Under the pieces are notes generated by a model, which saw only the letters and a list, made by a program, of their open reading frames with translations, made no database searches and was not told where the DNA came from. Below, piece after piece: positions 1 to 42,820 of a DNA stretch of 42,820 nucleotides. How positions within the stretch are numbered: the first letter of the stretch is position 1; every line of letters begins with the position of its first letter. Source of the DNA: Kiritimatiellia bacterium (GTDB taxonomy: Bacteria; Verrucomicrobiota; Kiritimatiellia; RFP12; UBA1067); assembly GCA_045132115.1 (NCBI GenBank), contig JBGURT010000111.1, forward strand, positions 1-42,820, written 5' to 3'. The translations under genes and the position numbers were made by a program.

Positions 1-1449
1 GTCGATCTTGTCCTTCCAGCCGCGGATCGTCACCTTGTCGCCTTCCCAGCTTTCGATCCAGATGCCGGGGTAGAGCGTGAGCGCCACGGTGCGCACCCTG
101 AGGACCGTCTTTTCGCGGTCGAAAAGCAGCATGCCGATCTTGTCGGCCTCTTCCTTGGCGGCGGCCACCGCCTTTTCGCCCGCCGTGATCTTGTTGGCGA
201 AACTCTTGTAGGAATTGACCTTGGCTTCGTTGCGCTCGAGATCCTCGGCAAGGACGCTGCTTTCCTTGTTGATGCCCAGAAGCACGCAAACAAGCGCCGC
301 GACCACCATGGCGCCGCCGGCGGCTACGAGAGGAATCTTCGCCTTTTCGGCCTTTGCCTCGAGAATCGCCGGCGGGATGAGATTGATGTCGAAAGGCCCG
401 GCCTTGATCATGTGCACGGCCACGCCGGAAGCCGAAGCGAGCAGTGCGGTGTCCGTGCCGAGCTGGTCGGCATCTACCGCGCCGCCAACGCCGATTCTGT
501 CGAACGGATTGAGGAATGCGACCTCGATGCCAAGATTTTCGGCGAAGAAAGTATCGATCTGCGGCAGGAGCGCGGTACCGCCGGTCAAGTAGAGTTTGGT
601 CGGGGCGGATCCGCCCTGCTGCGAACGGTAGAAGTTGACCGAGCGGCTGATTTCAGCATGGAGACGCGTAAGGACCGCGCGGCAGACCTTGGAGACGCGG
701 TCGGCCACTTCGTCTTCATCCTCGACGACGCCGCCCTGGCTCACATAGCCCTTTTCCATCTTCACCTGCTCGGCCTCGACCGCGCCCACGCCAAGCGCCT
801 GGCCGATGTCGCGGTTGATGTTGTTGCCGCCGATCGGGATCGTGCGGTTGTAGAGTTTTTCGCCCTCGGCGATGACGAGGCTCGTGGTCTTCGCGCCGAT
901 GTCGAGCATGATTACCGGGCTGCCGTCGTCGCCGTAGACGTAGCGCATGGTGTTCGTGGCGGCGATAGGCGCGACGTCGACGAGGACCGGATTGAACCCG
1001 AGTCCTGTGAGCGCCCCGGTGATGCCTTCGATCTGCTCGAGCTTGGCGGCGACGATCATCACCGACTTGTCGCCATCCTCGGTGTCGCCCAGGATCTGGC
1101 GGTCGCAGACCATCTCGTCGATCGGGAACGGGATGTTCTGCTCCACCTCGTAGCGCACCATCTGCTCGAACTTCTCCATGCCTCCGGCCATGGGGATCGC
1201 CGCGAAGCGCGGGAACACCATCTGTCCGGAAACGGACACGGCGACATCGCCGGGCTTGATGCCCTTCTCGCGCATGATCTCGCCGATCGCCGGCGAGAGA
1301 ATGGCGTCGGCGTTGCCGGAATCAAGCGGCGCGGCGAGCTGCGCAATCCCGTATTTGAGGAGCGTCAGCGAATCCTTGCCGCTTTGCTCGAACTCGGCAA
1401 GCGCGACGCGCGAGGCTCCTATGTCGAGAGTGAGAAGTTTCTTGCCCAT
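1..1449 (-). CDS. pilM: Type IV pilus assembly protein PilM fused to a PilN-like segment. The 3' end runs off the window, and the gene is absent from the ORF track because it has no stop in the window.
   Basis: The frame is open from the ATG at 1449 (plus-strand cat 1447-1449) to base 1, giving 483 codons without a stop. The translation starts MGKKLLTLDIGASRVALAEF and has an actin-like PilM/FtsA layout (MLDIGAKTTSLVI, LYLTGGTALLPQI). At aa 355-360 it carries INLIPP, which resembles the conserved PilN N-terminal peptide. This is followed by a TM helix (IPLVAAGGAMVVAALVCVLLGI) and a coiled-coil tail. Confidence 0.8.
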   Translation of the reverse strand, partial: MGKKLLTLDIGASRVALAEFEQSGKDSLTLLKYGIAQLAAPLDSGNADAILSPAIGEIMREKGIKPGDVAVSVSGQMVFPRFAAIPMAGGMEKFEQMVRYEVEQNIPFPIDEMVCDRQILGDTEDGDKSVMIVAAKLEQIEGITGALTGLGFNPVLVDVAPIAATNTMRYVYGDDGSPVIMLDIGAKTTSLVIAEGEKLYNRTIPIGGNNINRDIGQALGVGAVEAEQVKMEKGYVSQGGVVEDEDEVADRVSKVCRAVLTRLHAEISRSVNFYRSQQGGSAPTKLYLTGGTALLPQIDTFFAENLGIEVAFLNPFDRIGVGGAVDADQLGTDTALLASASGVAVHMIKAGPFDINLIPPAILEAKAEKAKIPLVAAGGAMVVAALVCVLLGINKESSVLAEDLERNEAKVNSYKSFANKITAGEKAVAAAKEEADKIGMLLFDREKTVLRVRTVALTLYPGIWIESWEGDKVTIRGWKDKID

Positions 1450-1476
1450 GGCGAATGTCCTTAACTTGGGGAAATG

Positions 1477-2193
1477 TTACTGGATTACGAGTTCGTAGTC
1501 GTTGGGGTTGACGAGCGCCCAGATCGTCTTGGAGCGGTCCTGCAGGCCCTGGCGGCGTTCGATCATCGGCTCGCCGCCCTGCTTGGCGTCCATGATGCTC
1601 GAATCTTCCCAGAATTTCTTGTGGGCATCGATGCCCTTGATTTCGCTCAAGGCATCGCCGGTTATCTCGTTGCCGCTGGAGTCGCTGATCACGAGGCCGA
1701 CGGCCTTGGGCTCGCCGTACTGCTCGAGATAGGAAGGATGCAGGCAGACGGAAGCGGCGTGGGTGCCGCGCGGAATATTGGCGTAGGTCACGGTCTGGGT
1801 GAAGTAGGAATAGGGCGGCATCTTGGCCTGGCCTTCCTTGTCCTTGGAGGTGGCGCTCTTAGTTTCAAGAAGGACGTGCCAGGTGAAGGTAAGCTGGTCG
1901 ATGCACTTGTCGGTCGTGGAATACTTGGACTCGAGGACGATCCAGTTGCGAGGCTTGCCGTTCCAGGCCTGGCCGATGACGGTGCCGCCGCTGACGCTGG
2001 GCGCGGAGAGAGTGGCCGCACGGCCGAGCTTGGGGTACTCGTCCACATGGACCTTAACCTTGGGACCGGAAGCGTCGTCGTCTTCGGCGGTTGCGGCGGC
2101 ACGGCGTCCGGTGCGCGTACGGGAGGCGGTGGGGGCGGCTTCGAGCGCGATCGCGCACACCGCGACAATTCCTGCAATCATCAATTTCTTCAT
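1477..2193 (-). CDS. Secreted hypothetical protein, 238 aa
   Basis: The ORF is complete and begins with a Sec-type signal peptide (MKKLMIAGIVAVCAIALEAAP). A purine-rich SD region (AAGCGAAAGAAAGGAACC) lies upstream. It sits 27 nt upstream of pilMN in the same orientation. I recognise no family. Confidence 0.6.
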   Translation of the reverse strand: MKKLMIAGIVAVCAIALEAAPTASRTRTGRRAAATAEDDDASGPKVKVHVDEYPKLGRAATLSAPSVSGGTVIGQAWNGKPRNWIVLESKYSTTDKCIDQLTFTWHVLLETKSATSKDKEGQAKMPPYSYFTQTVTYANIPRGTHAASVCLHPSYLEQYGEPKAVGLVISDSSGNEITGDALSEIKGIDAHKKFWEDSSIMDAKQGGEPMIERRQGLQDRSKTIWALVNPNDYELVIQ

Positions 2194-2217
2194 CTCTTCG
2201 GTTCCTTTCTTTCGCTT

Positions 2218-3207
2218 TTAAAGTACTTTCATTTTCGGCAGATCCTGAATGTCCACGAGCCCCACGGCGCGGCCGTCAGCGTCGCACACGGGAAGATCGT
2301 CGATGCGGCGCTTCTCGAAGATCTTGAGAAGTTCGGCGGCATAGACGTCATTGCGGACGAAGAGCGGATTCCTGGTCATGTAGTCCGAAATCGGCCGGGC
2401 CAGCACGGCCTGGCCATCGGACTCCTCGCTCATCACGCGGCGGAAGTCGCCATCGGTGAAGATGCCGAGGAGCTTGCCGTTCTCGCCGGTCACGACGGCA
2501 GAGCCGCTCTTCGCCTTGGTCATCGCCAGCAGCGTCTGGAGAACCGTAGCCTCCGGCGGCACGGCGGCAAACTTGTCGCCGGTGCGCATGATGTCGGTCA
2601 CGCGCATCACGAGCGCACGGCCGATCGCCCCGGCGGGATGGTTCATGGCGTACTCCTCGATCGCAAACTGCTGGCAATCGATCATCACCATCGCGAGCGC
2701 GTCGCCCATCGCCATGGTGGCGGTGGTGGAGTTCGTGGGCGCCATCCCGAACGGACACGCTTCCTTGCCGCAGGGAATCTCGATATGCACGTCCGAAAGC
2801 CGCGCGAGCGTAGACTCCGGATTGCGGGTCATGGAGATCACCTTGAGTCCATGGCGGCGGATCGCGGGGATGAGCCGGTTAACTTCGTCGGACTCGCCGC
2901 TGAAGGACAGCGCGATCAGCACGTCCTTGGCGCTCACCATCCCGAGATCCCCGTGCATCGCCTGCACGGGATTGAGCACGATCGAGCGCGTGCCGGTGGA
3001 GGAGAAGATCGCAGACATCTTCTCGGCGATGTGCAGGTTCTTCCCCACTCCGGTAACGACGACGATGCCGCCGTCCTTCTGGGAGGCGAGCATCATCTCG
3101 ATCGCCTTGACGAACGATGCACCGAGCGAGGCGGAGGTTTTCTTCAAACCTTCGATTTCAATGGCGAAGACTTCCTTCGCCCGCTCAAGCATTTTTTCGC
3201 TGGTCAT
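2218..3207 (-). CDS. kdsD: Arabinose-5-phosphate isomerase (KdsD/KpsF family; SIS domain plus tandem CBS)
   Basis: SIS motifs are present (VVVTGVGKNLHIAEK, MHGDLGMV, SFSGESDE, APTNSTTATMAMGDALA), as is a CBS pair (GIFTDGDFRR ... DDLPVCDADGRAVGLVDIQDL). I start it at MTSEKML (ATG at 3207), which overlaps the pta stop as ATGA. The 350-aa track ORF adds 21 implausible residues. Confidence 0.85.
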   Translation of the reverse strand: MTSEKMLERAKEVFAIEIEGLKKTSASLGASFVKAIEMMLASQKDGGIVVVTGVGKNLHIAEKMSAIFSSTGTRSIVLNPVQAMHGDLGMVSAKDVLIALSFSGESDEVNRLIPAIRRHGLKVISMTRNPESTLARLSDVHIEIPCGKEACPFGMAPTNSTTATMAMGDALAMVMIDCQQFAIEEYAMNHPAGAIGRALVMRVTDIMRTGDKFAAVPPEATVLQTLLAMTKAKSGSAVVTGENGKLLGIFTDGDFRRVMSEESDGQAVLARPISDYMTRNPLFVRNDVYAAELLKIFEKRRIDDLPVCDADGRAVGLVDIQDLPKMKVL

Positions 3208-4244
3208 CACTTGGTGGTGGACTGGAGCAAGGTTACGCAGATGGTTCCTACGATATCCTCGGCGCTGCAACCGCGCGAGAGATCGTTCATCGCCTTGGCG
3301 AGGCCCTGGAGGTTCGGGCCGATCGCATCCGCCTCGCCGAGGCGCTGGGCGATTTTGTAGCCGATGTTGCCCGCCTGGAGATCCGGGAAGATGAAGACGT
3401 TGGCATTGCCCTGGATTTCGCCGCCCGGGTTCTTGAGCTCGCCGACCGCCGGGACGATCGCGGCGTCAAACTGCATCTCGCCGTCCATCTTGATGCCCTT
3501 TTCGGCAAAGACGGGGCGGGCGAGCTCCACGGCCTTCTGCACCTTCTCGACGAGATCGCCGGCGGCGGATCCCTTGGTGGAGAAGGAGAGGTAGGCGACA
3601 CGCGGCTCGTTGCCGGTCAAATCGCGGTACGTCTGGGCGGTTGCAAGCCCGATATCGACGAGCTGCTCGGCCGTCGGGTTGGGGATGACGGCGCAGTCGC
3701 CGAACGCGAGCACCGAGTCGCCGGAAGGCGTGGGGCGCTTCAAATCCATGATAAAGCTCGAAGAAGCGGTCTTGACGCCCTTCTGGGTGCCGAGAGTATG
3801 GAATGCGGCGCGGAGCATATCGCCCGTGGAGGCGATGGAACCGGCGACAAGGCCGTTGACGCGGCCGAGCTTGACCATCATGCCGCCGAAGTAGATGCGC
3901 TTGGTGCGCAGAGTCTTTTGCGCGGCGGCGAGATCGATGATCTTCTGCTTTTCGGCGGGCTTGCGCGATTCCTTGGCGTTCCAGGCTTCGAGGTAGGCGG
4001 CTTCAAGCTCGGCATCGCCTTGAGTGTAGTCGATCGTCTTGATGCCGCGCTCCGCGAGCGAGAGGCCCGCCTTTTGTTCGGCGGCGGCGATTTCCTCGGC
4101 AGTGCCCAGCACCACGGGGGTGCAGATCTTGCGGTCCACGCAGGCGCAAGCGGCGGTGATGACGCGGGCGTCCATGCCCTCGGGGAGGACGATGGTGCCG
4201 TTGAGGGCGGAAGCTTTTTCGATGATTGTCTTGATCGCGTTCAT
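3207..4244 (-). CDS. pta: Phosphate acetyltransferase (short Pta form, 345 aa)
   Basis: The translation looks like Pta across its full length (IVLPEGMDARVI, GLVAGSIASTGDMLR, AFGDCAVIPNPTAEQL, LSFSTKGSA, FIFPDLQAGNIGYKIAQRL). It lies adjacent to ackA. Confidence 0.9.
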   Translation of the reverse strand: MNAIKTIIEKASALNGTIVLPEGMDARVITAACACVDRKICTPVVLGTAEEIAAAEQKAGLSLAERGIKTIDYTQGDAELEAAYLEAWNAKESRKPAEKQKIIDLAAAQKTLRTKRIYFGGMMVKLGRVNGLVAGSIASTGDMLRAAFHTLGTQKGVKTASSSFIMDLKRPTPSGDSVLAFGDCAVIPNPTAEQLVDIGLATAQTYRDLTGNEPRVAYLSFSTKGSAAGDLVEKVQKAVELARPVFAEKGIKMDGEMQFDAAIVPAVGELKNPGGEIQGNANVFIFPDLQAGNIGYKIAQRLGEADAIGPNLQGLAKAMNDLSRGCSAEDIVGTICVTLLQSTTK

Positions 4245-4280
4245 GATAATTTCGATTTTTCGGTATAAATTACTTTCTCC

Positions 4281-5417
4281 TCACCCCAAGACCCTTACCG
4301 TATCCTGGGCGATCATGAGCTCCTCGTTGGTGGGGAGGATGACGACCGGGATCTTGGAATCCTTGGTGGAGATGGTGGCAACCACTCCGCGGGACTTGGC
4401 GTTCGCCTTCTTGTCGAGCTTGATGCCCAGCGCACCAAGACGCTGGACGATGCGCTCGCGGCCCTCCGCCGAATTCTCGCCGATGCCGCCGGTGAGGATG
4501 ATCGCATCAGCCCCGCCGATCACGGTATTGTAGCCGCCGATGTACAGCGCCACGCGGTATGCCCACATTTCGAGCGCGAGTTCGGCATCTTTGCAGCCCT
4601 TGGCGGCATTCGTGCAAATGTCGCGCATGTCGCCGCCCTTCACGCCGCTGATCGCCTGCAGTCCGGACTGCTTGTTGAGGAGCGTATCCATCTCCGCCGG
4701 CGTTTTCTTTTCGCTTTCCATGATCGAGAGCACGGCGGCGGCATCGATATCGCCGCAACGGGTGCCCATCACGAGACCCGCAAGCGGGGTGAGCCCCATG
4801 GTAGTATCCACGCATTCGCCGTTCTTCACCGCCGCGAGCGAGGAGCCGTTGCCGAGATGGCAGGTGACGAGATTCACCTTTTCGACCGGCTTCTTGAGTA
4901 GCTTCGCCGCTTCCTTGACGATGAATTTGTGGCTCGTGCCGTGGAAACCGTATTTGCGGATTCCGTACTTCTTGTAGAACTTGGGATCGATCGCATACAG
5001 GGCCGAGCATTCGGGCATCGTCTGGTGGAAGGCGGTGTCGAACACGGCGACGTTGGGGACGCCCTTGAAGATCTTCTGGCACGCTTCGATGCCGCCAAGG
5101 TTGGCGGGCATGTGCAGCGGGCCGAACTTCACGAGCTTCTTGCACTTGGCCATGTTCTTGGCGTCCATCTTGACGGAGTCCTTGAAGACTTCGCCGCCAT
5201 GCAGAACACGGTGGCCGATGGCATCGATGTCCTTGGGATTGCCGAGATCGGCCACGACCTGCTTCAAAGCCTCGGCGTGGTTGGCGGGGCCGCCCGCGCC
5301 GATGCGCTCGACAAGACCCTTCGCCAGACGGGTGTTGGTCGTCATGTCGAAGAGCTGGTACTTGAGAGAACTCGATCCCGAATTTACTACGAGAACCTTG
5401 CGGATTTGCTTTTTCAT
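4281..5417 (-). CDS. ackA: Acetate kinase
   Basis: AckA motifs are present: VLVVNSGSSSLKYQLFD, GHRVLHGGE, YGFHGTSH, CHLGNGSS, GTRCGDID, LTGGIGENS. I start it at MKKQIRK (ATG 5417). The 428-aa track ORF extends it into the 3' end of the giant gene and is rejected. Confidence 0.9.
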   Translation of the reverse strand: MKKQIRKVLVVNSGSSSLKYQLFDMTTNTRLAKGLVERIGAGGPANHAEALKQVVADLGNPKDIDAIGHRVLHGGEVFKDSVKMDAKNMAKCKKLVKFGPLHMPANLGGIEACQKIFKGVPNVAVFDTAFHQTMPECSALYAIDPKFYKKYGIRKYGFHGTSHKFIVKEAAKLLKKPVEKVNLVTCHLGNGSSLAAVKNGECVDTTMGLTPLAGLVMGTRCGDIDAAAVLSIMESEKKTPAEMDTLLNKQSGLQAISGVKGGDMRDICTNAAKGCKDAELALEMWAYRVALYIGGYNTVIGGADAIILTGGIGENSAEGRERIVQRLGALGIKLDKKANAKSRGVVATISTKDSKIPVVILPTNEELMIAQDTVRVLG

Positions 5418-5439
5418 TCTGCTTTCGTCTTTCTTTCGT

Positions 5440-8400
5440 TTAGTGCGTGATCTCGATCTTGAAGAACTGGGCGTTGGTCGCCGCGGCCGGGAGCGGATAC
5501 TCGATAACGCCGCTGCTGGTGCCCACTTCAACCGTATCCTTGACCTCGGCCACGGTCCAGTCGGCATCGCCCAGATTCGCCTTGTAGAGAACCTTGACGT
5601 CGAACGAGACGGTTCCGCCTTCCACGACGTAGAACGCAGAAGCGGACGAACCGGCGGTCAATGTTTCGACTTCGCTCGTGTAGCCGATCTTGACGGATTT
5701 CGCCACAGTATCGATATCGAGCGAAGTGATGGCGATCACCGAAGAGTCGGCTATCGTCTCCGCGGCGGCCTTGGCCTCTTCGATCGTATCGTAGCCGAAC
5801 GTCAACGCGGCGATCTTGGGATTAGACAGCGTAGAGACGACCTGCGATGCCATCGCGACGGTGCTCGCTCCCGAGCCCGCGGCCGGGGCGGCGGCAAGCA
5901 GAACCGGAGCCATGCCGGAAGTCGCCGTTCCGGCGCCGCCGGCGGCGAGTGTAGCAAGATCCGTGCTGTAAATGAAGCCGATTCCCTCGCTGTCGGTCGT
6001 GATCGCATCGAGCGGCGTGTTCGTCCTCCAGCTTCCGTCCGCCTTCTGCGCGTCGCTCGCCTGAGCGTACTCGTAGGCGTCGGGCAGGCTGTTGCCGTTG
6101 GTGTCGGCGTCTTCGATGTAGATTTCGATCGAATCGCCTTCGCCGAGAACACCGGCGGAGTACTTGACTCCGGTCGGGTTGAACGGCACCGCGCCAATCA
6201 AGCCGCGGGCGCAGAGGTAGCCCATGGACTCCCAATCGTCGCACACGCCATTGTCGTTGGAGTCGATGAACGCGCGGAAGTAGTACGTTCCCGGCTCGAT
6301 ACCGACTATCGTGGCGTTGTCGGGCACCTCGCCGGCATCACCGAGCGTGGCGAGACCGGTCACATAGCCGGCCGCAACGGGTTCGCCGGTGAAGTCCGGC
6401 TTCGTGAACGCCTGCACCCGGATGGTGGCCGCATCAGCGGCGACCGGCCCGAAGTAGCGGACCTTCACGCCCTGGGTGCGCATCGCGATGTTGTTCTCGG
6501 CGACATTGAGGAGGAACTTGCCGCTGCCGCCATTTTCGTCGGTCTTGTACTTGGAGTTGTAGCCGTAGACCGTCCAGGTGTATTCCTTGTTGTTGGCGTA
6601 GACGCCATAGCCGTGTTCGCCGTCGATCTTGTCGCCCACGCAGATAGGCGCGGTCCAGACATATTCGCCCTCGGCATTCTCGAGCGGCATCTGCTGGAAG
6701 CCGGAGTTGTAGCTGAAGCCTTCTCCGGTCACGACGATCCTGAACGCGGTGTAGGTGCCGGCGCGCTTCGTCATCGTCCAGCGGAAAGTAGGCCGCGCGT
6801 CCGTGACGCGATAGCCCGCCTGCTCCGTGGGTTCGACCGCGACCGCCACCGAACGCATGCCTGCGGGATCGAAGGCCCTGATGAACGAATAGCGGGCGAC
6901 AGACACCGTATTGCTCAACGACGCCGTGGTGACCTTTTCGATATCCCCATTGCCGAACACTATGCGGTACACGACATCCCTGATATCGATATCGTCGCTG
7001 TTTTCGTCAACGATGCCTTCGGTATCGGCGGCGAGATCCCAGTCGATGTCGAACTTGCCGTTGCCCATGAACCAGCCCTCATGGATGAACTTGCCCAACT
7101 CGCCGGAGATATTGACAACACGATCGTCGACGACCTTGGTGGTGTCGTTGGCCGTGTAAGCCCTGCCGTTGTAGTAAGACCTGACGACCCTGACACGCAC
7201 GAATCTTCCAAAGCTGCCGGCTTCTTCGTAAGTGTCCTCGTCGAGGTTCTCGGACCACTTGCCCCAGGTGGCTTCGCGGTCGTTATCGCCGGTGACGAGG
7301 TCAGCGCGAACCGAGACGGGCGAGGTGCGGGTTAGCTGGATCGCGGCCGCGCCGCCCTTCCAGCCGATGTCCACGTCGCACGCGACACCCATAGGCTCGC
7401 CGGGCGTGTAGAGGCCGTCGCCGTCAGTATCGAGGATCGCGATAACCTGGCTCTTGCCTTCCTTGATCGCGCCCTTCGTCGCCTCGCCGAGATACACCGT
7501 GCGGGGCAGATCAGCAGACGGATTGACGTCATACACAACGCGGTAGGTATGCGCCTCCGCCGGCGTCTTCGCATTCGTGTCGCTGACCGACCAGATTGAC
7601 TTTCCGGCCAACGCGCCGAAGTCGAAGTCGTACTCGCCGGTGACGAGATTGATCGTGCCGAACTCGATGGTGAGCGCGTCGTTCATATACACCGTCGCGA
7701 TATCGCCATCGGTGCGGATAGACATTGTGGAGAGCGGATGATACTCGGAATCGGGCTTCACGATGTCTACCGTGTCTTTGCCGTAGTTGTAGTAATCCTC
7801 GAGATATTCGGCCTTGGTGCCGGTGCGGTAGACGTATTGCGTCTCGCCGTCGCTGTCGACATACGAGAGGCGCCAGCTGAACAGCGTGTTGTCCGGCGTA
7901 TAGGCATCTTCGATGACGATCGATTTCGCCTTGACGTTGCCGGGCGTGAGCGTGCCGACGGCGTGGCGGTTTTCCCACTTGCCGAGCACCTTGGCATACG
8001 CATTGGAAGTCGCCGCCGTCGAGGTGGAGTTGGTGCCGCCATCGACAATGAACTTCGCGTCGAATTCCGCGTTCGAACCGTTGCGCGTCACATAGACGAG
8101 CAGCTTGGAGTCTTCTACGTCGTGGATGTCGGCTTCGTTGTAGCTGACGGTGAGCGCAAGCGTGGGAACCGGGTGGTCGATTACCGTATCTTCCACCGTG
8201 TTCACATGCGACTTCCTGCTGCCGATTATCGGCTGGACCATCTGCGAATAGCGCGCCTCGCTCCTCATCGACCAGCCGTCGTCGTCAGCATCGGTGCCGG
8301 CGTCGTATTTGAGCCGTGTCGCGTAGTCGGACGCATACTGGTCTTCCCAGGAATCCTCGACTTGATCGTGGTCGGTGAAGATCTCGCCGACATACAGTTT

Positions 8401-11400
8401 GCCGATCTTGTAGAAGTAGTCGAGGCAATAGGTGTTGGCCGAATACGCATTGCGCGCGTCGAACTTCTTGCCGTCGACATCGAAGACTTCCGAGAGGAGG
8501 TATTCCGCATAGTTGGAGAGACCGTCGTTATCGTAGTCGTCCAGGCCATCGGAGCCCTTGATCATGTACCTGAGCGCAATCGCGTCGGAAATGCCGTCGT
8601 CGTCGGTATCGACCTGCCACGGATCGGTCGGATTGCTGCCGCGGTCGTATTCGTCGACCAGCGTAAGCTCGCCACCTACCGTCCTGGACTTGTCGCGAGC
8701 ATCCGCCGCGGTGATCCACGGCGAGATCTGCCAATCGGTCGTGGCCGTTCCTCTGGCCGCGCTTACGCCAGCCGGACCGAACATCGTGTAGAGTTCCCAG
8801 CCATCCGGGATGCCGTCGAGGTTGGTGTCGTTCGTTCCGGCCTTGAGAATGGCGGACGAAGCATCGGTCAGCCCGATCGCCGCGAAATACTTCTTCACGA
8901 GCGCCTTGTCAAGGTTGGTGAACTCCTTGGTGTTGACCGACGGATCCGCCACGGGATTGGCCGTGTTGGGATTGAATCCGTAGAGGTCGTAGACCTGGGC
9001 GTGCACAAACGCGATCGTGGCGTTATTCTCGACGCCGGTCACTCTCCACTTGGAGAGATCGCCGAACGCGGTCATATCGTCCGTACCGGCGCCCCAGACA
9101 AAGTCCGTATCGGTGCCGTATCTGTATACGGTCAGATACTTGCGCTCGACATCAAGCGTGTCGCCAGTTTCAAGGCCTTCGCCCGTCAACTCGGCCACAT
9201 AGCCGGTTTCTCCGGTCTCGTCATTTACCACCGTATACACATAGCCGCTCTGCTCGGCGTAAGCCATAACATCGCCAGCCACATACCTGCTAGCATCGGT
9301 CGGATCGGCAGGATCTGTACCCAAGTCAATTTCGTCGTCATCATTGATACCGTCATCGTCAGTATCGTCGTCGTTCGGATCGGCTCCATTATAGAAGTCT
9401 TCCTTGTAGTCATCATCCGTCGCCGCGGGATCGGAGTTGACAGAATACTTCACATAAAGCTCCCAGCCGTCCGGCAGGTCGTTGCCATTGGTATCGGTAT
9501 ACCAGCTCGTGAGATCGTATTCGGTTTCCGCACCAACGAGCGGCAGATACATCTTATCGGTGATATACTTGAGCCTCCTCGTGAACGCAACCGTATTGTT
9601 GCCGGCCGCGCTTGCCGCAACCTCGGAATCGTCTTCGCTGCCGGTGTCTTCGACAGCGGCTTCAATCGAATCGGGCACGAAGAATTTCGGCCTTGCCGTA
9701 GTCACGTCCCAACCGTACCAATCGTACACCGCCGAGTGGATGATCGTGGCCTCGGCCGTGATATAACTCTGGAACTCGCCCTGCGAGAGCGTTACCGTGG
9801 TGGGCACGCCAACGAAGAGTTCGTCGCCTACCATGAACGTCGTATAGAGATCTTGCGTCCCCGGTCTGACCGCGTAGGACGTCTTGGCGCCCGTTGTCTG
9901 GTCGGTGACGACCATAATCTGGACGTTGGTCTTCACATACGCGCACCAGTCTTCTTCGGTTACGCCGTTCCAGAACTCGTCAAGCTCCTCGACAGTCGCA
10001 CCGGCAATACCCATTGCCATCGCAAAAGCATTGTCGTATTCCGGAACTGCTTCAAGCGTTTCCGTGCCATACGCGCCCTCCGCAACCGCCTTCTTGTAGA
10101 GATAGTAGTCGTCGTACGGATCGTAGCCGCTCTTCACGGAATCCTGCGCCACCGCGTCGACGTAATCTATCGTCGCGTCAGCCTTCGAAGCCGCGTTCAC
10201 GTAGCGGATGTACAGCTCGTAGCCGTCCGCAACCTGATTGCCGTTCGAGTCCGTCACGTCCGCCCCAAGAGCCGCGTAGTCCGTTCCCGCACTCTCGTAG
10301 CTCGCAAGCGTGATCTTCTTCCAGATCATCGTGAACGGCACCGTGTTCGCTCCCTGGACGATCGTCGTCTCGGCGCCGTCCTCGCCCTCGGTCACCGTCG
10401 CGACGCCAGGCTTCGCCGTCGTCGGATCGAACCCGAAGAAGTCGTACACCGCAGAGTGGATCAACACCACGTCCGCCGCAACCCCTGTGTCATAAGCGTC
10501 TACCGTGTAGTCCTTCGTGCTCGAGCCTGTCACGATCAGCTGCCCGTTCACCTCCGTCGTCGTGTAGAGCACCTTGTTCGACGGATTGGCGACATACGTC
10601 ACGCCGCCGATGTCCACCGTGTGGAGTACGCCCTTCCAGTACGCCATAACGTCGTTCTCGGGCACCGCGAGCCAGTACGCCCTCAGCGTCTCTTCAGTGC
10701 CGTCCGCGTAGCCGCCGGCGACCGCCTCGGCGTTCTTGTACTCGGGCACCAGCGCAAGGTCGCCAACAAACAGACCCTCCGCAACCGCCTTCTTGTAGAG
10801 ATAGTAGTCGTCGTACGGATCGTAGGCAGCCTCGACGGTGTCGGCGAAACCTTGCTGAATGGTGGTCGTGTCGACCGGGAATGCCTTGGAAGTGTTGGCA
10901 GAGGCAAAGCCCATGTACAGCTCCCAGCCGTCGGGGAGTCCGTTGGCGTTGGAGTCGTAGAAGCCGGGCCTGTAAGTCGAAGCCGACCAAGTGCCGTTGG
11001 TATTCATCTCGACCTCGTTGGCAAGGCCGAACTCCTGGAGGTACTTCACGACGAGGTACTTGTCAAGCGCAGTGAACTCCTTGGTGTTCACGCCATACAC
11101 CGTATTCCCCTCGGACACAACGATTGCATTCGGATTGGCGGTGGTCGGGTCAAAGCCGAAGATATCGTAGACGCCACCATGAATCACGGTTACGGGGACT
11201 TCCTTCACGCTCGCAGCGACGATGCCTTCCGCGGGTGCACCCATTGCGAGCGCGCCGTTGTACATGAAGGTAGTGTAGTACTTGCCGGTTTCGCCGGGCT
11301 TGATGACATATTGCTTACCTTCAGCGGTCACGGCAACACTGAGGTTCGTGACGACATACGCCATCACGTCGCGCTCGCCAACATAGTCGGCGTCCCTGGT

Positions 11401-14400
11401 GAGCGGGTCGGTCTGGGCGAACTTGATTTCCCATCCGTCTGGCATGCCGTCGCCGTCGGAATCCCAGTTGTCGGCAATGGTGCCAAGCTCCGTTTCCTCG
11501 GCGTCCTTGAGACCATCGAGATCGGTGTCCTTGTCGGCGGCAGCGGCAGAGCCGGACTGCGTAGCGAAACAATCGAGTTCAAGGATGTCGGGGATTTCGT
11601 TCTGATTATAATCCGTATCCTCGATGAAGATCGCTATGGAGTTCGTCACGCTGAGGCTGTCGGGGACCTCCACCGCGCGCGGCGTATAGAGGAAGTCGGT
11701 CGCACGACCAATATTGTTGCCGTAACCCCAGGATTCCCAAGGCTCGAGCGTTCCATTGTTGTTGGAGTCGATAAACGCACGGAGGAACACCTTGCCAGCC
11801 TCGATACCGGCAATGGCAACATTGTTCGTTTCAATGCTGGACCTGACCTTGAGGTCTTCAACGGTCGAATCCATGCGGACACGAGCAAGCGGAAGTCCGG
11901 TGAAGTCTGCCGTGGCGAAGGCTTCAACAATGATGTTCGTCGGGTCGGCGATGCCAACCTCTCCGGGCCCGAAGTACCTGACGACTGCCGCCGCCTTGCC
12001 GTAACCCGTGGTAGTCTTGGGATGCGTGAGCGCATTCTCGACATCGATCGTGAACTCGCACCAATCGCTCCATGCAGAGTCGTCGATCGAAGCCCACTTC
12101 GCGTTCAAGAGCGCAACACGCCAATAGTAATTCGCGCCGTTCTTGAGAATTGTCGCGCCATTCGTCGGATTGGCGAAGCCTACATAGACGTCCGGCTGCA
12201 CGGCGAACGCCGACGGATCGCCGAGCGAAGCAGGCGTACGGCCAGGCAACATCTCGACCGGCGATTCCCAGACGGTATCAGATTCGTTCTTGCTGGTCGA
12301 AATCTGCAGCTTGTACGCCGTCATCGTCTGGTCTTCGGTGTTGAAGACGAACGTCGGGTGCGCCGAGTAGACGGGCGCGGTGTCAAGCGGAGATATCTGC
12401 TTGGCTATGGCGCGTGTCTGGTAGAACTCGCGGGTGAACGTATCCTTCACCTCGTCGTTCACGACTATCTCGTATGTCGCGGAGATGATCTCGTTCGTCG
12501 CGAGCCCCATCTTGACTGCATCCTTGACGAGCCATGCGAGGTCCAGATCGTATGCCGCCCCCGGGATGGCATCGGCCTCGGTGATGTAGGCGCGGTCGTC
12601 ATTCACGACCGTCTTCTTCATCACGATCCTGAGCGTGGACTTCTGGCCATTGATCTCCGTGCGGCGGACGACAACATCTGTCGTAAGTCCTTCCTCGACG
12701 GTCGCGGCATCAGTATTCTCCTCGTTGCCCGCACCTTCGTCACCGCTTGCGGTCGCGATGCGTTTGAAGACAGGCGAATCGTCCGTAAGTTCGATCACGA
12801 CGGGCTTGCCGGTCTTGTGCCAGCCGACTTCAACATCGCGCACATATCCGTAGGGTTCGCCGATGTCATAAGCGCCGTTTTCGTTAAGGTCTATAAACGC
12901 TTCTATAGTATTCTTGCCCTGACGCAAGAAACCGGAACCGCCGGCTACAGAAGCGTCGGAGAGCCAAAGCGTCTTAGGCCACCTGTCGGCAACATGATAA
13001 TAATATGTCGCGCGGATAACGTGATGGTCTAGATCCACTCCGGCATCAGTGATCGCGCCAAAGTCAAGTTCATATTCGCCGGTCGTGAAATCTATCTGAC
13101 CGACGACGGTCGCCGTCAAGTTTGAGGACGACAGATGAATCAACCCGTAATGGCCGTCGGCATCGCTCGACGTTTGCGCGAATATATCGTAAGTCTGCGA
13201 TACGGACACCACCTTTTCGGCCTCAATACCGTGCGCCGCCACATGCGCAAGATACTGCGAATATGTTCCTATGAATCTGAATCCGCCAGAAACCAACCTT
13301 TCAACAAAACTTTCATCGCCTACATGATTAGACAGTGCGCAATCCCAAATATATCGCGGCTCAGCATCAATGCGACGAGACTGGAACTTGATATCGCTAC
13401 CGGGAATGATATGGCCAGGATGCAGAATCCCGTGCGCCGTTGCTCCATTGACAAACGTGCCGAGCATGTGTGTCGCCTGCATGTCATCGTCGCTATTGGA
13501 TCCCTTGACAACAAATGTCGCGTCAACACGCTTCTTGTTCGCCGTGCTCGTTCTGACGACGAGAGAGGCGCCATTGATATCCTGCACGCCATAATACGTC
13601 GCCCTTACGCCGATTGCGGGCATAGGATGCGCCTCGTAATGATTGCTGCCGGTGCCGGCGTAATAGCCGTCGACAGCACTCGCGTTCATCCCGCCGTGCC
13701 AAGCGTAGGAGCGCGCTTCGGCGAAGTTGTCCCAGCTGTCTCCGTCCGTATCAAGGTGTGGATCGTACACATTCGGATTCGCATACGAGAGACCATACAA
13801 CACTTCCCACCAGGACTCCATGGAGTCATGGTCGCCAACCATCTCGCCAAGATACTCGGACTCGCGAACATGCTCTGCGTCAACAGCGGAAGACACAGGC
13901 GGCGCAAGGAAGTAATCCACTACAGCATCGCCCTTGGACCGCGCCTTGAGCGGATCGAATGCATAATCAACAACGCTGCGCAGATAGTAGCCATAAGGAG
14001 ACGGTCCGTAGCTGATCAACCATTCCTGATAATTCGTGAGGCCGTCATGGTCGGGGTCGTCGGTTGGCGCACAATCCTCCACGCCATAATATCTCTCCCA
14101 CCAATCGGGTATGCCATTCAGGTTGGCATCGACAGTAGAGACGTATGCCGGATTCGTAGTTCCGTCTGGCATCAAGCCCATCGAAAGCCAGAACGCATAC
14201 TTCTCGGGATCGCTGTAGTCTGGTCTCGCCCAATCAGGGGTGCCTGTATCTCCAGCGTCTCCGTCGAGCGCACCATCCTTCGTCGTAATCGCCCAGGCGT
14301 CTTCCGGACCTTGTCCATCCCAGTAATCGGCTTGGCGCTTGGCGAACGCCGAGCCGACGGGGACGAGATCGGAGTTTTCCCTGAACGAACGCAGATACCT

Positions 14401-17400
14401 GTACATGAACCTGGTGAAGACGGTATCGTTGGTAAGCGTGCTCGTCAAACCGGCCGTGGTTGCGTTTATGGCCGCATTCGTCTGGTTGTTGATCCTTGCG
14501 AACTTGTTCCACAGGTACTCGTCCTCGTAACTCCAAGTGCCCGACTGTCCCGCGTATGTCACATTGCCATAAGGATCCATCGTATTGTTGAACGCATACT
14601 GGTCTATACCATAGTGGTCGGTTGCCGGGGTGTAGCCGGCATAGTTCTCGCTCCAGTAGACACTGTCCTTGACCGTGCCGTCGAGACGCGGCAGGTGCGC
14701 CATCGTATCTTCAATCCACGGCACCACATGGCGAGAATTATACACCTCCGAAGCAAGCGGGGAGTCAGCAAGTTTCGCCCACCAGCCAATCTCCACGAGA
14801 TCGTCTACCGTTTCGCCGGTATCGGGACGGCGAACGACCGCGAGCACGTTCGCCGCGAATCCCGCCGGGACCTTCTGGACGTAAGCGGCATCCGTCGCGC
14901 CGGGAAGGGTCGTGAAATCATAGTGGTGCAGAAGTTCCGCCGGCAAAATCCTGCTCGCCGTCTGGTCGTTGCGGCGCGCGCCATTGTAGTAAGCTTCAAA
15001 CACCTCGAGGCGCTGGGCGGCGGCAAACTCGGGGGTAAAGCGGGTCTTGTAGGTGCTTTCCACTTGCGAAGCGGTTCTCGCGCCATCCCAAATGCGCACT
15101 TCGGCGACGCTACCCTTCAGGAAGTCCGTCGCAAGCTCCGCGATTTCCTCCTGGCCGGGATTCGAGCCCGCGTAGAAAATGTCCTTATCGGTAGGACGGC
15201 CGCCGATTACCGTGGCCGCGTACATCGCCTTGTACTCGGCCGCTTCGCCCATCAAGTGTTGCGGATCGAGTTTGATATCCTCCACGCCATTCGCGGGGAT
15301 GAGCGTAGTCTCCGTCGAGGAGCACTTAACACCATTGACATATATGGTCAATGTGGTGCCGTCGAAGGTGGCGGCAATATGCGCCCACTTGTTATCCACA
15401 AGTTCAGTGCCCTCGACACGGCAGAACACCTCGGTGGAATCCTGCATCTCGCCGAACGCCCTGCCCTCGGCATCGATGCCGATCGCAAAATTGAGCCGGA
15501 CTACATTATTCGAATTGATGAGATCCCAGCCCTGATAGTTGACGGCGCGGGTGACGACATACTTGTCGCCTGCGGCGGAGGCGTTCTCCGGGCGCACCCA
15601 GGCTTCTACCGTGAACTGTTTGAAGAGATCAATGCCGTGCGCGTGGCGCTTGTTAGGCGTCACGGTCATGGCCAAGCCGGGCTTCTCCGGACCGCCAAAC
15701 CAGATCGACTGGCGGCGCGAGGGATCGGCGAAGTTCTGCGGGTCGCTCGTGCCTTCCACCCCTTCTACCCCGCCAGACTGTTCAATCGAGTCGCTCCTCC
15801 AGTCGTTATCGGTATCGTAGCCTTCGTTCTCTTCGAACGATGCAATATAATCGTAGGCACCACTACCCCAGCCTCCGTCGGAGGCGTACATGTTAACCGG
15901 GAAGCTGGTAGCAATTCGTTCACCGTTTACATAATGGGATTTGGAATTCGCCGAAATGTCGTTCCCGTAGTAGAGCGCGGTGTAGGAGGGCTTGGTCACG
16001 AATTCAACACGGTCTTCGTCGTAGTTGACCACCTTGTTTGTGACCGTGAACCAAGTTGCACCGTCATCATTGGAGTCCCAAACCGGTTCGCCATCTTCAT
16101 CCACTTCCTCTTCGCTCGTGTAGATGTATTCACTGATGGTATCCACGGTGGAATCCGTCATCCAGAGCGGGGTCGGGTCGGTATGGGTCGCGCCGGGCGA
16201 AGTGACGTTCGCGAGCAGACACTCCTCGTAGTTCCTTATTCCGTCACCATCGGCATCGCACGCGGCCACGCCCATCATCCACGGGAACTTGATCGGGTCA
16301 TAGCCAGGTTCGGCACTATCGTCCCAGCCCGTCCACGCATTATTCCATGGTGTAACCAATCTACACGCCCTGCCGATGACATCCTTGGAGCTCACAGTAC
16401 CAGAGCTCATCGAGACTTCGCCAAGAATCGGGTTGAGGCCATGGAAAAGTTCGTAGTAGTCGTCCATGCCGTCGTCGTCAGTATCCCACAACCTCGGGTC
16501 GGTTCCGTAATAGAGCGGGACACCGCCGACCTTGGATGTTTCATGGTTGAGGCTCGAAAGGCGTTTTTCGACATGATCAACATCCGTCGACACCCTGGTG
16601 AGCTTTTTACTTTTGCCATCAATCATAGCGGAGTATCCGCCAGAGGACGTCTCTTTTACGGTGCCGGAAACGTTATTGGTGAACAGTCCTCCGCCGGGGT
16701 AACTGAATATGGCATTGCCATCTTCATCTGTTGCCCACTCATGGGAGGTATACGAATAAGTATATCTGGTGTACACCTGAACCGCCTCGCGCGGCAGCAT
16801 GTACTTGTTGTCGTAGTCGATGCGAGCGTGGTCCCAAGTCTTGGGCGGATCGGCGAAATAGCCAAGTTGTCCTAGGTAGTCGACGCCATTGTCGATGCAT
16901 TCGAGCGCCCAGTCGGCAAAGTTCTTGTAGCCGAGTTCATCCCTCACGTATTCAAGCTGGGCCTTGGTGTAGGGCCAGGTATAGCTCATCTTGAGGAAGC
17001 GGTTGTTGCCGTCTTCGCCTTCTGCGCACCAAGCGCCAGGCGTGACGGTATAACGAGGCAACGTAATCGTGCCGCTGCCGCTGCCGCTACCACCGATAAG
17101 GCTCACGAGCGGGCTGTCGCTGCCGATCAGCGGGGTCTTGTCGTCGTCGTAGCGGAACTGGCGCATGGCCTGCACCATGTATTCCTGCCAGTTCTGCAAT
17201 CCGTCGCCATCCCAGTCGACATCTTCTGCGCCGATGTAAGTGCCGGAGTGGGCGTCGGCAACAGTGCCGTCCATACCCATCATCACATGGTACACCCCTT
17301 CCCAATCATCGAGATTGCTTCCCATGACGGCTGTAATCTCGGCACGGATGTCGTCATAAAACGTTTCATTCGGCACCGACACTTCGAAGACGCGATAGGT

Positions 17401-20400
17401 ACCGTCGTATTCTTCATTTTCAAAATCCCCGTCCATCGGGATCTCGGCACCGCGGAAGAGCAAGCCGGCGAACTGGCGTTCCCACGGGTCGGGCAGACCG
17501 TCGAGGTCGGTATCGATCGTGCAGGGGTTGTAGCCGCCACCCCTGATGCAACGCGAACTATAGTTGGTGGGATTGCCGTAGATGGAGTAGTGCTTGACCG
17601 AGGCGGTTCTCAGCTGGGTTGATCCCCAGCGGTTGAATGTATAAACGCCATTCCATGCAGCACCTTCGAGGCCGTCCTTGATAAGGTCGCCGTCGGTATC
17701 GGGATTGCGCGGGTCGGTCGGGAAGAACTTGTTGAACCAGCCCCTGATCATGCTGCCCTTATTGCCTGGGAAATTCGCGTAAATTGAGGGGCAAGCTTCA
17801 TAATCGCCGCAAGTATCGTTACCCGCGTATTCGCCCACGAGCGTAAGTCCGTCTTCGTAATCTGCATTTTCGCCAATCGCCGGCCAAATGCCGTTGCCGT
17901 CCCAATAGCGCACGTCACGGCCGTCGCCACGGATCGTGAAGTCAATGTTCGGGTTCACGCCAATGTAGAGTTCCCAGCCGTCCGGCACGCCATCGCCATC
18001 GGTATCGGCACCATGCTGACGCTGTGCGAAAACGGTAGTGTCAGATCCCCATTTCAAATCTGCAAACGCGGCGTTCGGATTGGTGGTGCCGCCCTGGACA
18101 ATACCATAGATTGTGATCTTGTTGTCCTTGAGTTTCTGCTTATCATCCTTGATATCCCTCACTCCGGTGATATAGCGGTACTTGAGGAGCAGATATTCGT
18201 CGAGGGCCGTGAATTGGGCGGTATTCTGCGGCAAACCGGCTCTGTATATACCCTGACCAATCCAGCGACCGGTCGAACTGAGCGTGCCGTTTTCGCCAAC
18301 GTACCAACCGGTGCGGGGATCGAAACCAAAGTAGTTGTGCACCTGATGGTGGTAGAGCGAGACGGTGTTGGTCGCGATTCCGCTCGCCACGACCGCATCA
18401 AACTCTCTGGCGGCAACATTGCCGCTGCGGTTAATGAAGTCGGCAGTATCCTCGGTAGGCAATATCCAGCCATCCTTGAACTTGAACACCTGGAAGCCAT
18501 CGCCAGCCACTTTCACTGTATTGGTCGTGGGATCGATCCAAGCAGCCTCCACAAAGGTCGCCTCCTCGCTGTTCGAGAGCATCCAGTACGTTCCGTCGCT
18601 CGCTTCGTATACATACGTGTACGGCGCGAAGTCGGGCAGCTTGAGATTCTCCGGGTCGGCAAAAGAACCGTCGGCCTTATGCGAATCGTGCACAAACGCC
18701 ATGAAGTCGCCGTCAAGATTCATAGCACCGTTTTGGTACTGGCCGCCCGAAAGCGGATTTACGTTGTAGATTACCTCATAGAGATCGCTCAAGCCGTCAC
18801 CATCCGAATCCCAATGCACCGGGCTCGTGCCGATAAGGAACTCCTCGAGGTCGTAGATGCCGTCGTTATCGGTATCCTGATGGGTCCAGGTGCGGTTGAT
18901 ATTCGGGTTGTAGATGCCCGCAATGGTTTCGGGCGTGATAATGTCCTCGCGGCTTTCGATGTCATCCAAATTGAACTTGTAGCCGGTGAGACGGTTTTTG
19001 CCTTCCGTACCCACCACGGCGTCGTACCAGATGAAGTATTCGTAGCCGTCGGGCATGCCGTCGCCATCGGTATCGTCGATCATCGGGTCGGTGCGGTTTT
19101 CGCACGTCCAGCCCCAGGTTCCGGCTTCTGCATAGTGGCGCCATGTAAGGTCGATAAAGTGCTTGGCGGCCTGCTGCTGCCGGCCTGTGAGACCTGCTAC
19201 GAGCAAATTCCCATCAAGCCATTCGCCAAAGTTGATATCGTCGAGCGTGATGGTGTCGGCCGGGTTCATGTCGCCGAGTTCCGTGATCGCATGGGTCACA
19301 GTATTGCTCTTCGAATAGAGCGACGACGCACCCCTGAGGATATTTGTGACGAAGGCGCCTTCAGGCGTACCATCATCATAATGCACAATCCACCGGTTAA
19401 CCGTGATGCCAGGGTAGTTTTCATCCTCTACGTCACACTCCCAATGCGCGTCCTGATCGTACACGTAGCACGTTTGAATCACAGGGTTCATGGCAGTAGA
19501 GCCGCTACGGATTACCGAGGCGAGGATATTCGTGACCGCAATCCAGTCAGTGCCGTCGTATGTGCCTGCACGACCTGTGTAGCGACGATTCAAGATATTG
19601 TCGCGAGTCTCAAGGACGAGGCGCATCAAAGAGCGCTTTTCGTTATCGGTAAGCGAGAGAGTGGAAATCCATCCCGCCTCGCTCTCGCTCCTCGCCATGG
19701 CTCCGGTATGGTACGCGCGGAACATGCCATAGTTCAGACCGTCGCCGAGACCGCGGATTTCCCTGAAGGCGGTAAAGGCCTGACCGGCCGTCGCCCAACT
19801 GTTGGAGGAGCCGGGCACGATCGTCGAACGCCCAAGTTGCGAAGTGGAGGGCAGGAAGTCATTGTCGTCGTTTCTGGCGTTTACCGCGCCAAGTTCGCCG
19901 CCCGCGCCGTCGGTCTTGGCGAGCGTCGCATTGTTCGCATAAGTCTTGATTGCAAAGATATCCGGAATACCGTCGTGATCGATATCGCCCATATTGTCGA
20001 ACTGGTCATATTCGGCCGAGAATATGGCCTCGATAAAGGTGGGCACATAACCGTTGCCGTCATCGGTCTTTGCCGTAGGCAGAATGAAGTCTGCCACTTC
20101 CGCGGTGTTGGTACCGATTACCGGCGCGACGCGGATAGAATAGTCCGATCCGCCCGGTTCGGAAGCACTTATCCAGCCGTAGAAGAAGCTGTCGTACATG
20201 GACTTGTATTCGTACGGATCGCTAATCACGGTCGTGGAAGATTCCCTGCTGCCGGATTTGTCTATCGCCCAGTCTCTCTTGCGGTCAAGGTTTCCATCGT
20301 CCTTGGCGCCAGACTGATACCCGAACGCATAGAGGCTGACGGAATTGAGCGTGCCGCAGTTCCAGGTGATATTGAAGCTTTCGGCCGACGCCGGCAACAC

Positions 20401-23400
20401 TCCCTTGCCGCTTACGTAGACATGGCCCTTGCCGATACCTTCCTGGCTGGCGTAAAGCCGGGAAAGTTCATTGTTCGAGTTGCCGCCGGACGGACCAGTC
20501 GCTCTCGTTTTTACTTCCTTGGCGTCCGCCACCTTGAAGTACCAAGTACGCTCGAAGCTACCGATGCCGGAGTCCTTGTCCTTGTCGGCGACCGTGACGC
20601 GAACACGCTTCGTGCCCGGGGACGTGAAGGCGGGCGTAAAGGTTTTGCTGTCGGTGTCGGTGCAGGTTTGAGTATCAGCCGATCCGTCATCGCTCTTCCA
20701 GGTTACGGTCACACCGGCGTCAAGGTCTGCCGCAATATCGTCAATCGAGAATTCGATTGGCTCGCCGGCGCCAATCGCCGCCGCGAACGCATTCGATTCC
20801 GTATTTTCCTCGCCCAGCGAAGTAATCAGCACCGGCTCTACGTTCTGGACGGTGATGACGGTGGGGGTTGAGGTATAGAAATCGCTCCACGGAATGGTCG
20901 GAGCATGCGCAATAGTTGCATTGCCTTCAGTGATAACACTCGGGCTGATCTTCCAGCCCTTGGTGGAGGAGAGCTTGGTGCCGTCGAGCGTATCCAGATA
21001 GAAATTCGCCGTCTTGACGCCAGCAGGAATCGTGGCAACATAATATGCGATAGACGCAGGATCGGTCGTAATGGCGCCGAGCGAATCGTATGCATCGATG
21101 CCGCCCAGGATCAGGACACCCTTCTTGGCGTCAGCGGTACCCGCAGGTGCAAGGGAATCGACCACGATTTTCACCTTCTGTTCTTGAGCGTACGCTTCAG
21201 ACAGGACGATGGACATGCGCGAAGCGTTCTGCCCGACGCTCGTTTCGGCGTAATCCGTAAACCCGCTTTCGGTCGTGATCGAGACCGAAGGACTGTCGTT
21301 CACGACAAGCTTGCAGACGAACTTCTGGCCATAAGCCTTCATGTCCTTGTCTTTGGCCTGGAATGTCAAGGTCACCGTTCCCGGGGCATTGAACGTGTAC
21401 TTTATTTCGTTGGCCGCGTCGTTCGGGTTGCCGTATATTTCATCGTTGTCCGTAACCGCACCGCTGAATTCCCACTTGAGCGCGAACCGCTCATCCTTGT
21501 CCGTGGTGTCAGCATCGTCTGTCGCATCAATATCCTTGGTTACGTCATCGACCATCACCTGGAAGGTCTGCTCGATTCCCTTGGCGACAGACACCTCGAA
21601 AGTTCCGCCGGAAACTTCAACCGCGTTGCCGCCGTTTATCGTAACGCCGGTGATCGCAGGTTCCACATTTTTGGAATACAGCTTCAAAGTCTTGCTCTGA
21701 TAGCCGGTTACAATATTATTCTCGTCGTAATCCTCGGAAGTGCAAAGGACGACCTCATACTGGCAGAGAGTGCCCACGCCCATGCCGCCATCCGGGAATT
21801 CAATATAGCCCGGCTCGGATTCATACTCGCCAGATTCAATCCGCAATCCCTGCGTAGCCGCAGAAGTCGTAACCGGATAACCGGCTGAGGCTTTCTTGGT
21901 TTCATCATTCTTGGGCTTGAGGAATGCGTAAACCGTCTTATTGTAAGACTTGGTCAAAGTTACCTTGACGGGAATCGTGGCTTCGTCCGATTCATCGAAT
22001 GTCGCGCTGGTCACATAGCTGGCGCCACCGTCCGTGCTGACATAAGCCTGCATCGTCGCGGGCTCGGAGATGGATACGGAGACCTGCGCCTCGTTGCTGA
22101 CCACATCGCCGACGGGGGTTTTGACGCGGAAGGTCGTAATGTATTCTCCGGAAGCATAAAGGAGCGACGGGAGTTTGGTCGGGTCTGCCTTGCTTGCCAA
22201 AACCCCCGAAGAATTGAGCACCCAAACGTCAGCGTCTCCGGCGACAAGCGTCTCCCAATCGTTGGCTTCTTCCGTAAGCTTGTATTCGATCGTATAGCCG
22301 GTGGCGGTGTCGGTAACATTCTTGTAGTTGTCGGCGATCGTGAACGAGAAAGTACGCTCGACATTGCCGACGCCCTTGACGCTAGAAGCGGTCGTGAGCA
22401 CCGGAGCCGACGGGACGAGCTTCGCCACATGATGCGAGGGGGTGTAGTAGGTCGCGGCGGCCGCGGGGGAATCGACGGTAACTTTGAAGCGCACGCCGTT
22501 GCCGGTAGTGCTCGTATATTTGTCGGCGCCAAGACCGAAGACATAGATGTTCTTCGTGAGGGAGGTCGTACCGGCCGGGAACGTGAATTGCACCGTATCC
22601 ACATTCAAATAGCTGCCAGCCTCGTTGTCTTTGGCGATATGCACATAATCATAGATATTCAGGCCGGTCGTAGCCGTCGTATTCTGGAACTCCGGCGTCA
22701 CGGTGACGGTGACATCTTCCGTGTAGGCCTCGCTCATCGTGAGCGTCAAGGTGCCGATCGAGCTTTCGTAGTCAGTCCCGACCGTCATGGGGTCTGCGCC
22801 GGTGAGCGTAATTCTGGGCGTGAGCTTCTCGCCCACGACCATCTGTTCCGTCAAGTAGTCTTCTATCAGCAGCGAACCACTGTCGCGCGTCTGGAAACCC
22901 TTGTATTCGCTCAAATAGATGGTGGCCACCTGGCCCTCGGTACCTGCGGCCTGAACCTTGAAGGTATAAGACGATTGTCCCGAAGTAAGCTTGATGGTGC
23001 CGACACTGGCCGTAATCGTGCTTGCGAGATTGACAGGGTTGGCCATCTCAACCGCATCGTCGCCAGCAGCAACCATGACGTCATTTCCGGAAATGATCTT
23101 GATCGCGGCATCGTTATCCGACCAAATATAGAGTTTGGAGGATACGGACGGCGAACCGGTCACTTCAATCGTGAGCGTAGAGTCGCTTGTCGTGGAGTTT
23201 TCATGCACGAGAGCCCAATAGGTATTGCCGCCATAGGTCGTGCTCTGATTGGCAAAGTCCACAGTCTTGACGAGGAACTGGCTCAGGTACATGTCGTAGT
23301 TGCTCGTGCGCGACGGGAACCATTGATCTTGAGCTCCAGTAGTATCTGAAGCAAACATCAGCTGGGCCTCGACCGATTCATCTGCAGTAGAAACGATTTT

Positions 23401-23937
23401 CCATCCCTGCGAGGTGGAGGAATCGTAACCGTTTACAAAATAAATCGCATCGCCACCGTCGACAGGCTCGCCGGCGCCATTCTTGGCAAGGCGGACCGGG
23501 AGAGCGATATCGCCTTCTTTTACGGTATACTTGCAGATGATGTCGGTATAATAAGTATAGCCGGCAGAACCAGGACGAATATCAACGATTTGAGCGCTTT
23601 CGGTCCTTCCGTTTACGACTATGCCTATGCCGGCAGGTCTTGCGGCAACCGCGGTGCTCTCGCTGTAAATCCCAGTAGCATCATACCACTTCCACTTCCA
23701 GTAGGTGGTCGAATTGATGCGATTTACCGCAAAGTCGGGGTTCAAAAGACGCACCGCAAAATAGAACGTCTCGCCGCCGACGAGCGCCTCGGCTTGCGAC
23801 GTAACATAAGGTTCAGCCCCCGCGGTCTGCGTCTCATTATCCCAGGCGCGGATTTCATAGATCGAAGGGATAGTCGTCGCCGATGCGATTCCCGCGAACG
23901 CCGCCGCCAATACCGAGGTAAGGAATTTCATTTTCAT
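5440..23937 (-). CDS. Giant secreted multidomain protein, 6,165 aa, function unknown. It contains PKD-like, TSP3-like DxDxDG and LamG-like elements plus repeated novel modules.
   Basis: The ORF is uninterrupted for 18.5 kb. An SD (AGGAAAA) lies 6 nt before the ATG, and the product starts with a signal peptide (MKMKFLTSVLAAAFAGIASA/TT). The composition is rich in T, D, G, Y and N, with no internal TM segment. Recognisable motif classes are listed as sub-features below. Confidence 0.9.
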   Translation of the reverse strand: MKMKFLTSVLAAAFAGIASATTIPSIYEIRAWDNETQTAGAEPYVTSQAEALVGGETFYFAVRLLNPDFAVNRINSTTYWKWKWYDATGIYSESTAVAARPAGIGIVVNGRTESAQIVDIRPGSAGYTYYTDIICKYTVKEGDIALPVRLAKNGAGEPVDGGDAIYFVNGYDSSTSQGWKIVSTADESVEAQLMFASDTTGAQDQWFPSRTSNYDMYLSQFLVKTVDFANQSTTYGGNTYWALVHENSTTSDSTLTIEVTGSPSVSSKLYIWSDNDAAIKIISGNDVMVAAGDDAVEMANPVNLASTITASVGTIKLTSGQSSYTFKVQAAGTEGQVATIYLSEYKGFQTRDSGSLLIEDYLTEQMVVGEKLTPRITLTGADPMTVGTDYESSIGTLTLTMSEAYTEDVTVTVTPEFQNTTATTGLNIYDYVHIAKDNEAGSYLNVDTVQFTFPAGTTSLTKNIYVFGLGADKYTSTTGNGVRFKVTVDSPAAAATYYTPSHHVAKLVPSAPVLTTASSVKGVGNVERTFSFTIADNYKNVTDTATGYTIEYKLTEEANDWETLVAGDADVWVLNSSGVLASKADPTKLPSLLYASGEYITTFRVKTPVGDVVSNEAQVSVSISEPATMQAYVSTDGGASYVTSATFDESDEATIPVKVTLTKSYNKTVYAFLKPKNDETKKASAGYPVTTSAATQGLRIESGEYESEPGYIEFPDGGMGVGTLCQYEVVLCTSEDYDENNIVTGYQSKTLKLYSKNVEPAITGVTINGGNAVEVSGGTFEVSVAKGIEQTFQVMVDDVTKDIDATDDADTTDKDERFALKWEFSGAVTDNDEIYGNPNDAANEIKYTFNAPGTVTLTFQAKDKDMKAYGQKFVCKLVVNDSPSVSITTESGFTDYAETSVGQNASRMSIVLSEAYAQEQKVKIVVDSLAPAGTADAKKGVLILGGIDAYDSLGAITTDPASIAYYVATIPAGVKTANFYLDTLDGTKLSSTKGWKISPSVITEGNATIAHAPTIPWSDFYTSTPTVITVQNVEPVLITSLGEENTESNAFAAAIGAGEPIEFSIDDIAADLDAGVTVTWKSDDGSADTQTCTDTDSKTFTPAFTSPGTKRVRVTVADKDKDSGIGSFERTWYFKVADAKEVKTRATGPSGGNSNNELSRLYASQEGIGKGHVYVSGKGVLPASAESFNITWNCGTLNSVSLYAFGYQSGAKDDGNLDRKRDWAIDKSGSRESSTTVISDPYEYKSMYDSFFYGWISASEPGGSDYSIRVAPVIGTNTAEVADFILPTAKTDDGNGYVPTFIEAIFSAEYDQFDNMGDIDHDGIPDIFAIKTYANNATLAKTDGAGGELGAVNARNDDNDFLPSTSQLGRSTIVPGSSNSWATAGQAFTAFREIRGLGDGLNYGMFRAYHTGAMARSESEAGWISTLSLTDNEKRSLMRLVLETRDNILNRRYTGRAGTYDGTDWIAVTNILASVIRSGSTAMNPVIQTCYVYDQDAHWECDVEDENYPGITVNRWIVHYDDGTPEGAFVTNILRGASSLYSKSNTVTHAITELGDMNPADTITLDDINFGEWLDGNLLVAGLTGRQQQAAKHFIDLTWRHYAEAGTWGWTCENRTDPMIDDTDGDGMPDGYEYFIWYDAVVGTEGKNRLTGYKFNLDDIESREDIITPETIAGIYNPNINRTWTHQDTDNDGIYDLEEFLIGTSPVHWDSDGDGLSDLYEVIYNVNPLSGGQYQNGAMNLDGDFMAFVHDSHKADGSFADPENLKLPDFAPYTYVYEASDGTYWMLSNSEEATFVEAAWIDPTTNTVKVAGDGFQVFKFKDGWILPTEDTADFINRSGNVAAREFDAVVASGIATNTVSLYHHQVHNYFGFDPRTGWYVGENGTLSSTGRWIGQGIYRAGLPQNTAQFTALDEYLLLKYRYITGVRDIKDDKQKLKDNKITIYGIVQGGTTNPNAAFADLKWGSDTTVFAQRQHGADTDGDGVPDGWELYIGVNPNIDFTIRGDGRDVRYWDGNGIWPAIGENADYEDGLTLVGEYAGNDTCGDYEACPSIYANFPGNKGSMIRGWFNKFFPTDPRNPDTDGDLIKDGLEGAAWNGVYTFNRWGSTQLRTASVKHYSIYGNPTNYSSRCIRGGGYNPCTIDTDLDGLPDPWERQFAGLLFRGAEIPMDGDFENEEYDGTYRVFEVSVPNETFYDDIRAEITAVMGSNLDDWEGVYHVMMGMDGTVADAHSGTYIGAEDVDWDGDGLQNWQEYMVQAMRQFRYDDDKTPLIGSDSPLVSLIGGSGSGSGTITLPRYTVTPGAWCAEGEDGNNRFLKMSYTWPYTKAQLEYVRDELGYKNFADWALECIDNGVDYLGQLGYFADPPKTWDHARIDYDNKYMLPREAVQVYTRYTYSYTSHEWATDEDGNAIFSYPGGGLFTNNVSGTVKETSSGGYSAMIDGKSKKLTRVSTDVDHVEKRLSSLNHETSKVGGVPLYYGTDPRLWDTDDDGMDDYYELFHGLNPILGEVSMSSGTVSSKDVIGRACRLVTPWNNAWTGWDDSAEPGYDPIKFPWMMGVAACDADGDGIRNYEECLLANVTSPGATHTDPTPLWMTDSTVDTISEYIYTSEEEVDEDGEPVWDSNDDGATWFTVTNKVVNYDEDRVEFVTKPSYTALYYGNDISANSKSHYVNGERIATSFPVNMYASDGGWGSGAYDYIASFEENEGYDTDNDWRSDSIEQSGGVEGVEGTSDPQNFADPSRRQSIWFGGPEKPGLAMTVTPNKRHAHGIDLFKQFTVEAWVRPENASAAGDKYVVTRAVNYQGWDLINSNNVVRLNFAIGIDAEGRAFGEMQDSTEVFCRVEGTELVDNKWAHIAATFDGTTLTIYVNGVKCSSTETTLIPANGVEDIKLDPQHLMGEAAEYKAMYAATVIGGRPTDKDIFYAGSNPGQEEIAELATDFLKGSVAEVRIWDGARTASQVESTYKTRFTPEFAAAQRLEVFEAYYNGARRNDQTASRILPAELLHHYDFTTLPGATDAAYVQKVPAGFAANVLAVVRRPDTGETVDDLVEIGWWAKLADSPLASEVYNSRHVVPWIEDTMAHLPRLDGTVKDSVYWSENYAGYTPATDHYGIDQYAFNNTMDPYGNVTYAGQSGTWSYEDEYLWNKFARINNQTNAAINATTAGLTSTLTNDTVFTRFMYRYLRSFRENSDLVPVGSAFAKRQADYWDGQGPEDAWAITTKDGALDGDAGDTGTPDWARPDYSDPEKYAFWLSMGLMPDGTTNPAYVSTVDANLNGIPDWWERYYGVEDCAPTDDPDHDGLTNYQEWLISYGPSPYGYYLRSVVDYAFDPLKARSKGDAVVDYFLAPPVSSAVDAEHVRESEYLGEMVGDHDSMESWWEVLYGLSYANPNVYDPHLDTDGDSWDNFAEARSYAWHGGMNASAVDGYYAGTGSNHYEAHPMPAIGVRATYYGVQDINGASLVVRTSTANKKRVDATFVVKGSNSDDDMQATHMLGTFVNGATAHGILHPGHIIPGSDIKFQSRRIDAEPRYIWDCALSNHVGDESFVERLVSGGFRFIGTYSQYLAHVAAHGIEAEKVVSVSQTYDIFAQTSSDADGHYGLIHLSSSNLTATVVGQIDFTTGEYELDFGAITDAGVDLDHHVIRATYYYHVADRWPKTLWLSDASVAGGSGFLRQGKNTIEAFIDLNENGAYDIGEPYGYVRDVEVGWHKTGKPVVIELTDDSPVFKRIATASGDEGAGNEENTDAATVEEGLTTDVVVRRTEINGQKSTLRIVMKKTVVNDDRAYITEADAIPGAAYDLDLAWLVKDAVKMGLATNEIISATYEIVVNDEVKDTFTREFYQTRAIAKQISPLDTAPVYSAHPTFVFNTEDQTMTAYKLQISTSKNESDTVWESPVEMLPGRTPASLGDPSAFAVQPDVYVGFANPTNGATILKNGANYYWRVALLNAKWASIDDSAWSDWCEFTIDVENALTHPKTTTGYGKAAAVVRYFGPGEVGIADPTNIIVEAFATADFTGLPLARVRMDSTVEDLKVRSSIETNNVAIAGIEAGKVFLRAFIDSNNNGTLEPWESWGYGNNIGRATDFLYTPRAVEVPDSLSVTNSIAIFIEDTDYNQNEIPDILELDCFATQSGSAAAADKDTDLDGLKDAEETELGTIADNWDSDGDGMPDGWEIKFAQTDPLTRDADYVGERDVMAYVVTNLSVAVTAEGKQYVIKPGETGKYYTTFMYNGALAMGAPAEGIVAASVKEVPVTVIHGGVYDIFGFDPTTANPNAIVVSEGNTVYGVNTKEFTALDKYLVVKYLQEFGLANEVEMNTNGTWSASTYRPGFYDSNANGLPDGWELYMGFASANTSKAFPVDTTTIQQGFADTVEAAYDPYDDYYLYKKAVAEGLFVGDLALVPEYKNAEAVAGGYADGTEETLRAYWLAVPENDVMAYWKGVLHTVDIGGVTYVANPSNKVLYTTTEVNGQLIVTGSSTKDYTVDAYDTGVAADVVLIHSAVYDFFGFDPTTAKPGVATVTEGEDGAETTIVQGANTVPFTMIWKKITLASYESAGTDYAALGADVTDSNGNQVADGYELYIRYVNAASKADATIDYVDAVAQDSVKSGYDPYDDYYLYKKAVAEGAYGTETLEAVPEYDNAFAMAMGIAGATVEELDEFWNGVTEEDWCAYVKTNVQIMVVTDQTTGAKTSYAVRPGTQDLYTTFMVGDELFVGVPTTVTLSQGEFQSYITAEATIIHSAVYDWYGWDVTTARPKFFVPDSIEAAVEDTGSEDDSEVAASAAGNNTVAFTRRLKYITDKMYLPLVGAETEYDLTSWYTDTNGNDLPDGWELYVKYSVNSDPAATDDDYKEDFYNGADPNDDDTDDDGINDDDEIDLGTDPADPTDASRYVAGDVMAYAEQSGYVYTVVNDETGETGYVAELTGEGLETGDTLDVERKYLTVYRYGTDTDFVWGAGTDDMTAFGDLSKWRVTGVENNATIAFVHAQVYDLYGFNPNTANPVADPSVNTKEFTNLDKALVKKYFAAIGLTDASSAILKAGTNDTNLDGIPDGWELYTMFGPAGVSAARGTATTDWQISPWITAADARDKSRTVGGELTLVDEYDRGSNPTDPWQVDTDDDGISDAIALRYMIKGSDGLDDYDNDGLSNYAEYLLSEVFDVDGKKFDARNAYSANTYCLDYFYKIGKLYVGEIFTDHDQVEDSWEDQYASDYATRLKYDAGTDADDDGWSMRSEARYSQMVQPIIGSRKSHVNTVEDTVIDHPVPTLALTVSYNEADIHDVEDSKLLVYVTRNGSNAEFDAKFIVDGGTNSTSTAATSNAYAKVLGKWENRHAVGTLTPGNVKAKSIVIEDAYTPDNTLFSWRLSYVDSDGETQYVYRTGTKAEYLEDYYNYGKDTVDIVKPDSEYHPLSTMSIRTDGDIATVYMNDALTIEFGTINLVTGEYDFDFGALAGKSIWSVSDTNAKTPAEAHTYRVVYDVNPSADLPRTVYLGEATKGAIKEGKSQVIAILDTDGDGLYTPGEPMGVACDVDIGWKGGAAAIQLTRTSPVSVRADLVTGDNDREATWGKWSENLDEDTYEEAGSFGRFVRVRVVRSYYNGRAYTANDTTKVVDDRVVNISGELGKFIHEGWFMGNGKFDIDWDLAADTEGIVDENSDDIDIRDVVYRIVFGNGDIEKVTTASLSNTVSVARYSFIRAFDPAGMRSVAVAVEPTEQAGYRVTDARPTFRWTMTKRAGTYTAFRIVVTGEGFSYNSGFQQMPLENAEGEYVWTAPICVGDKIDGEHGYGVYANNKEYTWTVYGYNSKYKTDENGGSGKFLLNVAENNIAMRTQGVKVRYFGPVAADAATIRVQAFTKPDFTGEPVAAGYVTGLATLGDAGEVPDNATIVGIEPGTYYFRAFIDSNDNGVCDDWESMGYLCARGLIGAVPFNPTGVKYSAGVLGEGDSIEIYIEDADTNGNSLPDAYEYAQASDAQKADGSWRTNTPLDAITTDSEGIGFIYSTDLATLAAGGAGTATSGMAPVLLAAAPAAGSGASTVAMASQVVSTLSNPKIAALTFGYDTIEEAKAAAETIADSSVIAITSLDIDTVAKSVKIGYTSEVETLTAGSSASAFYVVEGGTVSFDVKVLYKANLGDADWTVAEVKDTVEVGTSSGVIEYPLPAAATNAQFFKIEITH
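6065..8295 (-). repeat. Super-repeat B (~743 aa) of the giant protein, paralogous to 11575..13760
   Basis: It carries, in the same order as super-repeat A, the landmarks DADDDGWSMRSEARYS, HPVPTLALTVSY, IAILDTDGDGLYTPGEPMGVACDVDIGW, RPTFRW, VKVRYFGP, RAFIDSNDNGVCDDWESMGY and IYIEDADTNGNSLPD. Confidence 0.6.
10076..10126 (-). repeat. 51-nt perfect direct repeat, copy 1 (encodes YDPYDDYYLYKKAVAEG)
   Basis: I aligned ccctccgcaaccgccttcttgtagagatagtagtcgtcgtacggatcgtag base by base against 10775..10825. The two copies are identical, and the flanking bases differ. Confidence 0.95.
10775..10825 (-). repeat. 51-nt perfect direct repeat, copy 2 (offset 699 nt, in frame, 233 codons)
   Basis: The string is the same as at 10076..10126. 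Confidence 0.95.
11575..13760 (-). repeat. Super-repeat A (~730 aa) of the giant protein, paralogous to 6065..8295
   Basis: It shares an ordered set of landmarks with super-repeat B. These are D.DGDSW..FAEARSY, P.P..(G/A)(V/L).(A/V).Y, EAFIDLNENGAYDIGEPYGYVRDVEVGW, a P(T)F.(F/W) Fn3-like block, VRYFGP and RAFIDSNNNGTLEPWESWGY, ending in IFIEDTDYNQNEIPD. Bounds are approximate. Confidence 0.6.
15030..15650 (-). other. LamG / concanavalin-A-like jelly-roll domain (about aa 2765-2970 of the giant protein)
   Basis: The segment FTVEAWVRPENASAAGDKYVVTRAV ... NKWAHIAATFDGTTLTIYVNGV ... GSVAEVRIWDGARTASQVE follows the typical Laminin_G_3 pattern (FT.E.WV ... W.H.A.T.DG..L.LYVDG ... DEVRIW..ARS). Confidence 0.6.
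15781..19080 (-). other. Region dense in thrombospondin-type-3-like calcium-binding motifs (DxDxDGxxDxxE)
   Basis: Examples are DDTDGDGMPDGYEY (19041-19080), DTDNDGIYDLEE and DSDGDGLSDLYE (about 18770-18890), and DTDGDGVPDGWELY (about 17950-18010). Others are DTDGDLIKDGLE, DTDLDGLPDPWE, DWDGDGLQNWQEY, DTDDDGMDDYYE, DADGDGIRNYEE and DTDNDWRSD (15781-15822). Confidence 0.65.
20525..21560 (-). other. Two PKD-like Ig-fold domains inside the giant protein (approximate bounds)
   Basis: The segments YTFNAPGTVTLTFQAKDKDMKAYG (about 21300-21400) and FTSPGTKRVRVTVADKDKDSGIGS (about 20540-20640) match the PKD pattern Y.F..PG.Y.V.L.V.D..G. Confidence 0.45.
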
Positions 23938-23949
23938 GGTGCTTTTCCT

Positions 23950-24342
23950 TTACTTAGAGATTCTCTGTCTGATCATTTCCCGCGAACGGGCCGCCTGTGC
24001 TTCGATCGCCGCGTTGGCGTTCTCGCACTGCTTGTACAAATCGTTCCAAACCGGATTTTTCTCGAGCTCGGCCTTGATCGCTTCGTCGGTCGCGCCGGGC
24101 ATCTGCGCCTTCATGTCGTCAATCATCTTCTCCATTTCCGCGACAACCATGGCGCGTCCGCGCATGAGATTGCCGCGCTCGGCGATGGCGGCATCGATCT
24201 GCGCACGATATACGGGGTCTTCAAGACGGTTCTCGACCCCGGAACCCTGCGGCTCCTGCTCTTCATCGCGGCTGCAACCGGTCCATACGGCCGCGCAAAC
24301 CGCCGCCGCCAAACAAAATCCCGTTATTCTCTTCATCGTCAT
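23950..24342 (-). CDS. Small predicted lipoprotein, 130 aa, helical, function unknown
   Basis: I start it at MTMKRITGFCLAAAVCAAVWTGC. It has a signal peptide and a lipobox-like WTGC, followed by a charged, helix-prone sequence. The ATG at 24340-24342 overlaps the TGA (24339-24341) of the upstream 2.4k-aa gene as ATGA. Its stop lies 12 nt before the giant gene ATG. The 158-aa track ORF is an upstream extension. Confidence 0.7.
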   Translation of the reverse strand: MTMKRITGFCLAAAVCAAVWTGCSRDEEQEPQGSGVENRLEDPVYRAQIDAAIAERGNLMRGRAMVVAEMEKMIDDMKAQMPGATDEAIKAELEKNPVWNDLYKQCENANAAIEAQAARSREMIRQRISK

Positions 24343-27300
24343 GGAGTAGGTTCTTCGTAGTATATGTAGTTTTTCGGTTTCAAGACAGAAGGCGCCTGCG
24401 GACGCATATTCCCGTCGATTCTCCAACGGTAGAACATGGAGTTGGACAAATTCCAGAATTCATCCCAGCCTTCGTAGGCGCCAGGCGTGCCCTGCAGACG
24501 CTGGTCTGGGATATCGATAACCGAGCAATGGGCGGCATCGAACGAGGTGGATTCGCGCCCGTTGCCGCTAAAGACAAACCACCTTACCGGGATGAACCCG
24601 ACATTGAACTTGTAGCCGTTGTTGATCATGGCGGTTACCTTGAAGGTCACGCTGGTCCAGGCACCGCCGGAGAGATCCTGGGAGTTGGAGCCGGGTTCAA
24701 GGCCGCGCAAGACATACGGCGACCAGATTTCCGCAGCGTCATTTTCGTTGGTGACGGCCATGTAAATCGTTATCAAGGCATTTTCGGCGTTGCGCGTGAT
24801 GGAGGGGCCGTCGGCGGTGACTTTTTCGGTCACGCTCTTGTTGTATCGCGTCAGATCCTTCATGCCGGCGGTGAGATGAAGGCCGCCAACGGTCGGGTCC
24901 ATATCAAACCAATACATCGTAGTGACATCGAGATTCGTGTGGAAATTGCCATTGTAGGAGTGGAACTTCGCGAGGCGGATCTCGCCGTCGGAGTTGGCGA
25001 AGGACGACCCGTCGAGACGCTTGCCGGCTACCAGCCAGTCGAGAACCGCAGGCGTGTAGGCATTGTTTTCCGTAAGGCCGTAGCCGCCGTCTTCGATACT
25101 CTTCGTGAGTTCGCTCCAAGGCCGTGCCGAGGCCACCACATAGACCGCATTGCTCACGCCTTTGCCCACGTTGATCTCCACCGTGCCCTGCCTGCCGGAG
25201 GCTTCTGCAAGCGCAACGGTATTGGTCGTCACGGAATCGATTTCAAAGTAGTTGCCCACCTTGTAGGTGATGTTGGTGCCGAATTCGGAGCCCTTTTGCA
25301 CGAGCACCATGACCGTATCCGTCGTTTCGGTCGCATCTCCCACAGTCTGCTTGAGGTAAGCAGCGGAATCAGGGTCGATCTCGCAATAGATTATCACCGA
25401 AGCACCGGACGGCGTGGGCGGATCGCCCGGCAAAACCTGCCCCGCGTTGATGCTACCCGGGGTCTTCACGATTTCCTTGCTCCAGTTCTCCTCCACCGAG
25501 CCGTTGGAATTCGTGACCGAAAGCGAATTCAACTTGTTGCCGTTGTCGTAACCGACCGAGAACCATTTCGTGCCGTAAATGCCCTGGTTTTCCGCATCCT
25601 CAGTGAGTTTACGGACCATATTGGTGGTGGAATATTCCCACGCAATCGCAGACGGCGTTCCGCTCCGGCGCGCAATCGCCTCGTAGCCGTCGGTGCCGCC
25701 CAGGACGACCTGCTCTTCTATCACGTCGGAAGCGCGAACAAGCTGGATCGCAACCGGATTGAACTCGCCATTGTAGGTGCCGTCTTTGCTGAAGGTGAAA
25801 TCGCCATCGCTCGGCGCCGTCCATTTCCAGATGCCGTCGCGCTCGCCGGCCGATTCGTTTAGCGACGCAAGGGAACGCGGAGAGGCGACATTGAGGAACG
25901 CAAAGCCTTGGGTGATGTTCTTCGTCTTGCTCGCCTTGGCGTAGCCGCTGCCGATAGCGCCGTCGTCGTCCGTAAATCTCACAATCGTATTCGTATGGCC
26001 CTGGAGCGTAATGACATCAAGGTGCCACCCCTCGATGCTCTGGGCGGCGGGAATCGCGACTTCAATATACTGGTTCGTCTGATCGATATTGACAACGCTG
26101 TCTACAGTGTCCTCGCCGTAGGCGTTCACTTCATTGATCCAAGCCCAGCCCGGGGCGATGGCGTCGAGAATCGTGTACGCAGACTTGCCGTTCATGCCGG
26201 CGAACTTCTTGTTGTAGTCTACGCCCAAATACCACTCCGGCTTCACCCACTCGCCGGAAACATTGAGGAACTGCTCGTCCACCGGCGTCTCGGAATCCTT
26301 GAGATAGTAGGTGACAGAGAGCATATACTGGACGATTTCCAAGCTCTTCGTCGTGGCTGCAAAAATCGAGGACGGATTTTCCTTGAACGAGCTGCGGAAG
26401 ATGTACTCGCCTTCGGCGCAGTCTTCGCATTTGACCAGCTCTTTGACCCCGGCAGGCGCTGCCGCCCAGTTTTCGTAGCCCCATGGCATCTGGTCGTTCA
26501 GGTAATAAACGCGGACGGTAATGCCCCTGTCGAAGTCGATTTCTTCCGAGAGAGCGGTGGCGTAGACTTCCGCTTGGATGCCCCAATCTTCGCCTGCGAG
26601 CGGCTGCTCGCTTTCGCGGTCGGCATAGTCGAGCTGGTCGAGCGTGTCCAGACCGCTGCGGAAGGCCATGATATTCTTGAAGCCGAGTCTCGGGACGATC
26701 GTTTCGGCGATGGAGACGTTGTCGATCACGACACGTACGACATTGTCGGGGACCTCGCCGCCGTTCATCCCGTTCGCGCCGGGAACGCCAATGACCGCAA
26801 GGCGGTAGGCGCGGTAGCTGCTGCCGGTGGTGCGGTAGGTGAAGTTGGTGAAGACGTCGCACCCGACATCGAAGTGCGTTACATACCGCCACATGGAATC
26901 GTTGGCGTTGGCGTCGGTCGCGCCATAGACGGTGACGCGCGCGGTGACATCCGGCGAATTATCGTAGCGCCGCGCCTTGAACGAAAGTTCGCCAACGGTC
27001 GGGGTGCCGTCGCCGGTGTCGACGAACGTAGGCGTCTGCAGGAACGGCAGATGCTGTGGATATTCGTCAAGATCTTCTGCCGCTACATTCTCCGTGACGG
27101 AGTTGTTGAGCGCGACCGACTGGCCGAAGTCCTCGAGGTTCACGGTCGAGCCGTCGGCCAAGTACTGGAGATAGCAGTCGTCACGCTCGTGTAGGAAGCC
27201 GCCCGTCCTGAGGTTCCAGCCCCACCACGCCGCAGTCGAGACCTCCGGGTCGTCGCGGAAGAGAATCTGGGTGATGAAGATGCTGCCATAGACGCCATTC

Positions 27301-30300
27301 CGCGCGGCGGCGGCGGCCTTGACCGTTTCCGGATCCATGACGATACGCATCATGCCCTTAACGCCGTGAAGCCCAAGGTAATACGACGCTACGCCGCTGG
27401 AGGATTTGAGCGGAATGCCGTCGGTCCGCGCGGAACCGACGAAATTGGTCACCGTCGTCCAATACGTCGTATCGTCGGCGGAAGCCACAGTAGCGGCGCG
27501 CACGCTCGTGAGCGCGGTATCGTTCGTGGCAATCTGCAAGAGAAGGTTGACGTTTTCGTTGCAGTTGGTGTAAGAAAAGGCGATCATGCCGAGGCCTGTG
27601 CCGCGTTCTATGCCCAAGGAGGTTTCGCCGTCGAAAAGCGGCGAGCGGAGCGAAACGACGCTCGCGGTGCCGTTCGTGGCCGCACGCGAAGCGCTAAGCT
27701 CGACGCTGTGCGGATGGACGACTTCCTCTTCTTCGTTCGTCGTTTCATGCACCCAAGCAGTCGTGTAGGCAATCGTCATCGGTGCGCCTGTCGTACCGTA
27801 TTTGCCGAAGTAGCCGGTGTCGCTCGTGTAGTCGTCGCCGCGCCACTGGGTGAAGGAGAAATAAGAGAGGACAATATCGGCGCTCGTCACGTCTTCTTCG
27901 TTGCCGGTGCGGACTTCCAAGGAGGCGTCGGCAGGCCAGTAGACGTCGAACGAACCTTCCTCGAGCGCAAAGCTGGAGATGGTGTTCGTGGCTACGGGAA
28001 TAAAGTCGTTGCTGCCGGAAGCGGCGATGCCGAGGATGATCTCCTGCTCAAGATCTGCGCACTTCAATCCCCAGTTGGTCCCCGCAAGATCTTCGGATTC
28101 TTTATCGACATTGTATGGCTCCATGCGATTATAAGCCGAATCCCAGAAACCGCCATGGAGCGAATCGTACATCCGCGAGACCGTGCCTTCCATATTCACC
28201 GTCTGACCCTGGTTGTAACTTACCTGATTAAGATCCGTCCAAGGATAAATATTGTTCTTGGTGTCCGCACTGCCGCGTGCATGGCCGGTGAAGAACTGCG
28301 GACGCGCAAAACGCGCCGGGCAGTTGGCGCTCGTTACGCCACAGGAGCCGGCCGTAAGACGTGCAGAATCGGCATCGTTGTAGATGAGCGTATTGTAGGT
28401 GCGCCCACTCAAGTCCTCCGCGAGCGCGCAAGTGCCGTTTTTCTGGATGCCGGCGACAATGTGTGTAGCTCCCTCGATAACCGAGGAATCCGCCGAAATG
28501 AAGATCGCCGGGAAGCGGAAGTTGCCGTTGCCGATATCGACATCGAACGCATAGGCGGCTGAAATGTTTTCTTTCGAACCAAGAAGCGTAGACGAAACCT
28601 TGCGACCGGAGACCGTCCAACGATAGAGCTCAAGGTTGTAGTGGTTGCCCTCGGAGCAGTTGGTGACGCGGAATTCGTAGCACCCCTTGCTAGGATGGTA
28701 ATACGCAACAAGCGAGAGCGAAGCGGTACCATCGTGCTTTTCGGTAAGATACCCCATCACCGCGCGAACGCCAAAGGTGTAGTTCGTGGCCGCAAATGGA
28801 TTGCCATAGGCACTGTTGACGGCATCATCGGAAAGGCAATAGATGAAATCGTCAAAGTCGATCGCCTGCGCGAGACGCGCGGTGTAGGATACGGTCCCGA
28901 TGCCGCGCGGAGTTTCCGCGGCATTCACAAATTCCAGCGAACCCTTGCCGCCGCCGTCGAGTTGCAAGGCATAAGCCGTGCCCGTCTTGTACTTGGCGTG
29001 GGTCCATTGTCCTTGATGCGCCTGAAGGCCCTGGGGAGTCTTTCCCTTGTTGAAATGTTTGTAGAGCTCGTAACCGTCTGGTTTGGTTTCACTTTTCATC
29101 TCGAGCGGAAACTTTTCGGTCCAGTAGTCGCTCGTGGCCGACATCGCCGCCCAGCCGTCAAAATAGGTGGAGTAGGTCTTCTGGGCGTTGGAAACGCCCC
29201 TCAGGGAGTCGGCATCGGTCGAAGAACCCACGAATGTCTCTTCGCCCAGGTTCGCATCGCTCCAACCGTTGAAATTCTGGAAATCGGCGCGGGAAATCAT
29301 TACCATGCCGTCGTCCTCAACATACTGGAAGCGCAAGTATCCGGTCTCTTCGCCGTACTCGATATCAAACCAGGCGTTGTCGCCGCTAGTGATGGTGGAA
29401 AGTCCGTTTATCGTATCGGGCCACTTGGAATAGGACCAATCGCCTTGGTGGAGATAGTTCGTCGTGTTGTTCTTGTCCACCGTGCGGAACCTCACCTGGC
29501 AAACGCCCTTGGTGGAATTGGTCACGGCCGGCATGAACGCATTCCAGGTAAGATCGCCGACAATCGTACCATAGTATTCGGCCGTCGCGCTCGAGGACGA
29601 AGTAGCGCGCATCTCCACATCGAAGCGCTTCAAGTCCGATTCGCCGTCGCGCAGACGCGTAAAGTAGTCGGTGCCGCCGGAAGCAAGGCGCGAAGCGGTC
29701 GTCGACCGGCGCGCGAGCATCGTGGCGAGGCGCTCGAAATCTTCGTCTATCCACTCCACATCCAGCCCCGTAAAGTCCACATAGCGGTAATACGGAGCGT
29801 CGACATTGGCCGTATAGTAGTATTCGATGTCGCCCGGCAAGGCGGAGCAGGAATCGTCGATTGGCTCGCCCACGAGTTCGCCATCCGTCTCGGTCATGTC
29901 CACGGACAAAAAGCCGCCGTCATGTTCGCCCTCTACCTTCGCGAGGAAATGGGTGTAGTTCCTGTTGTAGTTGGGCTTGGCGAGGTCTGCGTCTTTCACG
30001 CGCACGGCGTAGACTAGCGAAGGATCGGCTAGCGCCGACGGGTTGACGACGCGCATGTTCGGCGCCTCGGAGATTTCCGTGCCGTATTGGTCGAAGAACT
30101 TGATGTCGTACTTCGTCTCCGTGCGGACCTCGAGAACGGGATCGAAATCGTAACGGAGAATCCACGAGCCGTCCGGGTGCTTGCCGCGGCTGGAATAGAC
30201 GCCGTCGCCGTTGAGCCGCTTGGAGCGCGTCCCGTTGACCTCGATGTACTGCACGATGCCGGCGGTGTCATAAGAGGTATTGCCCAAGACGATCGCGCTC

Positions 30301-31529
30301 ATCCGGACGGTGCGGTTGGTGAAAGTGGCGTCTACCGCCGGGATATCGAGCGTCGCGCCCGAAAGTTTCGCCTGGGAGCTCGTCGCCGTCACGGAACTCG
30401 CTGCGAGTTCCATAGTGCCGCCGATGAGTTGCTGGGCGAGATAACGCCAGCGATAGTGGAAAGTCGCGTCAGAAACCGTCACTTCGTCGGCCGGGGCGCC
30501 TTCGGGCACGATGCGCTCCACCGTCGCCACCGGCTTAAGCCCCGTCACGCCGAAGCGCGGCATCGGCGCGTCGAGGAACGTCCCCGACCAACCGACAACC
30601 TGTTCGCCCGTAAGTTCGCTTTCGAAGGTGCCGCCCGGGATGAGCGTCGCCGTGCCCGCCGGATAAGAGCAAATCACATTGTCCACAATCACCATGCCGG
30701 AAGTCTCGAGTTTTTCGCCGTCGTGGTCGTTGCGCTCGATCTTGAAGCGCGCCGGACCGCGGTAGTTCACGAACTTCGGGTCGTTGAGCATGATGCGGTA
30801 GAAATTCCCGGTCGAGCCGCCGGCGGTCATCGCGAGCGTGATGTTGTCGTCGAGTGCCACCAGCGACGACGCGACATCCACCACCCCGTTCGTGATTGCC
30901 ACGACGTCCACGAGCGCACGCTGCCATTCGGCATCGGCCTCGGTCGTTCCGTTCGTGGAGACATAGAGCGCGATATAGTTTGGCGTAGCCGTGGAGAAGT
31001 TCACCGCATCGAAATAAATGCGGCCGATGCCGGAGGAATACAACGGCGAAACGATGCGCGGACGGTCGTCCGGATCGTCGGCATTGATCATCACGATCTG
31101 CCCGGCGTCACGCTGGGAGCGGGCACGCGATGCGGAATTGGTGAACGCCATCGCGGTGTCGTTTTTCCACGGCAGATAGTTGGAATCAGGGCCCAGCACA
31201 TTGCCGGAAACATTGAAAGTGTTGCCCAGACGCACATTCTTCAAATGCCAGAGATTTTCGCCGGACGGATTGAAATAAAATTCCGTCCCGGGCATGAGGT
31301 TGTAGTTCACGTCCTCGACCTCGCGCTCGTTCACACGCGTCCACGCGGTGCTGTCGTAACCTTGGCCGCTCACCGGGCACGAGTCGATTATGTCATCGTT
31401 CGCAAGGAGCAGGCGATCCGTCCCAAGCGTGGAATAAGACGCCCCAACCGTGGTCAGCGAACCGCCAACCACAGCCAAAAATAGCGCTAACACGGCCTTC
31501 ACACGCATATTGAAGGTGAAATTCCGCAT
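24339..31529 (-). CDS. Large secreted protein (~2,396 aa from ATG 31529, or 2,389 aa from ATG 31508), function unknown, with a lamin-tail-like domain
   Basis: The ORF is uninterrupted for 7.2 kb and begins with a signal peptide (MRNFTFNMRVKAVLALFLAVVGGSLTTVGA/S). The track start at 31571 is a TTG that forms the -35 hexamer of the promoter, so the true start must be downstream. I see no SD for either ATG, which leaves the start uncertain. Confidence 0.85.
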   Translation of the reverse strand: MRNFTFNMRVKAVLALFLAVVGGSLTTVGASYSTLGTDRLLLANDDIIDSCPVSGQGYDSTAWTRVNEREVEDVNYNLMPGTEFYFNPSGENLWHLKNVRLGNTFNVSGNVLGPDSNYLPWKNDTAMAFTNSASRARSQRDAGQIVMINADDPDDRPRIVSPLYSSGIGRIYFDAVNFSTATPNYIALYVSTNGTTEADAEWQRALVDVVAITNGVVDVASSLVALDDNITLAMTAGGSTGNFYRIMLNDPKFVNYRGPARFKIERNDHDGEKLETSGMVIVDNVICSYPAGTATLIPGGTFESELTGEQVVGWSGTFLDAPMPRFGVTGLKPVATVERIVPEGAPADEVTVSDATFHYRWRYLAQQLIGGTMELAASSVTATSSQAKLSGATLDIPAVDATFTNRTVRMSAIVLGNTSYDTAGIVQYIEVNGTRSKRLNGDGVYSSRGKHPDGSWILRYDFDPVLEVRTETKYDIKFFDQYGTEISEAPNMRVVNPSALADPSLVYAVRVKDADLAKPNYNRNYTHFLAKVEGEHDGGFLSVDMTETDGELVGEPIDDSCSALPGDIEYYYTANVDAPYYRYVDFTGLDVEWIDEDFERLATMLARRSTTASRLASGGTDYFTRLRDGESDLKRFDVEMRATSSSSATAEYYGTIVGDLTWNAFMPAVTNSTKGVCQVRFRTVDKNNTTNYLHQGDWSYSKWPDTINGLSTITSGDNAWFDIEYGEETGYLRFQYVEDDGMVMISRADFQNFNGWSDANLGEETFVGSSTDADSLRGVSNAQKTYSTYFDGWAAMSATSDYWTEKFPLEMKSETKPDGYELYKHFNKGKTPQGLQAHQGQWTHAKYKTGTAYALQLDGGGKGSLEFVNAAETPRGIGTVSYTARLAQAIDFDDFIYCLSDDAVNSAYGNPFAATNYTFGVRAVMGYLTEKHDGTASLSLVAYYHPSKGCYEFRVTNCSEGNHYNLELYRWTVSGRKVSSTLLGSKENISAAYAFDVDIGNGNFRFPAIFISADSSVIEGATHIVAGIQKNGTCALAEDLSGRTYNTLIYNDADSARLTAGSCGVTSANCPARFARPQFFTGHARGSADTKNNIYPWTDLNQVSYNQGQTVNMEGTVSRMYDSLHGGFWDSAYNRMEPYNVDKESEDLAGTNWGLKCADLEQEIILGIAASGSNDFIPVATNTISSFALEEGSFDVYWPADASLEVRTGNEEDVTSADIVLSYFSFTQWRGDDYTSDTGYFGKYGTTGAPMTIAYTTAWVHETTNEEEEVVHPHSVELSASRAATNGTASVVSLRSPLFDGETSLGIERGTGLGMIAFSYTNCNENVNLLLQIATNDTALTSVRAATVASADDTTYWTTVTNFVGSARTDGIPLKSSSGVASYYLGLHGVKGMMRIVMDPETVKAAAAARNGVYGSIFITQILFRDDPEVSTAAWWGWNLRTGGFLHERDDCYLQYLADGSTVNLEDFGQSVALNNSVTENVAAEDLDEYPQHLPFLQTPTFVDTGDGTPTVGELSFKARRYDNSPDVTARVTVYGATDANANDSMWRYVTHFDVGCDVFTNFTYRTTGSSYRAYRLAVIGVPGANGMNGGEVPDNVVRVVIDNVSIAETIVPRLGFKNIMAFRSGLDTLDQLDYADRESEQPLAGEDWGIQAEVYATALSEEIDFDRGITVRVYYLNDQMPWGYENWAAAPAGVKELVKCEDCAEGEYIFRSSFKENPSSIFAATTKSLEIVQYMLSVTYYLKDSETPVDEQFLNVSGEWVKPEWYLGVDYNKKFAGMNGKSAYTILDAIAPGWAWINEVNAYGEDTVDSVVNIDQTNQYIEVAIPAAQSIEGWHLDVITLQGHTNTIVRFTDDDGAIGSGYAKASKTKNITQGFAFLNVASPRSLASLNESAGERDGIWKWTAPSDGDFTFSKDGTYNGEFNPVAIQLVRASDVIEEQVVLGGTDGYEAIARRSGTPSAIAWEYSTTNMVRKLTEDAENQGIYGTKWFSVGYDNGNKLNSLSVTNSNGSVEENWSKEIVKTPGSINAGQVLPGDPPTPSGASVIIYCEIDPDSAAYLKQTVGDATETTDTVMVLVQKGSEFGTNITYKVGNYFEIDSVTTNTVALAEASGRQGTVEINVGKGVSNAVYVVASARPWSELTKSIEDGGYGLTENNAYTPAVLDWLVAGKRLDGSSFANSDGEIRLAKFHSYNGNFHTNLDVTTMYWFDMDPTVGGLHLTAGMKDLTRYNKSVTEKVTADGPSITRNAENALITIYMAVTNENDAAEIWSPYVLRGLEPGSNSQDLSGGAWTSVTFKVTAMINNGYKFNVGFIPVRWFVFSGNGRESTSFDAAHCSVIDIPDQRLQGTPGAYEGWDEFWNLSNSMFYRWRIDGNMRPQAPSVLKPKNYIYYEEPTP
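25690..26150 (-). other. Lamin-tail-domain (LTD)-like segment in the 2.4k-aa protein (approximate bounds)
   Basis: The segment WINEVNAYGEDTVDSVVNIDQTNQYIEVAIPAAQSIEGWHLDV ... AIQLVRASDVIEEQVVLGG fits the LTD pattern (INEV ... E(W/Y)IE(L/V) ... (L/I).GW.L ... L.L.d..g.v.d.V.yG). Confidence 0.5.
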
Positions 31530-31542
31530 ACTACTGTCAGAT

Positions 31543-31571
31543 ATGATACCAAAAATTTCCGCATAAGTCAA
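31543..31571 (-). promoter_or_regulatory. Sigma70-type promoter of the giant-gene unit: TTGACT - 17 nt - TATCAT
   Basis: The minus strand reads TTGACTTATGCGGAAATTTTTGGTATCAT. The -35 is at 31566-31571 and the -10 at 31543-31548, with TGG immediately upstream of the -10 (extended -10-like). It lies in an AT-rich island within a GC-rich genome and is the only sizeable intergenic gap upstream of the giant module. Confidence 0.7.
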
Positions 31572-31627
31572 CTGCTTTTTCGTAGAGTTAGCCCGATTTT
31601 ACCGTCGGAGATCCCTGGGGGGACGCG

Positions 31628-31651
31628 AAAAACGGAATCCCCGCGAATCCG
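31628..31651 (-). terminator. Weak candidate intrinsic terminator after tadA
   Basis: The minus strand reads CGGATTC-GCGGG-GATTCCG followed by TTTTT. The stem has 4+2 bp with one mismatch. It lies 7 nt after the tadA stop. The stem is short, so this call is tentative. Confidence 0.25.
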
Positions 31652-31658
31652 GTTATGG

Positions 31659-32141
31659 TCAACCCGCGCGGCGGCGGCGGAAGAAATCCTGGAGAATCGC
31701 GAGCGACGGGGCGGCAAGAACTCCGCCTTGGGTGGCGGGACGATGGTTCATGCCGGGATGGGAGAAAATCCCGAAGGTGCTCTGTCCTCCGCGCTTGGCG
31801 TCGTCCACGCCCCAGACTACGCGTTTCAACCGCGCCAATGCGATAGCCCCGGCGCACATGGGGCAAGGTTCCTTCGTCACGTAAAGCGTGCAATCGACAA
31901 GACGCTCGTTGCCCACGGCGGCAAACGCCTGGCTGAGCGCGACCATTTCGGCGTGGGCGGTGGCGTCGTGCAGGCATTCGGTCTGGTTGTGGGCCTTGCC
32001 TACGATCCTGCCTTCGCCATCGACTATGATGCAACCGAGGGGAACTTCCTCTTCGGCGGCGGCGATCTCCGCCTCGGCAAGCGCACGGCGCATCCACCGC
32101 TCGTCTTCGGACGGATCAATAGAGCTTTTCGAAGGTTCCAT
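31659..32141 (-). CDS. tadA: tRNA-specific adenosine deaminase
   Basis: The CMP/dCMP deaminase zinc motifs HAEMVAL and PCPMCAGAI are present, along with the N-terminal WMRRALAEA that is typical of TadA. An alternative start at M17 (32093) would remove the 26-nt overlap with the upstream gene. Confidence 0.85.
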   Translation of the reverse strand: MEPSKSSIDPSEDERWMRRALAEAEIAAAEEEVPLGCIIVDGEGRIVGKAHNQTECLHDATAHAEMVALSQAFAAVGNERLVDCTLYVTKEPCPMCAGAIALARLKRVVWGVDDAKRGGQSTFGIFSHPGMNHRPATQGGVLAAPSLAILQDFFRRRRAG

Positions 32142-32367
32142 TGTCCACCTTCTTGAGCGTGTGGAATCCGGCGCGCTTGGCGCGATAATGGAGATCGGTC
32201 TTGGAGTGGGTCAGACCGGGAGCCTGGATGACGCGGATCACCGGGCTCTTGCAGTAAGGGCAATGGTCGAGCTTGGGCTCGGAAAGCTTCTGTGGAATCT
32301 CGAACCCGAAGCGGCATTTATCGCAGGCGCGCTCCGGCTCCTTGGCTTCGTAGACGTATAGCGGCAT
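32116..32367 (-). CDS. FmdB-family zinc-ribbon protein (83 aa)
   Basis: The sequence MPLYVYEAKEPERACDKCRFGFE ... CPYCKSP has two CxxC pairs and the characteristic MP.Y.Y N-terminus. Confidence 0.7.
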   Translation of the reverse strand: MPLYVYEAKEPERACDKCRFGFEIPQKLSEPKLDHCPYCKSPVIRVIQAPGLTHSKTDLHYRAKRAGFHTLKKVDNGTFEKLY

Positions 32368-32368
32368 C

Positions 32369-32950
32369 TTACCTGACGCCGCCGTTCTGCTTGGCGAGCT
32401 TCTTGAGGCGCGCGGCGTATTCCAGACGCTGCATCGCGGTCATGTGGTCTACGTAAAGAACCCCGTTCAAATGATCGAGCTCATGCTGGATCGCGCGGGC
32501 GAGGAAACCGCGGGCGGTTATCGCCTGGGGAAGATTGTTCTCGTCGAGATACCGGCAAGTCACCTCTTGCGCACGCACTATCGTCCCGCCGATCTTCGGG
32601 AAGCTGAGGCACCCTTCCTTGTCGCACTGGGTGCCTTCCGCCGAAACGATCTCCGGATTGAATAGCTTGAGCGGCATGCGGATAGGCGCGTTGAACATCG
32701 CGTCTTCCTGGTTCTCGCAATTTTCGGGGATGTCGATCACGCAGACGGCCTCGGTGCGGCCCACCTGTTCGGCCGCGAGGCCCACGCCGCCGGCATCGGC
32801 CATGGTCTCCAGCATGTCGTCGGCAAGCTTGCGCAGTTCCGGCGTAACGGCCGCCACCGGCCTCGCTTTCGCACGGAGCACCGCTTCGCCGTACTTATAC
32901 ACCCGTAGAACCAAAGCCGCCCGCTCCTCTGTCGGTTTCATCGGTTTCAA
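32369..32950 (-). CDS. def: Peptide deformylase
   Basis: The motifs [17 protein letters not shown] and HELDHLNG are present. The start is uncertain. ATG 32950 or 32941 would overlap dut by 47-56 nt. A GTG just before the dut stop (LRVYKYGE...) would reduce that overlap. Confidence 0.85.
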
Positions 32951-33326
32951 AAGTCTCGACTATCCCGTCCGGCTGCGTCACGGTGGCGATCACGACCTGT
33001 GCGATCTTGTCGCCCTTGGCGATCGCAAAATCCTTGTCGCCGAAATTGGCGAGTATGACGCCAACTTCGCCGCGATAGCCGGCATCGATCGTGCCGGGGG
33101 TGTTGAGGACGGTGATGCCGTGTTTTAGCGCGAGGCCGCTCCTGGGGCGGACTTGCGCCTCGTATCCCGGCGGCAGCATCATCACGAGGCCCGTATGCAC
33201 GAGCGCCCTGCCGCCCTTGGGGACCACAAGCTCGTCTACGCTGCGCAAATCCATGCCGGCATCGCTTGGATGCGCATAAGCCGGCAATACCGCCTCCGGG
33301 ACGAGCTTGCGGAATTTGAGAATCAT
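32895..33326 (-). CDS. dut: dUTP diphosphatase
   Basis: The motifs [30 protein letters not shown] and [10 protein letters not shown] are present. I start it at MILKFRKL (ATG 33324-33326), which overlaps the upstream stop as ATGA. Confidence 0.9.
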
Positions 33327-34954
33327 TCCGCCGCTTCCTCGTCCTCGATGACGACGGGATTCATTTCGCCCGGCACATAGCCAAGGCGCTCGAGATTCCA
33401 CTTAGCCCAGGCTTCGGGGAGTTGCGCTCTTGCCGCAGCGGAAACTTCTTCGCGAAGCTGCGCGGACATGAGCGCCGCCTTGGCGAGATCGCCCTGCTCG
33501 CGGTTCTCGCACACGACCACGAGGCCACGCCCGGTGCCGGTCTGGACGAACTCCGAAATTCCATCCTTGGCGAGCTTGCGCGTCGCGCCGGCGACGGCCT
33601 GCATATCCTCGATATCGCCGTTCTTGAGATCGCAAATCGCGAAAACGAGGTTGGTGGAAACATTGCCGGAGGCGAGAACCGCGTCCTTGCCCTGGGCGAT
33701 TACGGCCTCGACCTGCGCCTTGAAGGCGGCAGCCTTGGCGTCGCGCAGGACGCGCGGACGGATCGCCTCCTTGGCCTCGTCGAGAGTCGGCGTGTGCGCG
33801 GGGCTCGTCTCCGCCTTCTCGATCACCCACACCGCGCGATCGCTGGCGACCACGCCATAACGGAGATCGGGCACGGAGGGATCGAGCTCGGCCACGGCGT
33901 CGGCAAAGCCTTTCGCGCCGGGAGCGACGGTAGAAGCGTAGCGCATGAATCCTTCCTGATAGGCGCCGTCCACCGTGAACCAGTCGGACACGGTCACGGC
34001 GGCGTCCTCCTCCGCGGCGATCGCATCAAGCGTGGCGCCGGGCTGGTAGATGCGCTGGTTCATGTTCGTCGTGTAATACTCTACGGCGGCGATCTGGCGC
34101 AGTTCCTTCTCGATCTCGCCCTTCACTTCGTCGAAGGCCTTCACGGTCTCGACGCCATTGGTGTCGGTGGAGGTATACTTGTCGACCGTGGAATCGTACA
34201 TGTCGCGCATTTCGTCTTCGGTGACGGTCATCTTGGCGAGAACGTCCTCGGCGCGGGCGTCGAACTTCACCATGCGCACCTTGACGCGCTCGGGGAGCGC
34301 GAGCGACTTCTCGTTCTCGGCATACCACTTGGCGATCGCTTCGTCATCCACGGTCACGGCGTCTGCGTCTTCCTTCTTCTGGGAGAAGCGGGCGACCTTG
34401 ACGGTGAAAGAATCGGTGAAATCGGCGGTGGCGCGATCCATTTCCATGGGCGAGACCCAATCGGCCGAACCGATCACCTCGTCGTTTATGCGCTGGACGG
34501 TGAGGCGGCGCTTGAGAAACTCCTCGAAACGTTCGGGGATGACGGAATTCTCCCTCAAAAGCGCCTGATAGAGCCGGAAACTGAACGCTCCGTTGGCGGC
34601 GAAGGAGCGGTCGCTTCTGATTGTCGCGGCGACCTCGGAGTCCGGGCAGACGATGCCGTTCGCTTCGGCGACGTCAAGGGCGGCGAGGGTTTCCCATGCC
34701 TGGGCGTTCACTTCGCTCTGCTTGCGGCGCCAATCGCGTCCTCTCCCGAGTCCGCGCACGTCTTCCTGGATGGCGGCGAAAGTCTTCGCGTCCACGGCCT
34801 CGCCCGCGAGAGTGCCGGCATCGCCGGCGTTGCGCTCCTCGCGTTCGCGCGTCGTGAAAAGATCGTCAAAGCAAAACGCCGCCGAAATCACGATGGCGAA
34901 CGCGCCCCATACCCACTTGTTCCGGATCAGTTTGTTGAACTGCAGAATAACCAT
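33323..34954 (-). CDS. PpiD/SurA-N-terminal-domain-like periplasmic chaperone (543 aa)
   Basis: It has an N-terminal membrane anchor ([18 protein letters not shown]) followed by a long helical, E/A-rich periplasmic region. Its size and layout match PpiD. I could not see a clear parvulin signature, so PPIase activity is unsupported. Confidence 0.55.
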
Positions 34955-34984
34955 TTGTGCAACCTGTGTCTTTCTTCTTTGTAC

Positions 34985-36151
34985 TTAGAAATCCAGTCCC
35001 GCATCGTCGAACGCACCGTCGTCGGAGGAGCCGGAACCGGCATCGGCGTCATCGCCGCCTTCATCGCCGGCGCTGCCGCCGTCATCCTCGTCGATGTCGA
35101 TATCGACGATATCGGTATCGGACGCGGCCGCGGCACGCTCCTTGGCTTCTTGCTCGGACTTGTCGTCTTTGTCCTTCTGGTGCTCGGAACCCGTAGTCTC
35201 ATGATGGTTTTCGGCGAACCAATAGCGATCCTTGCGGTCGCCGTTGGTGTCGAAAGTCATGATGGTGACGGCAAGATTCTCGCCTACCGCGGGAACCGCG
35301 CGGTGAATGCGCACTGCGGTCTTGGGCGAAAGGAGCCAATCGGCATAGCGGTGCTCCGTGGTCTTCTCGCGGGTATCGAGGTCTATCGCCTCCCAAAGGC
35401 CGACGTCAAGCTTGACGGCGAGATCGCCCGCTTTGCCGTAGAGGCCGGTGAAAAGGAGGTCCGAAGAACTGCGGATGACAAACCCTTGCGAAGCGCGAAG
35501 GTTCAAGACGTCAAAGTGACGGCCCTTGACGGACATATTGCCCGTAAGGCACTTGATGAAGCACCTGTCGCCGTCGCCGGTCTTCTCGTACTCGTAGCGG
35601 GATTCGCCGGCGGCGTTCACGACGGTAAAGCCCGGGGCGGAAACGAGAATCATGTCCTCCGGCATGCTGCGCGGAAGATTGACGTTGATCTTGCCGGACT
35701 TGAGTTCTATCGTGCGGGTTTTGACGTCCAGACCCTGCGACACGGTCGCGAAGGAAGAATCGCCCTCGACCAGCACTTCAACCTTTGGGCCAAGACGGAT
35801 CTTGGCCGTAGAGGCCGCGCCGACGGTGCGGAACGCGGTCCCGAGCGGATAAAACCGCCCTTCTTCCGCATCGCGCCATTCGGTCTGGGTTGGAGCAAGC
35901 GCTTCGCACTTGCCCTCGTATTGATGGCAAAGCGACAAGACGTAGTAGAGCTTTTCCGGCGCCTTGCTCTTTTTCTGAGCGGCGGCCTCTTCGCCTTCTT
36001 CGTCTTCTTCGGCCTCTTCTTCATCGCCATCGGCGGCTTCTTCGGTTTCCTCCGCCTCTTCGCCGTCGCCCATGAGGTCCGAAAGGTCCTCATCCTGCGC
36101 GTGCACGGCGAAGCAAGCCGCCGCCGCCACGGCAAAAATCAGTTTTTTCAT
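34985..36151 (-). CDS. Secreted hypothetical protein with poly-acidic N- and C-terminal tails (388 aa)
   Basis: It begins with the signal peptide MKKLIFAVAAAACFAVHA/Q. The first ~45 mature residues and the last ~70 residues are dominated by D, E and G, and the core is beta-rich. Its ATG (36149-36151) overlaps the galK TGA as ATGA. Confidence 0.6.
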   Translation of the reverse strand: MKKLIFAVAAAACFAVHAQDEDLSDLMGDGEEAEETEEAADGDEEEAEEDEEGEEAAAQKKSKAPEKLYYVLSLCHQYEGKCEALAPTQTEWRDAEEGRFYPLGTAFRTVGAASTAKIRLGPKVEVLVEGDSSFATVSQGLDVKTRTIELKSGKINVNLPRSMPEDMILVSAPGFTVVNAAGESRYEYEKTGDGDRCFIKCLTGNMSVKGRHFDVLNLRASQGFVIRSSSDLLFTGLYGKAGDLAVKLDVGLWEAIDLDTREKTTEHRYADWLLSPKTAVRIHRAVPAVGENLAVTIMTFDTNGDRKDRYWFAENHHETTGSEHQKDKDDKSEQEAKERAAAASDTDIVDIDIDEDDGGSAGDEGGDDADAGSGSSDDGAFDDAGLDF

Positions 36152-37320
36152 ACGAGATGGGCTCCTTCCGAAGGCTTGATGAGGCTGATCGTGGGTTCAT
36201 CGCCGAATTTCGCCTTGTATTCGCGGGCGATCGCGGCCGAAATGCGGTCGGCGGCCGAAGGATCGACGAGCAGGCAGCAGCTGCCGCCGAATCCGCCGCC
36301 GGAGAGACGCGCACCGTAGACTTCAGGAATCGCCTTGGCGGCATCGACGATCGCATCTAGCTCCTCGCAGGAGTTCTCGAACCAGTTGCGGCTCGACTCG
36401 TGGGAATCGTACATGAGCGCGCCAAAGCCCTTGAGGTCGCCCTTTTCGAGAAGTTCCGCACCCTGGATCACGCGCTCGTCCTCGCCGATCGGGTGTACGG
36501 CGCGGCGGGCGACCGTCTCGGAAAGGCCGCCGCGGTAGAGCACCCACTCGGCCATCGTGACATCGCGCAGATGCGTCACCTTCTTGCGCAGCACGCCGGC
36601 GAAATACTTCGCGGCCTCTTCGCAGGCGGCGCGACGGCTAGCGTATGCGCCATCGACGAGCGCATGCTTGGCGTTGGACTTGACCATCATGAACGCCACG
36701 CCCTCGCCCATCGGAACCGTCTCGAAAGTATTGGAGCGGAAGTCGCTCTTCACGAGCGCGCCTTCCTTGCCGTACATGGAGCTCGCCTGGTCGAGCAGAC
36801 CGCACGGACAGCCGGCGAAGGTGTGCTCGGCCTTCTGTCCGATCTTGGCAAGTGTCGTCTTGTCCTTGTCGATGCCGTAGAGTTTGGAAAGCGCAAGCGC
36901 GGTGCACATCTCGAGCGCGGCGGAGGAGGAAAGACCGGCGCCAAGCGGAATGTTGCCGAGGAACATGCCCTTCCATCCGTGCGCGGCCTTCGCAGGTTCG
37001 CCGTCGAGGAGCCAGTTGAAGGTTCCCGTCACGTAGTTCTGCCACGTCATTTCCTTGGCGGGCGCGACGGTGTCGAGCGTGAACTTGGCCGTCTCCATGA
37101 AGTCGCCGGCGGTAAGTTCGCAGGTGCGGTCGGCCGTGGGCGCAGCCGCAAAGAACGTGCCCTTGTCGATCGCCGCCGAGAAAACATATCCCTCGTTGTA
37201 GTCGGTGTGGTTGCCCAAGACTTCGATACGGCCGGGCGCGTAGGCCACGACCTCCGGCTTCATGCCGTAAAGCTTCTCGAATTTCGCCACGAGCTCTTCA
37301 TAGACTTCCTGGTTCAGCAT
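36148..37320 (-). CDS. galK: Galactokinase
   Basis: GHMP kinase and galactokinase signatures are present: GRIEVLGNHTDYNEGYV, PLGAGLSSSAALE and SGGGFGGSCCLLV. I start it at MLNQEVYE (ATG 37320), which has the SD AAGGAGAA upstream. Confidence 0.85.
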   Translation of the reverse strand: MLNQEVYEELVAKFEKLYGMKPEVVAYAPGRIEVLGNHTDYNEGYVFSAAIDKGTFFAAAPTADRTCELTAGDFMETAKFTLDTVAPAKEMTWQNYVTGTFNWLLDGEPAKAAHGWKGMFLGNIPLGAGLSSSAALEMCTALALSKLYGIDKDKTTLAKIGQKAEHTFAGCPCGLLDQASSMYGKEGALVKSDFRSNTFETVPMGEGVAFMMVKSNAKHALVDGAYASRRAACEEAAKYFAGVLRKKVTHLRDVTMAEWVLYRGGLSETVARRAVHPIGEDERVIQGAELLEKGDLKGFGALMYDSHESSRNWFENSCEELDAIVDAAKAIPEVYGARLSGGGFGGSCCLLVDPSAADRISAAIAREYKAKFGDEPTISLIKPSEGAHLV

Positions 37321-37369
37321 GATGGTGTTCTCCTTGATGGTGTTCTGGGTGTCTTGGATTGTTGGGAAA

Positions 37370-38692
37370 TCAGTCGATCTTGATGTCGGTATTGACGTTC
37401 TTGGAGAACGCCAGCGCATAGACGAAGAGGTACGCGAGGCAGAAGGCGGGAACCGCGAAACCGAAGAGGAACCCGGCCTTGTCGCCGATGTAGCTTTGCA
37501 GCAGAGGCAAAATGCCGCCGCCCACGACCATCGTCATGAAAAGCCCGGAGGCCTGCTCGGTGTACTTGCCGACGCCTTCGGTCGAAAGGTTGAAAATCAC
37601 CGACCACATGACCGAAGTGCAAAGGCCCATGAGCACGAAGCAGAACGCGCCGACCGGCACGTTCACCGTCGTCGCGGCCGCGCCTTCCGCCTTGGCGGCT
37701 ACTTCAAACGGGATATTGACGCCACCGGCGATCAGCGCGACGCCGCAAACCAAAAGCGCGATCGAAACGCCCGAAGCCCAAAGGAGCATCGTGCGCGGGG
37801 ATATCTTGCCGCCAAACGCCGCGCCGAGCATACGTCCGGCGAGCATGAACAGGAACACGGCGCCCGCAAGCGTGCCCGCGACAACCGCCGCCGCATCGCC
37901 GCCGCCCATGAGCGCCTGCACGCCCTTGGAGGATGTAGCCGCAGGGATGCCGGCCTCAACGCCCATATAGAGGAAGATGCCGATCACGCCCAAAAGGCAA
38001 TGGCGGAAGGCGAGTGCGCTGCGCTCGTAGACGACGTCTTTCGCGCGCTCGGTGGGGTTGGTGATAGGCAACAGCGCGATGATGACGGTCGCCGCGACAA
38101 AGATCGCCATCGCGGTAATGAGGACTCCGGTCACATCGCTGAACTTGGTCGAATCGGTAACTTCGCCAACGACCATCGGCACGACTACCATCGCCGCGCC
38201 CTGGAACATCGAGTTGATCGAGCCGCCTGCGAGGTTGAGCTGGTTGCCCTTGTTGCCGCCGCCGACAATCGAGTTGAGCGTCGGGTTGATCACGCCATTC
38301 AAGAGGCAGTTGGAGGTTCCGGAAATGAACGCGCCGACCAGGTACACGAACCAGGCCGCAGGCACTCCGCCGACCACGCCGATGTTCACATAACCGGAAA
38401 CGAGCTGCACGAGAATGCCCAGCGCGCCCGATCCCGTCGCCAAAAGCGCAGTCGCCTTGTAGCCGTATTTCTGCAGCACACGGCCCATGGGATAGCCCAT
38501 AAGGAGATAGGCAAGGAAGTTCATCATGTTGCCCATCATGCCGAGCGTGGCGTGGCCCTTGATGCCGTCTACGCCTTCCCAGATGCGCCCCGCCGGAGCA
38601 GCGAGATACGTCATGAAGCCGCACATCGCATAGAGCGCAAACATCGTGACAATACCTACAAGCTTGCCGTTGCTTTTGTTCTCAGATGACAT
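37370..38692 (-). CDS. MFS sugar transporter (FucP/GluP glucose-galactose-fucose permease-like)
   Basis: It is a 440-aa polytopic protein with about 12 hydrophobic segments and the length and layout of the FHS subfamily. Its position directly upstream of galK suggests galactose as a substrate, but that is inference. Confidence 0.65.
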   Translation of the reverse strand: MSSENKSNGKLVGIVTMFALYAMCGFMTYLAAPAGRIWEGVDGIKGHATLGMMGNMMNFLAYLLMGYPMGRVLQKYGYKATALLATGSGALGILVQLVSGYVNIGVVGGVPAAWFVYLVGAFISGTSNCLLNGVINPTLNSIVGGGNKGNQLNLAGGSINSMFQGAAMVVVPMVVGEVTDSTKFSDVTGVLITAMAIFVAATVIIALLPITNPTERAKDVVYERSALAFRHCLLGVIGIFLYMGVEAGIPAATSSKGVQALMGGGDAAAVVAGTLAGAVFLFMLAGRMLGAAFGGKISPRTMLLWASGVSIALLVCGVALIAGGVNIPFEVAAKAEGAAATTVNVPVGAFCFVLMGLCTSVMWSVIFNLSTEGVGKYTEQASGLFMTMVVGGGILPLLQSYIGDKAGFLFGFAVPAFCLAYLFVYALAFSKNVNTDIKID

Positions 38693-38724
38693 GATATTTT
38701 CCTTTATGGGTTTTATTGCTAGAT

Positions 38725-38753
38725 ATTATACAATATTTTGCAAGTTATGTCAA
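38725..38753 (-). promoter_or_regulatory. Consensus sigma70 promoter for the MFS-galK unit: TTGACA - 17 nt - TATAAT
   Basis: The minus strand reads TTGACATAACTTGCAAAATATTGTATAAT. The -35 (38748-38753) is formed by the last two sense codons of alaS (TTG ACA, followed by TAA). The -10 is at 38725-38730, and the SD AAGGAAAA precedes the ATG at 38692. Confidence 0.75.
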
Positions 38754-40553
38754 GTTTCCGATGACCGCTTTGATGCGCCTGACGCCGGCCGAAGACGACT
38801 GTTCCTTCTGGATCTTGAAGCTCCCGAGCTCGCTCGTGTTCTCCACGTGCGGGCCGGAACAAATCTCCTTGGAAACGTCGCCTATCGAGTACATGCTCAC
38901 CTGGTCGCCGTACTTCGCGCCGAAGAGCGCCATTGCGCCTTCGGCCTTGGCTTCTTCGACCGTCGTCATCTTTTTCGTGACCGGAATCGCCGCCTTGATC
39001 CATTCGTTCACCTTGGCTTCCACCTGGGCGATCTGCTCGTCGGTCATCTTTTCCGGCCAGGTGAAATCGAACCTGAGCCGCTCGGGGGTGATATTCGATC
39101 CCTTCTGGTTCGCCGTGGGACCCAAGACCTGATGGAGCGCGGCATGCAAGAGGTGCGTGGCGGTGTGCATGCGCGTGACGACGGCCGAATTGTCCTGCAG
39201 TCCGGCCTTGAACGAGCCCGCGCTAGTCGTGCGGGAAAGTTCCTGGTGCTTGCGGTTGGCTTCTTCAAAGCCTTCCTTGTCCACCGCGAGCCCGGCCTTC
39301 TCCGCCATCTCGAGCGTCATCTCGAACGGGAAACCGAACGTATCGTAAAGTTTGAACGCGGTCTTGCCGCTGATCAAAGTCTGGTTGTGGAGCTTGAGCT
39401 GCTCGGCGACCTTGTTGAACATCGCCTCGCCCTTGTCGAGCGTCTGGTTGAAGCGGTTTTCCTCCGCCTCGAGATCGAGCTTGCACTGCTCGAGGTTGAC
39501 GGCCAGTTCCGGATAGACGTTCTTGTACTTCTCGCAAATGACCTCTGCAAGCGTAACGGTGAAGCCCGGCGCGATGCCGAGCATGCGGCTGTAGCGGATC
39601 GCGCGGCGGATGAGGCGGCGGAGAACGTAGTTAGCGCCCACATTGCCGGGCTTGACGCCGCCTTTGGGATCGCAAAGGATGAAGGTCGCCGTGCGCATGT
39701 GGTCGGCGATGATGCGCCGCGCCTTGAGCACTTCATCGGGATCGGCGCCGGCGGGGACGCGGGAAAGTTCGTCTATCTTCGCCATGATCGGCGCGAAGAT
39801 TTCCGTATCGTAGACCGTTGGCGCGCCGCTCATCATGCAAATCGTGCGCTCCACGCCCATGCCGGTATCTACATTATGCCGCCCGAGGGGCTCGAACTTG
39901 CCTTCCGCATTCTTGTTGTACTGCATGAAGACGTCGTTCCAGATTTCGATATACTTGCCGCAGTGGCAGCCGGGGCGGCACTCCGGCGAGCACTTTTCCT
40001 TGCCGGTGTCGATGAACATCTCGGTATCCGGTCCGCAAGGGCCGGTTGTGCCGGCCGGGCCCCACCAGTTGTCCTCGCGCGGCAGGCGGAAGATGCGCTC
40101 GTCCGGGATGCCCATCTCGCGCCAAATCGCCGCCGCCTCTTCGTCGGCGGGGATGCCGTCCTCGCCCTTGAACACGGTAACATTGAGCTGGGAGGGATCG
40201 AAGCCAAGGTGCTTGGTGAGGAACTCGAACGACCAGGAGATCGCCTCGCGCTTGAAATAGTCGTTGAGCGACCAGTTGCCGAGCATTTCGAAGAAAGTAA
40301 GGTGCGCGGCGTCGCCCACGGCGTCGATATCGCCCGTGCGCACGCACTTCTGCACGTCGGTAAGACGCGTTCCCGCGGGGTGCTCCATCGCGCCCATGAG
40401 ATACGGCACCAAGGGATGCATGCCCGCCGTAGTGAAAAGGACGGTAGGATCGTTCTCCGGAATAACCGACGCCCCGGGGATTATCTTGTGCCCTTTGGAT
40501 TCGAAAAACTTGAGATACATCTCGCGGAGTTCGTCCGCAGTAAGATTCTTCAT
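38745..40553 (-). CDS. alaS: Alanine--tRNA ligase, short form (602 aa; catalytic, tRNA-recognition and editing regions, no C-Ala domain)
   Basis: The N-terminus is LREMYLKFFESKGHKIIPGASVIPENDPTVLFTTAGM, followed by FFEMLGNWS. The editing-domain zinc motif is present (HTATHLLHAAL ... CSGPHV). The ORF ends about 20 aa after the CxxxH motif. Confidence 0.85.
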   Translation of the reverse strand: MKNLTADELREMYLKFFESKGHKIIPGASVIPENDPTVLFTTAGMHPLVPYLMGAMEHPAGTRLTDVQKCVRTGDIDAVGDAAHLTFFEMLGNWSLNDYFKREAISWSFEFLTKHLGFDPSQLNVTVFKGEDGIPADEEAAAIWREMGIPDERIFRLPREDNWWGPAGTTGPCGPDTEMFIDTGKEKCSPECRPGCHCGKYIEIWNDVFMQYNKNAEGKFEPLGRHNVDTGMGVERTICMMSGAPTVYDTEIFAPIMAKIDELSRVPAGADPDEVLKARRIIADHMRTATFILCDPKGGVKPGNVGANYVLRRLIRRAIRYSRMLGIAPGFTVTLAEVICEKYKNVYPELAVNLEQCKLDLEAEENRFNQTLDKGEAMFNKVAEQLKLHNQTLISGKTAFKLYDTFGFPFEMTLEMAEKAGLAVDKEGFEEANRKHQELSRTTSAGSFKAGLQDNSAVVTRMHTATHLLHAALHQVLGPTANQKGSNITPERLRFDFTWPEKMTDEQIAQVEAKVNEWIKAAIPVTKKMTTVEEAKAEGAMALFGAKYGDQVSMYSIGDVSKEICSGPHVENTSELGSFKIQKEQSSSAGVRRIKAVIGNLT

Positions 40554-40586
40554 GATTCTTCCTTCAACAAATCTGGTTTTTCGTGT

Positions 40587-40615
40587 ATTATACCAAAATT
40601 CGGCGGCAAATACAA
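40587..40615 (-). promoter_or_regulatory. Sigma70 promoter for alaS: TTGTAT - 17 nt - TATAAT with a TGG extended -10
   Basis: The minus strand reads TTGTATTTGCCGCCGAATTTTGGTATAAT. The -35 is at 40610-40615 and the -10 at 40587-40592. The SD GAAGGAAG precedes the ATG at 40553. It shares the AATTTTGGTAT core with the giant-unit promoter. Confidence 0.7.
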
Positions 40616-40626
40616 GAGGATAGGGC

Positions 40627-41997
40627 TTAACGCGTCTTGGTGAAGCTTCTCGCGAGTCTCATCGACATGCGCATCGGGCGGTTGATCGCCCAGCCGCAAG
40701 CGTTGAGGATCGCGCCCAGATCGCGCCTGCGCAGTTTGAAGTAGCACAAGATAACGCTCGGGACCGAGACTAGCGCCACGATCGCGAGGACGCCTACTGC
40801 GATCTTCCACGCCGGCATGCTGCCTATCGCCGCCATGATGCTCGCGAACGCCGCGCCGACCATGCCGATGCCGATGCCAATCGCCGCCACGCTCGACGCC
40901 AGAGCCGCGCCGCCGCCGTTCTGGCTTTGCTGCGGCGGTTGCGAAGTCGCGGCGGTCACGTCGCCGAGAGCCTTCGTCTGTTTGTCGCCCAGGAATTTCT
41001 TGATCGAGCCCGCAATACCTTCGCCGACCTTCTTCCAAGGCGCCCAAAACGCCTCGCACAGCGAAACTTGCGCTTCCACGACCTTGGTGACCGCAGCTTC
41101 CCAGTCAAGCCCGTCGCGATCCTGGAACACGCCGTTGCGTCCGGCATAAAGCCCGGCGATCGTTCCTGCCGTCACCACCGCGCAAATATTGCGCTCCTTG
41201 CCCTCTCCGGGACGCTTTAACGAAAGATAGATGACGCAGCAATTGGACTTCTCGACTAGCGCAGAGTGTGCAGCCACGTTATCAACATGGAAGCAAAGGA
41301 TCATCTCCTTGGAGTCTATGCGCAGCGTGCCGGTCTGGAAAATCGCCATCTCGCCCTTGGTGTAGAGCTTTTTCATGTTGACGAAATTCTGCAAAAGCTC
41401 CAGGAGATGAAGCTTGTAGCGCAGAACGCGCTCTTCGGTTTCGTCGGCCTTGGGCGGCGGAGGAAGACGAGGATTGGCGCTTTTGAGCGCGTTCCATTCG
41501 TCACGCGTGAGTTCGGCCTTGTTCTTCAGCGCGCACTCCTTGACGAGCGCCTTCAAGAGCGGCGCGTATTTCGGATTCAAGGTCGCCCCCAGCGGGAGAG
41601 GCTTGTCGGGCTCGGTGGTGACGAGCGGCAAATCGTCGGGGATGGCGAAATACGCGTCTATCACGCTCTCCGCCGCCCAGACGGCCTTGGATGCGGCGCT
41701 AGGCTCGGGAGTCGGCGGCTGGCGCTTCACGAGTTCATCGAGCTTGGCGCGGTCGGCATCCTTGGGCGCGAAAAGCTCCTGGAGATCTACGCCCTGTTCC
41801 TGCAGGAACTTGATCGCCCCGACGATCTCGCCGATTCTTATGCGACCGTCGTGATCGGTGTCGATAAGCTCCAGCGTGCGCTGATCGAACCGCACTCCCG
41901 CCAGCGGCATGGAAAGCGCCTGGAATTCCTTGCGGTCCGCGGTTACTAGCTCTGCAATGTCCTTGCCGTTCCTGAGTCTGGTGGAATATCTGCCCAT
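40627..41997 (-). CDS. EF-hand-containing membrane protein, function unknown (456 aa)
   Basis: A canonical 12-residue EF loop, DTDHDGRIRIGE (aa 46-57, nt 41827-41862), is present. The C-terminal region has a Gly/Ala-rich hydrophobic stretch (AALASSVAAIGIGIGMVGAAFASIMAAIG) and a second TM segment (IAVGVLAIVALVSVPSVILCYF). The SD AAAGGAGAAA lies upstream. Confidence 0.6.
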   Translation of the reverse strand: MGRYSTRLRNGKDIAELVTADRKEFQALSMPLAGVRFDQRTLELIDTDHDGRIRIGEIVGAIKFLQEQGVDLQELFAPKDADRAKLDELVKRQPPTPEPSAASKAVWAAESVIDAYFAIPDDLPLVTTEPDKPLPLGATLNPKYAPLLKALVKECALKNKAELTRDEWNALKSANPRLPPPPKADETEERVLRYKLHLLELLQNFVNMKKLYTKGEMAIFQTGTLRIDSKEMILCFHVDNVAAHSALVEKSNCCVIYLSLKRPGEGKERNICAVVTAGTIAGLYAGRNGVFQDRDGLDWEAAVTKVVEAQVSLCEAFWAPWKKVGEGIAGSIKKFLGDKQTKALGDVTAATSQPPQQSQNGGGAALASSVAAIGIGIGMVGAAFASIMAAIGSMPAWKIAVGVLAIVALVSVPSVILCYFKLRRRDLGAILNACGWAINRPMRMSMRLARSFTKTR

Positions 41998-42040
41998 TTT
42001 CGTTTCTCCTTTGGGATTGTCTGTTGCCCGTTCCTTGAAA

Positions 42041-42667
42041 TCAAATGAATCCTGCCCTTGCCAAAGCCTCCTCCGTGAGCCCCTGGCGCGGCGAATTTTT
42101 GGCGATGTACTTGCCGAGGATGTCGCTCTCGAGGTTTACCTTGGCACCCGGGCGTTTGATCCCCAGCACCGTCTCAGAAAGAGTGGTGGGGATGAGGTCC
42201 ACGCACAGGAAACCGTCGCCGATTTCGGTTATGGTGAGCGACACGCCGTCGATCGCGATGGATCCTTTGAGGACACTCTGCGCCGCCATCACGCGACCGC
42301 ACTTGATTTTGAGGCGGAAGTCCCTGCCGCGCGGCGAAAGGCTCTCGATAACGCCGACGCAATCGACATGGCCTTGCACGATATGCCCGCCGAGCGCATC
42401 TCCCGCCCTGAGCGCACGCTCGAGATTCACCTTCGCGCCCGGAAGAAGCTCGCCGAAGTACGTCCGCTCTTCCGTCTCGCGCAGCACATCCGCCGTGAAA
42501 CGCGTCGCATCGTGCCTTGCGACCGTGAGACATACGCCGTTCACGGCGATCGATTCGCCGTCCTCGAGCGGCGGAGCCCATGCGCCGGATTCGATCTCCA
42601 GCACGAGGCCCGCCGAGCGGCTGACGCGCTTTACCGTGCCAAGCCTTTGGATTATGCCCGTGAACAT
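42041..42667 (-). CDS. ribE: Riboflavin synthase alpha chain
   Basis: The N-terminus is MFTGIIQRLGTV. The duplicated lumazine-binding repeats are present (GESIAVNGVCLTV and GSIAIDGVSLTI), as is VNLERAL...GGHIVQGHVD. The track ORF carries a 50-aa upstream extension that I reject. Confidence 0.9.
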   Translation of the reverse strand: MFTGIIQRLGTVKRVSRSAGLVLEIESGAWAPPLEDGESIAVNGVCLTVARHDATRFTADVLRETEERTYFGELLPGAKVNLERALRAGDALGGHIVQGHVDCVGVIESLSPRGRDFRLKIKCGRVMAAQSVLKGSIAIDGVSLTITEIGDGFLCVDLIPTTLSETVLGIKRPGAKVNLESDILGKYIAKNSPRQGLTEEALARAGFI

Positions 42668-42820
42668 ACGAAAACATCCTCCGTTTTGCCGCCCCCGAAA
42701 ACTACCGCCTCGCCAATTTTGCGCGTCCCTATCACCTTGGGGCAAAGCACCGTAATCCACTCGTCCACAAGTCCCGCCTCTGCAAGGGATGTCGCGAGCT
42801 TGAGCCCGCCCTCGCACAAG
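42652..42820 (-). CDS. ribD: Riboflavin biosynthesis protein RibD, C-terminal 55 codons only (5' end lies outside the window)
   Basis: The frame from 42819 downward reads LCEGGLKLATSLAEAGLVDEWITVLCPKVIGTRKIGE...VCSRA*. This matches the RibD reductase C-terminus pattern (EGG..L..S....GLVDE......P...G). Its TAA at 42652-42654 overlaps the ribE start by 16 nt. Confidence 0.6.
   Translation of the reverse strand, partial: LCEGGLKLATSLAEAGLVDEWITVLCPKVIGTRKIGEAVVFGGGKTEDVFVCSRA

Follow-up and report, generated by a model that had tools for sequence, protein, structure and literature searches.

The window, a 42,820-nucleotide stretch of a Kiritimatiellia contig, contains three minus-strand reading frames, A, B and C, in that order downstream of a promoter. 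Comparison with relatives supports the view that this trio is an undescribed conserved module, specific to the lineage of gut and rumen Kiritimatiellia. Our preferred reading, to which we give a probability of about 45%, is that the module encodes a lipoprotein-tethered, calcium-binding surface fibre or adhesin. The function is predicted: a surface location, a lipoprotein anchor or chaperone and a Ca2+-stabilised fibre are plausible given the Sec signals, the TSP3 loops, the beta-sandwich folds and the fast divergence of C.

The three frames are uninterrupted across 26 kb, see Table 1. At the A/B junction the start codon of B lies over the stop codon of A (ATGA, a 4-nt overlap), and the spacer between B and C is 12 nt. 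Together the genes encode 8,691 residues, with signal peptides in A and C (...ASA/TT in C) and a lipobox in B (WTG/C). The listed TTG ORF of A takes in promoter sequence, up to 31571, and translation could alternatively start from a second ATG at 31508. Downstream, ackA begins 22 nt past the stop codon of C without a terminator, so the transcription unit may reach past the three genes. The gene layout agrees with the first-pass annotation, which had described three co-directional genes with junctions of -4 and +12 nt, about 8,700 Sec-exported residues, a near-consensus promoter and housekeeping neighbours, tadA on one side and ackA-pta on the other.

Table 1. Features of the module and its flanks (positions in the window).
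Feature	Position	Strand	Description and basis
tadA-like deaminase gene	31659-32141		Upstream neighbour of module
Conserved 5' block	31500..31580	(-)	Promoter, short leader, first A codons; upstream edge of module; alignment with relatives
Sigma-70-type promoter	31543..31571	(-)	TTGACT-17-TATCAT, TG extension; 10/12 matches; conserved in L001, L010
Gene A	31529..24339	(-)	2,396 aa, Sec-exported giant, ATG of MRNFTF; ORF and translation
A signal peptide	31440..31529	(-)	aa 1-30, ...TVGA/SY; read from sequence, hydrophobic segment detected
A C-terminal half	24342..27941	(-)	aa 1197-2396, predicted string of beta-sandwich/jelly-roll domains; AlphaFold2 model
A motif region	25650..26207	(-)	PGWAWINEvN ... 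QYvEvAiP ... GW, highly conserved; alignments
Gene B	24342..23950	(-)	130-aa lipoprotein; ORF and translation
B lipobox Cys23	24274..24276	(-)	Sole invariant column of B family
B helical hairpin	23956..24216	(-)	Predicted antiparallel helices 43-80, 86-94, 97-129; AlphaFold2
B C-terminal ISK	23953..23961	(-)	Terminal Lys conserved; family comparison
Gene C	23937..5440	(-)	6,165-aa Sec-exported giant; ORF and translation
C N-terminal 1,402 aa	19732..23937	(-)	Colinear across all C homologues; homologue alignments
C PKD domain	20578..20772	(-)	aa 1056-1120; PF00801, 27.4 bits, cut-off 23.5
C top bacterial TSP3 repeat (TSP3_bac)	17947..18006	(-)	aa 1978-1997; PF18884, 25.9 bits, cut-off 25
C LamG (Laminin_G_3)	15304..15624	(-)	aa 2772-2878; PF13385, 61 bits, cut-off 27.6
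C anciently duplicated part	5944..14430	(-)	Repeat comparison
C C-terminal 1,350 aa	5443..9498	(-)	77% identical in L089
ackA	4281-5417		Downstream neighbour
pta	3207-4244		Downstream of module, beyond ackA

The promoter is the top-scoring site within 22-33 kb, where promoter-like sites are not in excess (4 versus 4.3 in shuffles). In the alignment with two relatives, L001 and L010, the 5' block has one mismatch in ~80 aligned bases. Conservation begins 10 nt before the -35 hexamer and runs into the coding sequence of A, and farther upstream the DNA of these relatives is unrelated. It is the conservation of the block that supports the predicted promoter, the site count being at chance level.

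The first-pass annotation had found no recognisable sorting or anchoring signal, which is borne out here. Motif scans for LPXTG, PEP and GGxGxD are empty in all three proteins, Pfam and NCBIfam give no match to autotransporter, TPS, T9SS-CTD or RTX models, and the only hydrophobic segments are the signal peptides. As no outer-membrane translocation or anchoring component is found in or adjoining the module, surface exposure is something we only infer, and A, B and C could all remain periplasmic.

A survey of relatives for co-occurrence of the trio, as proposed earlier, reveals extensive synteny. Sequence was sufficient to be informative at 76 species-level genome loci. Of these, 64, all from gut or rumen Kiritimatiellia, hold A and a C-like giant together with a small helical lipoprotein. 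The gene order is A-B-C in 54 loci, A followed by a divergent small helical lipoprotein and then C in six, and B-A-C in four. Order and tight junctions are kept down to about 27% identity, and the housekeeping neighbours differ among loci. Colinear C homologues come after B in related loci, and in two cases B is followed directly by a C-like giant with no adjacent A (L091, with a 4-nt overlap, and L092). Thus, B and C are the core of the module. A-like genes without B or C occur in 12 distant loci of the most distant clade, so A does not depend strictly on the trio. The earlier proposal of an undescribed three-gene module therefore stands as regards the conserved trio, while B and C form a tighter unit than A-B-C and the proposed LTD domain is unconfirmed. 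Pfam, NCBIfam and PDB sequence searches place neither giant in a characterised adhesin or secretion family, and over 90% of the two giants is without a Pfam or PDB sequence match. A clean fit to such a family and a lack of joint conservation in relatives had both been named as outcomes that would speak against the idea, and on both points the results favour it.

In C, the TSP3-like, LamG and PKD elements noted before are all above the Pfam cut-offs. The N-terminal 1,402 residues are 24-40% identical in distant homologues and almost without Pfam matches, and they end in invariant Ca2+-type loops, DNxGDIxxDGIPD. TSP3 loops of the form DxDxDGxxD, 15-20 by motif count, are dispersed over residues 1318-5900. 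In the duplicated part, a block of ~900 residues (3170-4155) reappears at 5002-5998 with 25-30% identity, and a ~230-residue unit is present three to four times inside residues 4159-5070; the copy number is unlike that of the close relative L089. No sorting domain is recognisable in the C-terminal 1,350 residues.

The three proteins diverge unequally. Identity to close relatives is 81-83% for A and 80% for B. For C, the first 3,237 residues are 59% identical in L010, and residues 1138-4361 are 48% identical in L089. In L090, ackA and pta are 92% and 93% identical, yet the last 300 residues of C only 42%. C thus diverges much faster than its neighbours (42-59% identity versus 92% for ackA). Fast divergence combined with copy-number variation between strains is a pattern typical of exposed, selected surface structures.

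A has 37 homologues, and the A alignment contains more than 130 invariant columns; Pfam domains, PDB sequence matches and internal repeats were not detected in A. Structure prediction of the giants was confined to the C-terminal half of A, where the AlphaFold2 model has a mean pLDDT of 74, with fragment residues about 420-1190 mostly at 75-93 and brief dips to about 56. The best Foldseek matches are tandem CBM22, EphB6, the meprin MAM region, SGBP-B of Bacteroides thetaiotaomicron and F-lectin, i.e., the PDB structures ranked highest are jelly rolls that bind carbohydrates or ligands, and a viral library gives generic tail-fibre-like beta-sandwich arrays. The TM-scores are low (about 0.1 by query, 0.2-0.26 by target) because the query is multi-domain, and the matches to this model indicate the fold class only. 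Neither the model nor the fold searches gave an enzyme fold. In the motif region the W/N/E/N/E/P/W columns are invariant. The first-pass annotation had assigned an LTD to A; however, PF00932 is silent on A, on 17 family members and on 16 copies of the motif region, and this region has no Pfam or PDB match of any kind.

The jelly rolls of A, the LamG domain of C and the hosts, all gut or rumen Kiritimatiellia, would also suit nutrient capture. Kiritimatiellia are glycan degraders, and A and C could be giant proteins that bind glycans multivalently and keep mucin or plant polysaccharide close to the cell for degradation, with B as the lipid anchor, a function comparable to that of the surface glycan-binding lipoproteins of Bacteroides. 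However, the flanks of related loci vary and share no gene for a glycoside hydrolase, sulfatase or transporter beside the module, and the fold matches of A are weak. We consider this reading unlikely, and it overlaps with a surface fibre or adhesin instead of excluding it.

The B family comprises 119 representatives, in which G22 is at least 90% conserved. The AlphaFold2 hairpin (85 sequences) has a pLDDT of about 98, and its turn carries the conserved motif AELEKDPEW. The hairpin has no PDB match at E<=0.001, and the predicted fold is generic. The final residue is Lys in 101 of the representatives, mostly within (I/V)SK after a tail of variable length. Together with the lipobox and the all-helical fold, this could indicate an envelope-structural role, in which B would resemble Braun's lipoprotein, with an L,D-transpeptidase linking its C-terminal Lys covalently to peptidoglycan, and A and C would be periplasmic or outer-membrane-associated, wall-held scaffolds and not external adhesins. 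OutB of Dickeya, a non-Lpp protein, is a precedent, linked to peptidoglycan via its C-terminal Lys in a tolerant "Lpp box" (PMC12274547), and a peptidoglycan-bound lipoprotein has been proposed in a verrucomicrobial organism (PMC10260701). The module's lack of any visible outer-membrane export component also fits. However, in the antiparallel model the Lys comes back to the lipidated end of B, whereas Lpp forms a parallel trimer that reaches from the outer membrane across to the peptidoglycan. B matches no Lpp or other family above threshold in Pfam or NCBIfam, and it is translationally coupled to giant genes instead of being encoded on its own and expressed at a high level. The speed at which C diverges and its variable repeats also speak more for an exposed protein than for a scaffold inside the envelope, and we find a wall-held scaffold improbable.

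It is far less probable still that the genes are mere neighbours, i.e., independent hypothetical giants without a joint function or partly decayed DNA: the chance-level promoter count, the solitary A genes and a C homologue in L001 that appears interrupted near residues 808-893 could be cited for it, but the synteny in varied contexts already contradicts it, and the intact frames, the invariant columns of A and the conserved promoter block stand against it as well.

We suggest that in the lipoprotein-tethered fibre or adhesin a single promoter would drive three translationally linked genes, whose products Sec would carry out of the cytoplasm, with signal peptidase I acting on A and C and signal peptidase II on B. 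C would be the variable working part: a chain of great length, stiffened by calcium and built from mostly unique beta-sandwich domains, PKD and LamG among them, that probably serves as a surface fibre or adhesin for glycans or particles. A, the conserved second giant, would line up jelly-roll, CBM-like beta-sandwiches without repetition and probably supply the base or a co-filament. B would be the tether, with its N-terminal lipid in the membrane, an 18-residue linker and a hairpin about 55 Å long. The hairpin tip would dock the giant encoded after B, and the (I/V)SK-COOH at the membrane-proximal end would serve as a second attachment handle. Surface location, outer-membrane route, binding partners, the role of B and adhesion are all what we infer from these features.

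Among known systems, LapA, SiiE, MpIBP and other RTX adhesins of type I secretion are, like the module giants, very large, beta-sandwich-rich and calcium-binding, are thought to project from the diderm surface and differ in length between strains. However, they lack an N-terminal Sec signal and carry C-terminal RTX nonapeptides, while A and C have Sec signals and no GGxGxD. RTX adhesins also lie beside ABC, MFP and TolC genes and consist of many near-identical repeats, whereas no T1SS genes adjoin the module and its giants consist mostly of unique domains. The cyanobacterial oscillin and SwmB and the myxobacterial CglD, from other phyla, are giant surface proteins with TSP3 or Ca2+ loops, and the scattered loops are the only sequence signal in common with C; the CglD model scores 22.8 bits against a cut-off of 400, and the VWA domain and motility genes are absent from the module.

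SGBP-B, SusE/F-like proteins and CBM22 tandems are chains of jelly-roll or Ig-like beta-sandwiches that bind ligands on gut bacteria, and proteins of this kind rank high in the Foldseek search with A. They are, however, lipoproteins of 300-600 residues in polysaccharide utilisation loci, whereas the module giants are unlipidated, 4 to 20 times larger and without PUL genes nearby. Lpp, OprI and OutB are examples of Lys-linked envelope proteins. Like Lpp, B is a small lipoprotein, helical and with a conserved Lys at its C-terminus, and the C-terminal box is known to tolerate sequence variation (PMC12274547). B differs in having no detected sequence relationship to these proteins, in its predicted monomeric antiparallel hairpin instead of a parallel trimer and in its place in a giant-gene operon, and its linkage to peptidoglycan is putative.

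Finally, the module can be compared with SprB of gliding Bacteroidota, which is exported by type IX secretion. The phylum is different, Pfam and NCBIfam detect no T9SS C-terminal domain in the module proteins, and the partner is a 130-residue helical lipoprotein and not a PorP/SprF-like barrel. The likeness lies in the operon layout: SprB is a surface protein of ~6,000 residues, similar in size to C, and its operon encodes smaller accessory envelope proteins, SprC, SprD and SprF, that are needed for function.

The module is a real, conserved and undescribed gene set. Its three genes, a giant gene A, a small lipoprotein gene B and a second giant gene C, are consecutive and co-directional, see the table of features below. 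The junctions are tight: the stop codon of A overlaps the ATG of B (ATGA), and B and C are separated by 12 nt, as the first-pass annotation had described. The promoter it named (TTGACT-17-TATCAT with a TG extension) matches the consensus better than any other site within 22-33 kb, a region in which the count of promoter-like matches is no higher than in shuffles. We take the promoter as real because of its sequence conservation in two relatives, whose A proteins are 82% identical to that of the window. In these two, the block that begins 10 nt 5' of the -35 hexamer and extends over the first codons contains only one mismatch, while the DNA 5' of the block is unrelated in both. As conservation starts 10 nt before the -35 hexamer, the upstream edge of the module is set just before the promoter.

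Coordinates of the module, its surroundings in the window, and features of related loci
Feature	Sequence	Position	Strand	Remark
A	window	31529-24339	minus	2,396 aa counted from the ATG of MRNFTF
B	window	24342-23950	minus	130 aa
C	window	23937-5440	minus	6,165 aa
Interval between C stop and ackA start	window	5418-5439		22 nt
Module segment of lower G+C	window	8000-25000		55-59% G+C
Plus-strand ORFs antisense to A and C	window	7738-13032, 13135-16875, 18013-20871, 24528-31484	plus	up to 1,764 aa
Downstream flank and 3' end of C	window	1-9319		DNA 87% identical to L089
Type IV pilus / type II secretion-like cluster	window	1-2193	minus	
Same cluster	L090	4775-11098		
Same cluster	L089	16996-23005		
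238-aa gene without known identity	window	1477-2193	minus	
PilM_2-like gene, running off left end	window	4-1449	minus	76% identical to L090 PilM
Long-form A extension (example)	L004	10001-13555		
Candidate partner in A-only clade	L075	18802-22755		
Candidate partner in A-only clade	L076	16903-19344		
Candidate partner in A-only clade	L084	19026-23087		
Extra giant upstream of A-B-C	L003	1-9884		4,355 aa
Broken C homologue	L001	17572-20108		

The flanks are housekeeping genes, also in line with the earlier description: a tadA-like deaminase, def and a SurA-like gene upstream, and ackA, then pta, then a KpsF-like SIS-CBS gene downstream. The gene ackA starts on the same strand shortly after C, and no terminator-like site was found between the two; ackA-pta may be transcribed by read-through from the module promoter or from a promoter of its own inside the 3' end of C. 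The giant-then-ackA order is kept in two related loci, L089 and L090. Neither an Rfam scan nor a tRNA scan of the window gave a hit. The G+C content is lower within the module than in the flanks (60-63%), which may reflect the Thr/Asp/Asn/Tyr-rich giants or a different DNA history, and the ORFs antisense to A and C are read as shadow ORFs of GC-rich coding DNA, not as genes. The genes beyond pta and the KpsF-like gene form a type IV pilus / type II secretion-like cluster, which in L090 continues with an Amuc_1100-family gene, then one containing TSP3 and then a larger one. It is similar to the pilus-like Amuc_1100 cluster of Akkermansia and could have a bearing on export; no link between it and the module was found.

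Homologues of A form 37 clusters in a collection of 5.8 billion proteins and fall into two groups, a short form of ~2,400 aa and a long form of 3,000-3,650 aa, the latter with an N-terminal extension of ~1,100 aa carrying a glycine-rich domain (Gly_rich_2, PF21722), DUF2341 and LamG (proteins P0012-P0034). The window's A lacks this extension, and in one partial homologue, P0035, the glycine-rich domain sits inside the A core. Genome context was looked up at five loci. At all five, the A homologue is followed by a 130-147-aa gene and then by a giant that exceeds 4,100 aa and carries LamG and TSP3, and the housekeeping neighbours are different at each.

Scanning one genome for each GTDB species yielded 79 loci. 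Gut/rumen Kiritimatiellia MAGs are the source of all of them, with some bins mislabelled. Loci were scored by a B profile and by tblastn against A and C, and 83 non-duplicate loci were sorted: 54 have the order A-B-C, four have B upstream of a long-form A (B-A-C), six have A and C with a gap between them, 12 have A only, and seven hold too little DNA for judgement. In 6/6 of the gapped loci a small helical lipoprotein of divergent sequence (109-208 aa, in most cases with Lys as the last residue) is encoded between A and C, and the trio is thus present in 64 of the 76 informative species-level loci. This agrees with the first-pass proposal, which required the three genes to be conserved together in relatives.

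The 12 A-only loci are the most distant clade (identity at most 29%). In those inspected, the gene after A encodes a secreted protein of 690-1,354 aa, with no B, and this protein may be an alternative partner. The proteins of 814-1,354 aa in three of these loci (see table) share the C-terminal motif (V/I)(N/D)FGDG(T/A)SGFM(K/Q)V(S/A)E. Conversely, two distant B-family members directly precede a colinear C-like giant with no A upstream, overlapping it by 4 nt at one locus (L091) and followed by a giant of 5,433 aa at the other (L092). From these two pairs, the core of the module is B + C, and A is a frequent second giant.

Some loci depart from the simple trio in other ways. In L003, an extra giant with LamG_3, ending in ...FFYIRIR, lies directly upstream of A-B-C, and BLAST found no similarity between it and A or C. 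L029 and L079, both with A, belong to a single MAG (CAMORM01); some genomes thus hold more than one module copy. In L001, the closest metagenomic relative, the C homologue is broken near residue 808-893, and a 255-aa ORF has been predicted on the opposite strand; either a frameshift has made the gene a pseudogene or the assembly contains an error.

Export signals are directly evident in all three proteins. A and C start with typical signal-peptidase-I signal peptides and B has the lipobox WTG|C, while a hydropathy scan found no other hydrophobic segments. Pfam assigns to C one LamG_3 (Laminin_G_3, 61.1 bits against a gathering score of 27.6), one PKD (27.4 against 23.5) and two TSP3_bac matches (best 25.9 against 25). 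The LamG, PKD and TSP3 elements noticed at first pass are therefore all present above the gathering score; together they cover less than 5% of the protein. By motif count, C has 15-20 DxDxDGxxD loops, spread between residue 1318 and about 5900. Its N-terminal 1,402 residues are colinear in all homologues (24-40% identity where these are distant), have hardly any Pfam or PDB match and terminate in invariant Ca2+-type loops. The C-terminal half contains ancient duplications detected by masked-window BLAST, namely two copies of a 900-aa block (25-30% identity) and three or four of a 230-aa unit.

Word-indexed searches matched one fragment with the first 1,500 aa of C and one with its last 300 aa, the latter a fragment of a C homologue and the sole match among 5.8 billion proteins; C homologues were therefore taken from the genome loci. 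Identity to the closest relatives is 81-83% for A and 80% for B. For C it is 59% over the first 3,237 aa (L010), 48% over residues 1138-4361 and 77% over the last 1,350 aa (both L089), and only 42% over the last 300 aa in L090, where AckA, Pta and the KpsF-like protein are 92%, 93% and 85% identical. The window's C is also ~450 residues longer than the L089 copy. The contrast between C and its neighbours marks C, at the level of sequence, as a hypervariable gene whose chromosomal position is conserved. Such variability is the pattern expected for an exposed structure selected by phages, host or competitors, and would be an indirect sign of one.

The alignment of A contains more than 130 invariant columns. 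No Pfam or NCBIfam domain was found in A, no Pfam domain in the A core of 17 relatives, and no internal repeat by masked-window BLAST or by profile-profile comparison of segments. The first-pass annotation had called a lamin tail domain (LTD) at the motif PGWAWINEvN...QYvEvAiP...GW. This assignment does not hold, as PF00932 has no match in A, in 17 family members (E<=0.1) or in 16 copies of the motif region (E<=10). PDB profile searches with the A family, the LTD-like region and the N-terminal region of C returned a single integrin-type Ca2+ loop and nothing more, with no sequence match for either of the first two. An AlphaFold2 model of A residues 1197-2396, built from 18 sequences, predicts consecutive beta-sandwiches and one small helical insert (mean pLDDT 74; mostly 75-93 over fragment residues ~420-1190, with short dips to ~56). 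Its best Foldseek matches in the PDB are tandem CBM22, the EphB6 ectodomain, meprin alpha, SGBP-B and F-lectin, with no enzyme fold among the matches, and a viral library gave generic tail-fibre-like beta-sandwich arrays; as the TM-scores are low, the fold class alone is established. A thioester/alpha-2-macroglobulin (A2M) relationship, prompted by low-probability Foldseek matches to C5 and Salmonella A2M and by a conserved GCYEF in A, was dismissed, as A lacks a CxEQ motif and the matches have probabilities of only 0.06-0.47.

The B family comprises 119 representatives at 50% clustering, 63-198 aa long except for one outlier. Among 85 aligned members, the lipobox Cys is invariant and the Gly at -1 is at least 90% conserved. 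The order of elements is the lipobox Cys, a low-complexity linker, MxDPxF, a long helix, AELEKDPEW, a second long helix and, after a tail of 0-40 residues, (I/V)SK at the very end; Lys is the last residue in 101 of the 119 representatives. AlphaFold2 (85 sequences, monomer) predicts an antiparallel hairpin with helices 43-80 and 97-129 at pLDDT ~98, in which the DPEW motif is at the turn and the lipid anchor and ISK lie together at the opposite end. Foldseek returned generic helical hairpins and nothing more specific. No Pfam or NCBIfam family matched above threshold, and GmtX, a candidate from NCBIfam, was rejected with a score far under the cut-off.

We suggest that the module forms one surface assembly, a reading to which we give a probability of about 0.45. 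C would be a long calcium-stiffened fibre or adhesin and A its conserved base or partner, while the lipid of B would tether the whole assembly. The conserved hairpin tip of B could then be the docking site and its ISK-COOH end a second handle.

The main rival places the same parts inside the envelope, with B acting like Braun's lipoprotein (Lpp) and its terminal Lys joined to peptidoglycan. B does share with Lpp a predicted acylatable lipobox Cys and the C-terminal Lys. There is also precedent: a study of Dickeya OutB shows that L,D-transpeptidases can attach C-terminal-Lys proteins other than Lpp and that the C-terminal box tolerates substitutions (PMC12274547), while binding to peptidoglycan has been proposed for a verrucomicrobial lipoprotein (PMC10260701). 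However, Lpp is a parallel trimeric coiled coil with its termini at opposite ends, whereas both termini of B are at one end of the modelled hairpin. Furthermore, B has no match to Pfam LPP and no other sequence relationship to Lpp was found, and its gene is not a stand-alone, highly expressed one. We consider this rival unlikely. A role in glycan capture, which overlaps with the adhesin model, appears similarly improbable. B could also be a candidate for a new class of anchor, in which the hairpin tip would hold a Sec-exported fibre and the Lys of (I/V)SK would be cross-linked to peptidoglycan, as in Lpp or OutB, or to a giant. This we regard as rather doubtful; if true, it would be a previously unknown way of mounting hypervariable giant fibres in a PVC-group diderm, involving no known adhesin secretion or sorting system. 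That the three genes are unrelated neighbours is contradicted by the synteny.

Kiritimatiellia are common and almost uncultured in rumen, hindgut and some human gut communities, and to our knowledge nothing is known about their cell surface. The module fills 26 kb of a small genome and is retained in at least 64 species-level lineages, with C among the fastest-changing genes in its neighbourhood, a signature expected of a structure facing host, phage or food particles. It provides testable targets: a 130-aa lipoprotein with two sharp motifs, whose terminal Lys is the one sharp oddity of the module, the conserved 1,400-aa N-terminal region of C, and the 2,400-aa partner, conserved as well. It also opens the questions of how very large proteins are displayed by a diderm in which no adhesin export system is recognisable, and of whether lysine-mediated tethering exists outside Proteobacteria.

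Literature searches found no description of such a module; papers on Planctomycetota count "giant genes" without characterising them. RTX adhesins of type I secretion (T1SS) lack a Sec signal and carry a C-terminal GGxGxD nonapeptide array and a T1SS signal, whereas A and C have Sec signals and a regex scan found no GGxGxD, LPxTG or PEP motif. The adjacent ABC transporter, membrane fusion protein and TolC-like genes of such adhesins are absent from the module flanks, which differ among related loci. For type V secretion, neither a C-terminal beta-barrel nor an N-terminal TPS domain matched A, B or C in Pfam or NCBIfam, and the module holds no Omp85-type partner gene. The sortase/exosortase combination of motif, hydrophobic segment and basic tail was not found in its proteins. 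These results agree with the early remark that sorting signals, barrels and RTX arrays are missing. SprB-like cargo of type IX secretion (T9SS) carries a conserved C-terminal domain, unlike the module giants, which have no Pfam or NCBIfam match to it (Por_Secre_tail / TIGR04183). CglD (NF033765) was rejected for C, with 22.8 bits against an equivalog cut-off of 400 and through TSP3 loops only. Although the module thus falls outside RTX/T1SS, type V, sortase/exosortase, T9SS cargo, CglD and, by both sequence and topology, Lpp, i.e., every known system tested, the giant Ca2+-dependent adhesins are closest to it in working, and we class it, with its function predicted, among the giant surface-protein systems.

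Follow-up and report, generated by a model that had tools for sequence, protein, structure and literature searches.

An 18.5-kb gene beside ackA-pta encodes a 672-kDa secreted protein of an unnamed Kiritimatiellae family and candidate surface fibril

Gene content and conservation of the locus

The window, i.e. the entire 42,820-nt (42.8-kb) stretch of contig JBGURT010000111.1 analyzed here, contains a conserved gene block in the order 2,396-aa secreted protein, 130-aa lipoprotein, giant protein, ackA and pta (Table 1). This locus lies at the same place beside ackA-pta in 16 species-level genomes and 7 metagenome contigs, and the lipoprotein gene lies directly 5' of the giant gene even in distant relatives, where a neighbouring gene encodes an M6 metalloprotease containing MAM and He_PIG domains. 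The stop codon of the giant gene and the ackA start codon are separated by 22 nt, with no match to a minus-strand terminator between them. Neither Rfam families nor tRNAs were detected in the window. Altogether, the locus spends ~26 kb (8,691 codons) on three secreted or envelope proteins. None of the three has a functional name in the sources searched, where they appear as “hypothetical protein” or, in distant relatives, under a generic domain label. A profile of the lipoprotein retrieved nothing credible from PDB and Pfam, and the 2,396-aa protein had no Pfam, NCBIfam or PDB match. The latter was also considered as a paralogue of the giant protein, which was ruled out (best BLASTP E-value 0.15). 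A fixed position and presence in many species are commoner for core envelope components than for accessory adhesins, an observation that speaks against a surface fibril.

Table 1 Coordinates of the gene block and of the regions of the giant protein, listed in the direction of transcription.
Feature	Position	Strand	Residues	Remarks
Sigma-70-like promoter match	31543-31571	-		TTGACT-17-TATCAT with TG; upstream of block; weak evidence
2,396-aa secreted partner protein	24339-31529	-		Directly upstream in at least 10 genomes
130-aa helical lipoprotein	23950-24342	-		Lipobox WTGC; ATG overlaps TGA of gene upstream
Shine-Dalgarno AAGGA of giant	23946-23950	-		8 nt 5' of ATG (23937-23935); overlaps TAA of lipoprotein gene
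Giant ORF	5440-23937	-		6,165 aa, 672 kDa, pI 4.3
Sec-type signal peptide	23878-23937	-	1-20	Cleavage between ASA and TT; by inspection
N-terminal region	20548-23877	-	21-1130	Unclassified beyond the PKD-like parts, including first ~500 aa
Possible third PKD-like domain		-	~525-615	
Second PKD-like domain	21328-21579	-	~787-870	hhalign probability 96.7%
PKD domain	20578-20772	-	1056-1120	Pfam PKD
U1	19138-20547	-	1131-1600	Conserved, unannotated
TSP3-repeat region	16948-19137	-	1601-2330	TSP3_bac x4, 49.7 bits
Recombinant central cassette	9328-18690	-	~1750-4870	~3,100 aa; includes LamG
U2	15838-16947	-	2331-2700	Two DxDxDG loops in best-conserved segment
LamG / concanavalin-A-like lectin domain	15058-15720	-	~2740-2960	Pfam LamG_3 at 2772-2878
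U3	14167-14967	-	2991-3257	Unannotated
Super-repeat A	11473-14166	-	3258-4155	Self-BLAST
Four tandem ~210-240-aa modules	8647-11382	-	4186-5097	
51-nt perfect direct repeat, copy 1	10775-10825	-		699 nt from copy 2
51-nt perfect direct repeat, copy 2	10076-10126	-		Encodes YDPYDDYYLYKKAVAEG
Super-repeat B	5944-8646	-	5098-5998	~140-aa Ca-loop/helical segment, then beta-sandwich string
Disordered linker	5746-5943	-	5999-6064	Ala/Gly/Ser-rich, with short helices
C-terminal domain	5443-5745	-	6065-6165	Family-specific beta-sandwich; ends FFKIEITH
ackA	4281-5417	-		Always directly downstream of giant
pta	3207-4244	-		After ackA; ackA-pta always downstream of giant

Evidence for a real and constrained gene

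Translation of the giant ORF gave 6,165 codons from the ATG to a single stop at its end. At this base composition ~3.6% of codons are expected to be stops, and the chance of such a stop-free run is ~1e-99. Codon bias permits shadow ORFs on the antisense strand to reach 1,764 aa in this region, but no other frame approaches the length of the giant. The in-frame GC3 stayed between 0.66 and 0.83 from end to end (0.72 overall, compared to 0.78-0.85 in housekeeping neighbours), and relative synonymous codon usage correlated with that of seven housekeeping neighbours (r = 0.93) but not in a shifted frame (r = -0.13). Relative to the closest relative, omega (dN/dS) was 0.25-0.29, which indicates purifying selection, and dS in the flanking blocks of the gene equalled that of the neighbouring genes. 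Because these coding statistics are uniform, selection is purifying, intact collinear orthologues exist in many independent assemblies and synteny is conserved, we conclude that the 18.5-kb frame is a real gene, kept under selective constraint and encoding a secreted protein of 672 kDa. This agrees with the earlier note, which had taken the frame for a genuine gene and not a chance ORF. The ribosome binding site, start codon and signal peptide listed there are likewise all present, the last by inspection: the N-terminus, MKMKFLTSVLAAAFAGIASA followed by TT after the cleavage site, follows the n/h/AXA pattern of Sec signal peptides, and the orthologues carry equivalent leaders and retain a GDIxxI-type strand at their mature N-terminus.

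The placement of the protein at the extreme upper end of bacterial sizes, in contrast, was overstated. In UniProtKB, proteins longer than 5,000 aa number more than 41,000 and are enriched in PVC phyla (PMC11573180), curated predictions of bacterial proteins reach 85,804 aa (bioRxiv 10.1101/2023.11.21.568195), and members of the same family extend to 7,774 aa. The protein is large, yet it sets no size record.

Domain architecture of the giant protein

Pfam matches (PKD, TSP3 repeats and LamG) cover only ~4% of the giant protein, consistent with the remark in the earlier note that large parts resemble nothing recognizable. The block architecture that had been read by eye was largely borne out, every block being recovered objectively by Pfam, self-BLAST, motif scans or orthologue comparison. 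The proposed ~1,100 aa of Ig/PKD-like domains at the N-terminus held for residues 1056-1120 and ~787-870, with a possible third instance, while the rest of this region is unclassified. Residues ~1131-1330 in U1 are predicted with moderate confidence to form a beta-sandwich. The AlphaFold model of residues 1131-2330, built from a reduced alignment, was poor (pLDDT 48.8) and had no fold match. Relaxed Pfam scans of ten segments of the giant returned only PKD and TSP3 again, and single-sequence searches of PDB with both halves of the protein found no match.

The stretch described as studded with DxDxDG motifs around a central LamG-like domain was confirmed. A motif scan found 16 DxDxDxxxD/NxxE motifs in the giant, and TSP3_bac (Pfam PF18884) matched four stretches of residues 1601-2330 with 49.7 bits (gathering cut-off 25); one module of the ~230-aa type lies inside this region at residues ~1847-2000. 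The segment best conserved in BLAST comparisons with the orthologues spans residues 2476-2597 (50-54% identity in the orthologues from L012 and L024). LamG_3 (Pfam PF13385) was detected with an E-value of 8e-18 and 65.4 bits (cut-off 27.6), and the LamG profile of the family matched the LamG-like module of pappalysin (2.7e-6) as well as an S-layer-domain protein. Columns invariant in alignment A1 start near the C-terminal end of U3 (residue ~3190) and extend over the initial ~150 aa of super-repeat A.

Self-BLAST recovered both super-repeats, which share 27-41% identity, and the four tandem modules of ~230 aa, each of which ends in a Ca-loop-like motif, D(S/T)NxNxxxDGWELY. The AlphaFold model of residues 5098-6165 (pLDDT 75, pTM 0.74) was a string of beta-sandwiches, and we read roughly six to eight such domains in super-repeat B from its DSSP trace. 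The last of them (residues ~5820-5950) aligns with homologues that carry DUF2141, a domain for which the giant itself had no match. Foldseek matched this model to proteins with multiple Ig/FN3 domains, among them the giant adhesins SiiE and MpIBP as well as pilins and an S-layer protein, but the TM-scores were very low (≤0.28) and the structural resemblance is generic. A thioester, alpha-2-macroglobulin or complement reading of the top Foldseek matches was rejected, as no C[GLA]EQ motif was found and the TM-scores were 0.06-0.13.

A family of giant proteins with an exchangeable center

Intact collinear orthologues with the same block order were found in at least 56 further full-length protein clusters (57 including that of the window) of 3,964-7,774 aa. 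All members share a layout of a constant N-terminal core of ~3,100 aa, one to four copies of a ~900-aa super-repeat and a family-specific C-terminal domain, so that protein length tracks the super-repeat copy number. The core contains PKD-like beta-sandwiches, TSP3-type DxDxDG loops and the LamG lectin-like domain; each super-repeat combines a Ca-loop segment with several beta-sandwich domains, and modules of ~230 aa are interleaved. The C-terminal domain, a beta-sandwich of ~100 aa that follows a flexible linker and ends in GF[FY]KVxV, was exclusive to giant-family ORFs when all ORFs of 90 loci were searched by HMM. Its profile retrieved 206 clusters at E ≤ 1e-3, and nearly all of those listed carry the domain C-terminally; the giant of the window scored 91.7 bits. 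The neighbouring M6 protease ends in FLRLKI. A reading of the C-terminal domain as a PVC-wide sorting tag that this protease would share was rejected, as only giant-family ORFs matched at the sensitivity of the HMM.

The C-terminal domain, collinear block order, upstream lipoprotein and downstream ackA-pta were all found for the window protein. It therefore belongs to an unnamed Kiritimatiellae family of giant proteins encoded at one chromosomal spot, which stems largely from gut and rumen metagenomes; every relative found was a metagenome-assembled genome. The family proteins probably bind Ca2+ and bear a lectin. A literature search on Kiritimatiellae combined with giant proteins or LamG found nothing relevant.

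The comparison with the closest relative revealed a mosaic structure that had not been noticed before. The central cassette shared only 38-51% identity with its counterpart, compared to 72-84% for the giant's flanks, and dS was at least 1.0-1.2 in the cassette versus 0.47-0.66 in the flanks. Pta (97%) and AckA (94%) were considerably more similar than even these flanks. Phylogenetic incongruence together with the raised dS indicates, at the level of sequence comparison, that the LamG-bearing cassette has been exchanged by recombination.

Comparison with known surface proteins

Scans with Pfam, NCBIfam and motifs recognized no anchor or outer-membrane export signature in the giant protein. There were no RTX nonapeptide repeats (0 GG.G.D matches in 6,165 aa), no type I secretion (T1SS) components matched among the genes of the window, and the C-terminal beta-barrel or N-terminal TPS domain of type V secretion was absent (Pfam and NCBIfam at E ≤ 0.01; segments at E ≤ 1). 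The C-terminal 130 aa matched no type IX secretion (T9SS) type A or B sorting domain in NCBIfam or Pfam, and the terminal beta-sandwich behind its linker resembles such a domain in form only. Neither an LPXTG or PEP sorting motif nor any TM-like window was found in the protein.

Among characterized proteins, the giant RTX adhesins LapA, MpIBP and SiiE share with the window protein a length of several thousand residues, acidity, Ig-like beta-sandwich extenders, lectin-type modules and a variable repeat number. They are Ca2+-dependent, a likeness that for the window protein extends to the presence of Ca2+ motifs, and they differ in that the window protein has a Sec signal peptide, TSP3-type Ca2+ motifs and other terminal domains but no RTX nonapeptides, with no T1SS genes nearby. 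A divergence of the window protein from an RTX/T1SS, autotransporter or T9SS adhesin beyond recognition is largely refuted and barely conceivable, since, although it resembles LapA, MpIBP and SiiE in its size, its acidity, its Ca2+ motifs and its arrays of Ig-like extenders, and Foldseek listed SiiE and MpIBP fragments, it has no GGxGxD motif, a cleavable Sec leader, no T1SS genes in the window and no match to beta-barrel, TPS or T9SS-CTD models.

The giant resembles fibrillar adhesins (Monzon, Lafita and Bateman, PMC8286594) in its length, multidomain build, rapid evolution, repeated stalk and possession of a candidate binding domain, and tandem stalk domains as defined there are present in the form of the super-repeats and modules. 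However, the giant has no recognized anchor, its stalk and head fall mostly outside the published stalk and adhesive lists, and its gene is core and syntenic, not patchily distributed. The giant genes of Planctomycetes and other PVC bacteria (PMC5177795; PMC11573180) belong to the same superphylum, in which proteins above 5,000 aa with Ig-like, lectin and Ca2+-binding domains are enriched; the window protein stands apart by its C-terminal domain, block order and three-gene context. The gliding-motility adhesin CglD of Myxococcus (NCBIfam NF033765) also has TSP3-type Ca2+ repeats, but the match was partial (residues 1614-1719, TSP3 region only; 23.7 bits against a cut-off of 400), and the giant has no VWA domain and is not a lipoprotein.

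In eukaryotic thrombospondins, a LamG-like domain is combined with type-3 DxDxDG Ca2+ repeats of little secondary structure and a C-terminal beta-sandwich. The similarity to the giant does not go beyond the TSP3 motif and the LamG fold; domain order, size and organism differ. SprB of Flavobacterium johnsoniae is reportedly a surface repeat protein of ~6,500 aa and 670 kDa that is encoded in an operon with accessory genes, has a dedicated C-terminal domain and serves gliding motility as a T9SS cargo. No homology to SprB was found, the T9SS is absent here, and motility is not implied.

Proposed function and alternative explanations

The signal peptide, the absence of TM segments, the pI of 4.3 with 9.1% Asp, the 16 TSP3-like motifs and LamG_3 argue for an extracellular character of the giant. 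The beta-sandwich model, the multi-Ig/FN3 Foldseek matches and the copy number of one to four suggest stalk-like super-repeats, and the lower identity of the giant's flanks compared to Pta and AckA, together with the mosaic cassette, points to an exposed, fast-evolving surface. Surface proteins and PKS/NRPS account for more than 90% of bacterial giant genes, according to Reva and Tümmler as cited in PMC5177795. The conserved association with the 2,396-aa protein and the lipoprotein also speaks in favor of this reading. With moderate confidence, we favor a functional gene, carried by a gut or rumen member of the Kiritimatiellae, for a Sec-exported, very acidic and probably Ca2+-binding protein that most likely forms a long surface fibril or adhesin-like structure. 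The super-repeats would act as a stalk that sets the length of the fibril, with Ca2+ stiffening the TSP3 segments. The conserved core with LamG may be a ligand-binding, probably glycan-binding head, whose distal location is proposed by analogy only, and the C-terminal domain may attach the giant either to the envelope or to partners encoded in the operon. Cassette exchange would diversify the exposed binding or antigenic surface.

The best surviving alternative, which we nevertheless regard as unlikely, is that the giant is no adhesin but a core envelope scaffold (an S-layer-like, glycocalyx-coat or envelope-spanning structure) that is assembled together with the 2,396-aa protein, with the lipoprotein as its tether. 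The fixed place beside ackA-pta in all of the above genomes and contigs is in line with such a role, as is the short, terminator-free distance to ackA, which suggests co-transcription with housekeeping genes. Many S-layer proteins are also acidic and rich in Ca2+ motifs, and S-layer proteins were among the matches of both the LamG profile and Foldseek. On the other hand, a 672-kDa monomer would be a very costly lattice subunit, and a GC3 below that of the housekeeping genes does not suggest very high expression. Furthermore, neither SLH nor any other known S-layer anchoring domain was found with Pfam, and a projecting fiber would explain the variable copy number of the 900-aa unit and the exchange of the cassette better than a lattice would.

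Considerably less probable is a cellulosome-like, polysaccharide-binding scaffold, secreted or on the surface, whose Ca2+-dependent DxDxDG/helix segments would serve as dockerin-like connectors recruiting enzymes or partners for fiber or mucin degradation. The gut and rumen origin of most family members, the lectin-like LamG domain, the DxDxDG loops followed by helices at the start of each super-repeat and the M6 metalloprotease adjacent to distant loci would suit this role. However, neither Dockerin nor Cohesin matched in Pfam at E ≤ 1, the block has no CAZyme genes, and the matches to EF-hand/lanmodulin-type profiles (E = 0.3) fell short of significance.

The length of 6,165 aa could also be partly an assembly artefact, with chimeric or miscounted tandem modules in an otherwise real gene. 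The exact protein sequence is a singleton cluster in the protein collection, so that the module count rests on one assembly, and three of the four modules are missing from the closest relative. Exact look-ups of pta and ackA found no second assembly of the same strain, that of the lipoprotein matched nothing beyond a 3-kb Logan contig from SRR25030099 that spans the 5' end of the giant gene at 100% identity, and a metagenome scan for the strain found only an L002-like lineage. The modules also contain the perfect 51-nt repeat. Outside this 51-mer, however, they have no identity to each other at the DNA level through which they could be collapsed or joined into a chimera. The reading frame, the codon usage and the register of the modules run on without a break, and on either side the module region adjoins collinear blocks supported by orthologues. 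Other family members have two to three modules and two to four super-repeats, and some of these are reproduced as near-identical full-length copies in independent assemblies. We consider such an artefact very improbable.

Going beyond the surface fibril that we favor, the giant, the 2,396-aa protein and the lipoprotein might together constitute a so far unrecognized surface apparatus widespread among the Kiritimatiellae, a speculative proposal that we put forward only tentatively. Such an apparatus would be attached or sorted through a C-terminal domain of its own and would cross the outer membrane by a novel, Sec-dependent route. The number of super-repeats would set how far it reaches, and the swapping of the ~3,100-aa LamG cassette between species by homologous recombination would diversify binding specificity or help evade recognition by phages and hosts.

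Kiritimatiellae recur in rumen and gut metagenomes, and little is known about their contact with substrates or hosts. With one chromosomal position across many species and an investment of ~26 kb, the locus is a prime candidate for their main surface structure. The family, with its one to four 900-aa extenders and an exchangeable lectin-bearing cassette, offers a natural experiment on how such proteins set their length and diversify, and it suggests that diderm PVC bacteria export and anchor proteins of more than 600 kDa by a route unlike any of the known systems.

A giant gene and its coding evidence

The frame recognized from sequence as a secreted 6,165-aa protein was recovered with identical coordinates and an ATG start in the ORF list, and its translation contained a single stop, located at the end. 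The ATG is preceded, at a distance of 8 nt, by an AAGGA Shine-Dalgarno motif that shares bases with the TAA stop of the gene before it. By inspection, residues 1–20 (MKMKFLTSVLAAAFAGIASA, followed by TT) are arranged like a Sec signal peptide. The earlier note had held that such a frame cannot arise by chance, and arithmetic agrees (~1e-99 for a stop-free run of this length at the present base composition). Codon bias inflates ORF lengths here, as shown by opposite-strand shadow ORFs, the longest of 1,764 aa; no other ORF was comparable in length to the giant. For the three antisense ORFs facing it, the best explanation is that they result from its GC3-rich codon usage and are not genes.

That the giant is a real gene was borne out by four independent lines of evidence: coding statistics, selection, orthologues, and reproducibility. 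In-frame GC3 was 0.66–0.83 across all 1.5-kb blocks, and RSCU correlated with that of seven housekeeping neighbours (r = 0.93, versus −0.13 for a shifted frame). Compared with the closest related locus, L002 (MAG UBA3783; AckA and Pta 94% and 97% identical to those of the window), the first 1,600 and the last 1,300 residues had dS values of 0.47–0.66, equal to those of the upstream gene (0.65) and of pta (0.54), and omega was 0.25–0.29 in both regions. Intact collinear orthologues of 4,023–6,360 aa were found by genome scan in many species-level MAGs, and when the C-terminal domain served as the profile, an exhaustive search yielded 206 clusters, including 56 full-length proteins (3,964–7,774 aa) besides the window's own. 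Near-identical full-length proteins of other family members were obtained from independent assemblies (6,416 aa twice; 5,325, 5,329 and 5,329 aa), and a MAG with "LR" in its isolate name, which, going by the name, we take to mean long-read, encodes a ~3,470-aa relative on a contig of 1.97 Mb. The exact sequence of the giant formed a singleton cluster; only its 5' end recurred (Logan contig L001, 100% identity). Its placement at the extreme upper end of bacterial protein sizes is an overstatement, as predicted bacterial proteins reach 85,804 aa (bioRxiv 10.1101/2023.11.21.568195). Since giant genes, most of them encoding surface proteins, are also common in the PVC superphylum (PMC5177795, PMC11573180), size alone is unremarkable.

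Features of the window (nt) and of the giant protein (aa)
Feature	Position	Strand	Remarks
pilM	1-1449	-	PF11104, E 3e-39; truncated by left edge
Amuc_1102-like ORF	1477-2193	-	238 aa; pilus-like family, sub-threshold (23.6 bits, cut-off 55)
Giant	5440-23937	-	6,165 aa, 672 kDa, pI 4.3, 9.1% Asp
Antisense ORF	7738-13032	+	1,764 aa
Antisense ORF	13135-16875	+	1,246 aa
Antisense ORF	18013-20871	+	952 aa
Perfect 51-nt direct repeat	10076-10126 and 10775-10825	-	encodes YDPYDDYYLYKKAVAEG
Lipoprotein	23950-24342	-	130 aa, helical
Large partner	24339-31529	-	2,396 aa, 262 kDa, pI 4.6, secreted
Gap between def and large partner	31530-32368		~0.8 kb
Sigma-70-like match	31571-31543		consensus-level, weak
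Low-complexity ORF	31588-32097	-	Arg/Pro-rich product
Unannotated secreted protein	34985-36151	-	N- and C-terminal tails extremely acidic; weak FecR-domain match, E 0.003
Unannotated protein	40627-41997	-	456 aa; EF-hand-like loop DTDHDGRIRIGE; TM helices at C-terminus
Possible third PKD-like domain	aa ~525-615		profile-profile comparison
Second PKD-like domain	aa ~787-870		profile-profile comparison
PKD domain	aa 1056-1120		Pfam/NCBIfam scan
TSP3_bac repeats			Pfam/NCBIfam scan
DxDxDxxxD/NxxE motifs	aa 1622-5134		16 motifs
Further module-like segment	aa ~1847-2000		self-BLAST
LamG_3	aa 2772-2878		Pfam/NCBIfam scan
Super-repeat A	aa 3258-4155		self-BLAST
Four tandem modules	aa 4186-5097		self-BLAST
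Super-repeat B	aa 5098-5998		self-BLAST

Gene neighbourhood and partner proteins

The minus strand encodes, in order, alaS, an MFS transporter, galK, an acidic secreted protein, a SurA-like chaperone and def, followed after the gap by the large partner, the lipoprotein, the giant, ackA and pta, and beyond pta by a SIS+CBS (KpsF-like) gene, the Amuc_1102-like ORF and pilM. ackA begins 22 nt past the stop of the giant and is its immediate downstream neighbour in 16 genomes and 7 metagenome contigs. Consensus-level, and thus weak, searches placed a sigma-70-like match ahead of the block and gave no match to a minus-strand terminator between the giant and ackA. This sigma-70-like match lies at the 3' end of the only sizeable minus-strand ORF in the gap, which looks spurious; Rfam gave no match in the gap. 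The pilM and Amuc_1102-like pair, ~3 kb downstream of the giant, resembles the Akkermansia Amuc_1098-1102 pilus/secretin-type cluster; tying it to export of the giant would be pure speculation.

The ATG of the lipoprotein gene overlaps the preceding TGA (ATGA) and 12 nt separate the gene from the ATG of the giant, suggesting that it is translationally coupled on both sides. The lipoprotein was found beside the giant by tblastn in 7 genome loci, with a ~180-aa lipoprotein-like ORF in the equivalent position at three further distant loci, the widest range of relatives for any neighbouring gene; relatives of known function were not detectable. The large partner is conserved directly 5' of the lipoprotein-giant pair in at least 10 genomes. 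It had no Pfam, NCBIfam or PDB match, and its full-length homologues share 39–42% identity; relatives of 3,000–3,650 aa bear a LamG_3, DUF2341 or glycine-rich (PF21722) domain. A lamin-tail-domain-like motif (WAWINEVNA...QYIEVAI...IEGWHL) was seen by eye in its C-terminal third. Sequence comparison led us to reject it as a paralogue of the giant.

Among more distantly related Kiritimatiellae, the large partner is absent and the lipoprotein keeps its place ahead of the giant. At four distant loci (L015, L017, L019 and L032) a 1,450–1,580-aa protein follows the giant; those of L019 and L032 have MAM and He_PIG domains, and only that of L019 has an M6 metalloprotease match. The L019 protein also closes with a TSP3 motif and a beta-domain terminating in FLRLKI. 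A sigma-54 activator is located divergently upstream in L015, L017 and L019 (FHA domain Pfam-confirmed for L019 only). These neighbours hint that in such lineages expression may be regulated and proteolytic processing may occur.

Domain architecture and length variation

Pfam and NCBIfam cover only ~4% of the giant. The ~1,100 N-terminal residues described earlier as Ig/PKD-like contain one PKD domain, a second PKD-like and possibly a third; profile-profile comparison assigned no class to aa 1 to ~500. The other parts of that outline were recovered: the DxDxDG-studded region with its LamG domain, super-repeats A and B (27–41% mutual identity) and the four tandem modules.

An AlphaFold model of aa 5098–6165 (23-sequence alignment, pLDDT 75, pTM 0.74) starts with a ~140-aa loop/helix segment bearing Ca-type motifs, continues as a string of beta-sandwich domains, and ends with a disordered Ala/Gly/Ser linker, short helices and a ~100-aa C-terminal beta-sandwich. 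Foldseek matched it only to generic multi-beta-sandwich proteins (every TM-score ≤0.28), such as complement C4 and C5, CD109, Gram-positive pilins, the adhesins SiiE and MpIBP, and an S-layer protein. The model of aa 1131–2330 was poor (pLDDT 48.8) and for the most part coil, which would be expected of Ca2+-dependent TSP3 repeats and proves nothing.

Block mapping of 57 full-length members, the window's protein included, revealed an N-terminal core of ~3,100 aa (N region, U1, TSP3 region, U2, LamG, U3) that is constant in all of them. After the core come one to four super-repeats with interleaved modules, and the C-terminal domain closes the protein. The size classes track super-repeat number: one at ~4.0–4.4k aa, two at 5.0–5.6k, two or three at 6.2–6.6k, and three or four at 7.3–7.8k, with members >7,600 aa at two metagenome loci. 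The window's giant combines two super-repeats with an unusually long four-module run. The C-terminal domain forms the extreme C-terminus in nearly all members listed and was absent from all other ORFs of the window and 90 loci.

A recombinant central cassette

Identity between the giant and its L002 counterpart was 72–77% over aa 1–1600, 38–51% over aa ~1800–4200, and 75–84% over aa 5000–6165; aa 4200–4800 are missing from L002. In a segment-wise ranking, L002 was nearest by far for the outer blocks (72–80% versus 33–48% for the next best) and only 2nd to 17th for aa 2001–4500, where lineages with N-termini only ~25–38% identical to that of the giant matched or surpassed it. Central dS was 1.02–1.21 and then not computable, and this doubling or saturation indicates that the centre has a different genealogy and has not merely evolved faster as a protein. 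Breakpoints map near aa 1730–1770 and aa 4850–4900, and the pattern recurs in the L002 lineage on an independent metagenome contig. On these sequence comparisons, the central ~3,100 aa are a recombinant, exchangeable cassette.

Proposed function and alternatives

We lean slightly towards the giant being a surface fibril or adhesin, exported by Sec and stiffened by Ca2+. The sequence analysis establishes the architecture of the giant, its conservation, the selection on it, the variation in copy number and the mosaicism; its localisation, export route, Ca2+ binding, ligand and orientation are predictions. As such it would work like the giant Ca2+-dependent adhesins LapA, MpIBP and SiiE, and in general terms it matches the fibrillar-adhesin concept (PMC8286594). 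The main alternative, a core envelope or S-layer-like scaffold, would suit the fixed chromosomal position of the gene and its tight linkage to housekeeping genes; we regard it as unlikely. A cellulosome-like scaffold seems improbable to us. Partial mis-assembly of the module region is quite improbable: the repeats are too diverged at the DNA level for collapse, except for the perfect 51-nt repeat, which represents a micro gene-conversion tract or else marks the sole place where module count could be mis-assembled. Its copies lie 699 nt (233 aa) apart at the equivalent position in two adjacent modules, and the DNA flanking them is essentially unrelated. A diverged RTX, T5SS or T9SS adhesin is very improbable. 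A motif scan of the giant found no RTX, thioester, LPXTG, PEP-CTERM, HExxH or TM features. Membership in RTX/T1SS, T5SS, T9SS, sortase, CglD or macroglobulin systems was rejected, the defining tests of each having failed.

In the sources searched the family has no functional name: its entries read "hypothetical protein" or, in the case of distant relatives, carry a generic domain label. New are the family itself, its own terminal domain, the conserved three-gene context, and modular length variation together with an exchangeable 3,100-aa cassette. In the favoured fibril or adhesin, the conserved core with LamG would be the binding head, the super-repeats a stalk that sets length, and the C-terminal domain the attachment to the envelope or to operon partners, while cassette exchange would diversify the exposed surface.

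Follow-up and report, generated by a model that had tools for sequence, protein, structure and literature searches.

In the window analysed here, a 42,820-nucleotide stretch from a Kiritimatiellia bacterium, a giant gene on the minus strand (5440..23937, a single 6165-aa ORF) encodes four tandem units that share an unfamiliar set of motifs. Are these units a domain in their own right, and do the motifs mark a functional site, as a sequence-only reading of this DNA had proposed, or the framework of a fold? The protein opens with a Sec-type signal peptide (MKMKFLTSVLAAAFAGIASA), and Pfam recognises a PKD domain (nt 20578-20772, minus strand) and a Laminin_G_3 domain (nt 15304-15624, minus strand) in it; TSP3-like DxDxDG loops are numerous along its length. 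A profile search detects exactly five full copies of the module, scoring 140-195 bits each: the tandem copies M1-M4 at aa 4186-5054 and the diverged copy M0 at aa 1740-1995, which confirms that a fifth copy lies upstream in the same gene. The protein was also compared with itself by BLASTP after being cut into 300-aa windows, the whole protein against itself yielding the identity match only. This revealed two super-repeat copies with 26-33% identity, both encoded on the minus strand: copy 1 (11473..14430, aa 3170-4155) lies directly N-terminal of the tandem modules, and copy 2 (5944..8934, aa 5002-5998) begins within M4.

All five modules are encoded on the minus strand. The profile match, the motif positions and the AF2 model place M1, a module of the short type A, at 10903..11382 (aa 4186-4345), with the core HGGVYDIFGFDPTTA at nt 11137-11181, the codon of the invariant His 4253 at nt 11179-11181 and the Ca-type loop DSNANGLPDGWELY at nt 10915-10956. 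Three further type A modules follow: M2 (10168..10665, aa 4425-4590; core HSAVYDFFGFDPTTA at 10414-10458, loop DSNGNQVADGYELY at 10210-10251), M3 (9412..9963, aa 4659-4842; core HSAVYDWYGWDVTTA at 9694-9738, loop DTNGNDLPDGWELY at 9454-9495) and M4 (8776..9285, aa 4885-5054; core HAQVYDLYGFNPNTA at 8959-9003, loop DTNLDGIPDGWELY at 8788-8829). M0, of the long type B (17953..18720), reads FGFDPRTGW ... RW ... TNPN ... HGADTDGDG, with its core at 18307-18351 and its loop DTDGDGVPDGWELY at 17965-18006. From M1 to M4 the D[VW][MC]AY motif starts at nt 11370, 10653, 9951 and 9273, giving periods of 717, 702 and 678 nt; the first three of these starts had been read correctly, whereas the fourth had been put one base off (9272, with a period of 679). 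The H..VYD.[FY]G[FW][DN] motif starts at nt 11181, 10458, 9738 and 9003, and NT..FT at nt 11088, 10347, 9597 and 8934. Of the 226-239 aa in each repeat period, 43-79 aa are linker; the folded module itself spans 160-184 aa in the tandem copies and 256 aa in M0. Since the modules match one another in BLASTP with E values of 4e-13 to 1.5e-27 (31-38% identity), and a profile built from the five copies alone retrieves independent metagenomic relatives with E values down to 6e-26, the repetition of the four tandem units is beyond chance.

Some of the motifs first described for the tandem units hold in part. The YTTF that was said to end a beta-hairpin is exact in two of the four copies (YTTF, YTTT, YTTF and none, in order), and FT..DK.LV.KY describes the first and the fourth copy and not the other two. 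The core had been called strictly conserved; HSAVYDWYGWDVTTA and HAQVYDLYGFNPNTA deviate from it, but H, V, G and T are strictly kept. The closing loop of M1-M4 follows D.N.[ND][GQD]..DG[WY]ELY.

The module is a real, recurring domain. An exhaustive profile search returned 583 representative proteins at E ≤ 0.001, 297 at E ≤ 1e-10 and 101 at E ≤ 1e-30, and the family size rests on this search, as the word-indexed protein search does not return giant proteins and gave short metagenome fragments only (6 matches with the five-copy profile, 5 with a 47-sequence profile). Among the 150 matches listed out of the 583, almost all are 4000-7700 aa long; the true core is present in 151 of the 154 proteins examined, and signal peptides are found across the members. 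A type-B module sits at about aa 1600-2100, the position of M0, in nearly every member, and relatives carry one type-A module per ~1000-aa super-repeat. The protein in the window shows the same features: it is secreted and within this length range, has type B at that position and type A in the C-terminal super-repeats, and has conserved neighbours. The related genome loci, each with a giant ORF that contains 2-6 cores, come from rumen MAGs, one 'uncultured Verrucomicrobia' MAG and one Kiritimatiellia MAG; the patterns used for this locus search derive from a 3-sequence alignment and are narrow, reaching close relatives only, so that the absence of cultured Kiritimatiellota from the locus list carries no meaning. 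The module family is one of giant proteins of rumen and gut Kiritimatiellia MAGs.

The motif set survives the addition of homologues. Across 219 modules, which share ~22-40% identity overall, the core residues are H68 (100%), V71 (98%), G76 (97%), T100 (93%) and T81 (90%), accompanied by the polar residues D107 (88%), T104 (84%) and Q70 (81%); in the tail, D143, D/N147 and D151 are each kept in 100%, W153 and Y156 in 98%, D/N145 in 96%, E154 in 90% and G148 in 88%. Entropy is 1.0-2.0 bits in the four motif islands and 3.0-3.2 bits between them, and the inter-island segments range over 59-141, 20-85 and 25-117 residues. The conserved motif is present in type A and type B modules alike.

Both modules that were modelled with AF2 are predicted as single compact units, M1 with a pLDDT of 94.5, a pTM of 0.88 and 140 of 160 residues at pLDDT ≥ 90, and M0 with a pLDDT of 82.9 and a pTM of 0.83. 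Five strands and four helices make up the predicted alpha/beta fold. A type A module starts with an N-terminal strand from (D)G-D-V-M-A-Y and continues with a beta region of five strands whose sequence and length vary; then come a helical layer carrying H-x-Q-V-Y-D-x-F-G-F-D-P-x-T-A and N-T-x-x-F-T-x-x-D-K-Y-L-x-x-K-Y, and a closing loop and helix, D-x-[DN]-x-[DN]-G-x-P-D-G-W-E-L-Y. In the M1 model T104-x-x-D107 stands at the N-terminus of helix 105-117, a capping-box position, G76 directly follows helix 69-75 in a C-cap position, the conserved aromatics lie on helices and the Ca-type loop runs into helix 151-158. As judged from this model, the invariant His is the only conserved motif residue without an obvious structural reason.

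That the module could not be assigned to any named domain is upheld by four kinds of search. With the whole protein submitted to Pfam as three 2000-aa pieces (E ≤ 0.01), the core had no match and the tail matched TSP3_bac alone; 47 individual modules searched at E ≤ 1 gave TSP3_bac on the tail and single chance matches only; and M1 scanned alone matched no Pfam family at E ≤ 1. NCBIfam holds no family for the core, a sequence-profile search of the PDB gave no match to its ~140 aa, and Foldseek searches of the PDB with the two AF2 models led to no assignment (best E values 0.35 and 0.73). A phage tail-fibre origin was rejected, with no related locus in IMG/VR and no fold match in BFVD. Literature searches found no description of the module domain or of such giant proteins in Kiritimatiellota. 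The module represents a domain family that is new and unnamed, within a known kind of protein.

The tail is the part of the module with a recognisable relative, and its description as TSP3-like was borne out. The loop residues are spaced 1-3-5-6-9-12, as in an EF-hand-like Ca2+ loop, and an exiting helix comes next; the acidic pattern D-x-D-x-D-G-x-x-D-x-x-E of TSP3_bac (PF18884) is found across the 219 modules. TSP3_bac, a model of 22 positions with a gathering score of 25 bits, matches 10 of the 47 modules (best E 1.6e-4), and the M0 tail reaches its threshold (45.7 bits for the 2000-aa piece, with aa 1978-1997 as the best stretch). So short a model does not account for the whole unit, which is 160-256 residues long and of one fold. 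In M1-M3 the loops read D-x-N-x-N, and in M2 a Gln replaces the Gly; with Asn at loop positions 3 and 5, and with this Gln in M2, Ca2+ affinity may be weak or lost. A dockerin, which is a paired F-hand of two tandem 22-residue segments, was rejected, each module having one loop-helix and no Pfam dockerin match.

Among solved structures, the loops closest by sequence belong to the Ca-binding region of binary-toxin B components (DTDRDGIPDEWE, DTDGDSIPDMWE) and to TSP3 repeats in a protein of the OmpA family, a resemblance at motif level only (all with E > 0.1). The loops of the binary-toxin B/anthrax protective antigen family (PF03495, described in Pfam as a Ca-binding domain; PDB 2j42 for C2-II, 6sms for Vip1Ac) nearly match the module loop DTDGDGVPDGWE, again as a motif only (E 0.07-1.1), but the fold around them is unrelated to the module by Foldseek. 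The last ~20 residues of the module also share the TSP3 loop pattern with the giant surface proteins MtsD and CglD of Myxococcus, and the host protein here is likewise secreted, huge and rich in TSP3 loops; the ~140-residue core before the loop, however, has no counterpart there. Weak NCBIfam matches to MtsD and CglD on the TSP3 stretches (22.7 and 15.7 bits) fall well short of the cut-offs of 800 and 400, and the giant protein therefore belongs to neither family.

What, then, might the module do? We give roughly an even chance to its being a Ca2+-stabilised scaffold domain with variable loops, part of a fast-evolving surface fibre of gut and rumen Kiritimatiellia, rather than an enzyme. The Sec pathway would export the giant protein, and outside the cell the loop would take up Ca2+, which would fix the DGWELY helix so that its Trp, Leu and Tyr pack against the conserved aromatics in the helical layer, locking the domain. 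We infer this packing of W153 and Y156, like the neighbourhood of H68, from the secondary-structure string of the AF2 model. The conserved islands would mainly be scaffold, that is, helix caps, hydrophobic core and Ca site, with the invariant His, placed where strand and helix meet, probably buttressing the arrangement, and the beta-hairpin region and two loops would vary freely as an exposed, possibly adhesive face. The module may thus serve as a rigid building block, here amplified to four tandem copies between two ~1000-aa super-repeats. Surface location and a role in adhesion are suggested by analogy with other giant proteins with TSP3, LamG and PKD domains. In giant Gram-negative adhesins such as LapA and MpIBP, the BIg or RTX-adhesin extenders are all-beta Ig-like folds present in tens of repeats and rigidified by Ca2+. 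The module resembles them in being a small domain repeated within a protein several thousand residues long, each unit probably gaining stability from Ca2+ after export. It differs in being alpha/beta, present in 1-5 copies and interleaved with the ~1000-aa super-repeats, and neither sequence nor fold similarity to them was found. One feature sits poorly with a scaffold: a purely structural residue would not usually stay invariant through 219 diverged copies, as this His does, and His is no Ca2+ ligand.

The same His is the key residue of the main rival, a tentative and on balance doubtful reading in which the H..VYD.FGFDP.TA and NT..FT..D cluster forms a true site, be it a glycan or ligand pocket, a transition-metal site or a catalytic centre. 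Its complete conservation at such low overall identity, in the company of T81, T100, T104, D107 and Q70 and in both module types, argues for a site, and a fold without a PDB counterpart offers no structural precedent against a new one. However, outside the Ca-type loop there is this one invariant His only, with no second or third conserved His, Cys or Glu as a metal ligand, and in three of the four tandem copies, M1-M3, G or A takes the place of Q70. T104/D107 and G76 stand at helix ends, where caps are expected; up to five copies per protein, with one in each ~1000-aa super-repeat, is how structural repeats are arranged; and no enzyme or CBM family was matched in Pfam or NCBIfam, nor in the Pfam search of the 47 modules. 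The earlier reading is partly supported: the unassigned module, the lasting motif and the TSP3-like tail hold, while a functional site in the core is the less likely alternative to scaffold. T104/D107, G76 and the aromatics occupy expected structural positions in the model, and the His does not have so obvious a reason. A bolder version, in which a new fold carries a new active site around the His beside a Ca2+ switch, for example a self-cleaving or self-cross-linking, lectin or enzyme site, seems to us improbable.

Asp-Pro bonds are cleaved in the FrpC self-processing module and in the GDPH sites of mucins, and the Asp-Pro (or Asn-Pro) of FGFDP could similarly be an autocatalytic scissile bond under Ca2+ control, cutting the fibre or cross-linking it to the envelope through an anhydride. 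We consider this very unlikely. Like FrpC/ApxIVA and the GDPH proteins, the module combines a conserved Asp-Pro with a Ca-type loop in a secreted protein; DP occurs in 130 of the 219 modules and NP in 24, and the dipeptide sits in a conserved loop right behind helix 69-75 in the AF2 model. Yet ~30% of the modules, including M3 (WDV), lack D/N-P, and where present it lies mid-fold, away from the module boundary. No homology to FrpC/ApxIVA was detected, and the lack of sequence or fold similarity to solved structures extends to the self-processing module, if one is deposited; a FrpC-type module was set aside on these grounds. Ester-bond and isopeptide domains (Cpe0147-like) are all-beta and Ig-like, with Thr, Gln and His/Asp forming the cross-link; such a domain was rejected for the module, given its predicted alpha/beta fold with four helices, the G or A in place of the Gln in M1-M3 and the lack of a Foldseek match.

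It is scarcely credible that the unit is no domain at all, but either a TSP3 repeat, elaborated or degenerate, that carries a long spacer, or an artefact that a GC-rich region produces through low complexity or an antisense ORF: TSP3_bac on the tail is indeed the sole library match and the opposite strand also has long ORFs (for example 7738-13032), but TSP3 spans ~20 of at least 160 residues, the other ~140 fold confidently as one unit, the core is conserved across hundreds of proteins, homologues, Pfam domains and signal peptide all fall in the minus-strand frame, and Tandem Repeats Finder detected no nucleotide-level array.

The giant gene belongs to a conserved neighbourhood. A large gene (24339..31571, minus strand) encodes a 2410-aa product with no Pfam or NCBIfam match and has homologues at the same position in two relatives. 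Directly after its stop starts a 158-codon ORF, from Met-29 of which the small gene (23950..24342, minus strand) encodes ~130 aa; its position is kept in relatives, and its product, which has a charged, helical tail, resembles a lipoprotein (…AAVWTGCS). The order large gene, small gene, giant gene, ackA, pta is shared with the loci of the two relatives. With its counterpart in one relative, which lacks the tandem array, the giant protein shares 38% identity, whereas the flanking ackA, pta and SIS/CBS products are 83%, 93% and 78% identical. Divergence this fast is what one expects when a surface protein is exposed and diversifying.

Rumen and hindgut Kiritimatiellia are mostly uncultured, and here a new domain family with hundreds of representative proteins, a confident predicted fold and a sharp signature (the invariant His and the Ca-type loop) sits in a conserved cassette of large, small and giant genes, the giant one far outpacing the adjoining housekeeping genes in divergence. 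The module offers an expressible 160-residue target, the basis for a new Pfam entry and a marker for surface-protein variation in the lineage. Should the His mark an active site, the significance would be much greater: a new active site would mean that gut Kiritimatiellia can assemble, anchor or remodel a protein several thousand residues long outside their cells by a route so far undescribed.

At the DNA level the module repeats are old, with the exception of an element in two of the linkers. The M1-M2 linker contains one copy of a 64-nt direct repeat (10775..10838, minus strand), encoding YDPYDDYYLYKKAVAEG, and the M2-M3 linker the second (10076..10139, minus strand), encoding the identical 17-aa peptide; the two copies are 91% identical, with ~51 nt exact.

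A regular-expression scan of the translation placed the D[VW][MC]AY motif at nucleotides 11370, 10653, 9951 and 9273 and the H..VYD.FGFD core at 11181, 10458, 9738 and 9003, with the core of an upstream copy at 18351. The repeat positions reported by the sequence-only reading, including that of the upstream copy, are correct to within one base. All modules are contained in a single ORF of 6165 codons on the minus strand (5440-23937). Hundreds of homologues back this frame, as do its Pfam domains and signal peptide; long plus-strand ORFs across the same region (e.g. 7738-13032) are unsupported. The ORFs antisense to the giant gene (7738-13032, 13135-16875 and 18013-20871, plus strand, 952-1764 codons) probably have no coding role and arise as shadows of a gene with high GC content and biased codon use. 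As originally described, there are four tandem units and a fifth copy in the same gene: a profile search recovers exactly five full copies in the giant protein, namely M1 (aa 4186-4345, nt 10903-11382), M2 (aa 4425-4590, nt 10168-10665), M3 (aa 4659-4842, nt 9412-9963), M4 (aa 4885-5054, nt 8776-9285) and the upstream M0 (aa 1740-1995, nt 17953-18720), all on the minus strand. The other copies are 29-39% identical to M1, pairwise BLASTP between modules gives E values of 4e-13 to 1.5e-27, and no tandem array is present at the nucleotide level. The motif set ascribed to every unit was located, except that YTTF and FT..DK.LV.KY are absent from some copies.

The tandem array is flanked by two copies of a super-repeat of ~1000 aa (aa 3170-4155, nt 11473-14430, and aa 5002-5998, nt 5944-8934), which are 26-33% identical to each other and whose domains have no Pfam match. 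Relatives have 1-3 super-repeat units, with one type-A (short) module in each. A 64-nt direct repeat (10076-10139 and 10775-10838; 91% identical, ~51 nt exact) encodes the same linker peptide, YDPYDDYYLYKKAVAEG, behind both M1 and M2. Since the modules flanking these linkers share only ~35% protein identity, the repeat suggests that the linker has undergone local gene conversion or is under unusually strong constraint.

To quantify conservation, 219 modules were aligned to a 47-sequence profile (M1 numbering; adding 4185 gives the protein position). H68 is conserved in 100% of modules, V71 in 98%, G76 in 97%, F/Y77 in 99%, T81 in 90%, T100 in 93%, T104 in 84% and D107 in 88%; in the tail, D143, D/N147 and D151 are conserved in 100% each, W153 in 98%, E154 in 90% and Y156 in 98%. 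Entropy is 1.0-2.0 bits within the four motif islands versus 3.0-3.2 bits between them, and the segments between anchors vary in length (59-141, 20-85 and 25-117 residues). Thus, the picture of a fixed core amid drifting surroundings is right and holds up as homologues are added, with the core being well rather than strictly conserved.

The module is not a named domain in Pfam, NCBIfam or the PDB, in agreement with the first reading. When 47 separate modules were searched against Pfam at E <= 1, TSP3_bac was the only match, confined to the tail of 10 modules; over the whole giant protein Pfam found only TSP3_bac, PKD and Laminin_G_3, leaving the core uncovered. NCBIfam gave no match on the modules, and comparison of the module profile with PDB sequences gave nothing worthwhile. 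AlphaFold2 predicted M1 (47-sequence alignment) as a confident single unit (pLDDT 94.5, pTM 0.88) with strands at 6-18, 24-27, 35-41, 44-51 and 58-67, followed by a helix (69-75), a small hairpin, a strand (100-102), helices 105-117 and 123-129, a loop and a final helix (151-158). The M0 model (28 type-B, or long, sequences; pLDDT 82.9, pTM 0.83) has the same order of elements with insertions added. Foldseek, which the sequence-only reading had proposed for a single module, found no PDB relative for either model (best E 0.35 at TM 0.22, and best E 0.73), and comparison with BFVD gave no match; the predicted fold has no solved relative in the PDB, which falls short of proof that it is new.

The modules form a genuine domain family, which recurs and is well defined. 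A search with the five-copy profile, also proposed at the outset, recovered six fragments from metagenomes that share the module motifs; the resulting 11-sequence profile was run against the full set of 1.84 billion representative proteins, of which 583 reached E <= 0.001, 297 reached E <= 1e-10 and 101 reached E <= 1e-30. Of the 150 matches listed, almost all are 4000-7700 residues long. The true core is present in 151 of the 154 proteins examined; two of the others match via TSP3 repeats only, and one is a fragment beginning past the core. Eight loci emerged when one genome per species was scanned (six rumen MAGs of the RUG series, one 'uncultured Verrucomicrobia' MAG and one Kiritimatiellia MAG), all with a giant ORF bearing 2-6 core motifs; no family locus was found in the viral contigs searched. 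Type B accounts for 100 of the 219 modules, carries FGFDPRTAW ... RW ... TNPN ... HGADTDGDG and, where both types occur, precedes type A, mostly near aa 1600-2100. Type A occupies the C-terminal part, usually as one module per ~1000-aa super-repeat. Copy number differs among relatives, few of which have type-A tandem arrays, and the giant protein is the only full-length case seen with four in tandem. At the start of type-B modules (18694-18720 and relatives) stands an almost invariant N-x-D-G-D-x-M-A, and at that of type-A modules (D)G-D-V-M-A-Y; lying directly before the first strand, this acidic half-loop may, with the TSP3 repeat that precedes it, make up a complete Ca2+ site.

In the tail, D-x-[DN]-x-[DN]-G-x-P-D-G-W-E-L-Y, positions 1, 3, 5 and 9 are acidic or amide residues, position 6 is Gly and position 12 is Glu, and a helix comes next. 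Such spacing is that of EF-hand-type and TSP3 Ca2+ loops; the M0 tail passes the Pfam TSP3_bac threshold, and at the motif level only, the tail resembles loops in the Ca-binding region of binary-toxin B components and in an OmpA-family TSP3 protein. The loop is a putative Ca2+ site. In the M1 model, T104-x-x-D107 occupies the capping-box position at the N-terminus of helix 105-117, G76 the C-cap position immediately past helix 69-75, and the remaining conserved residues are mostly aromatics or aliphatics located on helices; on this basis we regard the greater part of the motif as scaffold. Ca2+ would order the closing loop and seat the DGWELY helix against the helical layer, and the exposed face would be formed by the variable loops and beta region.

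The sole feature that this scaffold reading explains poorly is the invariant His, at a strand-helix junction, whose role is inferred. For this reason we retain, as a tentative possibility, a ligand, metal or catalytic site around it, even though it is the one invariant His, other conserved transition-metal ligands are missing and three of the four tandem copies lack Q70. The most novel form of this idea, an active site, we regard as improbable. The Asp-Pro of FGFDP is unlikely to be a site of self-cleavage, because ~30% of modules, M3 among them, have neither DP nor NP, the dipeptide is located inside the fold, and PDB sequence and fold searches revealed no homology to any solved module. The confident fold over 160 residues, together with the size of the family, contradicts the idea that the module is a mere TSP3 repeat plus spacer, or an artefact. 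The family merits a Pfam entry and a structure, and would surprise a specialist only if the invariant His turned out to mark an active site.

The giant protein is of a known kind, TSP3-rich and secreted, and probably a surface-located fibre; this reading fits the signal peptides found throughout the family, the LamG, PKD and TSP3 domains outside the modules, the variable copy number and very fast divergence. Most full-length members end in G-F-[FY]-K-[VI]-E-[VI], to which the C-terminus ...AQFFKIEITH (5446-5481) conforms, and which may serve as a signal, of unknown type, for sorting or anchoring. Evolution of the giant gene far outpaces that of the surrounding genes. Between positions 1-5417 of the window and relative L009 (16978-22581), ackA (4284-5417) is 83% identical, pta (3210-4244) 93%, the SIS/CBS protein (2221-3192) 78%, the Amuc_1102-like protein (1480-2193; not recognised directly by Pfam but identified through its similarity to the L009 gene) 60% and PilM_2 (1-1449, running off the window end) 61%, whereas identity between the giant proteins is only 38% over aa 1-3378, their lengths differ by ~1900 residues, and the L009 protein has neither the tandem array nor the second super-repeat. 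Gene order is common to the window and two relatives, all these genes being on the minus strand in the window. Both relatives also keep the cassette of the giant gene with a 2410-aa large protein (24339-31571) and a small lipoprotein-like protein (23950-24342), likewise minus-strand and both candidate partners for it. The large protein has no Pfam or NCBIfam match and is 27-31% identical to its counterparts over 1200-1900 residues; the small protein aligns solely with that of the second relative, L010 (28% identity). An Akkermansia-type pilus-like cluster, to which the Amuc_1102-like and PilM_2 genes belong, begins at the window edge (1-2193, minus strand) and in L009 goes on with Amuc_1100 and a 1204-aa protein.

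Follow-up and report, generated by a model that had tools for sequence, protein, structure and literature searches.

A predicted secreted array of β-sandwich modules encoded with a lipoprotein and a giant protein in Kiritimatiellia

The Kgp/RgpA and HagA cleaved-adhesin arrays of Porphyromonas gingivalis (PDB 3m1h, 3km5, 4itc) are large secreted surface proteins made of repeated Ca-binding jelly rolls that serve binding and not catalysis. MAM, cleaved-adhesin, CBM and reelin-type folds are recognised as related Ca-binding jelly rolls, and reelin strings many jelly rolls into a rod (PMC4882317). In diderms, the T1SS RTX adhesins LapA, SiiE and MpIBP are very large, repetitive, Ca-dependent β-sandwich surface adhesins. 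Giant surface proteins are encoded in tandem in Apilactobacillus kunkeei (Giant1-5; PMC12863079), and large or giant proteins are also encoded by PVC and Omnitrophota lineages (bioRxiv 10.1101/2023.11.21.568195; PMC12057145). Literature searches on giant or surface proteins of Kiritimatiellia turned up nothing on the family described here.

We analysed one stretch of 42,820 nucleotides from a Kiritimatiellia bacterium (GCA_045132115.1, JBGURT010000111.1:1-42820), referred to below as the window and numbered from its first letter. Its minus strand carries a promoter-like site followed by three consecutive genes, the first of which encodes the protein under study (the target):

31543..31571, minus strand: sigma-70-like promoter, TTGACT-17 nt-TATCAT with a TG extension (consensus match, 10/12)
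24339..31529, minus strand: target gene, predicted secreted multi-domain protein (TGA included; full-length relatives at 39-82% identity)
23950..24342, minus strand: partner 1, a 130-aa lipoprotein with lipobox VWTGC and then a charged helical region (its ATG overlaps the target TGA)
5440..23937, minus strand: partner 2, a predicted secreted giant of 6,165 aa with PKD, Laminin_G_3 and 13 TSP3-like Ca-binding motifs (domain and motif scan)

On the minus strand, the frame of the target has no stop between 31571 and its TGA at 24341-24339. The ORF (24339-31529) starts with the ATG at 31529 and encodes 2,396 aa, in agreement with an earlier note on this DNA that had described a secreted protein of about 2,400 aa. 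Its N-terminus, MRNFTFNMRVKAVLALFLAVVGGSLTTVGA followed by SY, reads by inspection as a Sec signal peptide, and the N-termini of relatives have the same layout of n-region, h-region and A-x-A. Met8 (31508) is a possible alternative start. The putative promoter was found where the note had put it, with the target as the first gene, and ends 14 nt upstream of the ATG; it ranks first among the promoter-like sites in 10 kb, of which there are four, no more than in shuffles. The target stop and the lipoprotein start form an exact ATGA overlap (24342-24339, ...CCATGACGATG), likewise as noted before. Stoichiometric co-production of the two proteins, which had been deduced from it, is an over-reading; the overlap points to translational coupling at most. 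The ATG of the giant lies 12 nt past the lipoprotein stop and is preceded by AGGA. Metatranscriptome contigs cover patches of the target and of the giant, and one spans the target-lipoprotein junction; the target is transcribed in vivo. The operon (~26 kb; 24339-31529 plus 5440-23937) adjoins housekeeping genes, e.g. def, alaS, dnaA, dnaN and gidA, which is a core-genome setting, and no mobile-element or phage genes were among the neighbours scanned or listed.

Along the target, the following segments were delimited:

31440..31529, minus strand: predicted Sec signal peptide, aa 1-30, cleavage after VGA (inspection; relatives with the same layout)
30630..31424, minus strand: block A, aa 36-300, β-sandwich with SPLY...GIGRIYFDAVN and a near-terminal VIVDNV strand (pLDDT mostly 85-93)
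30330..30629, minus strand: small β domain, aa 301-400, with an invariant YRWRYL motif (alignment and model)
29850..30329, minus strand: β domain, aa 401-560, with a QYIEV motif (alignment and model)
29280..29849, minus strand: β-sandwich domain, aa 561-750 (alignment and model)
28275..29279, minus strand: block B with a conserved N-terminal lead-in, aa 751-1085, GIGTVSYTARL (alignment and model)
27825..28274, minus strand: β domain, aa 1086-1235 (family consensus and hhalign)
27240..27782, minus strand: block C, aa 1250-1430, SPLF...GLGMIAFSYTN...IATN...SIFITQILFRD (model and hhalign)
26694..27239, minus strand: block D with lead-in, aa 1431-1612, WWGWN...TPTF...VGELSFKARR...VVIDNVSI (model and hhalign)
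26295..26693, minus strand: β domain, aa 1613-1745, with conserved EQPLxGExWG, EID and PWGYxNW (pLDDT ~88-93)
25680..26198, minus strand: LTD-like β-sandwich, aa 1778-1950, PGWAWINEVN...QYIEVAIP...GW...QLVR (motif and hhalign)
24342..25679, minus strand: C-terminal region, aa 1951-2396, where β domains are accompanied by a short helical segment and a long hairpin of two β-strands

Searches with all 2,396 residues gave no match in Pfam, NCBIfam or PDB sequences (E<=1) or in PHROGs, which bears out the earlier statement that no enzyme or adhesin family is recognisable. A profile of the whole family retrieved from PDB sequences only Gly-rich low-complexity matches, which came from the N-terminal extension of relatives. 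AlphaFold2 models of both halves are all-β and multi-domain, with pLDDT of 79.9 and 77.5. The best high-confidence structural neighbours found by Foldseek were the gingipain Kgp adhesin domains K1-K3 (prob 1.0, TM 0.44-0.54 per target). The MAM domains of meprin and LAST-MAM astacin matched with prob 0.95-0.99, and CBM22, the CBM32-derived nanoCLAMP and reelin jelly-roll repeats were among the high-probability matches (0.9-0.99); the target thus has its fold class in common with these and with RPTPmu. The models support a target that is an array of β-sandwich modules of the galactose-binding-like jelly-roll type; as Foldseek gives no query range per match, we infer the assignment for individual blocks. 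The MAM/ConA-like jelly rolls proposed in the earlier note therefore hold at the level of predicted structure, with MAM, cleaved-adhesin, CBM and GH16 domains as neighbours, but not at that of profiles. Pfam HMMs for MAM (PF00629), Cleaved_Adhesin (PF07675) and CBMs had no match in the target at E<=1, nor had the Pfam model of Laminin_G_3 (PF13385), and the relatives' own Laminin_G_3 and DUF2341 profiles reached hhalign probabilities of <=2.7% against every block.

The target differs from each of the described systems. In contrast to the gingipain/HagA arrays, it comes from another phylum, has neither sequence nor HMM similarity to them, carries no protease domain or T9SS C-terminal domain, and contains repeats that are far more diverged among themselves. 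Chains that contain MAM domains gave low TM-scores (0.15-0.22 per target), and the conserved MAM disulfide pattern of four Cys is absent, because C1070 is the sole one of the 18 Cys in 2,396 aa that is among the near-invariant positions. Unlike T1SS RTX adhesins, the target has a predicted N-terminal Sec signal peptide; no RTX-type repeat family matched it, the D-x-[DN]-x-[DN]-G motif is absent from it, and no ABC, MFP or TolC genes were among the neighbours scanned. As with the tandem giants of A. kunkeei, PVC and Omnitrophota, genes for very large, β-rich secreted proteins stand next to each other, fill a considerable part of the genome and are taken to encode surface or interaction proteins. 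Neither the families nor the domain sets are related, however; the target operon has a small conserved lipoprotein gene between the large ones, and the CASH, Rhs and peptidoglycan-hydrolase domains reported in those giants are missing from it.

Four blocks of the target had been said to share opening strands, and at least two of them a closing strand; all of the quoted motifs lie at the coordinates given for them:

31002-31031, minus strand: GIGRIYFDAV, aa 167
28872-28904, minus strand: GIGTVSYTARL, aa 876
27564-27596, minus strand: GLGMIAFSYTN, aa 1312
26967-26996, minus strand: VGELSFKARR, aa 1512
aa 280: VIVDNV
aa 1600: VVIDNV
26124-26141, minus strand: WINEVN, aa 1797 (LTD-like segment)

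The pattern G[IL]G.[IV].[FY] occurs three times in the target, compared with a mean of 0.021 in 20,000 composition-preserving shuffles, and V[VI][VI]DNV occurs twice, compared with 0.0008; these figures flatter the motifs because the patterns were picked post hoc. The term 'opening' does not fit the G-x-G strands, as about nine strands come before that of block A in the model. As an independent test, fourteen segments of the family alignment were compared all against all with hhalign (90 pairs). Four of the five best pairs fall among the four blocks (hypergeometric p ~3e-5). Blocks A and C were paired at 86% (E=5e-6), A and D at 66% over 170 columns, and B and D at 45-54% over 14-22 columns. 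Judged by these profiles, a single module specific to the family has given rise to A, C and D as diverged copies, and B is tied to it more weakly, so that the common pattern claimed for four blocks is sound for three of them and looser for the fourth. The aa 1086-1235 domain ends in a strand (family consensus TDVVIDxV) similar to the one that closes block D, and hhalign pairs this domain with D at 22-58%. The aa 401-560 domain is inserted only in the ~2,400-aa subfamily (alignment occupancy 0.29-0.33) and reached only 9.6% against the LTD-like block. Self-BLAST of the target found no internal repeats, which are detectable at the profile level only. BLAST between target and giant found no similarity, and module HMMs matched neither the giant nor any further ORF in the 85 sequences (84 loci plus the window).

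The earlier note had also assigned a lamin-tail domain (LTD). Bacterial LTD (PF00932) proteins and the target block have in common an N-terminal motif, [IV]NE ... (E/Q)[FY][IV]E[LV] ... [LIM]xGW, but the block is longer (~165 aa versus ~110) and lies below detection by the Pfam model. That model had no match in the full target at E<=1, and among 92 member segments it matched one of 25 at E=0.055, which is noise level, and none of 67. Profile-profile comparison of a 67-sequence family block with 58-69 PF00932-annotated proteins gave a probability of 87-90% (E 1.5-4e-6), with only 39-40 N-terminal columns confidently aligned; the second half needs relaxed settings. The match is specific to this block, since the 13 others reached <=2.7%. 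The window protein has the motif INE...E[FWY][IV]E[LV]...GW, as have all 66 further distinct family copies, which were retrieved by that motif; its N, E, E and W are invariant. The model has ~9 strands in a β-sandwich, with pLDDT of 85-90 over aa 1784-1944. Lamin tail was not among the best 50 PDB Foldseek matches, for which the query was a 1,200-aa half and not the single domain. A family-profile search among 1.84 billion proteins returned only 357 representatives, and the matches listed (150 of the 357) were all consistent with the same family, full-length or as fragments; when the LTD-block profile was used for a word-indexed search for homologues, a single fragment came back. The LTD assignment is thus supported in part, over the first ~40 columns, and we describe the module as LTD-like, probably a highly diverged lamin-tail-like β-sandwich.

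Near-invariant positions (175, mostly W, G, P, N, R and Y) are scattered along the full length of the target, a pattern typical of structural conservation. Two strongly conserved segments have low-confidence models, aa 750-835, which is the lead-in of block B, and aa 1431-1507; these could conceal a functional site. The long β-hairpin (aa ~2217-2261) is placed by the model in a variable stretch. A hydrophobic anchor, an RTX repeat and a PEP-CTERM motif are all absent from the C-terminal region, and no outer-membrane secretion or anchoring signal was recognisable in the target.

We found 112 relatives, all in gut and rumen Kiritimatiellia-type MAGs. Long relatives (up to ~3,600 aa) carry extra N-terminal surface-type modules, namely Gly_rich_2, DUF2341 and Laminin_G_3. 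A homologue of the giant follows the target-family gene in 58 of 71 assessable loci, usually with a small lipoprotein gene between; 60 ORFs downstream of the target's relatives are homologous to the giant of the window, and in 54 of 64 loci the small ORF codes for a homologue of the lipoprotein. The expectation that orthologues always precede a lipoprotein and a giant is therefore true of most loci but not of about a fifth, which have no downstream giant; some have a protein of ~810-1,016 aa there.

Given its conserved linkage to the lipoprotein and the giant, the target most likely belongs to a cell-surface binding complex that is so far undescribed. More specifically, we propose, with about an even chance of being right, that it is a non-catalytic secreted multi-lectin-like scaffold whose working partners at the cell surface are the lipoprotein and the giant. 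Target, lipoprotein and giant would be made from one shared transcript, with translational coupling of the first two. Sec would export the target as ~2,370 mature residues, with at least twelve β-sandwich modules strung together. Of these, three or four (A, C, D and, more weakly, B) would be diverged copies of one family-specific jelly-roll of galactose-binding-like, MAM or cleaved-adhesin type, and another would be the lamin-tail-like module. It would then have to be exported across the outer membrane. The three proteins would most likely assemble into a cell-surface or extracellular complex that is fixed to the membrane by the lipoprotein and in which the target and the giant bind glycans, particles or other cells of the gut multivalently.

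The same gene order would suit a factor dedicated to the giant, for its assembly, export or docking; as such a platform or chaperone-like partner, the target would not be a ligand-binding adhesin in its own right. The position of the target gene, mostly directly upstream of those for the lipoprotein and giant, is consistent with such a role, as is conservation over the whole length, including the two conserved segments that AlphaFold cannot place and that are possible partner interfaces. In two relatives (L005 and L006) the module directly follows a pseudopilin-type (T2SS/type IV pilus-like) cluster. A motif scan with limited upstream flank, however, found pilin genes upstream in only 4 of the 85 sequences and none in the window. 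An array of lectin-like β-sandwiches of 2,400-3,600 aa is unlike known chaperones or ushers, long relatives gain surface-type modules, and some relatives have no giant. We consider a docking factor rather unlikely.

The target could instead be a structural coat, i.e. an S-layer-like or fibrillar envelope component with no specific ligand. The module is lineage-wide, core-genome in location and occupies an operon of the size given above; between-species identity of 27-42% indicates fast sequence divergence, as in exposed envelope proteins, and the giant has Ca-binding TSP3 motifs. S-layer genes usually rank with the most strongly expressed ones, whereas the depth of the transcript contigs was ~1-8 compared with 40-54 for the neighbouring acetate kinase gene, although contig depth is a poor guide to expression. 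The target has no S-layer or SLH-type domains that the searches found. A coat seems to us slightly less probable than a docking factor.

Jelly-roll folds house enzymes too, and Kiritimatiellia have been described as glycan degraders. A diverged carbohydrate-active enzyme or protease, e.g. a GH16-like jelly-roll glycosidase, would account for the Foldseek matches to GH16 1,3-1,4-β-glucanases (prob 0.94-0.99) and to GH101, GH43 and sialidase multi-domain enzymes. The TM-scores to GH16 are only 0.34-0.43, though, and the enzyme matches can be explained by the non-catalytic β-sandwich modules of those enzymes. The catalytic motif of GH16, E-x-D-x(x)-E, occurs three times in the target, and these occurrences are kept in only 5-30% of 56 family members. 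The database searches had no Pfam, NCBIfam or PDB sequence match at E<=1, and so none to a characterised polysaccharide lyase or protease family, which would have contradicted the earlier description; catalysis is in our judgement improbable. Lambda, T1 and SU10 tail-tip proteins and many phage minor-tail and tail-fibre models were among the Foldseek matches, but a phage origin, be it as a tail protein, as a gpJ-like host-specificity protein or as part of an injection device related to these, can be given hardly any weight. PDB probabilities for the tail-tip proteins were 0.04-0.18, BFVD matches were generic CUB, FN3, F5/8C and ConA-like β-sandwich arrays, PHROGs gave no match, and the neighbours scanned or listed have housekeeping and not phage functions. 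Consistent linkage of the family to phage structural genes, or to homologues of sheath, tube or baseplate proteins, was not seen.

The fold class of the target is ordinary, and it is the function that we infer. Two things that escape current HMM libraries are newly defined, a β-sandwich module that recurs within the target and an LTD-like variant, and both could be converted to family models. None of the 2,396 residues has a library annotation. MAG surveys often recover Kiritimatiellia from gut and rumen; to our knowledge, hardly any strains of this host-associated group, if any, have been cultured, and its functions have been little characterised. The operon is kept in most species genomes in which the target family is found. 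In its boldest form, which we think doubtful, the proposal would make the three-gene module an undescribed surface organelle of gut and rumen Kiritimatiellia, with a new jelly-roll module and a cryptic LTD, that attaches to host mucus, plant particles or microbes and serves as a lineage-defining colonisation apparatus. If the module is a surface binding complex, as the scaffold reading has it, it would be a prime candidate for the attachment and persistence of Kiritimatiellia in the gut.

The protein under study (the target) is encoded on the minus strand by an ORF running from an ATG at 31529 to a TGA at 24341-24339, exactly as the earlier note described it, and each of the motifs quoted there was found at its given position. 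The features discussed here are listed by window position, or by residue of the target.

24339-31529, minus strand: target, 2,396 aa
23950-24342, minus strand: lipoprotein, 130 aa
5440-23937, minus strand: giant, 6,165 aa
aa 36-300, 751-1085, 1250-1430 and 1431-1612: beta-sandwich blocks A, B, C and D
25680-26198, minus strand (aa 1778-1950): segment resembling a lamin tail domain (LTD)

The N-terminus of the target, MRNFTFNMRVKAVLALFLAVVGGSLTTVGA/SY (slash, predicted cleavage), reads by inspection as a Sec signal peptide. Relatives have the same N-terminal layout, and a prepilin-type leader was absent from the N-termini of all those examined. At 31571-31543 there is a promoter-like site, TTGACT-17-TATCAT, extended by a TG. 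Its -10 element ends just 14 nt ahead of the annotated ATG, a codon with no visible Shine-Dalgarno sequence in front of it (window 31508-31571). Little room for a leader is left ahead of Met1, which makes Met8 (31508) a conceivable start instead; either the mRNA leader may be very short, or translation may begin at this second ATG, a start giving a more typical signal peptide (MRVKAVLALF...). The stop codon of the target overlaps the lipoprotein start in an ATGA, as had been claimed. An overlap of this kind points to translational coupling only, and the stoichiometric co-production deduced from it goes beyond the evidence. The lipoprotein carries the lipobox VWTGC, and the part after it is helical and charged. 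The ORF of the giant starts 12 nt past the lipoprotein stop, behind AGGA, and contains 13 DxDxDGxxDxxD TSP3-like motifs together with one PKD and one Laminin_G_3 Pfam match; its C-terminal 3,082 aa gave zero Pfam matches, and self-BLAST revealed no internal repeats. The window sequence is present in DNA runs from gut and bovine gut metagenomes. In three bovine gut metatranscriptomes, contigs cover patches of the target and giant, and one crosses the target-lipoprotein junction (24109-24471); set against the neighbouring acetate kinase gene, their depth is low. Such coverage fits a transcribed operon, the contigs being strandless and DNA carry-over possible. Many 'skip' joints in the metatranscriptome contigs fall in the giant, which suggests related variants or cryptic repeats.

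A protein search found 36 relatives of the target, none characterised. Ten are ~2,400 aa long and share 39-82% identity with it from end to end. The others, mostly of 2,700-3,650 aa, are lengthened at the N-terminus by up to ~1,500 aa bearing Gly_rich_2, DUF2341 and Laminin_G_3. The only source name among them, 'glycine-rich domain-containing protein', most plausibly reflects the Gly_rich_2 domain present in that relative and absent from the target. Residues 401-560 (29850-30329) are an insert limited to the ~2,400-aa subfamily (alignment occupancy ~0.3). When each GTDB species was represented by a single genome, scanning gave 112 relatives. The 78 loci kept belong to MAGs of gut, rumen or faecal origin that bear the labels Kiritimatiellia, Verrucomicrobia or Lentisphaerae, together with a few implausibly named bins. 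Relatives in such bins (loci L017, L025, L044, L059, L062, L064, L072, L077 and L084) are filed under Lachnospira hominis, Azospirillum sp., Anaerovoracaceae, Faecalibacterium sp., Barnesiella, Gemmiger, Muribaculaceae, Methanomethylophilaceae and Clostridiales. Mis-binned contigs in public MAGs are the most likely explanation, rather than horizontal transfer.

Gene order was counted in the 71 loci whose sequence extends 1.5 kb or more past the target gene. In 58 of these a giant ORF begins no more than ~600 nt from the target's stop, and the majority of these ORFs exceed 3,000 aa up to the end of the fetched locus; 60 downstream ORFs are homologous to the giant of the window. Most loci have a small ORF between the two genes (54 of 64 homologous to the window's lipoprotein, with lipoboxes and helical, charged bodies), and many of these small ORFs overlap the target's stop by 1-11 nt. 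In L005, L012 and L021 the giant follows the target directly, and in about a dozen loci its place is taken by an ~810-1,016-aa protein or by unrelated genes. The question of whether orthologues always precede a lipoprotein and a giant is thus answered with usually, not always. In the most distant relatives (L004:20851-23325; L060, L076, L080, L084) the ~810-1,016-aa protein replaces both partners. It is without Pfam domains, has a lipobox-like signal in L080, and may be an alternative partner. The flanking genes are housekeeping genes that differ by lineage; therefore the conserved unit is the three-gene module itself. On a rival reading the target would help to assemble or dock the giant, a role that we find doubtful.

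Immediately upstream of the module in L005:1-10004 and L006:1-9803 (relatives P0019 and P0030) are clusters of N_methyl and T2SSG-type pseudopilins, together with a ~1,000-1,100-aa protein that belongs to no known family. They may hint at an export route. As a general feature this link was rejected: prepilin motifs occur in 4 of 85 sequences, and the window has neither the motifs nor a cluster. Elsewhere in the window, ORFs at 412-1464 (+), 1474-3360 (+), 34985-36151 (-) and 40627-41997 (-), of 350, 628, 388 and 456 aa, had no Pfam match at E<=0.001.

All 2,396 residues of the target gave zero matches in Pfam, NCBIfam and PHROGs, and PDB sequence searches with the target or the family profile returned nothing relevant, in agreement with the earlier statement that, apart from the LTD-like segment, no enzyme or adhesin family is recognisable. 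AlphaFold2 models of aa 36-1235 and aa 1197-2396, each from a 34-sequence alignment (mean pLDDT 79.9 and 77.5), are nearly all beta, with a dozen or more separate sandwiches. The high-probability Foldseek matches of these predicted models form a coherent set.

Foldseek matches of the half-protein models in the PDB; matches belong to halves, not to single blocks
Gingipain K1-K3 cleaved-adhesin domains: probability 1.0, TM 0.44-0.54 per target
GH16 jelly rolls: probability 0.94-0.99
MAM domains of meprin and LAST-MAM: probability 0.95-0.99
CBM22; CBM32-derived nanoCLAMP: high probability
Reelin repeats: high probability
Factor V and factor VIII chains; EphB6 ectodomain: high probability

Reelin sub-repeats, CBMs and cleaved-adhesin domains are regarded as related galactose-binding-like, Ca-binding jelly rolls (PMC4882317). 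The MAM, cleaved-adhesin, CBM and GH16 matches favour the proposed jelly-roll character, its assignment to individual blocks being inferred from half-protein models. A chain of this kind could also serve as a structural coat, which we think unlikely. GH16 jelly rolls are among the matches, yet a cryptic enzyme is distinctly improbable: no catalytic fold is prominent among the matches, and the family has no conserved copy of the GH16-type E-x-D-x(x)-E motif. Near-invariant positions (175 of 2,396) are mainly W, G, P, N, R and Y, scattered along the full length. Descent from a phage tail, with PHROGs blank, is very hard to credit. Two stretches, aa 751-839 (29013-29279; HADYQNFNxWxDA...FVGxST) and aa 1431-1507 (27009-27239; WWGWNxRTxG...ALNNSV...PFVQTPTF), are among the family's most conserved and have pLDDT <50, each just upstream of the G-x-G strand of block B or D. 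Judged by block A, they probably form the N-terminal halves of these jelly rolls; alternatively, they could be interfaces with a partner. The variable, indel-rich C-terminal part has in the model a long two-stranded beta-hairpin with ~20-residue strands (aa ~2217-2261, 24747-24881).

The four blocks had been said to share a strand pattern. G[IL]G.[IV].[FY] occurs three times in the target against 0.021 expected from shuffles, and V[VI][VI]DNV twice against 0.0008, both patterns having been chosen post hoc. An independent and stronger test was made by cutting a family-core alignment of 56 sequences into 14 segments and comparing 90 segment pairs with hhalign. Four of the five best pairs fall among blocks A-D: A~C reached 86% (E=5e-6), B~D 54%, A~D 26% and C~D 12%. 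Widening the boundaries to take in the conserved lead-ins lifts A~D to 66% over 170 columns, and A~C then aligns sensibly over the whole module (SPxY...G[IL]GxIxF...ATN...W...closing [VI]x[VI]DN[VI]). These profile alignments therefore mark A, C and D as diverged copies of a single module. The link to B is weaker (45-54% over 14-22 columns). Only the closing strand is common to the blocks and a fifth segment (aa 1086-1235). HMMs of the module found no match outside the target family among the ORFs of 85 sequences, the giant included. The G-x-G strand, formerly called an opening strand, is placed by the AlphaFold2 model in the middle of the domain, not at its start.

The LTD assignment held in part. 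The Pfam model (PF00932), run as profile against sequence, misses it, with no match in the target, one in 25 member segments at E=0.055 and none in a second set of 67. A search of 1.84 billion proteins with a profile of the segment gave 357 representatives; the 150 matches listed are all consistent with members of the target family, and those of full length have the domain ~600 residues before the C-terminus. Using a consensus-like seed, we gathered 120 genuine PF00932-annotated proteins for profile-profile comparison. The segment matched them with 87-90% probability (E 1.5-4e-6), confidently over the first 39-40 columns only, which carry INE ... (E/Q)[FY][IV]E ... GW. The match is specific, the other 13 blocks scoring <=2.7%. 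Under relaxed settings the remainder follows in the expected strand order (F.V..SP versus YLVV; QLVRxSGIVEHxIV versus L.L.D..G..VD.V.Y). The segment is probably a strongly diverged, enlarged LTD, and we treat it as a candidate member. The insert at aa 401-560 is a beta domain with a QYIEV motif like that of this segment; hhalign gave 9.6% to the segment and 0.1% to genuine LTDs.

The reading we prefer, at about even confidence, is a complex at the surface of gut Kiritimatiellia or outside their cells. The target would be exported by Sec as a non-catalytic chain of binding-type beta-sandwich modules, the lipoprotein would be the likely membrane tether, the giant would be a Ca-binding partner through its TSP3-like motifs, PKD and Laminin_G_3, and the three would act together. 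In the library searched, no published description of the target family was found. Very large modular surface proteins are a familiar kind; what is new is the specific repeated module, the cryptic candidate LTD and the conserved lipoprotein-giant partnership.
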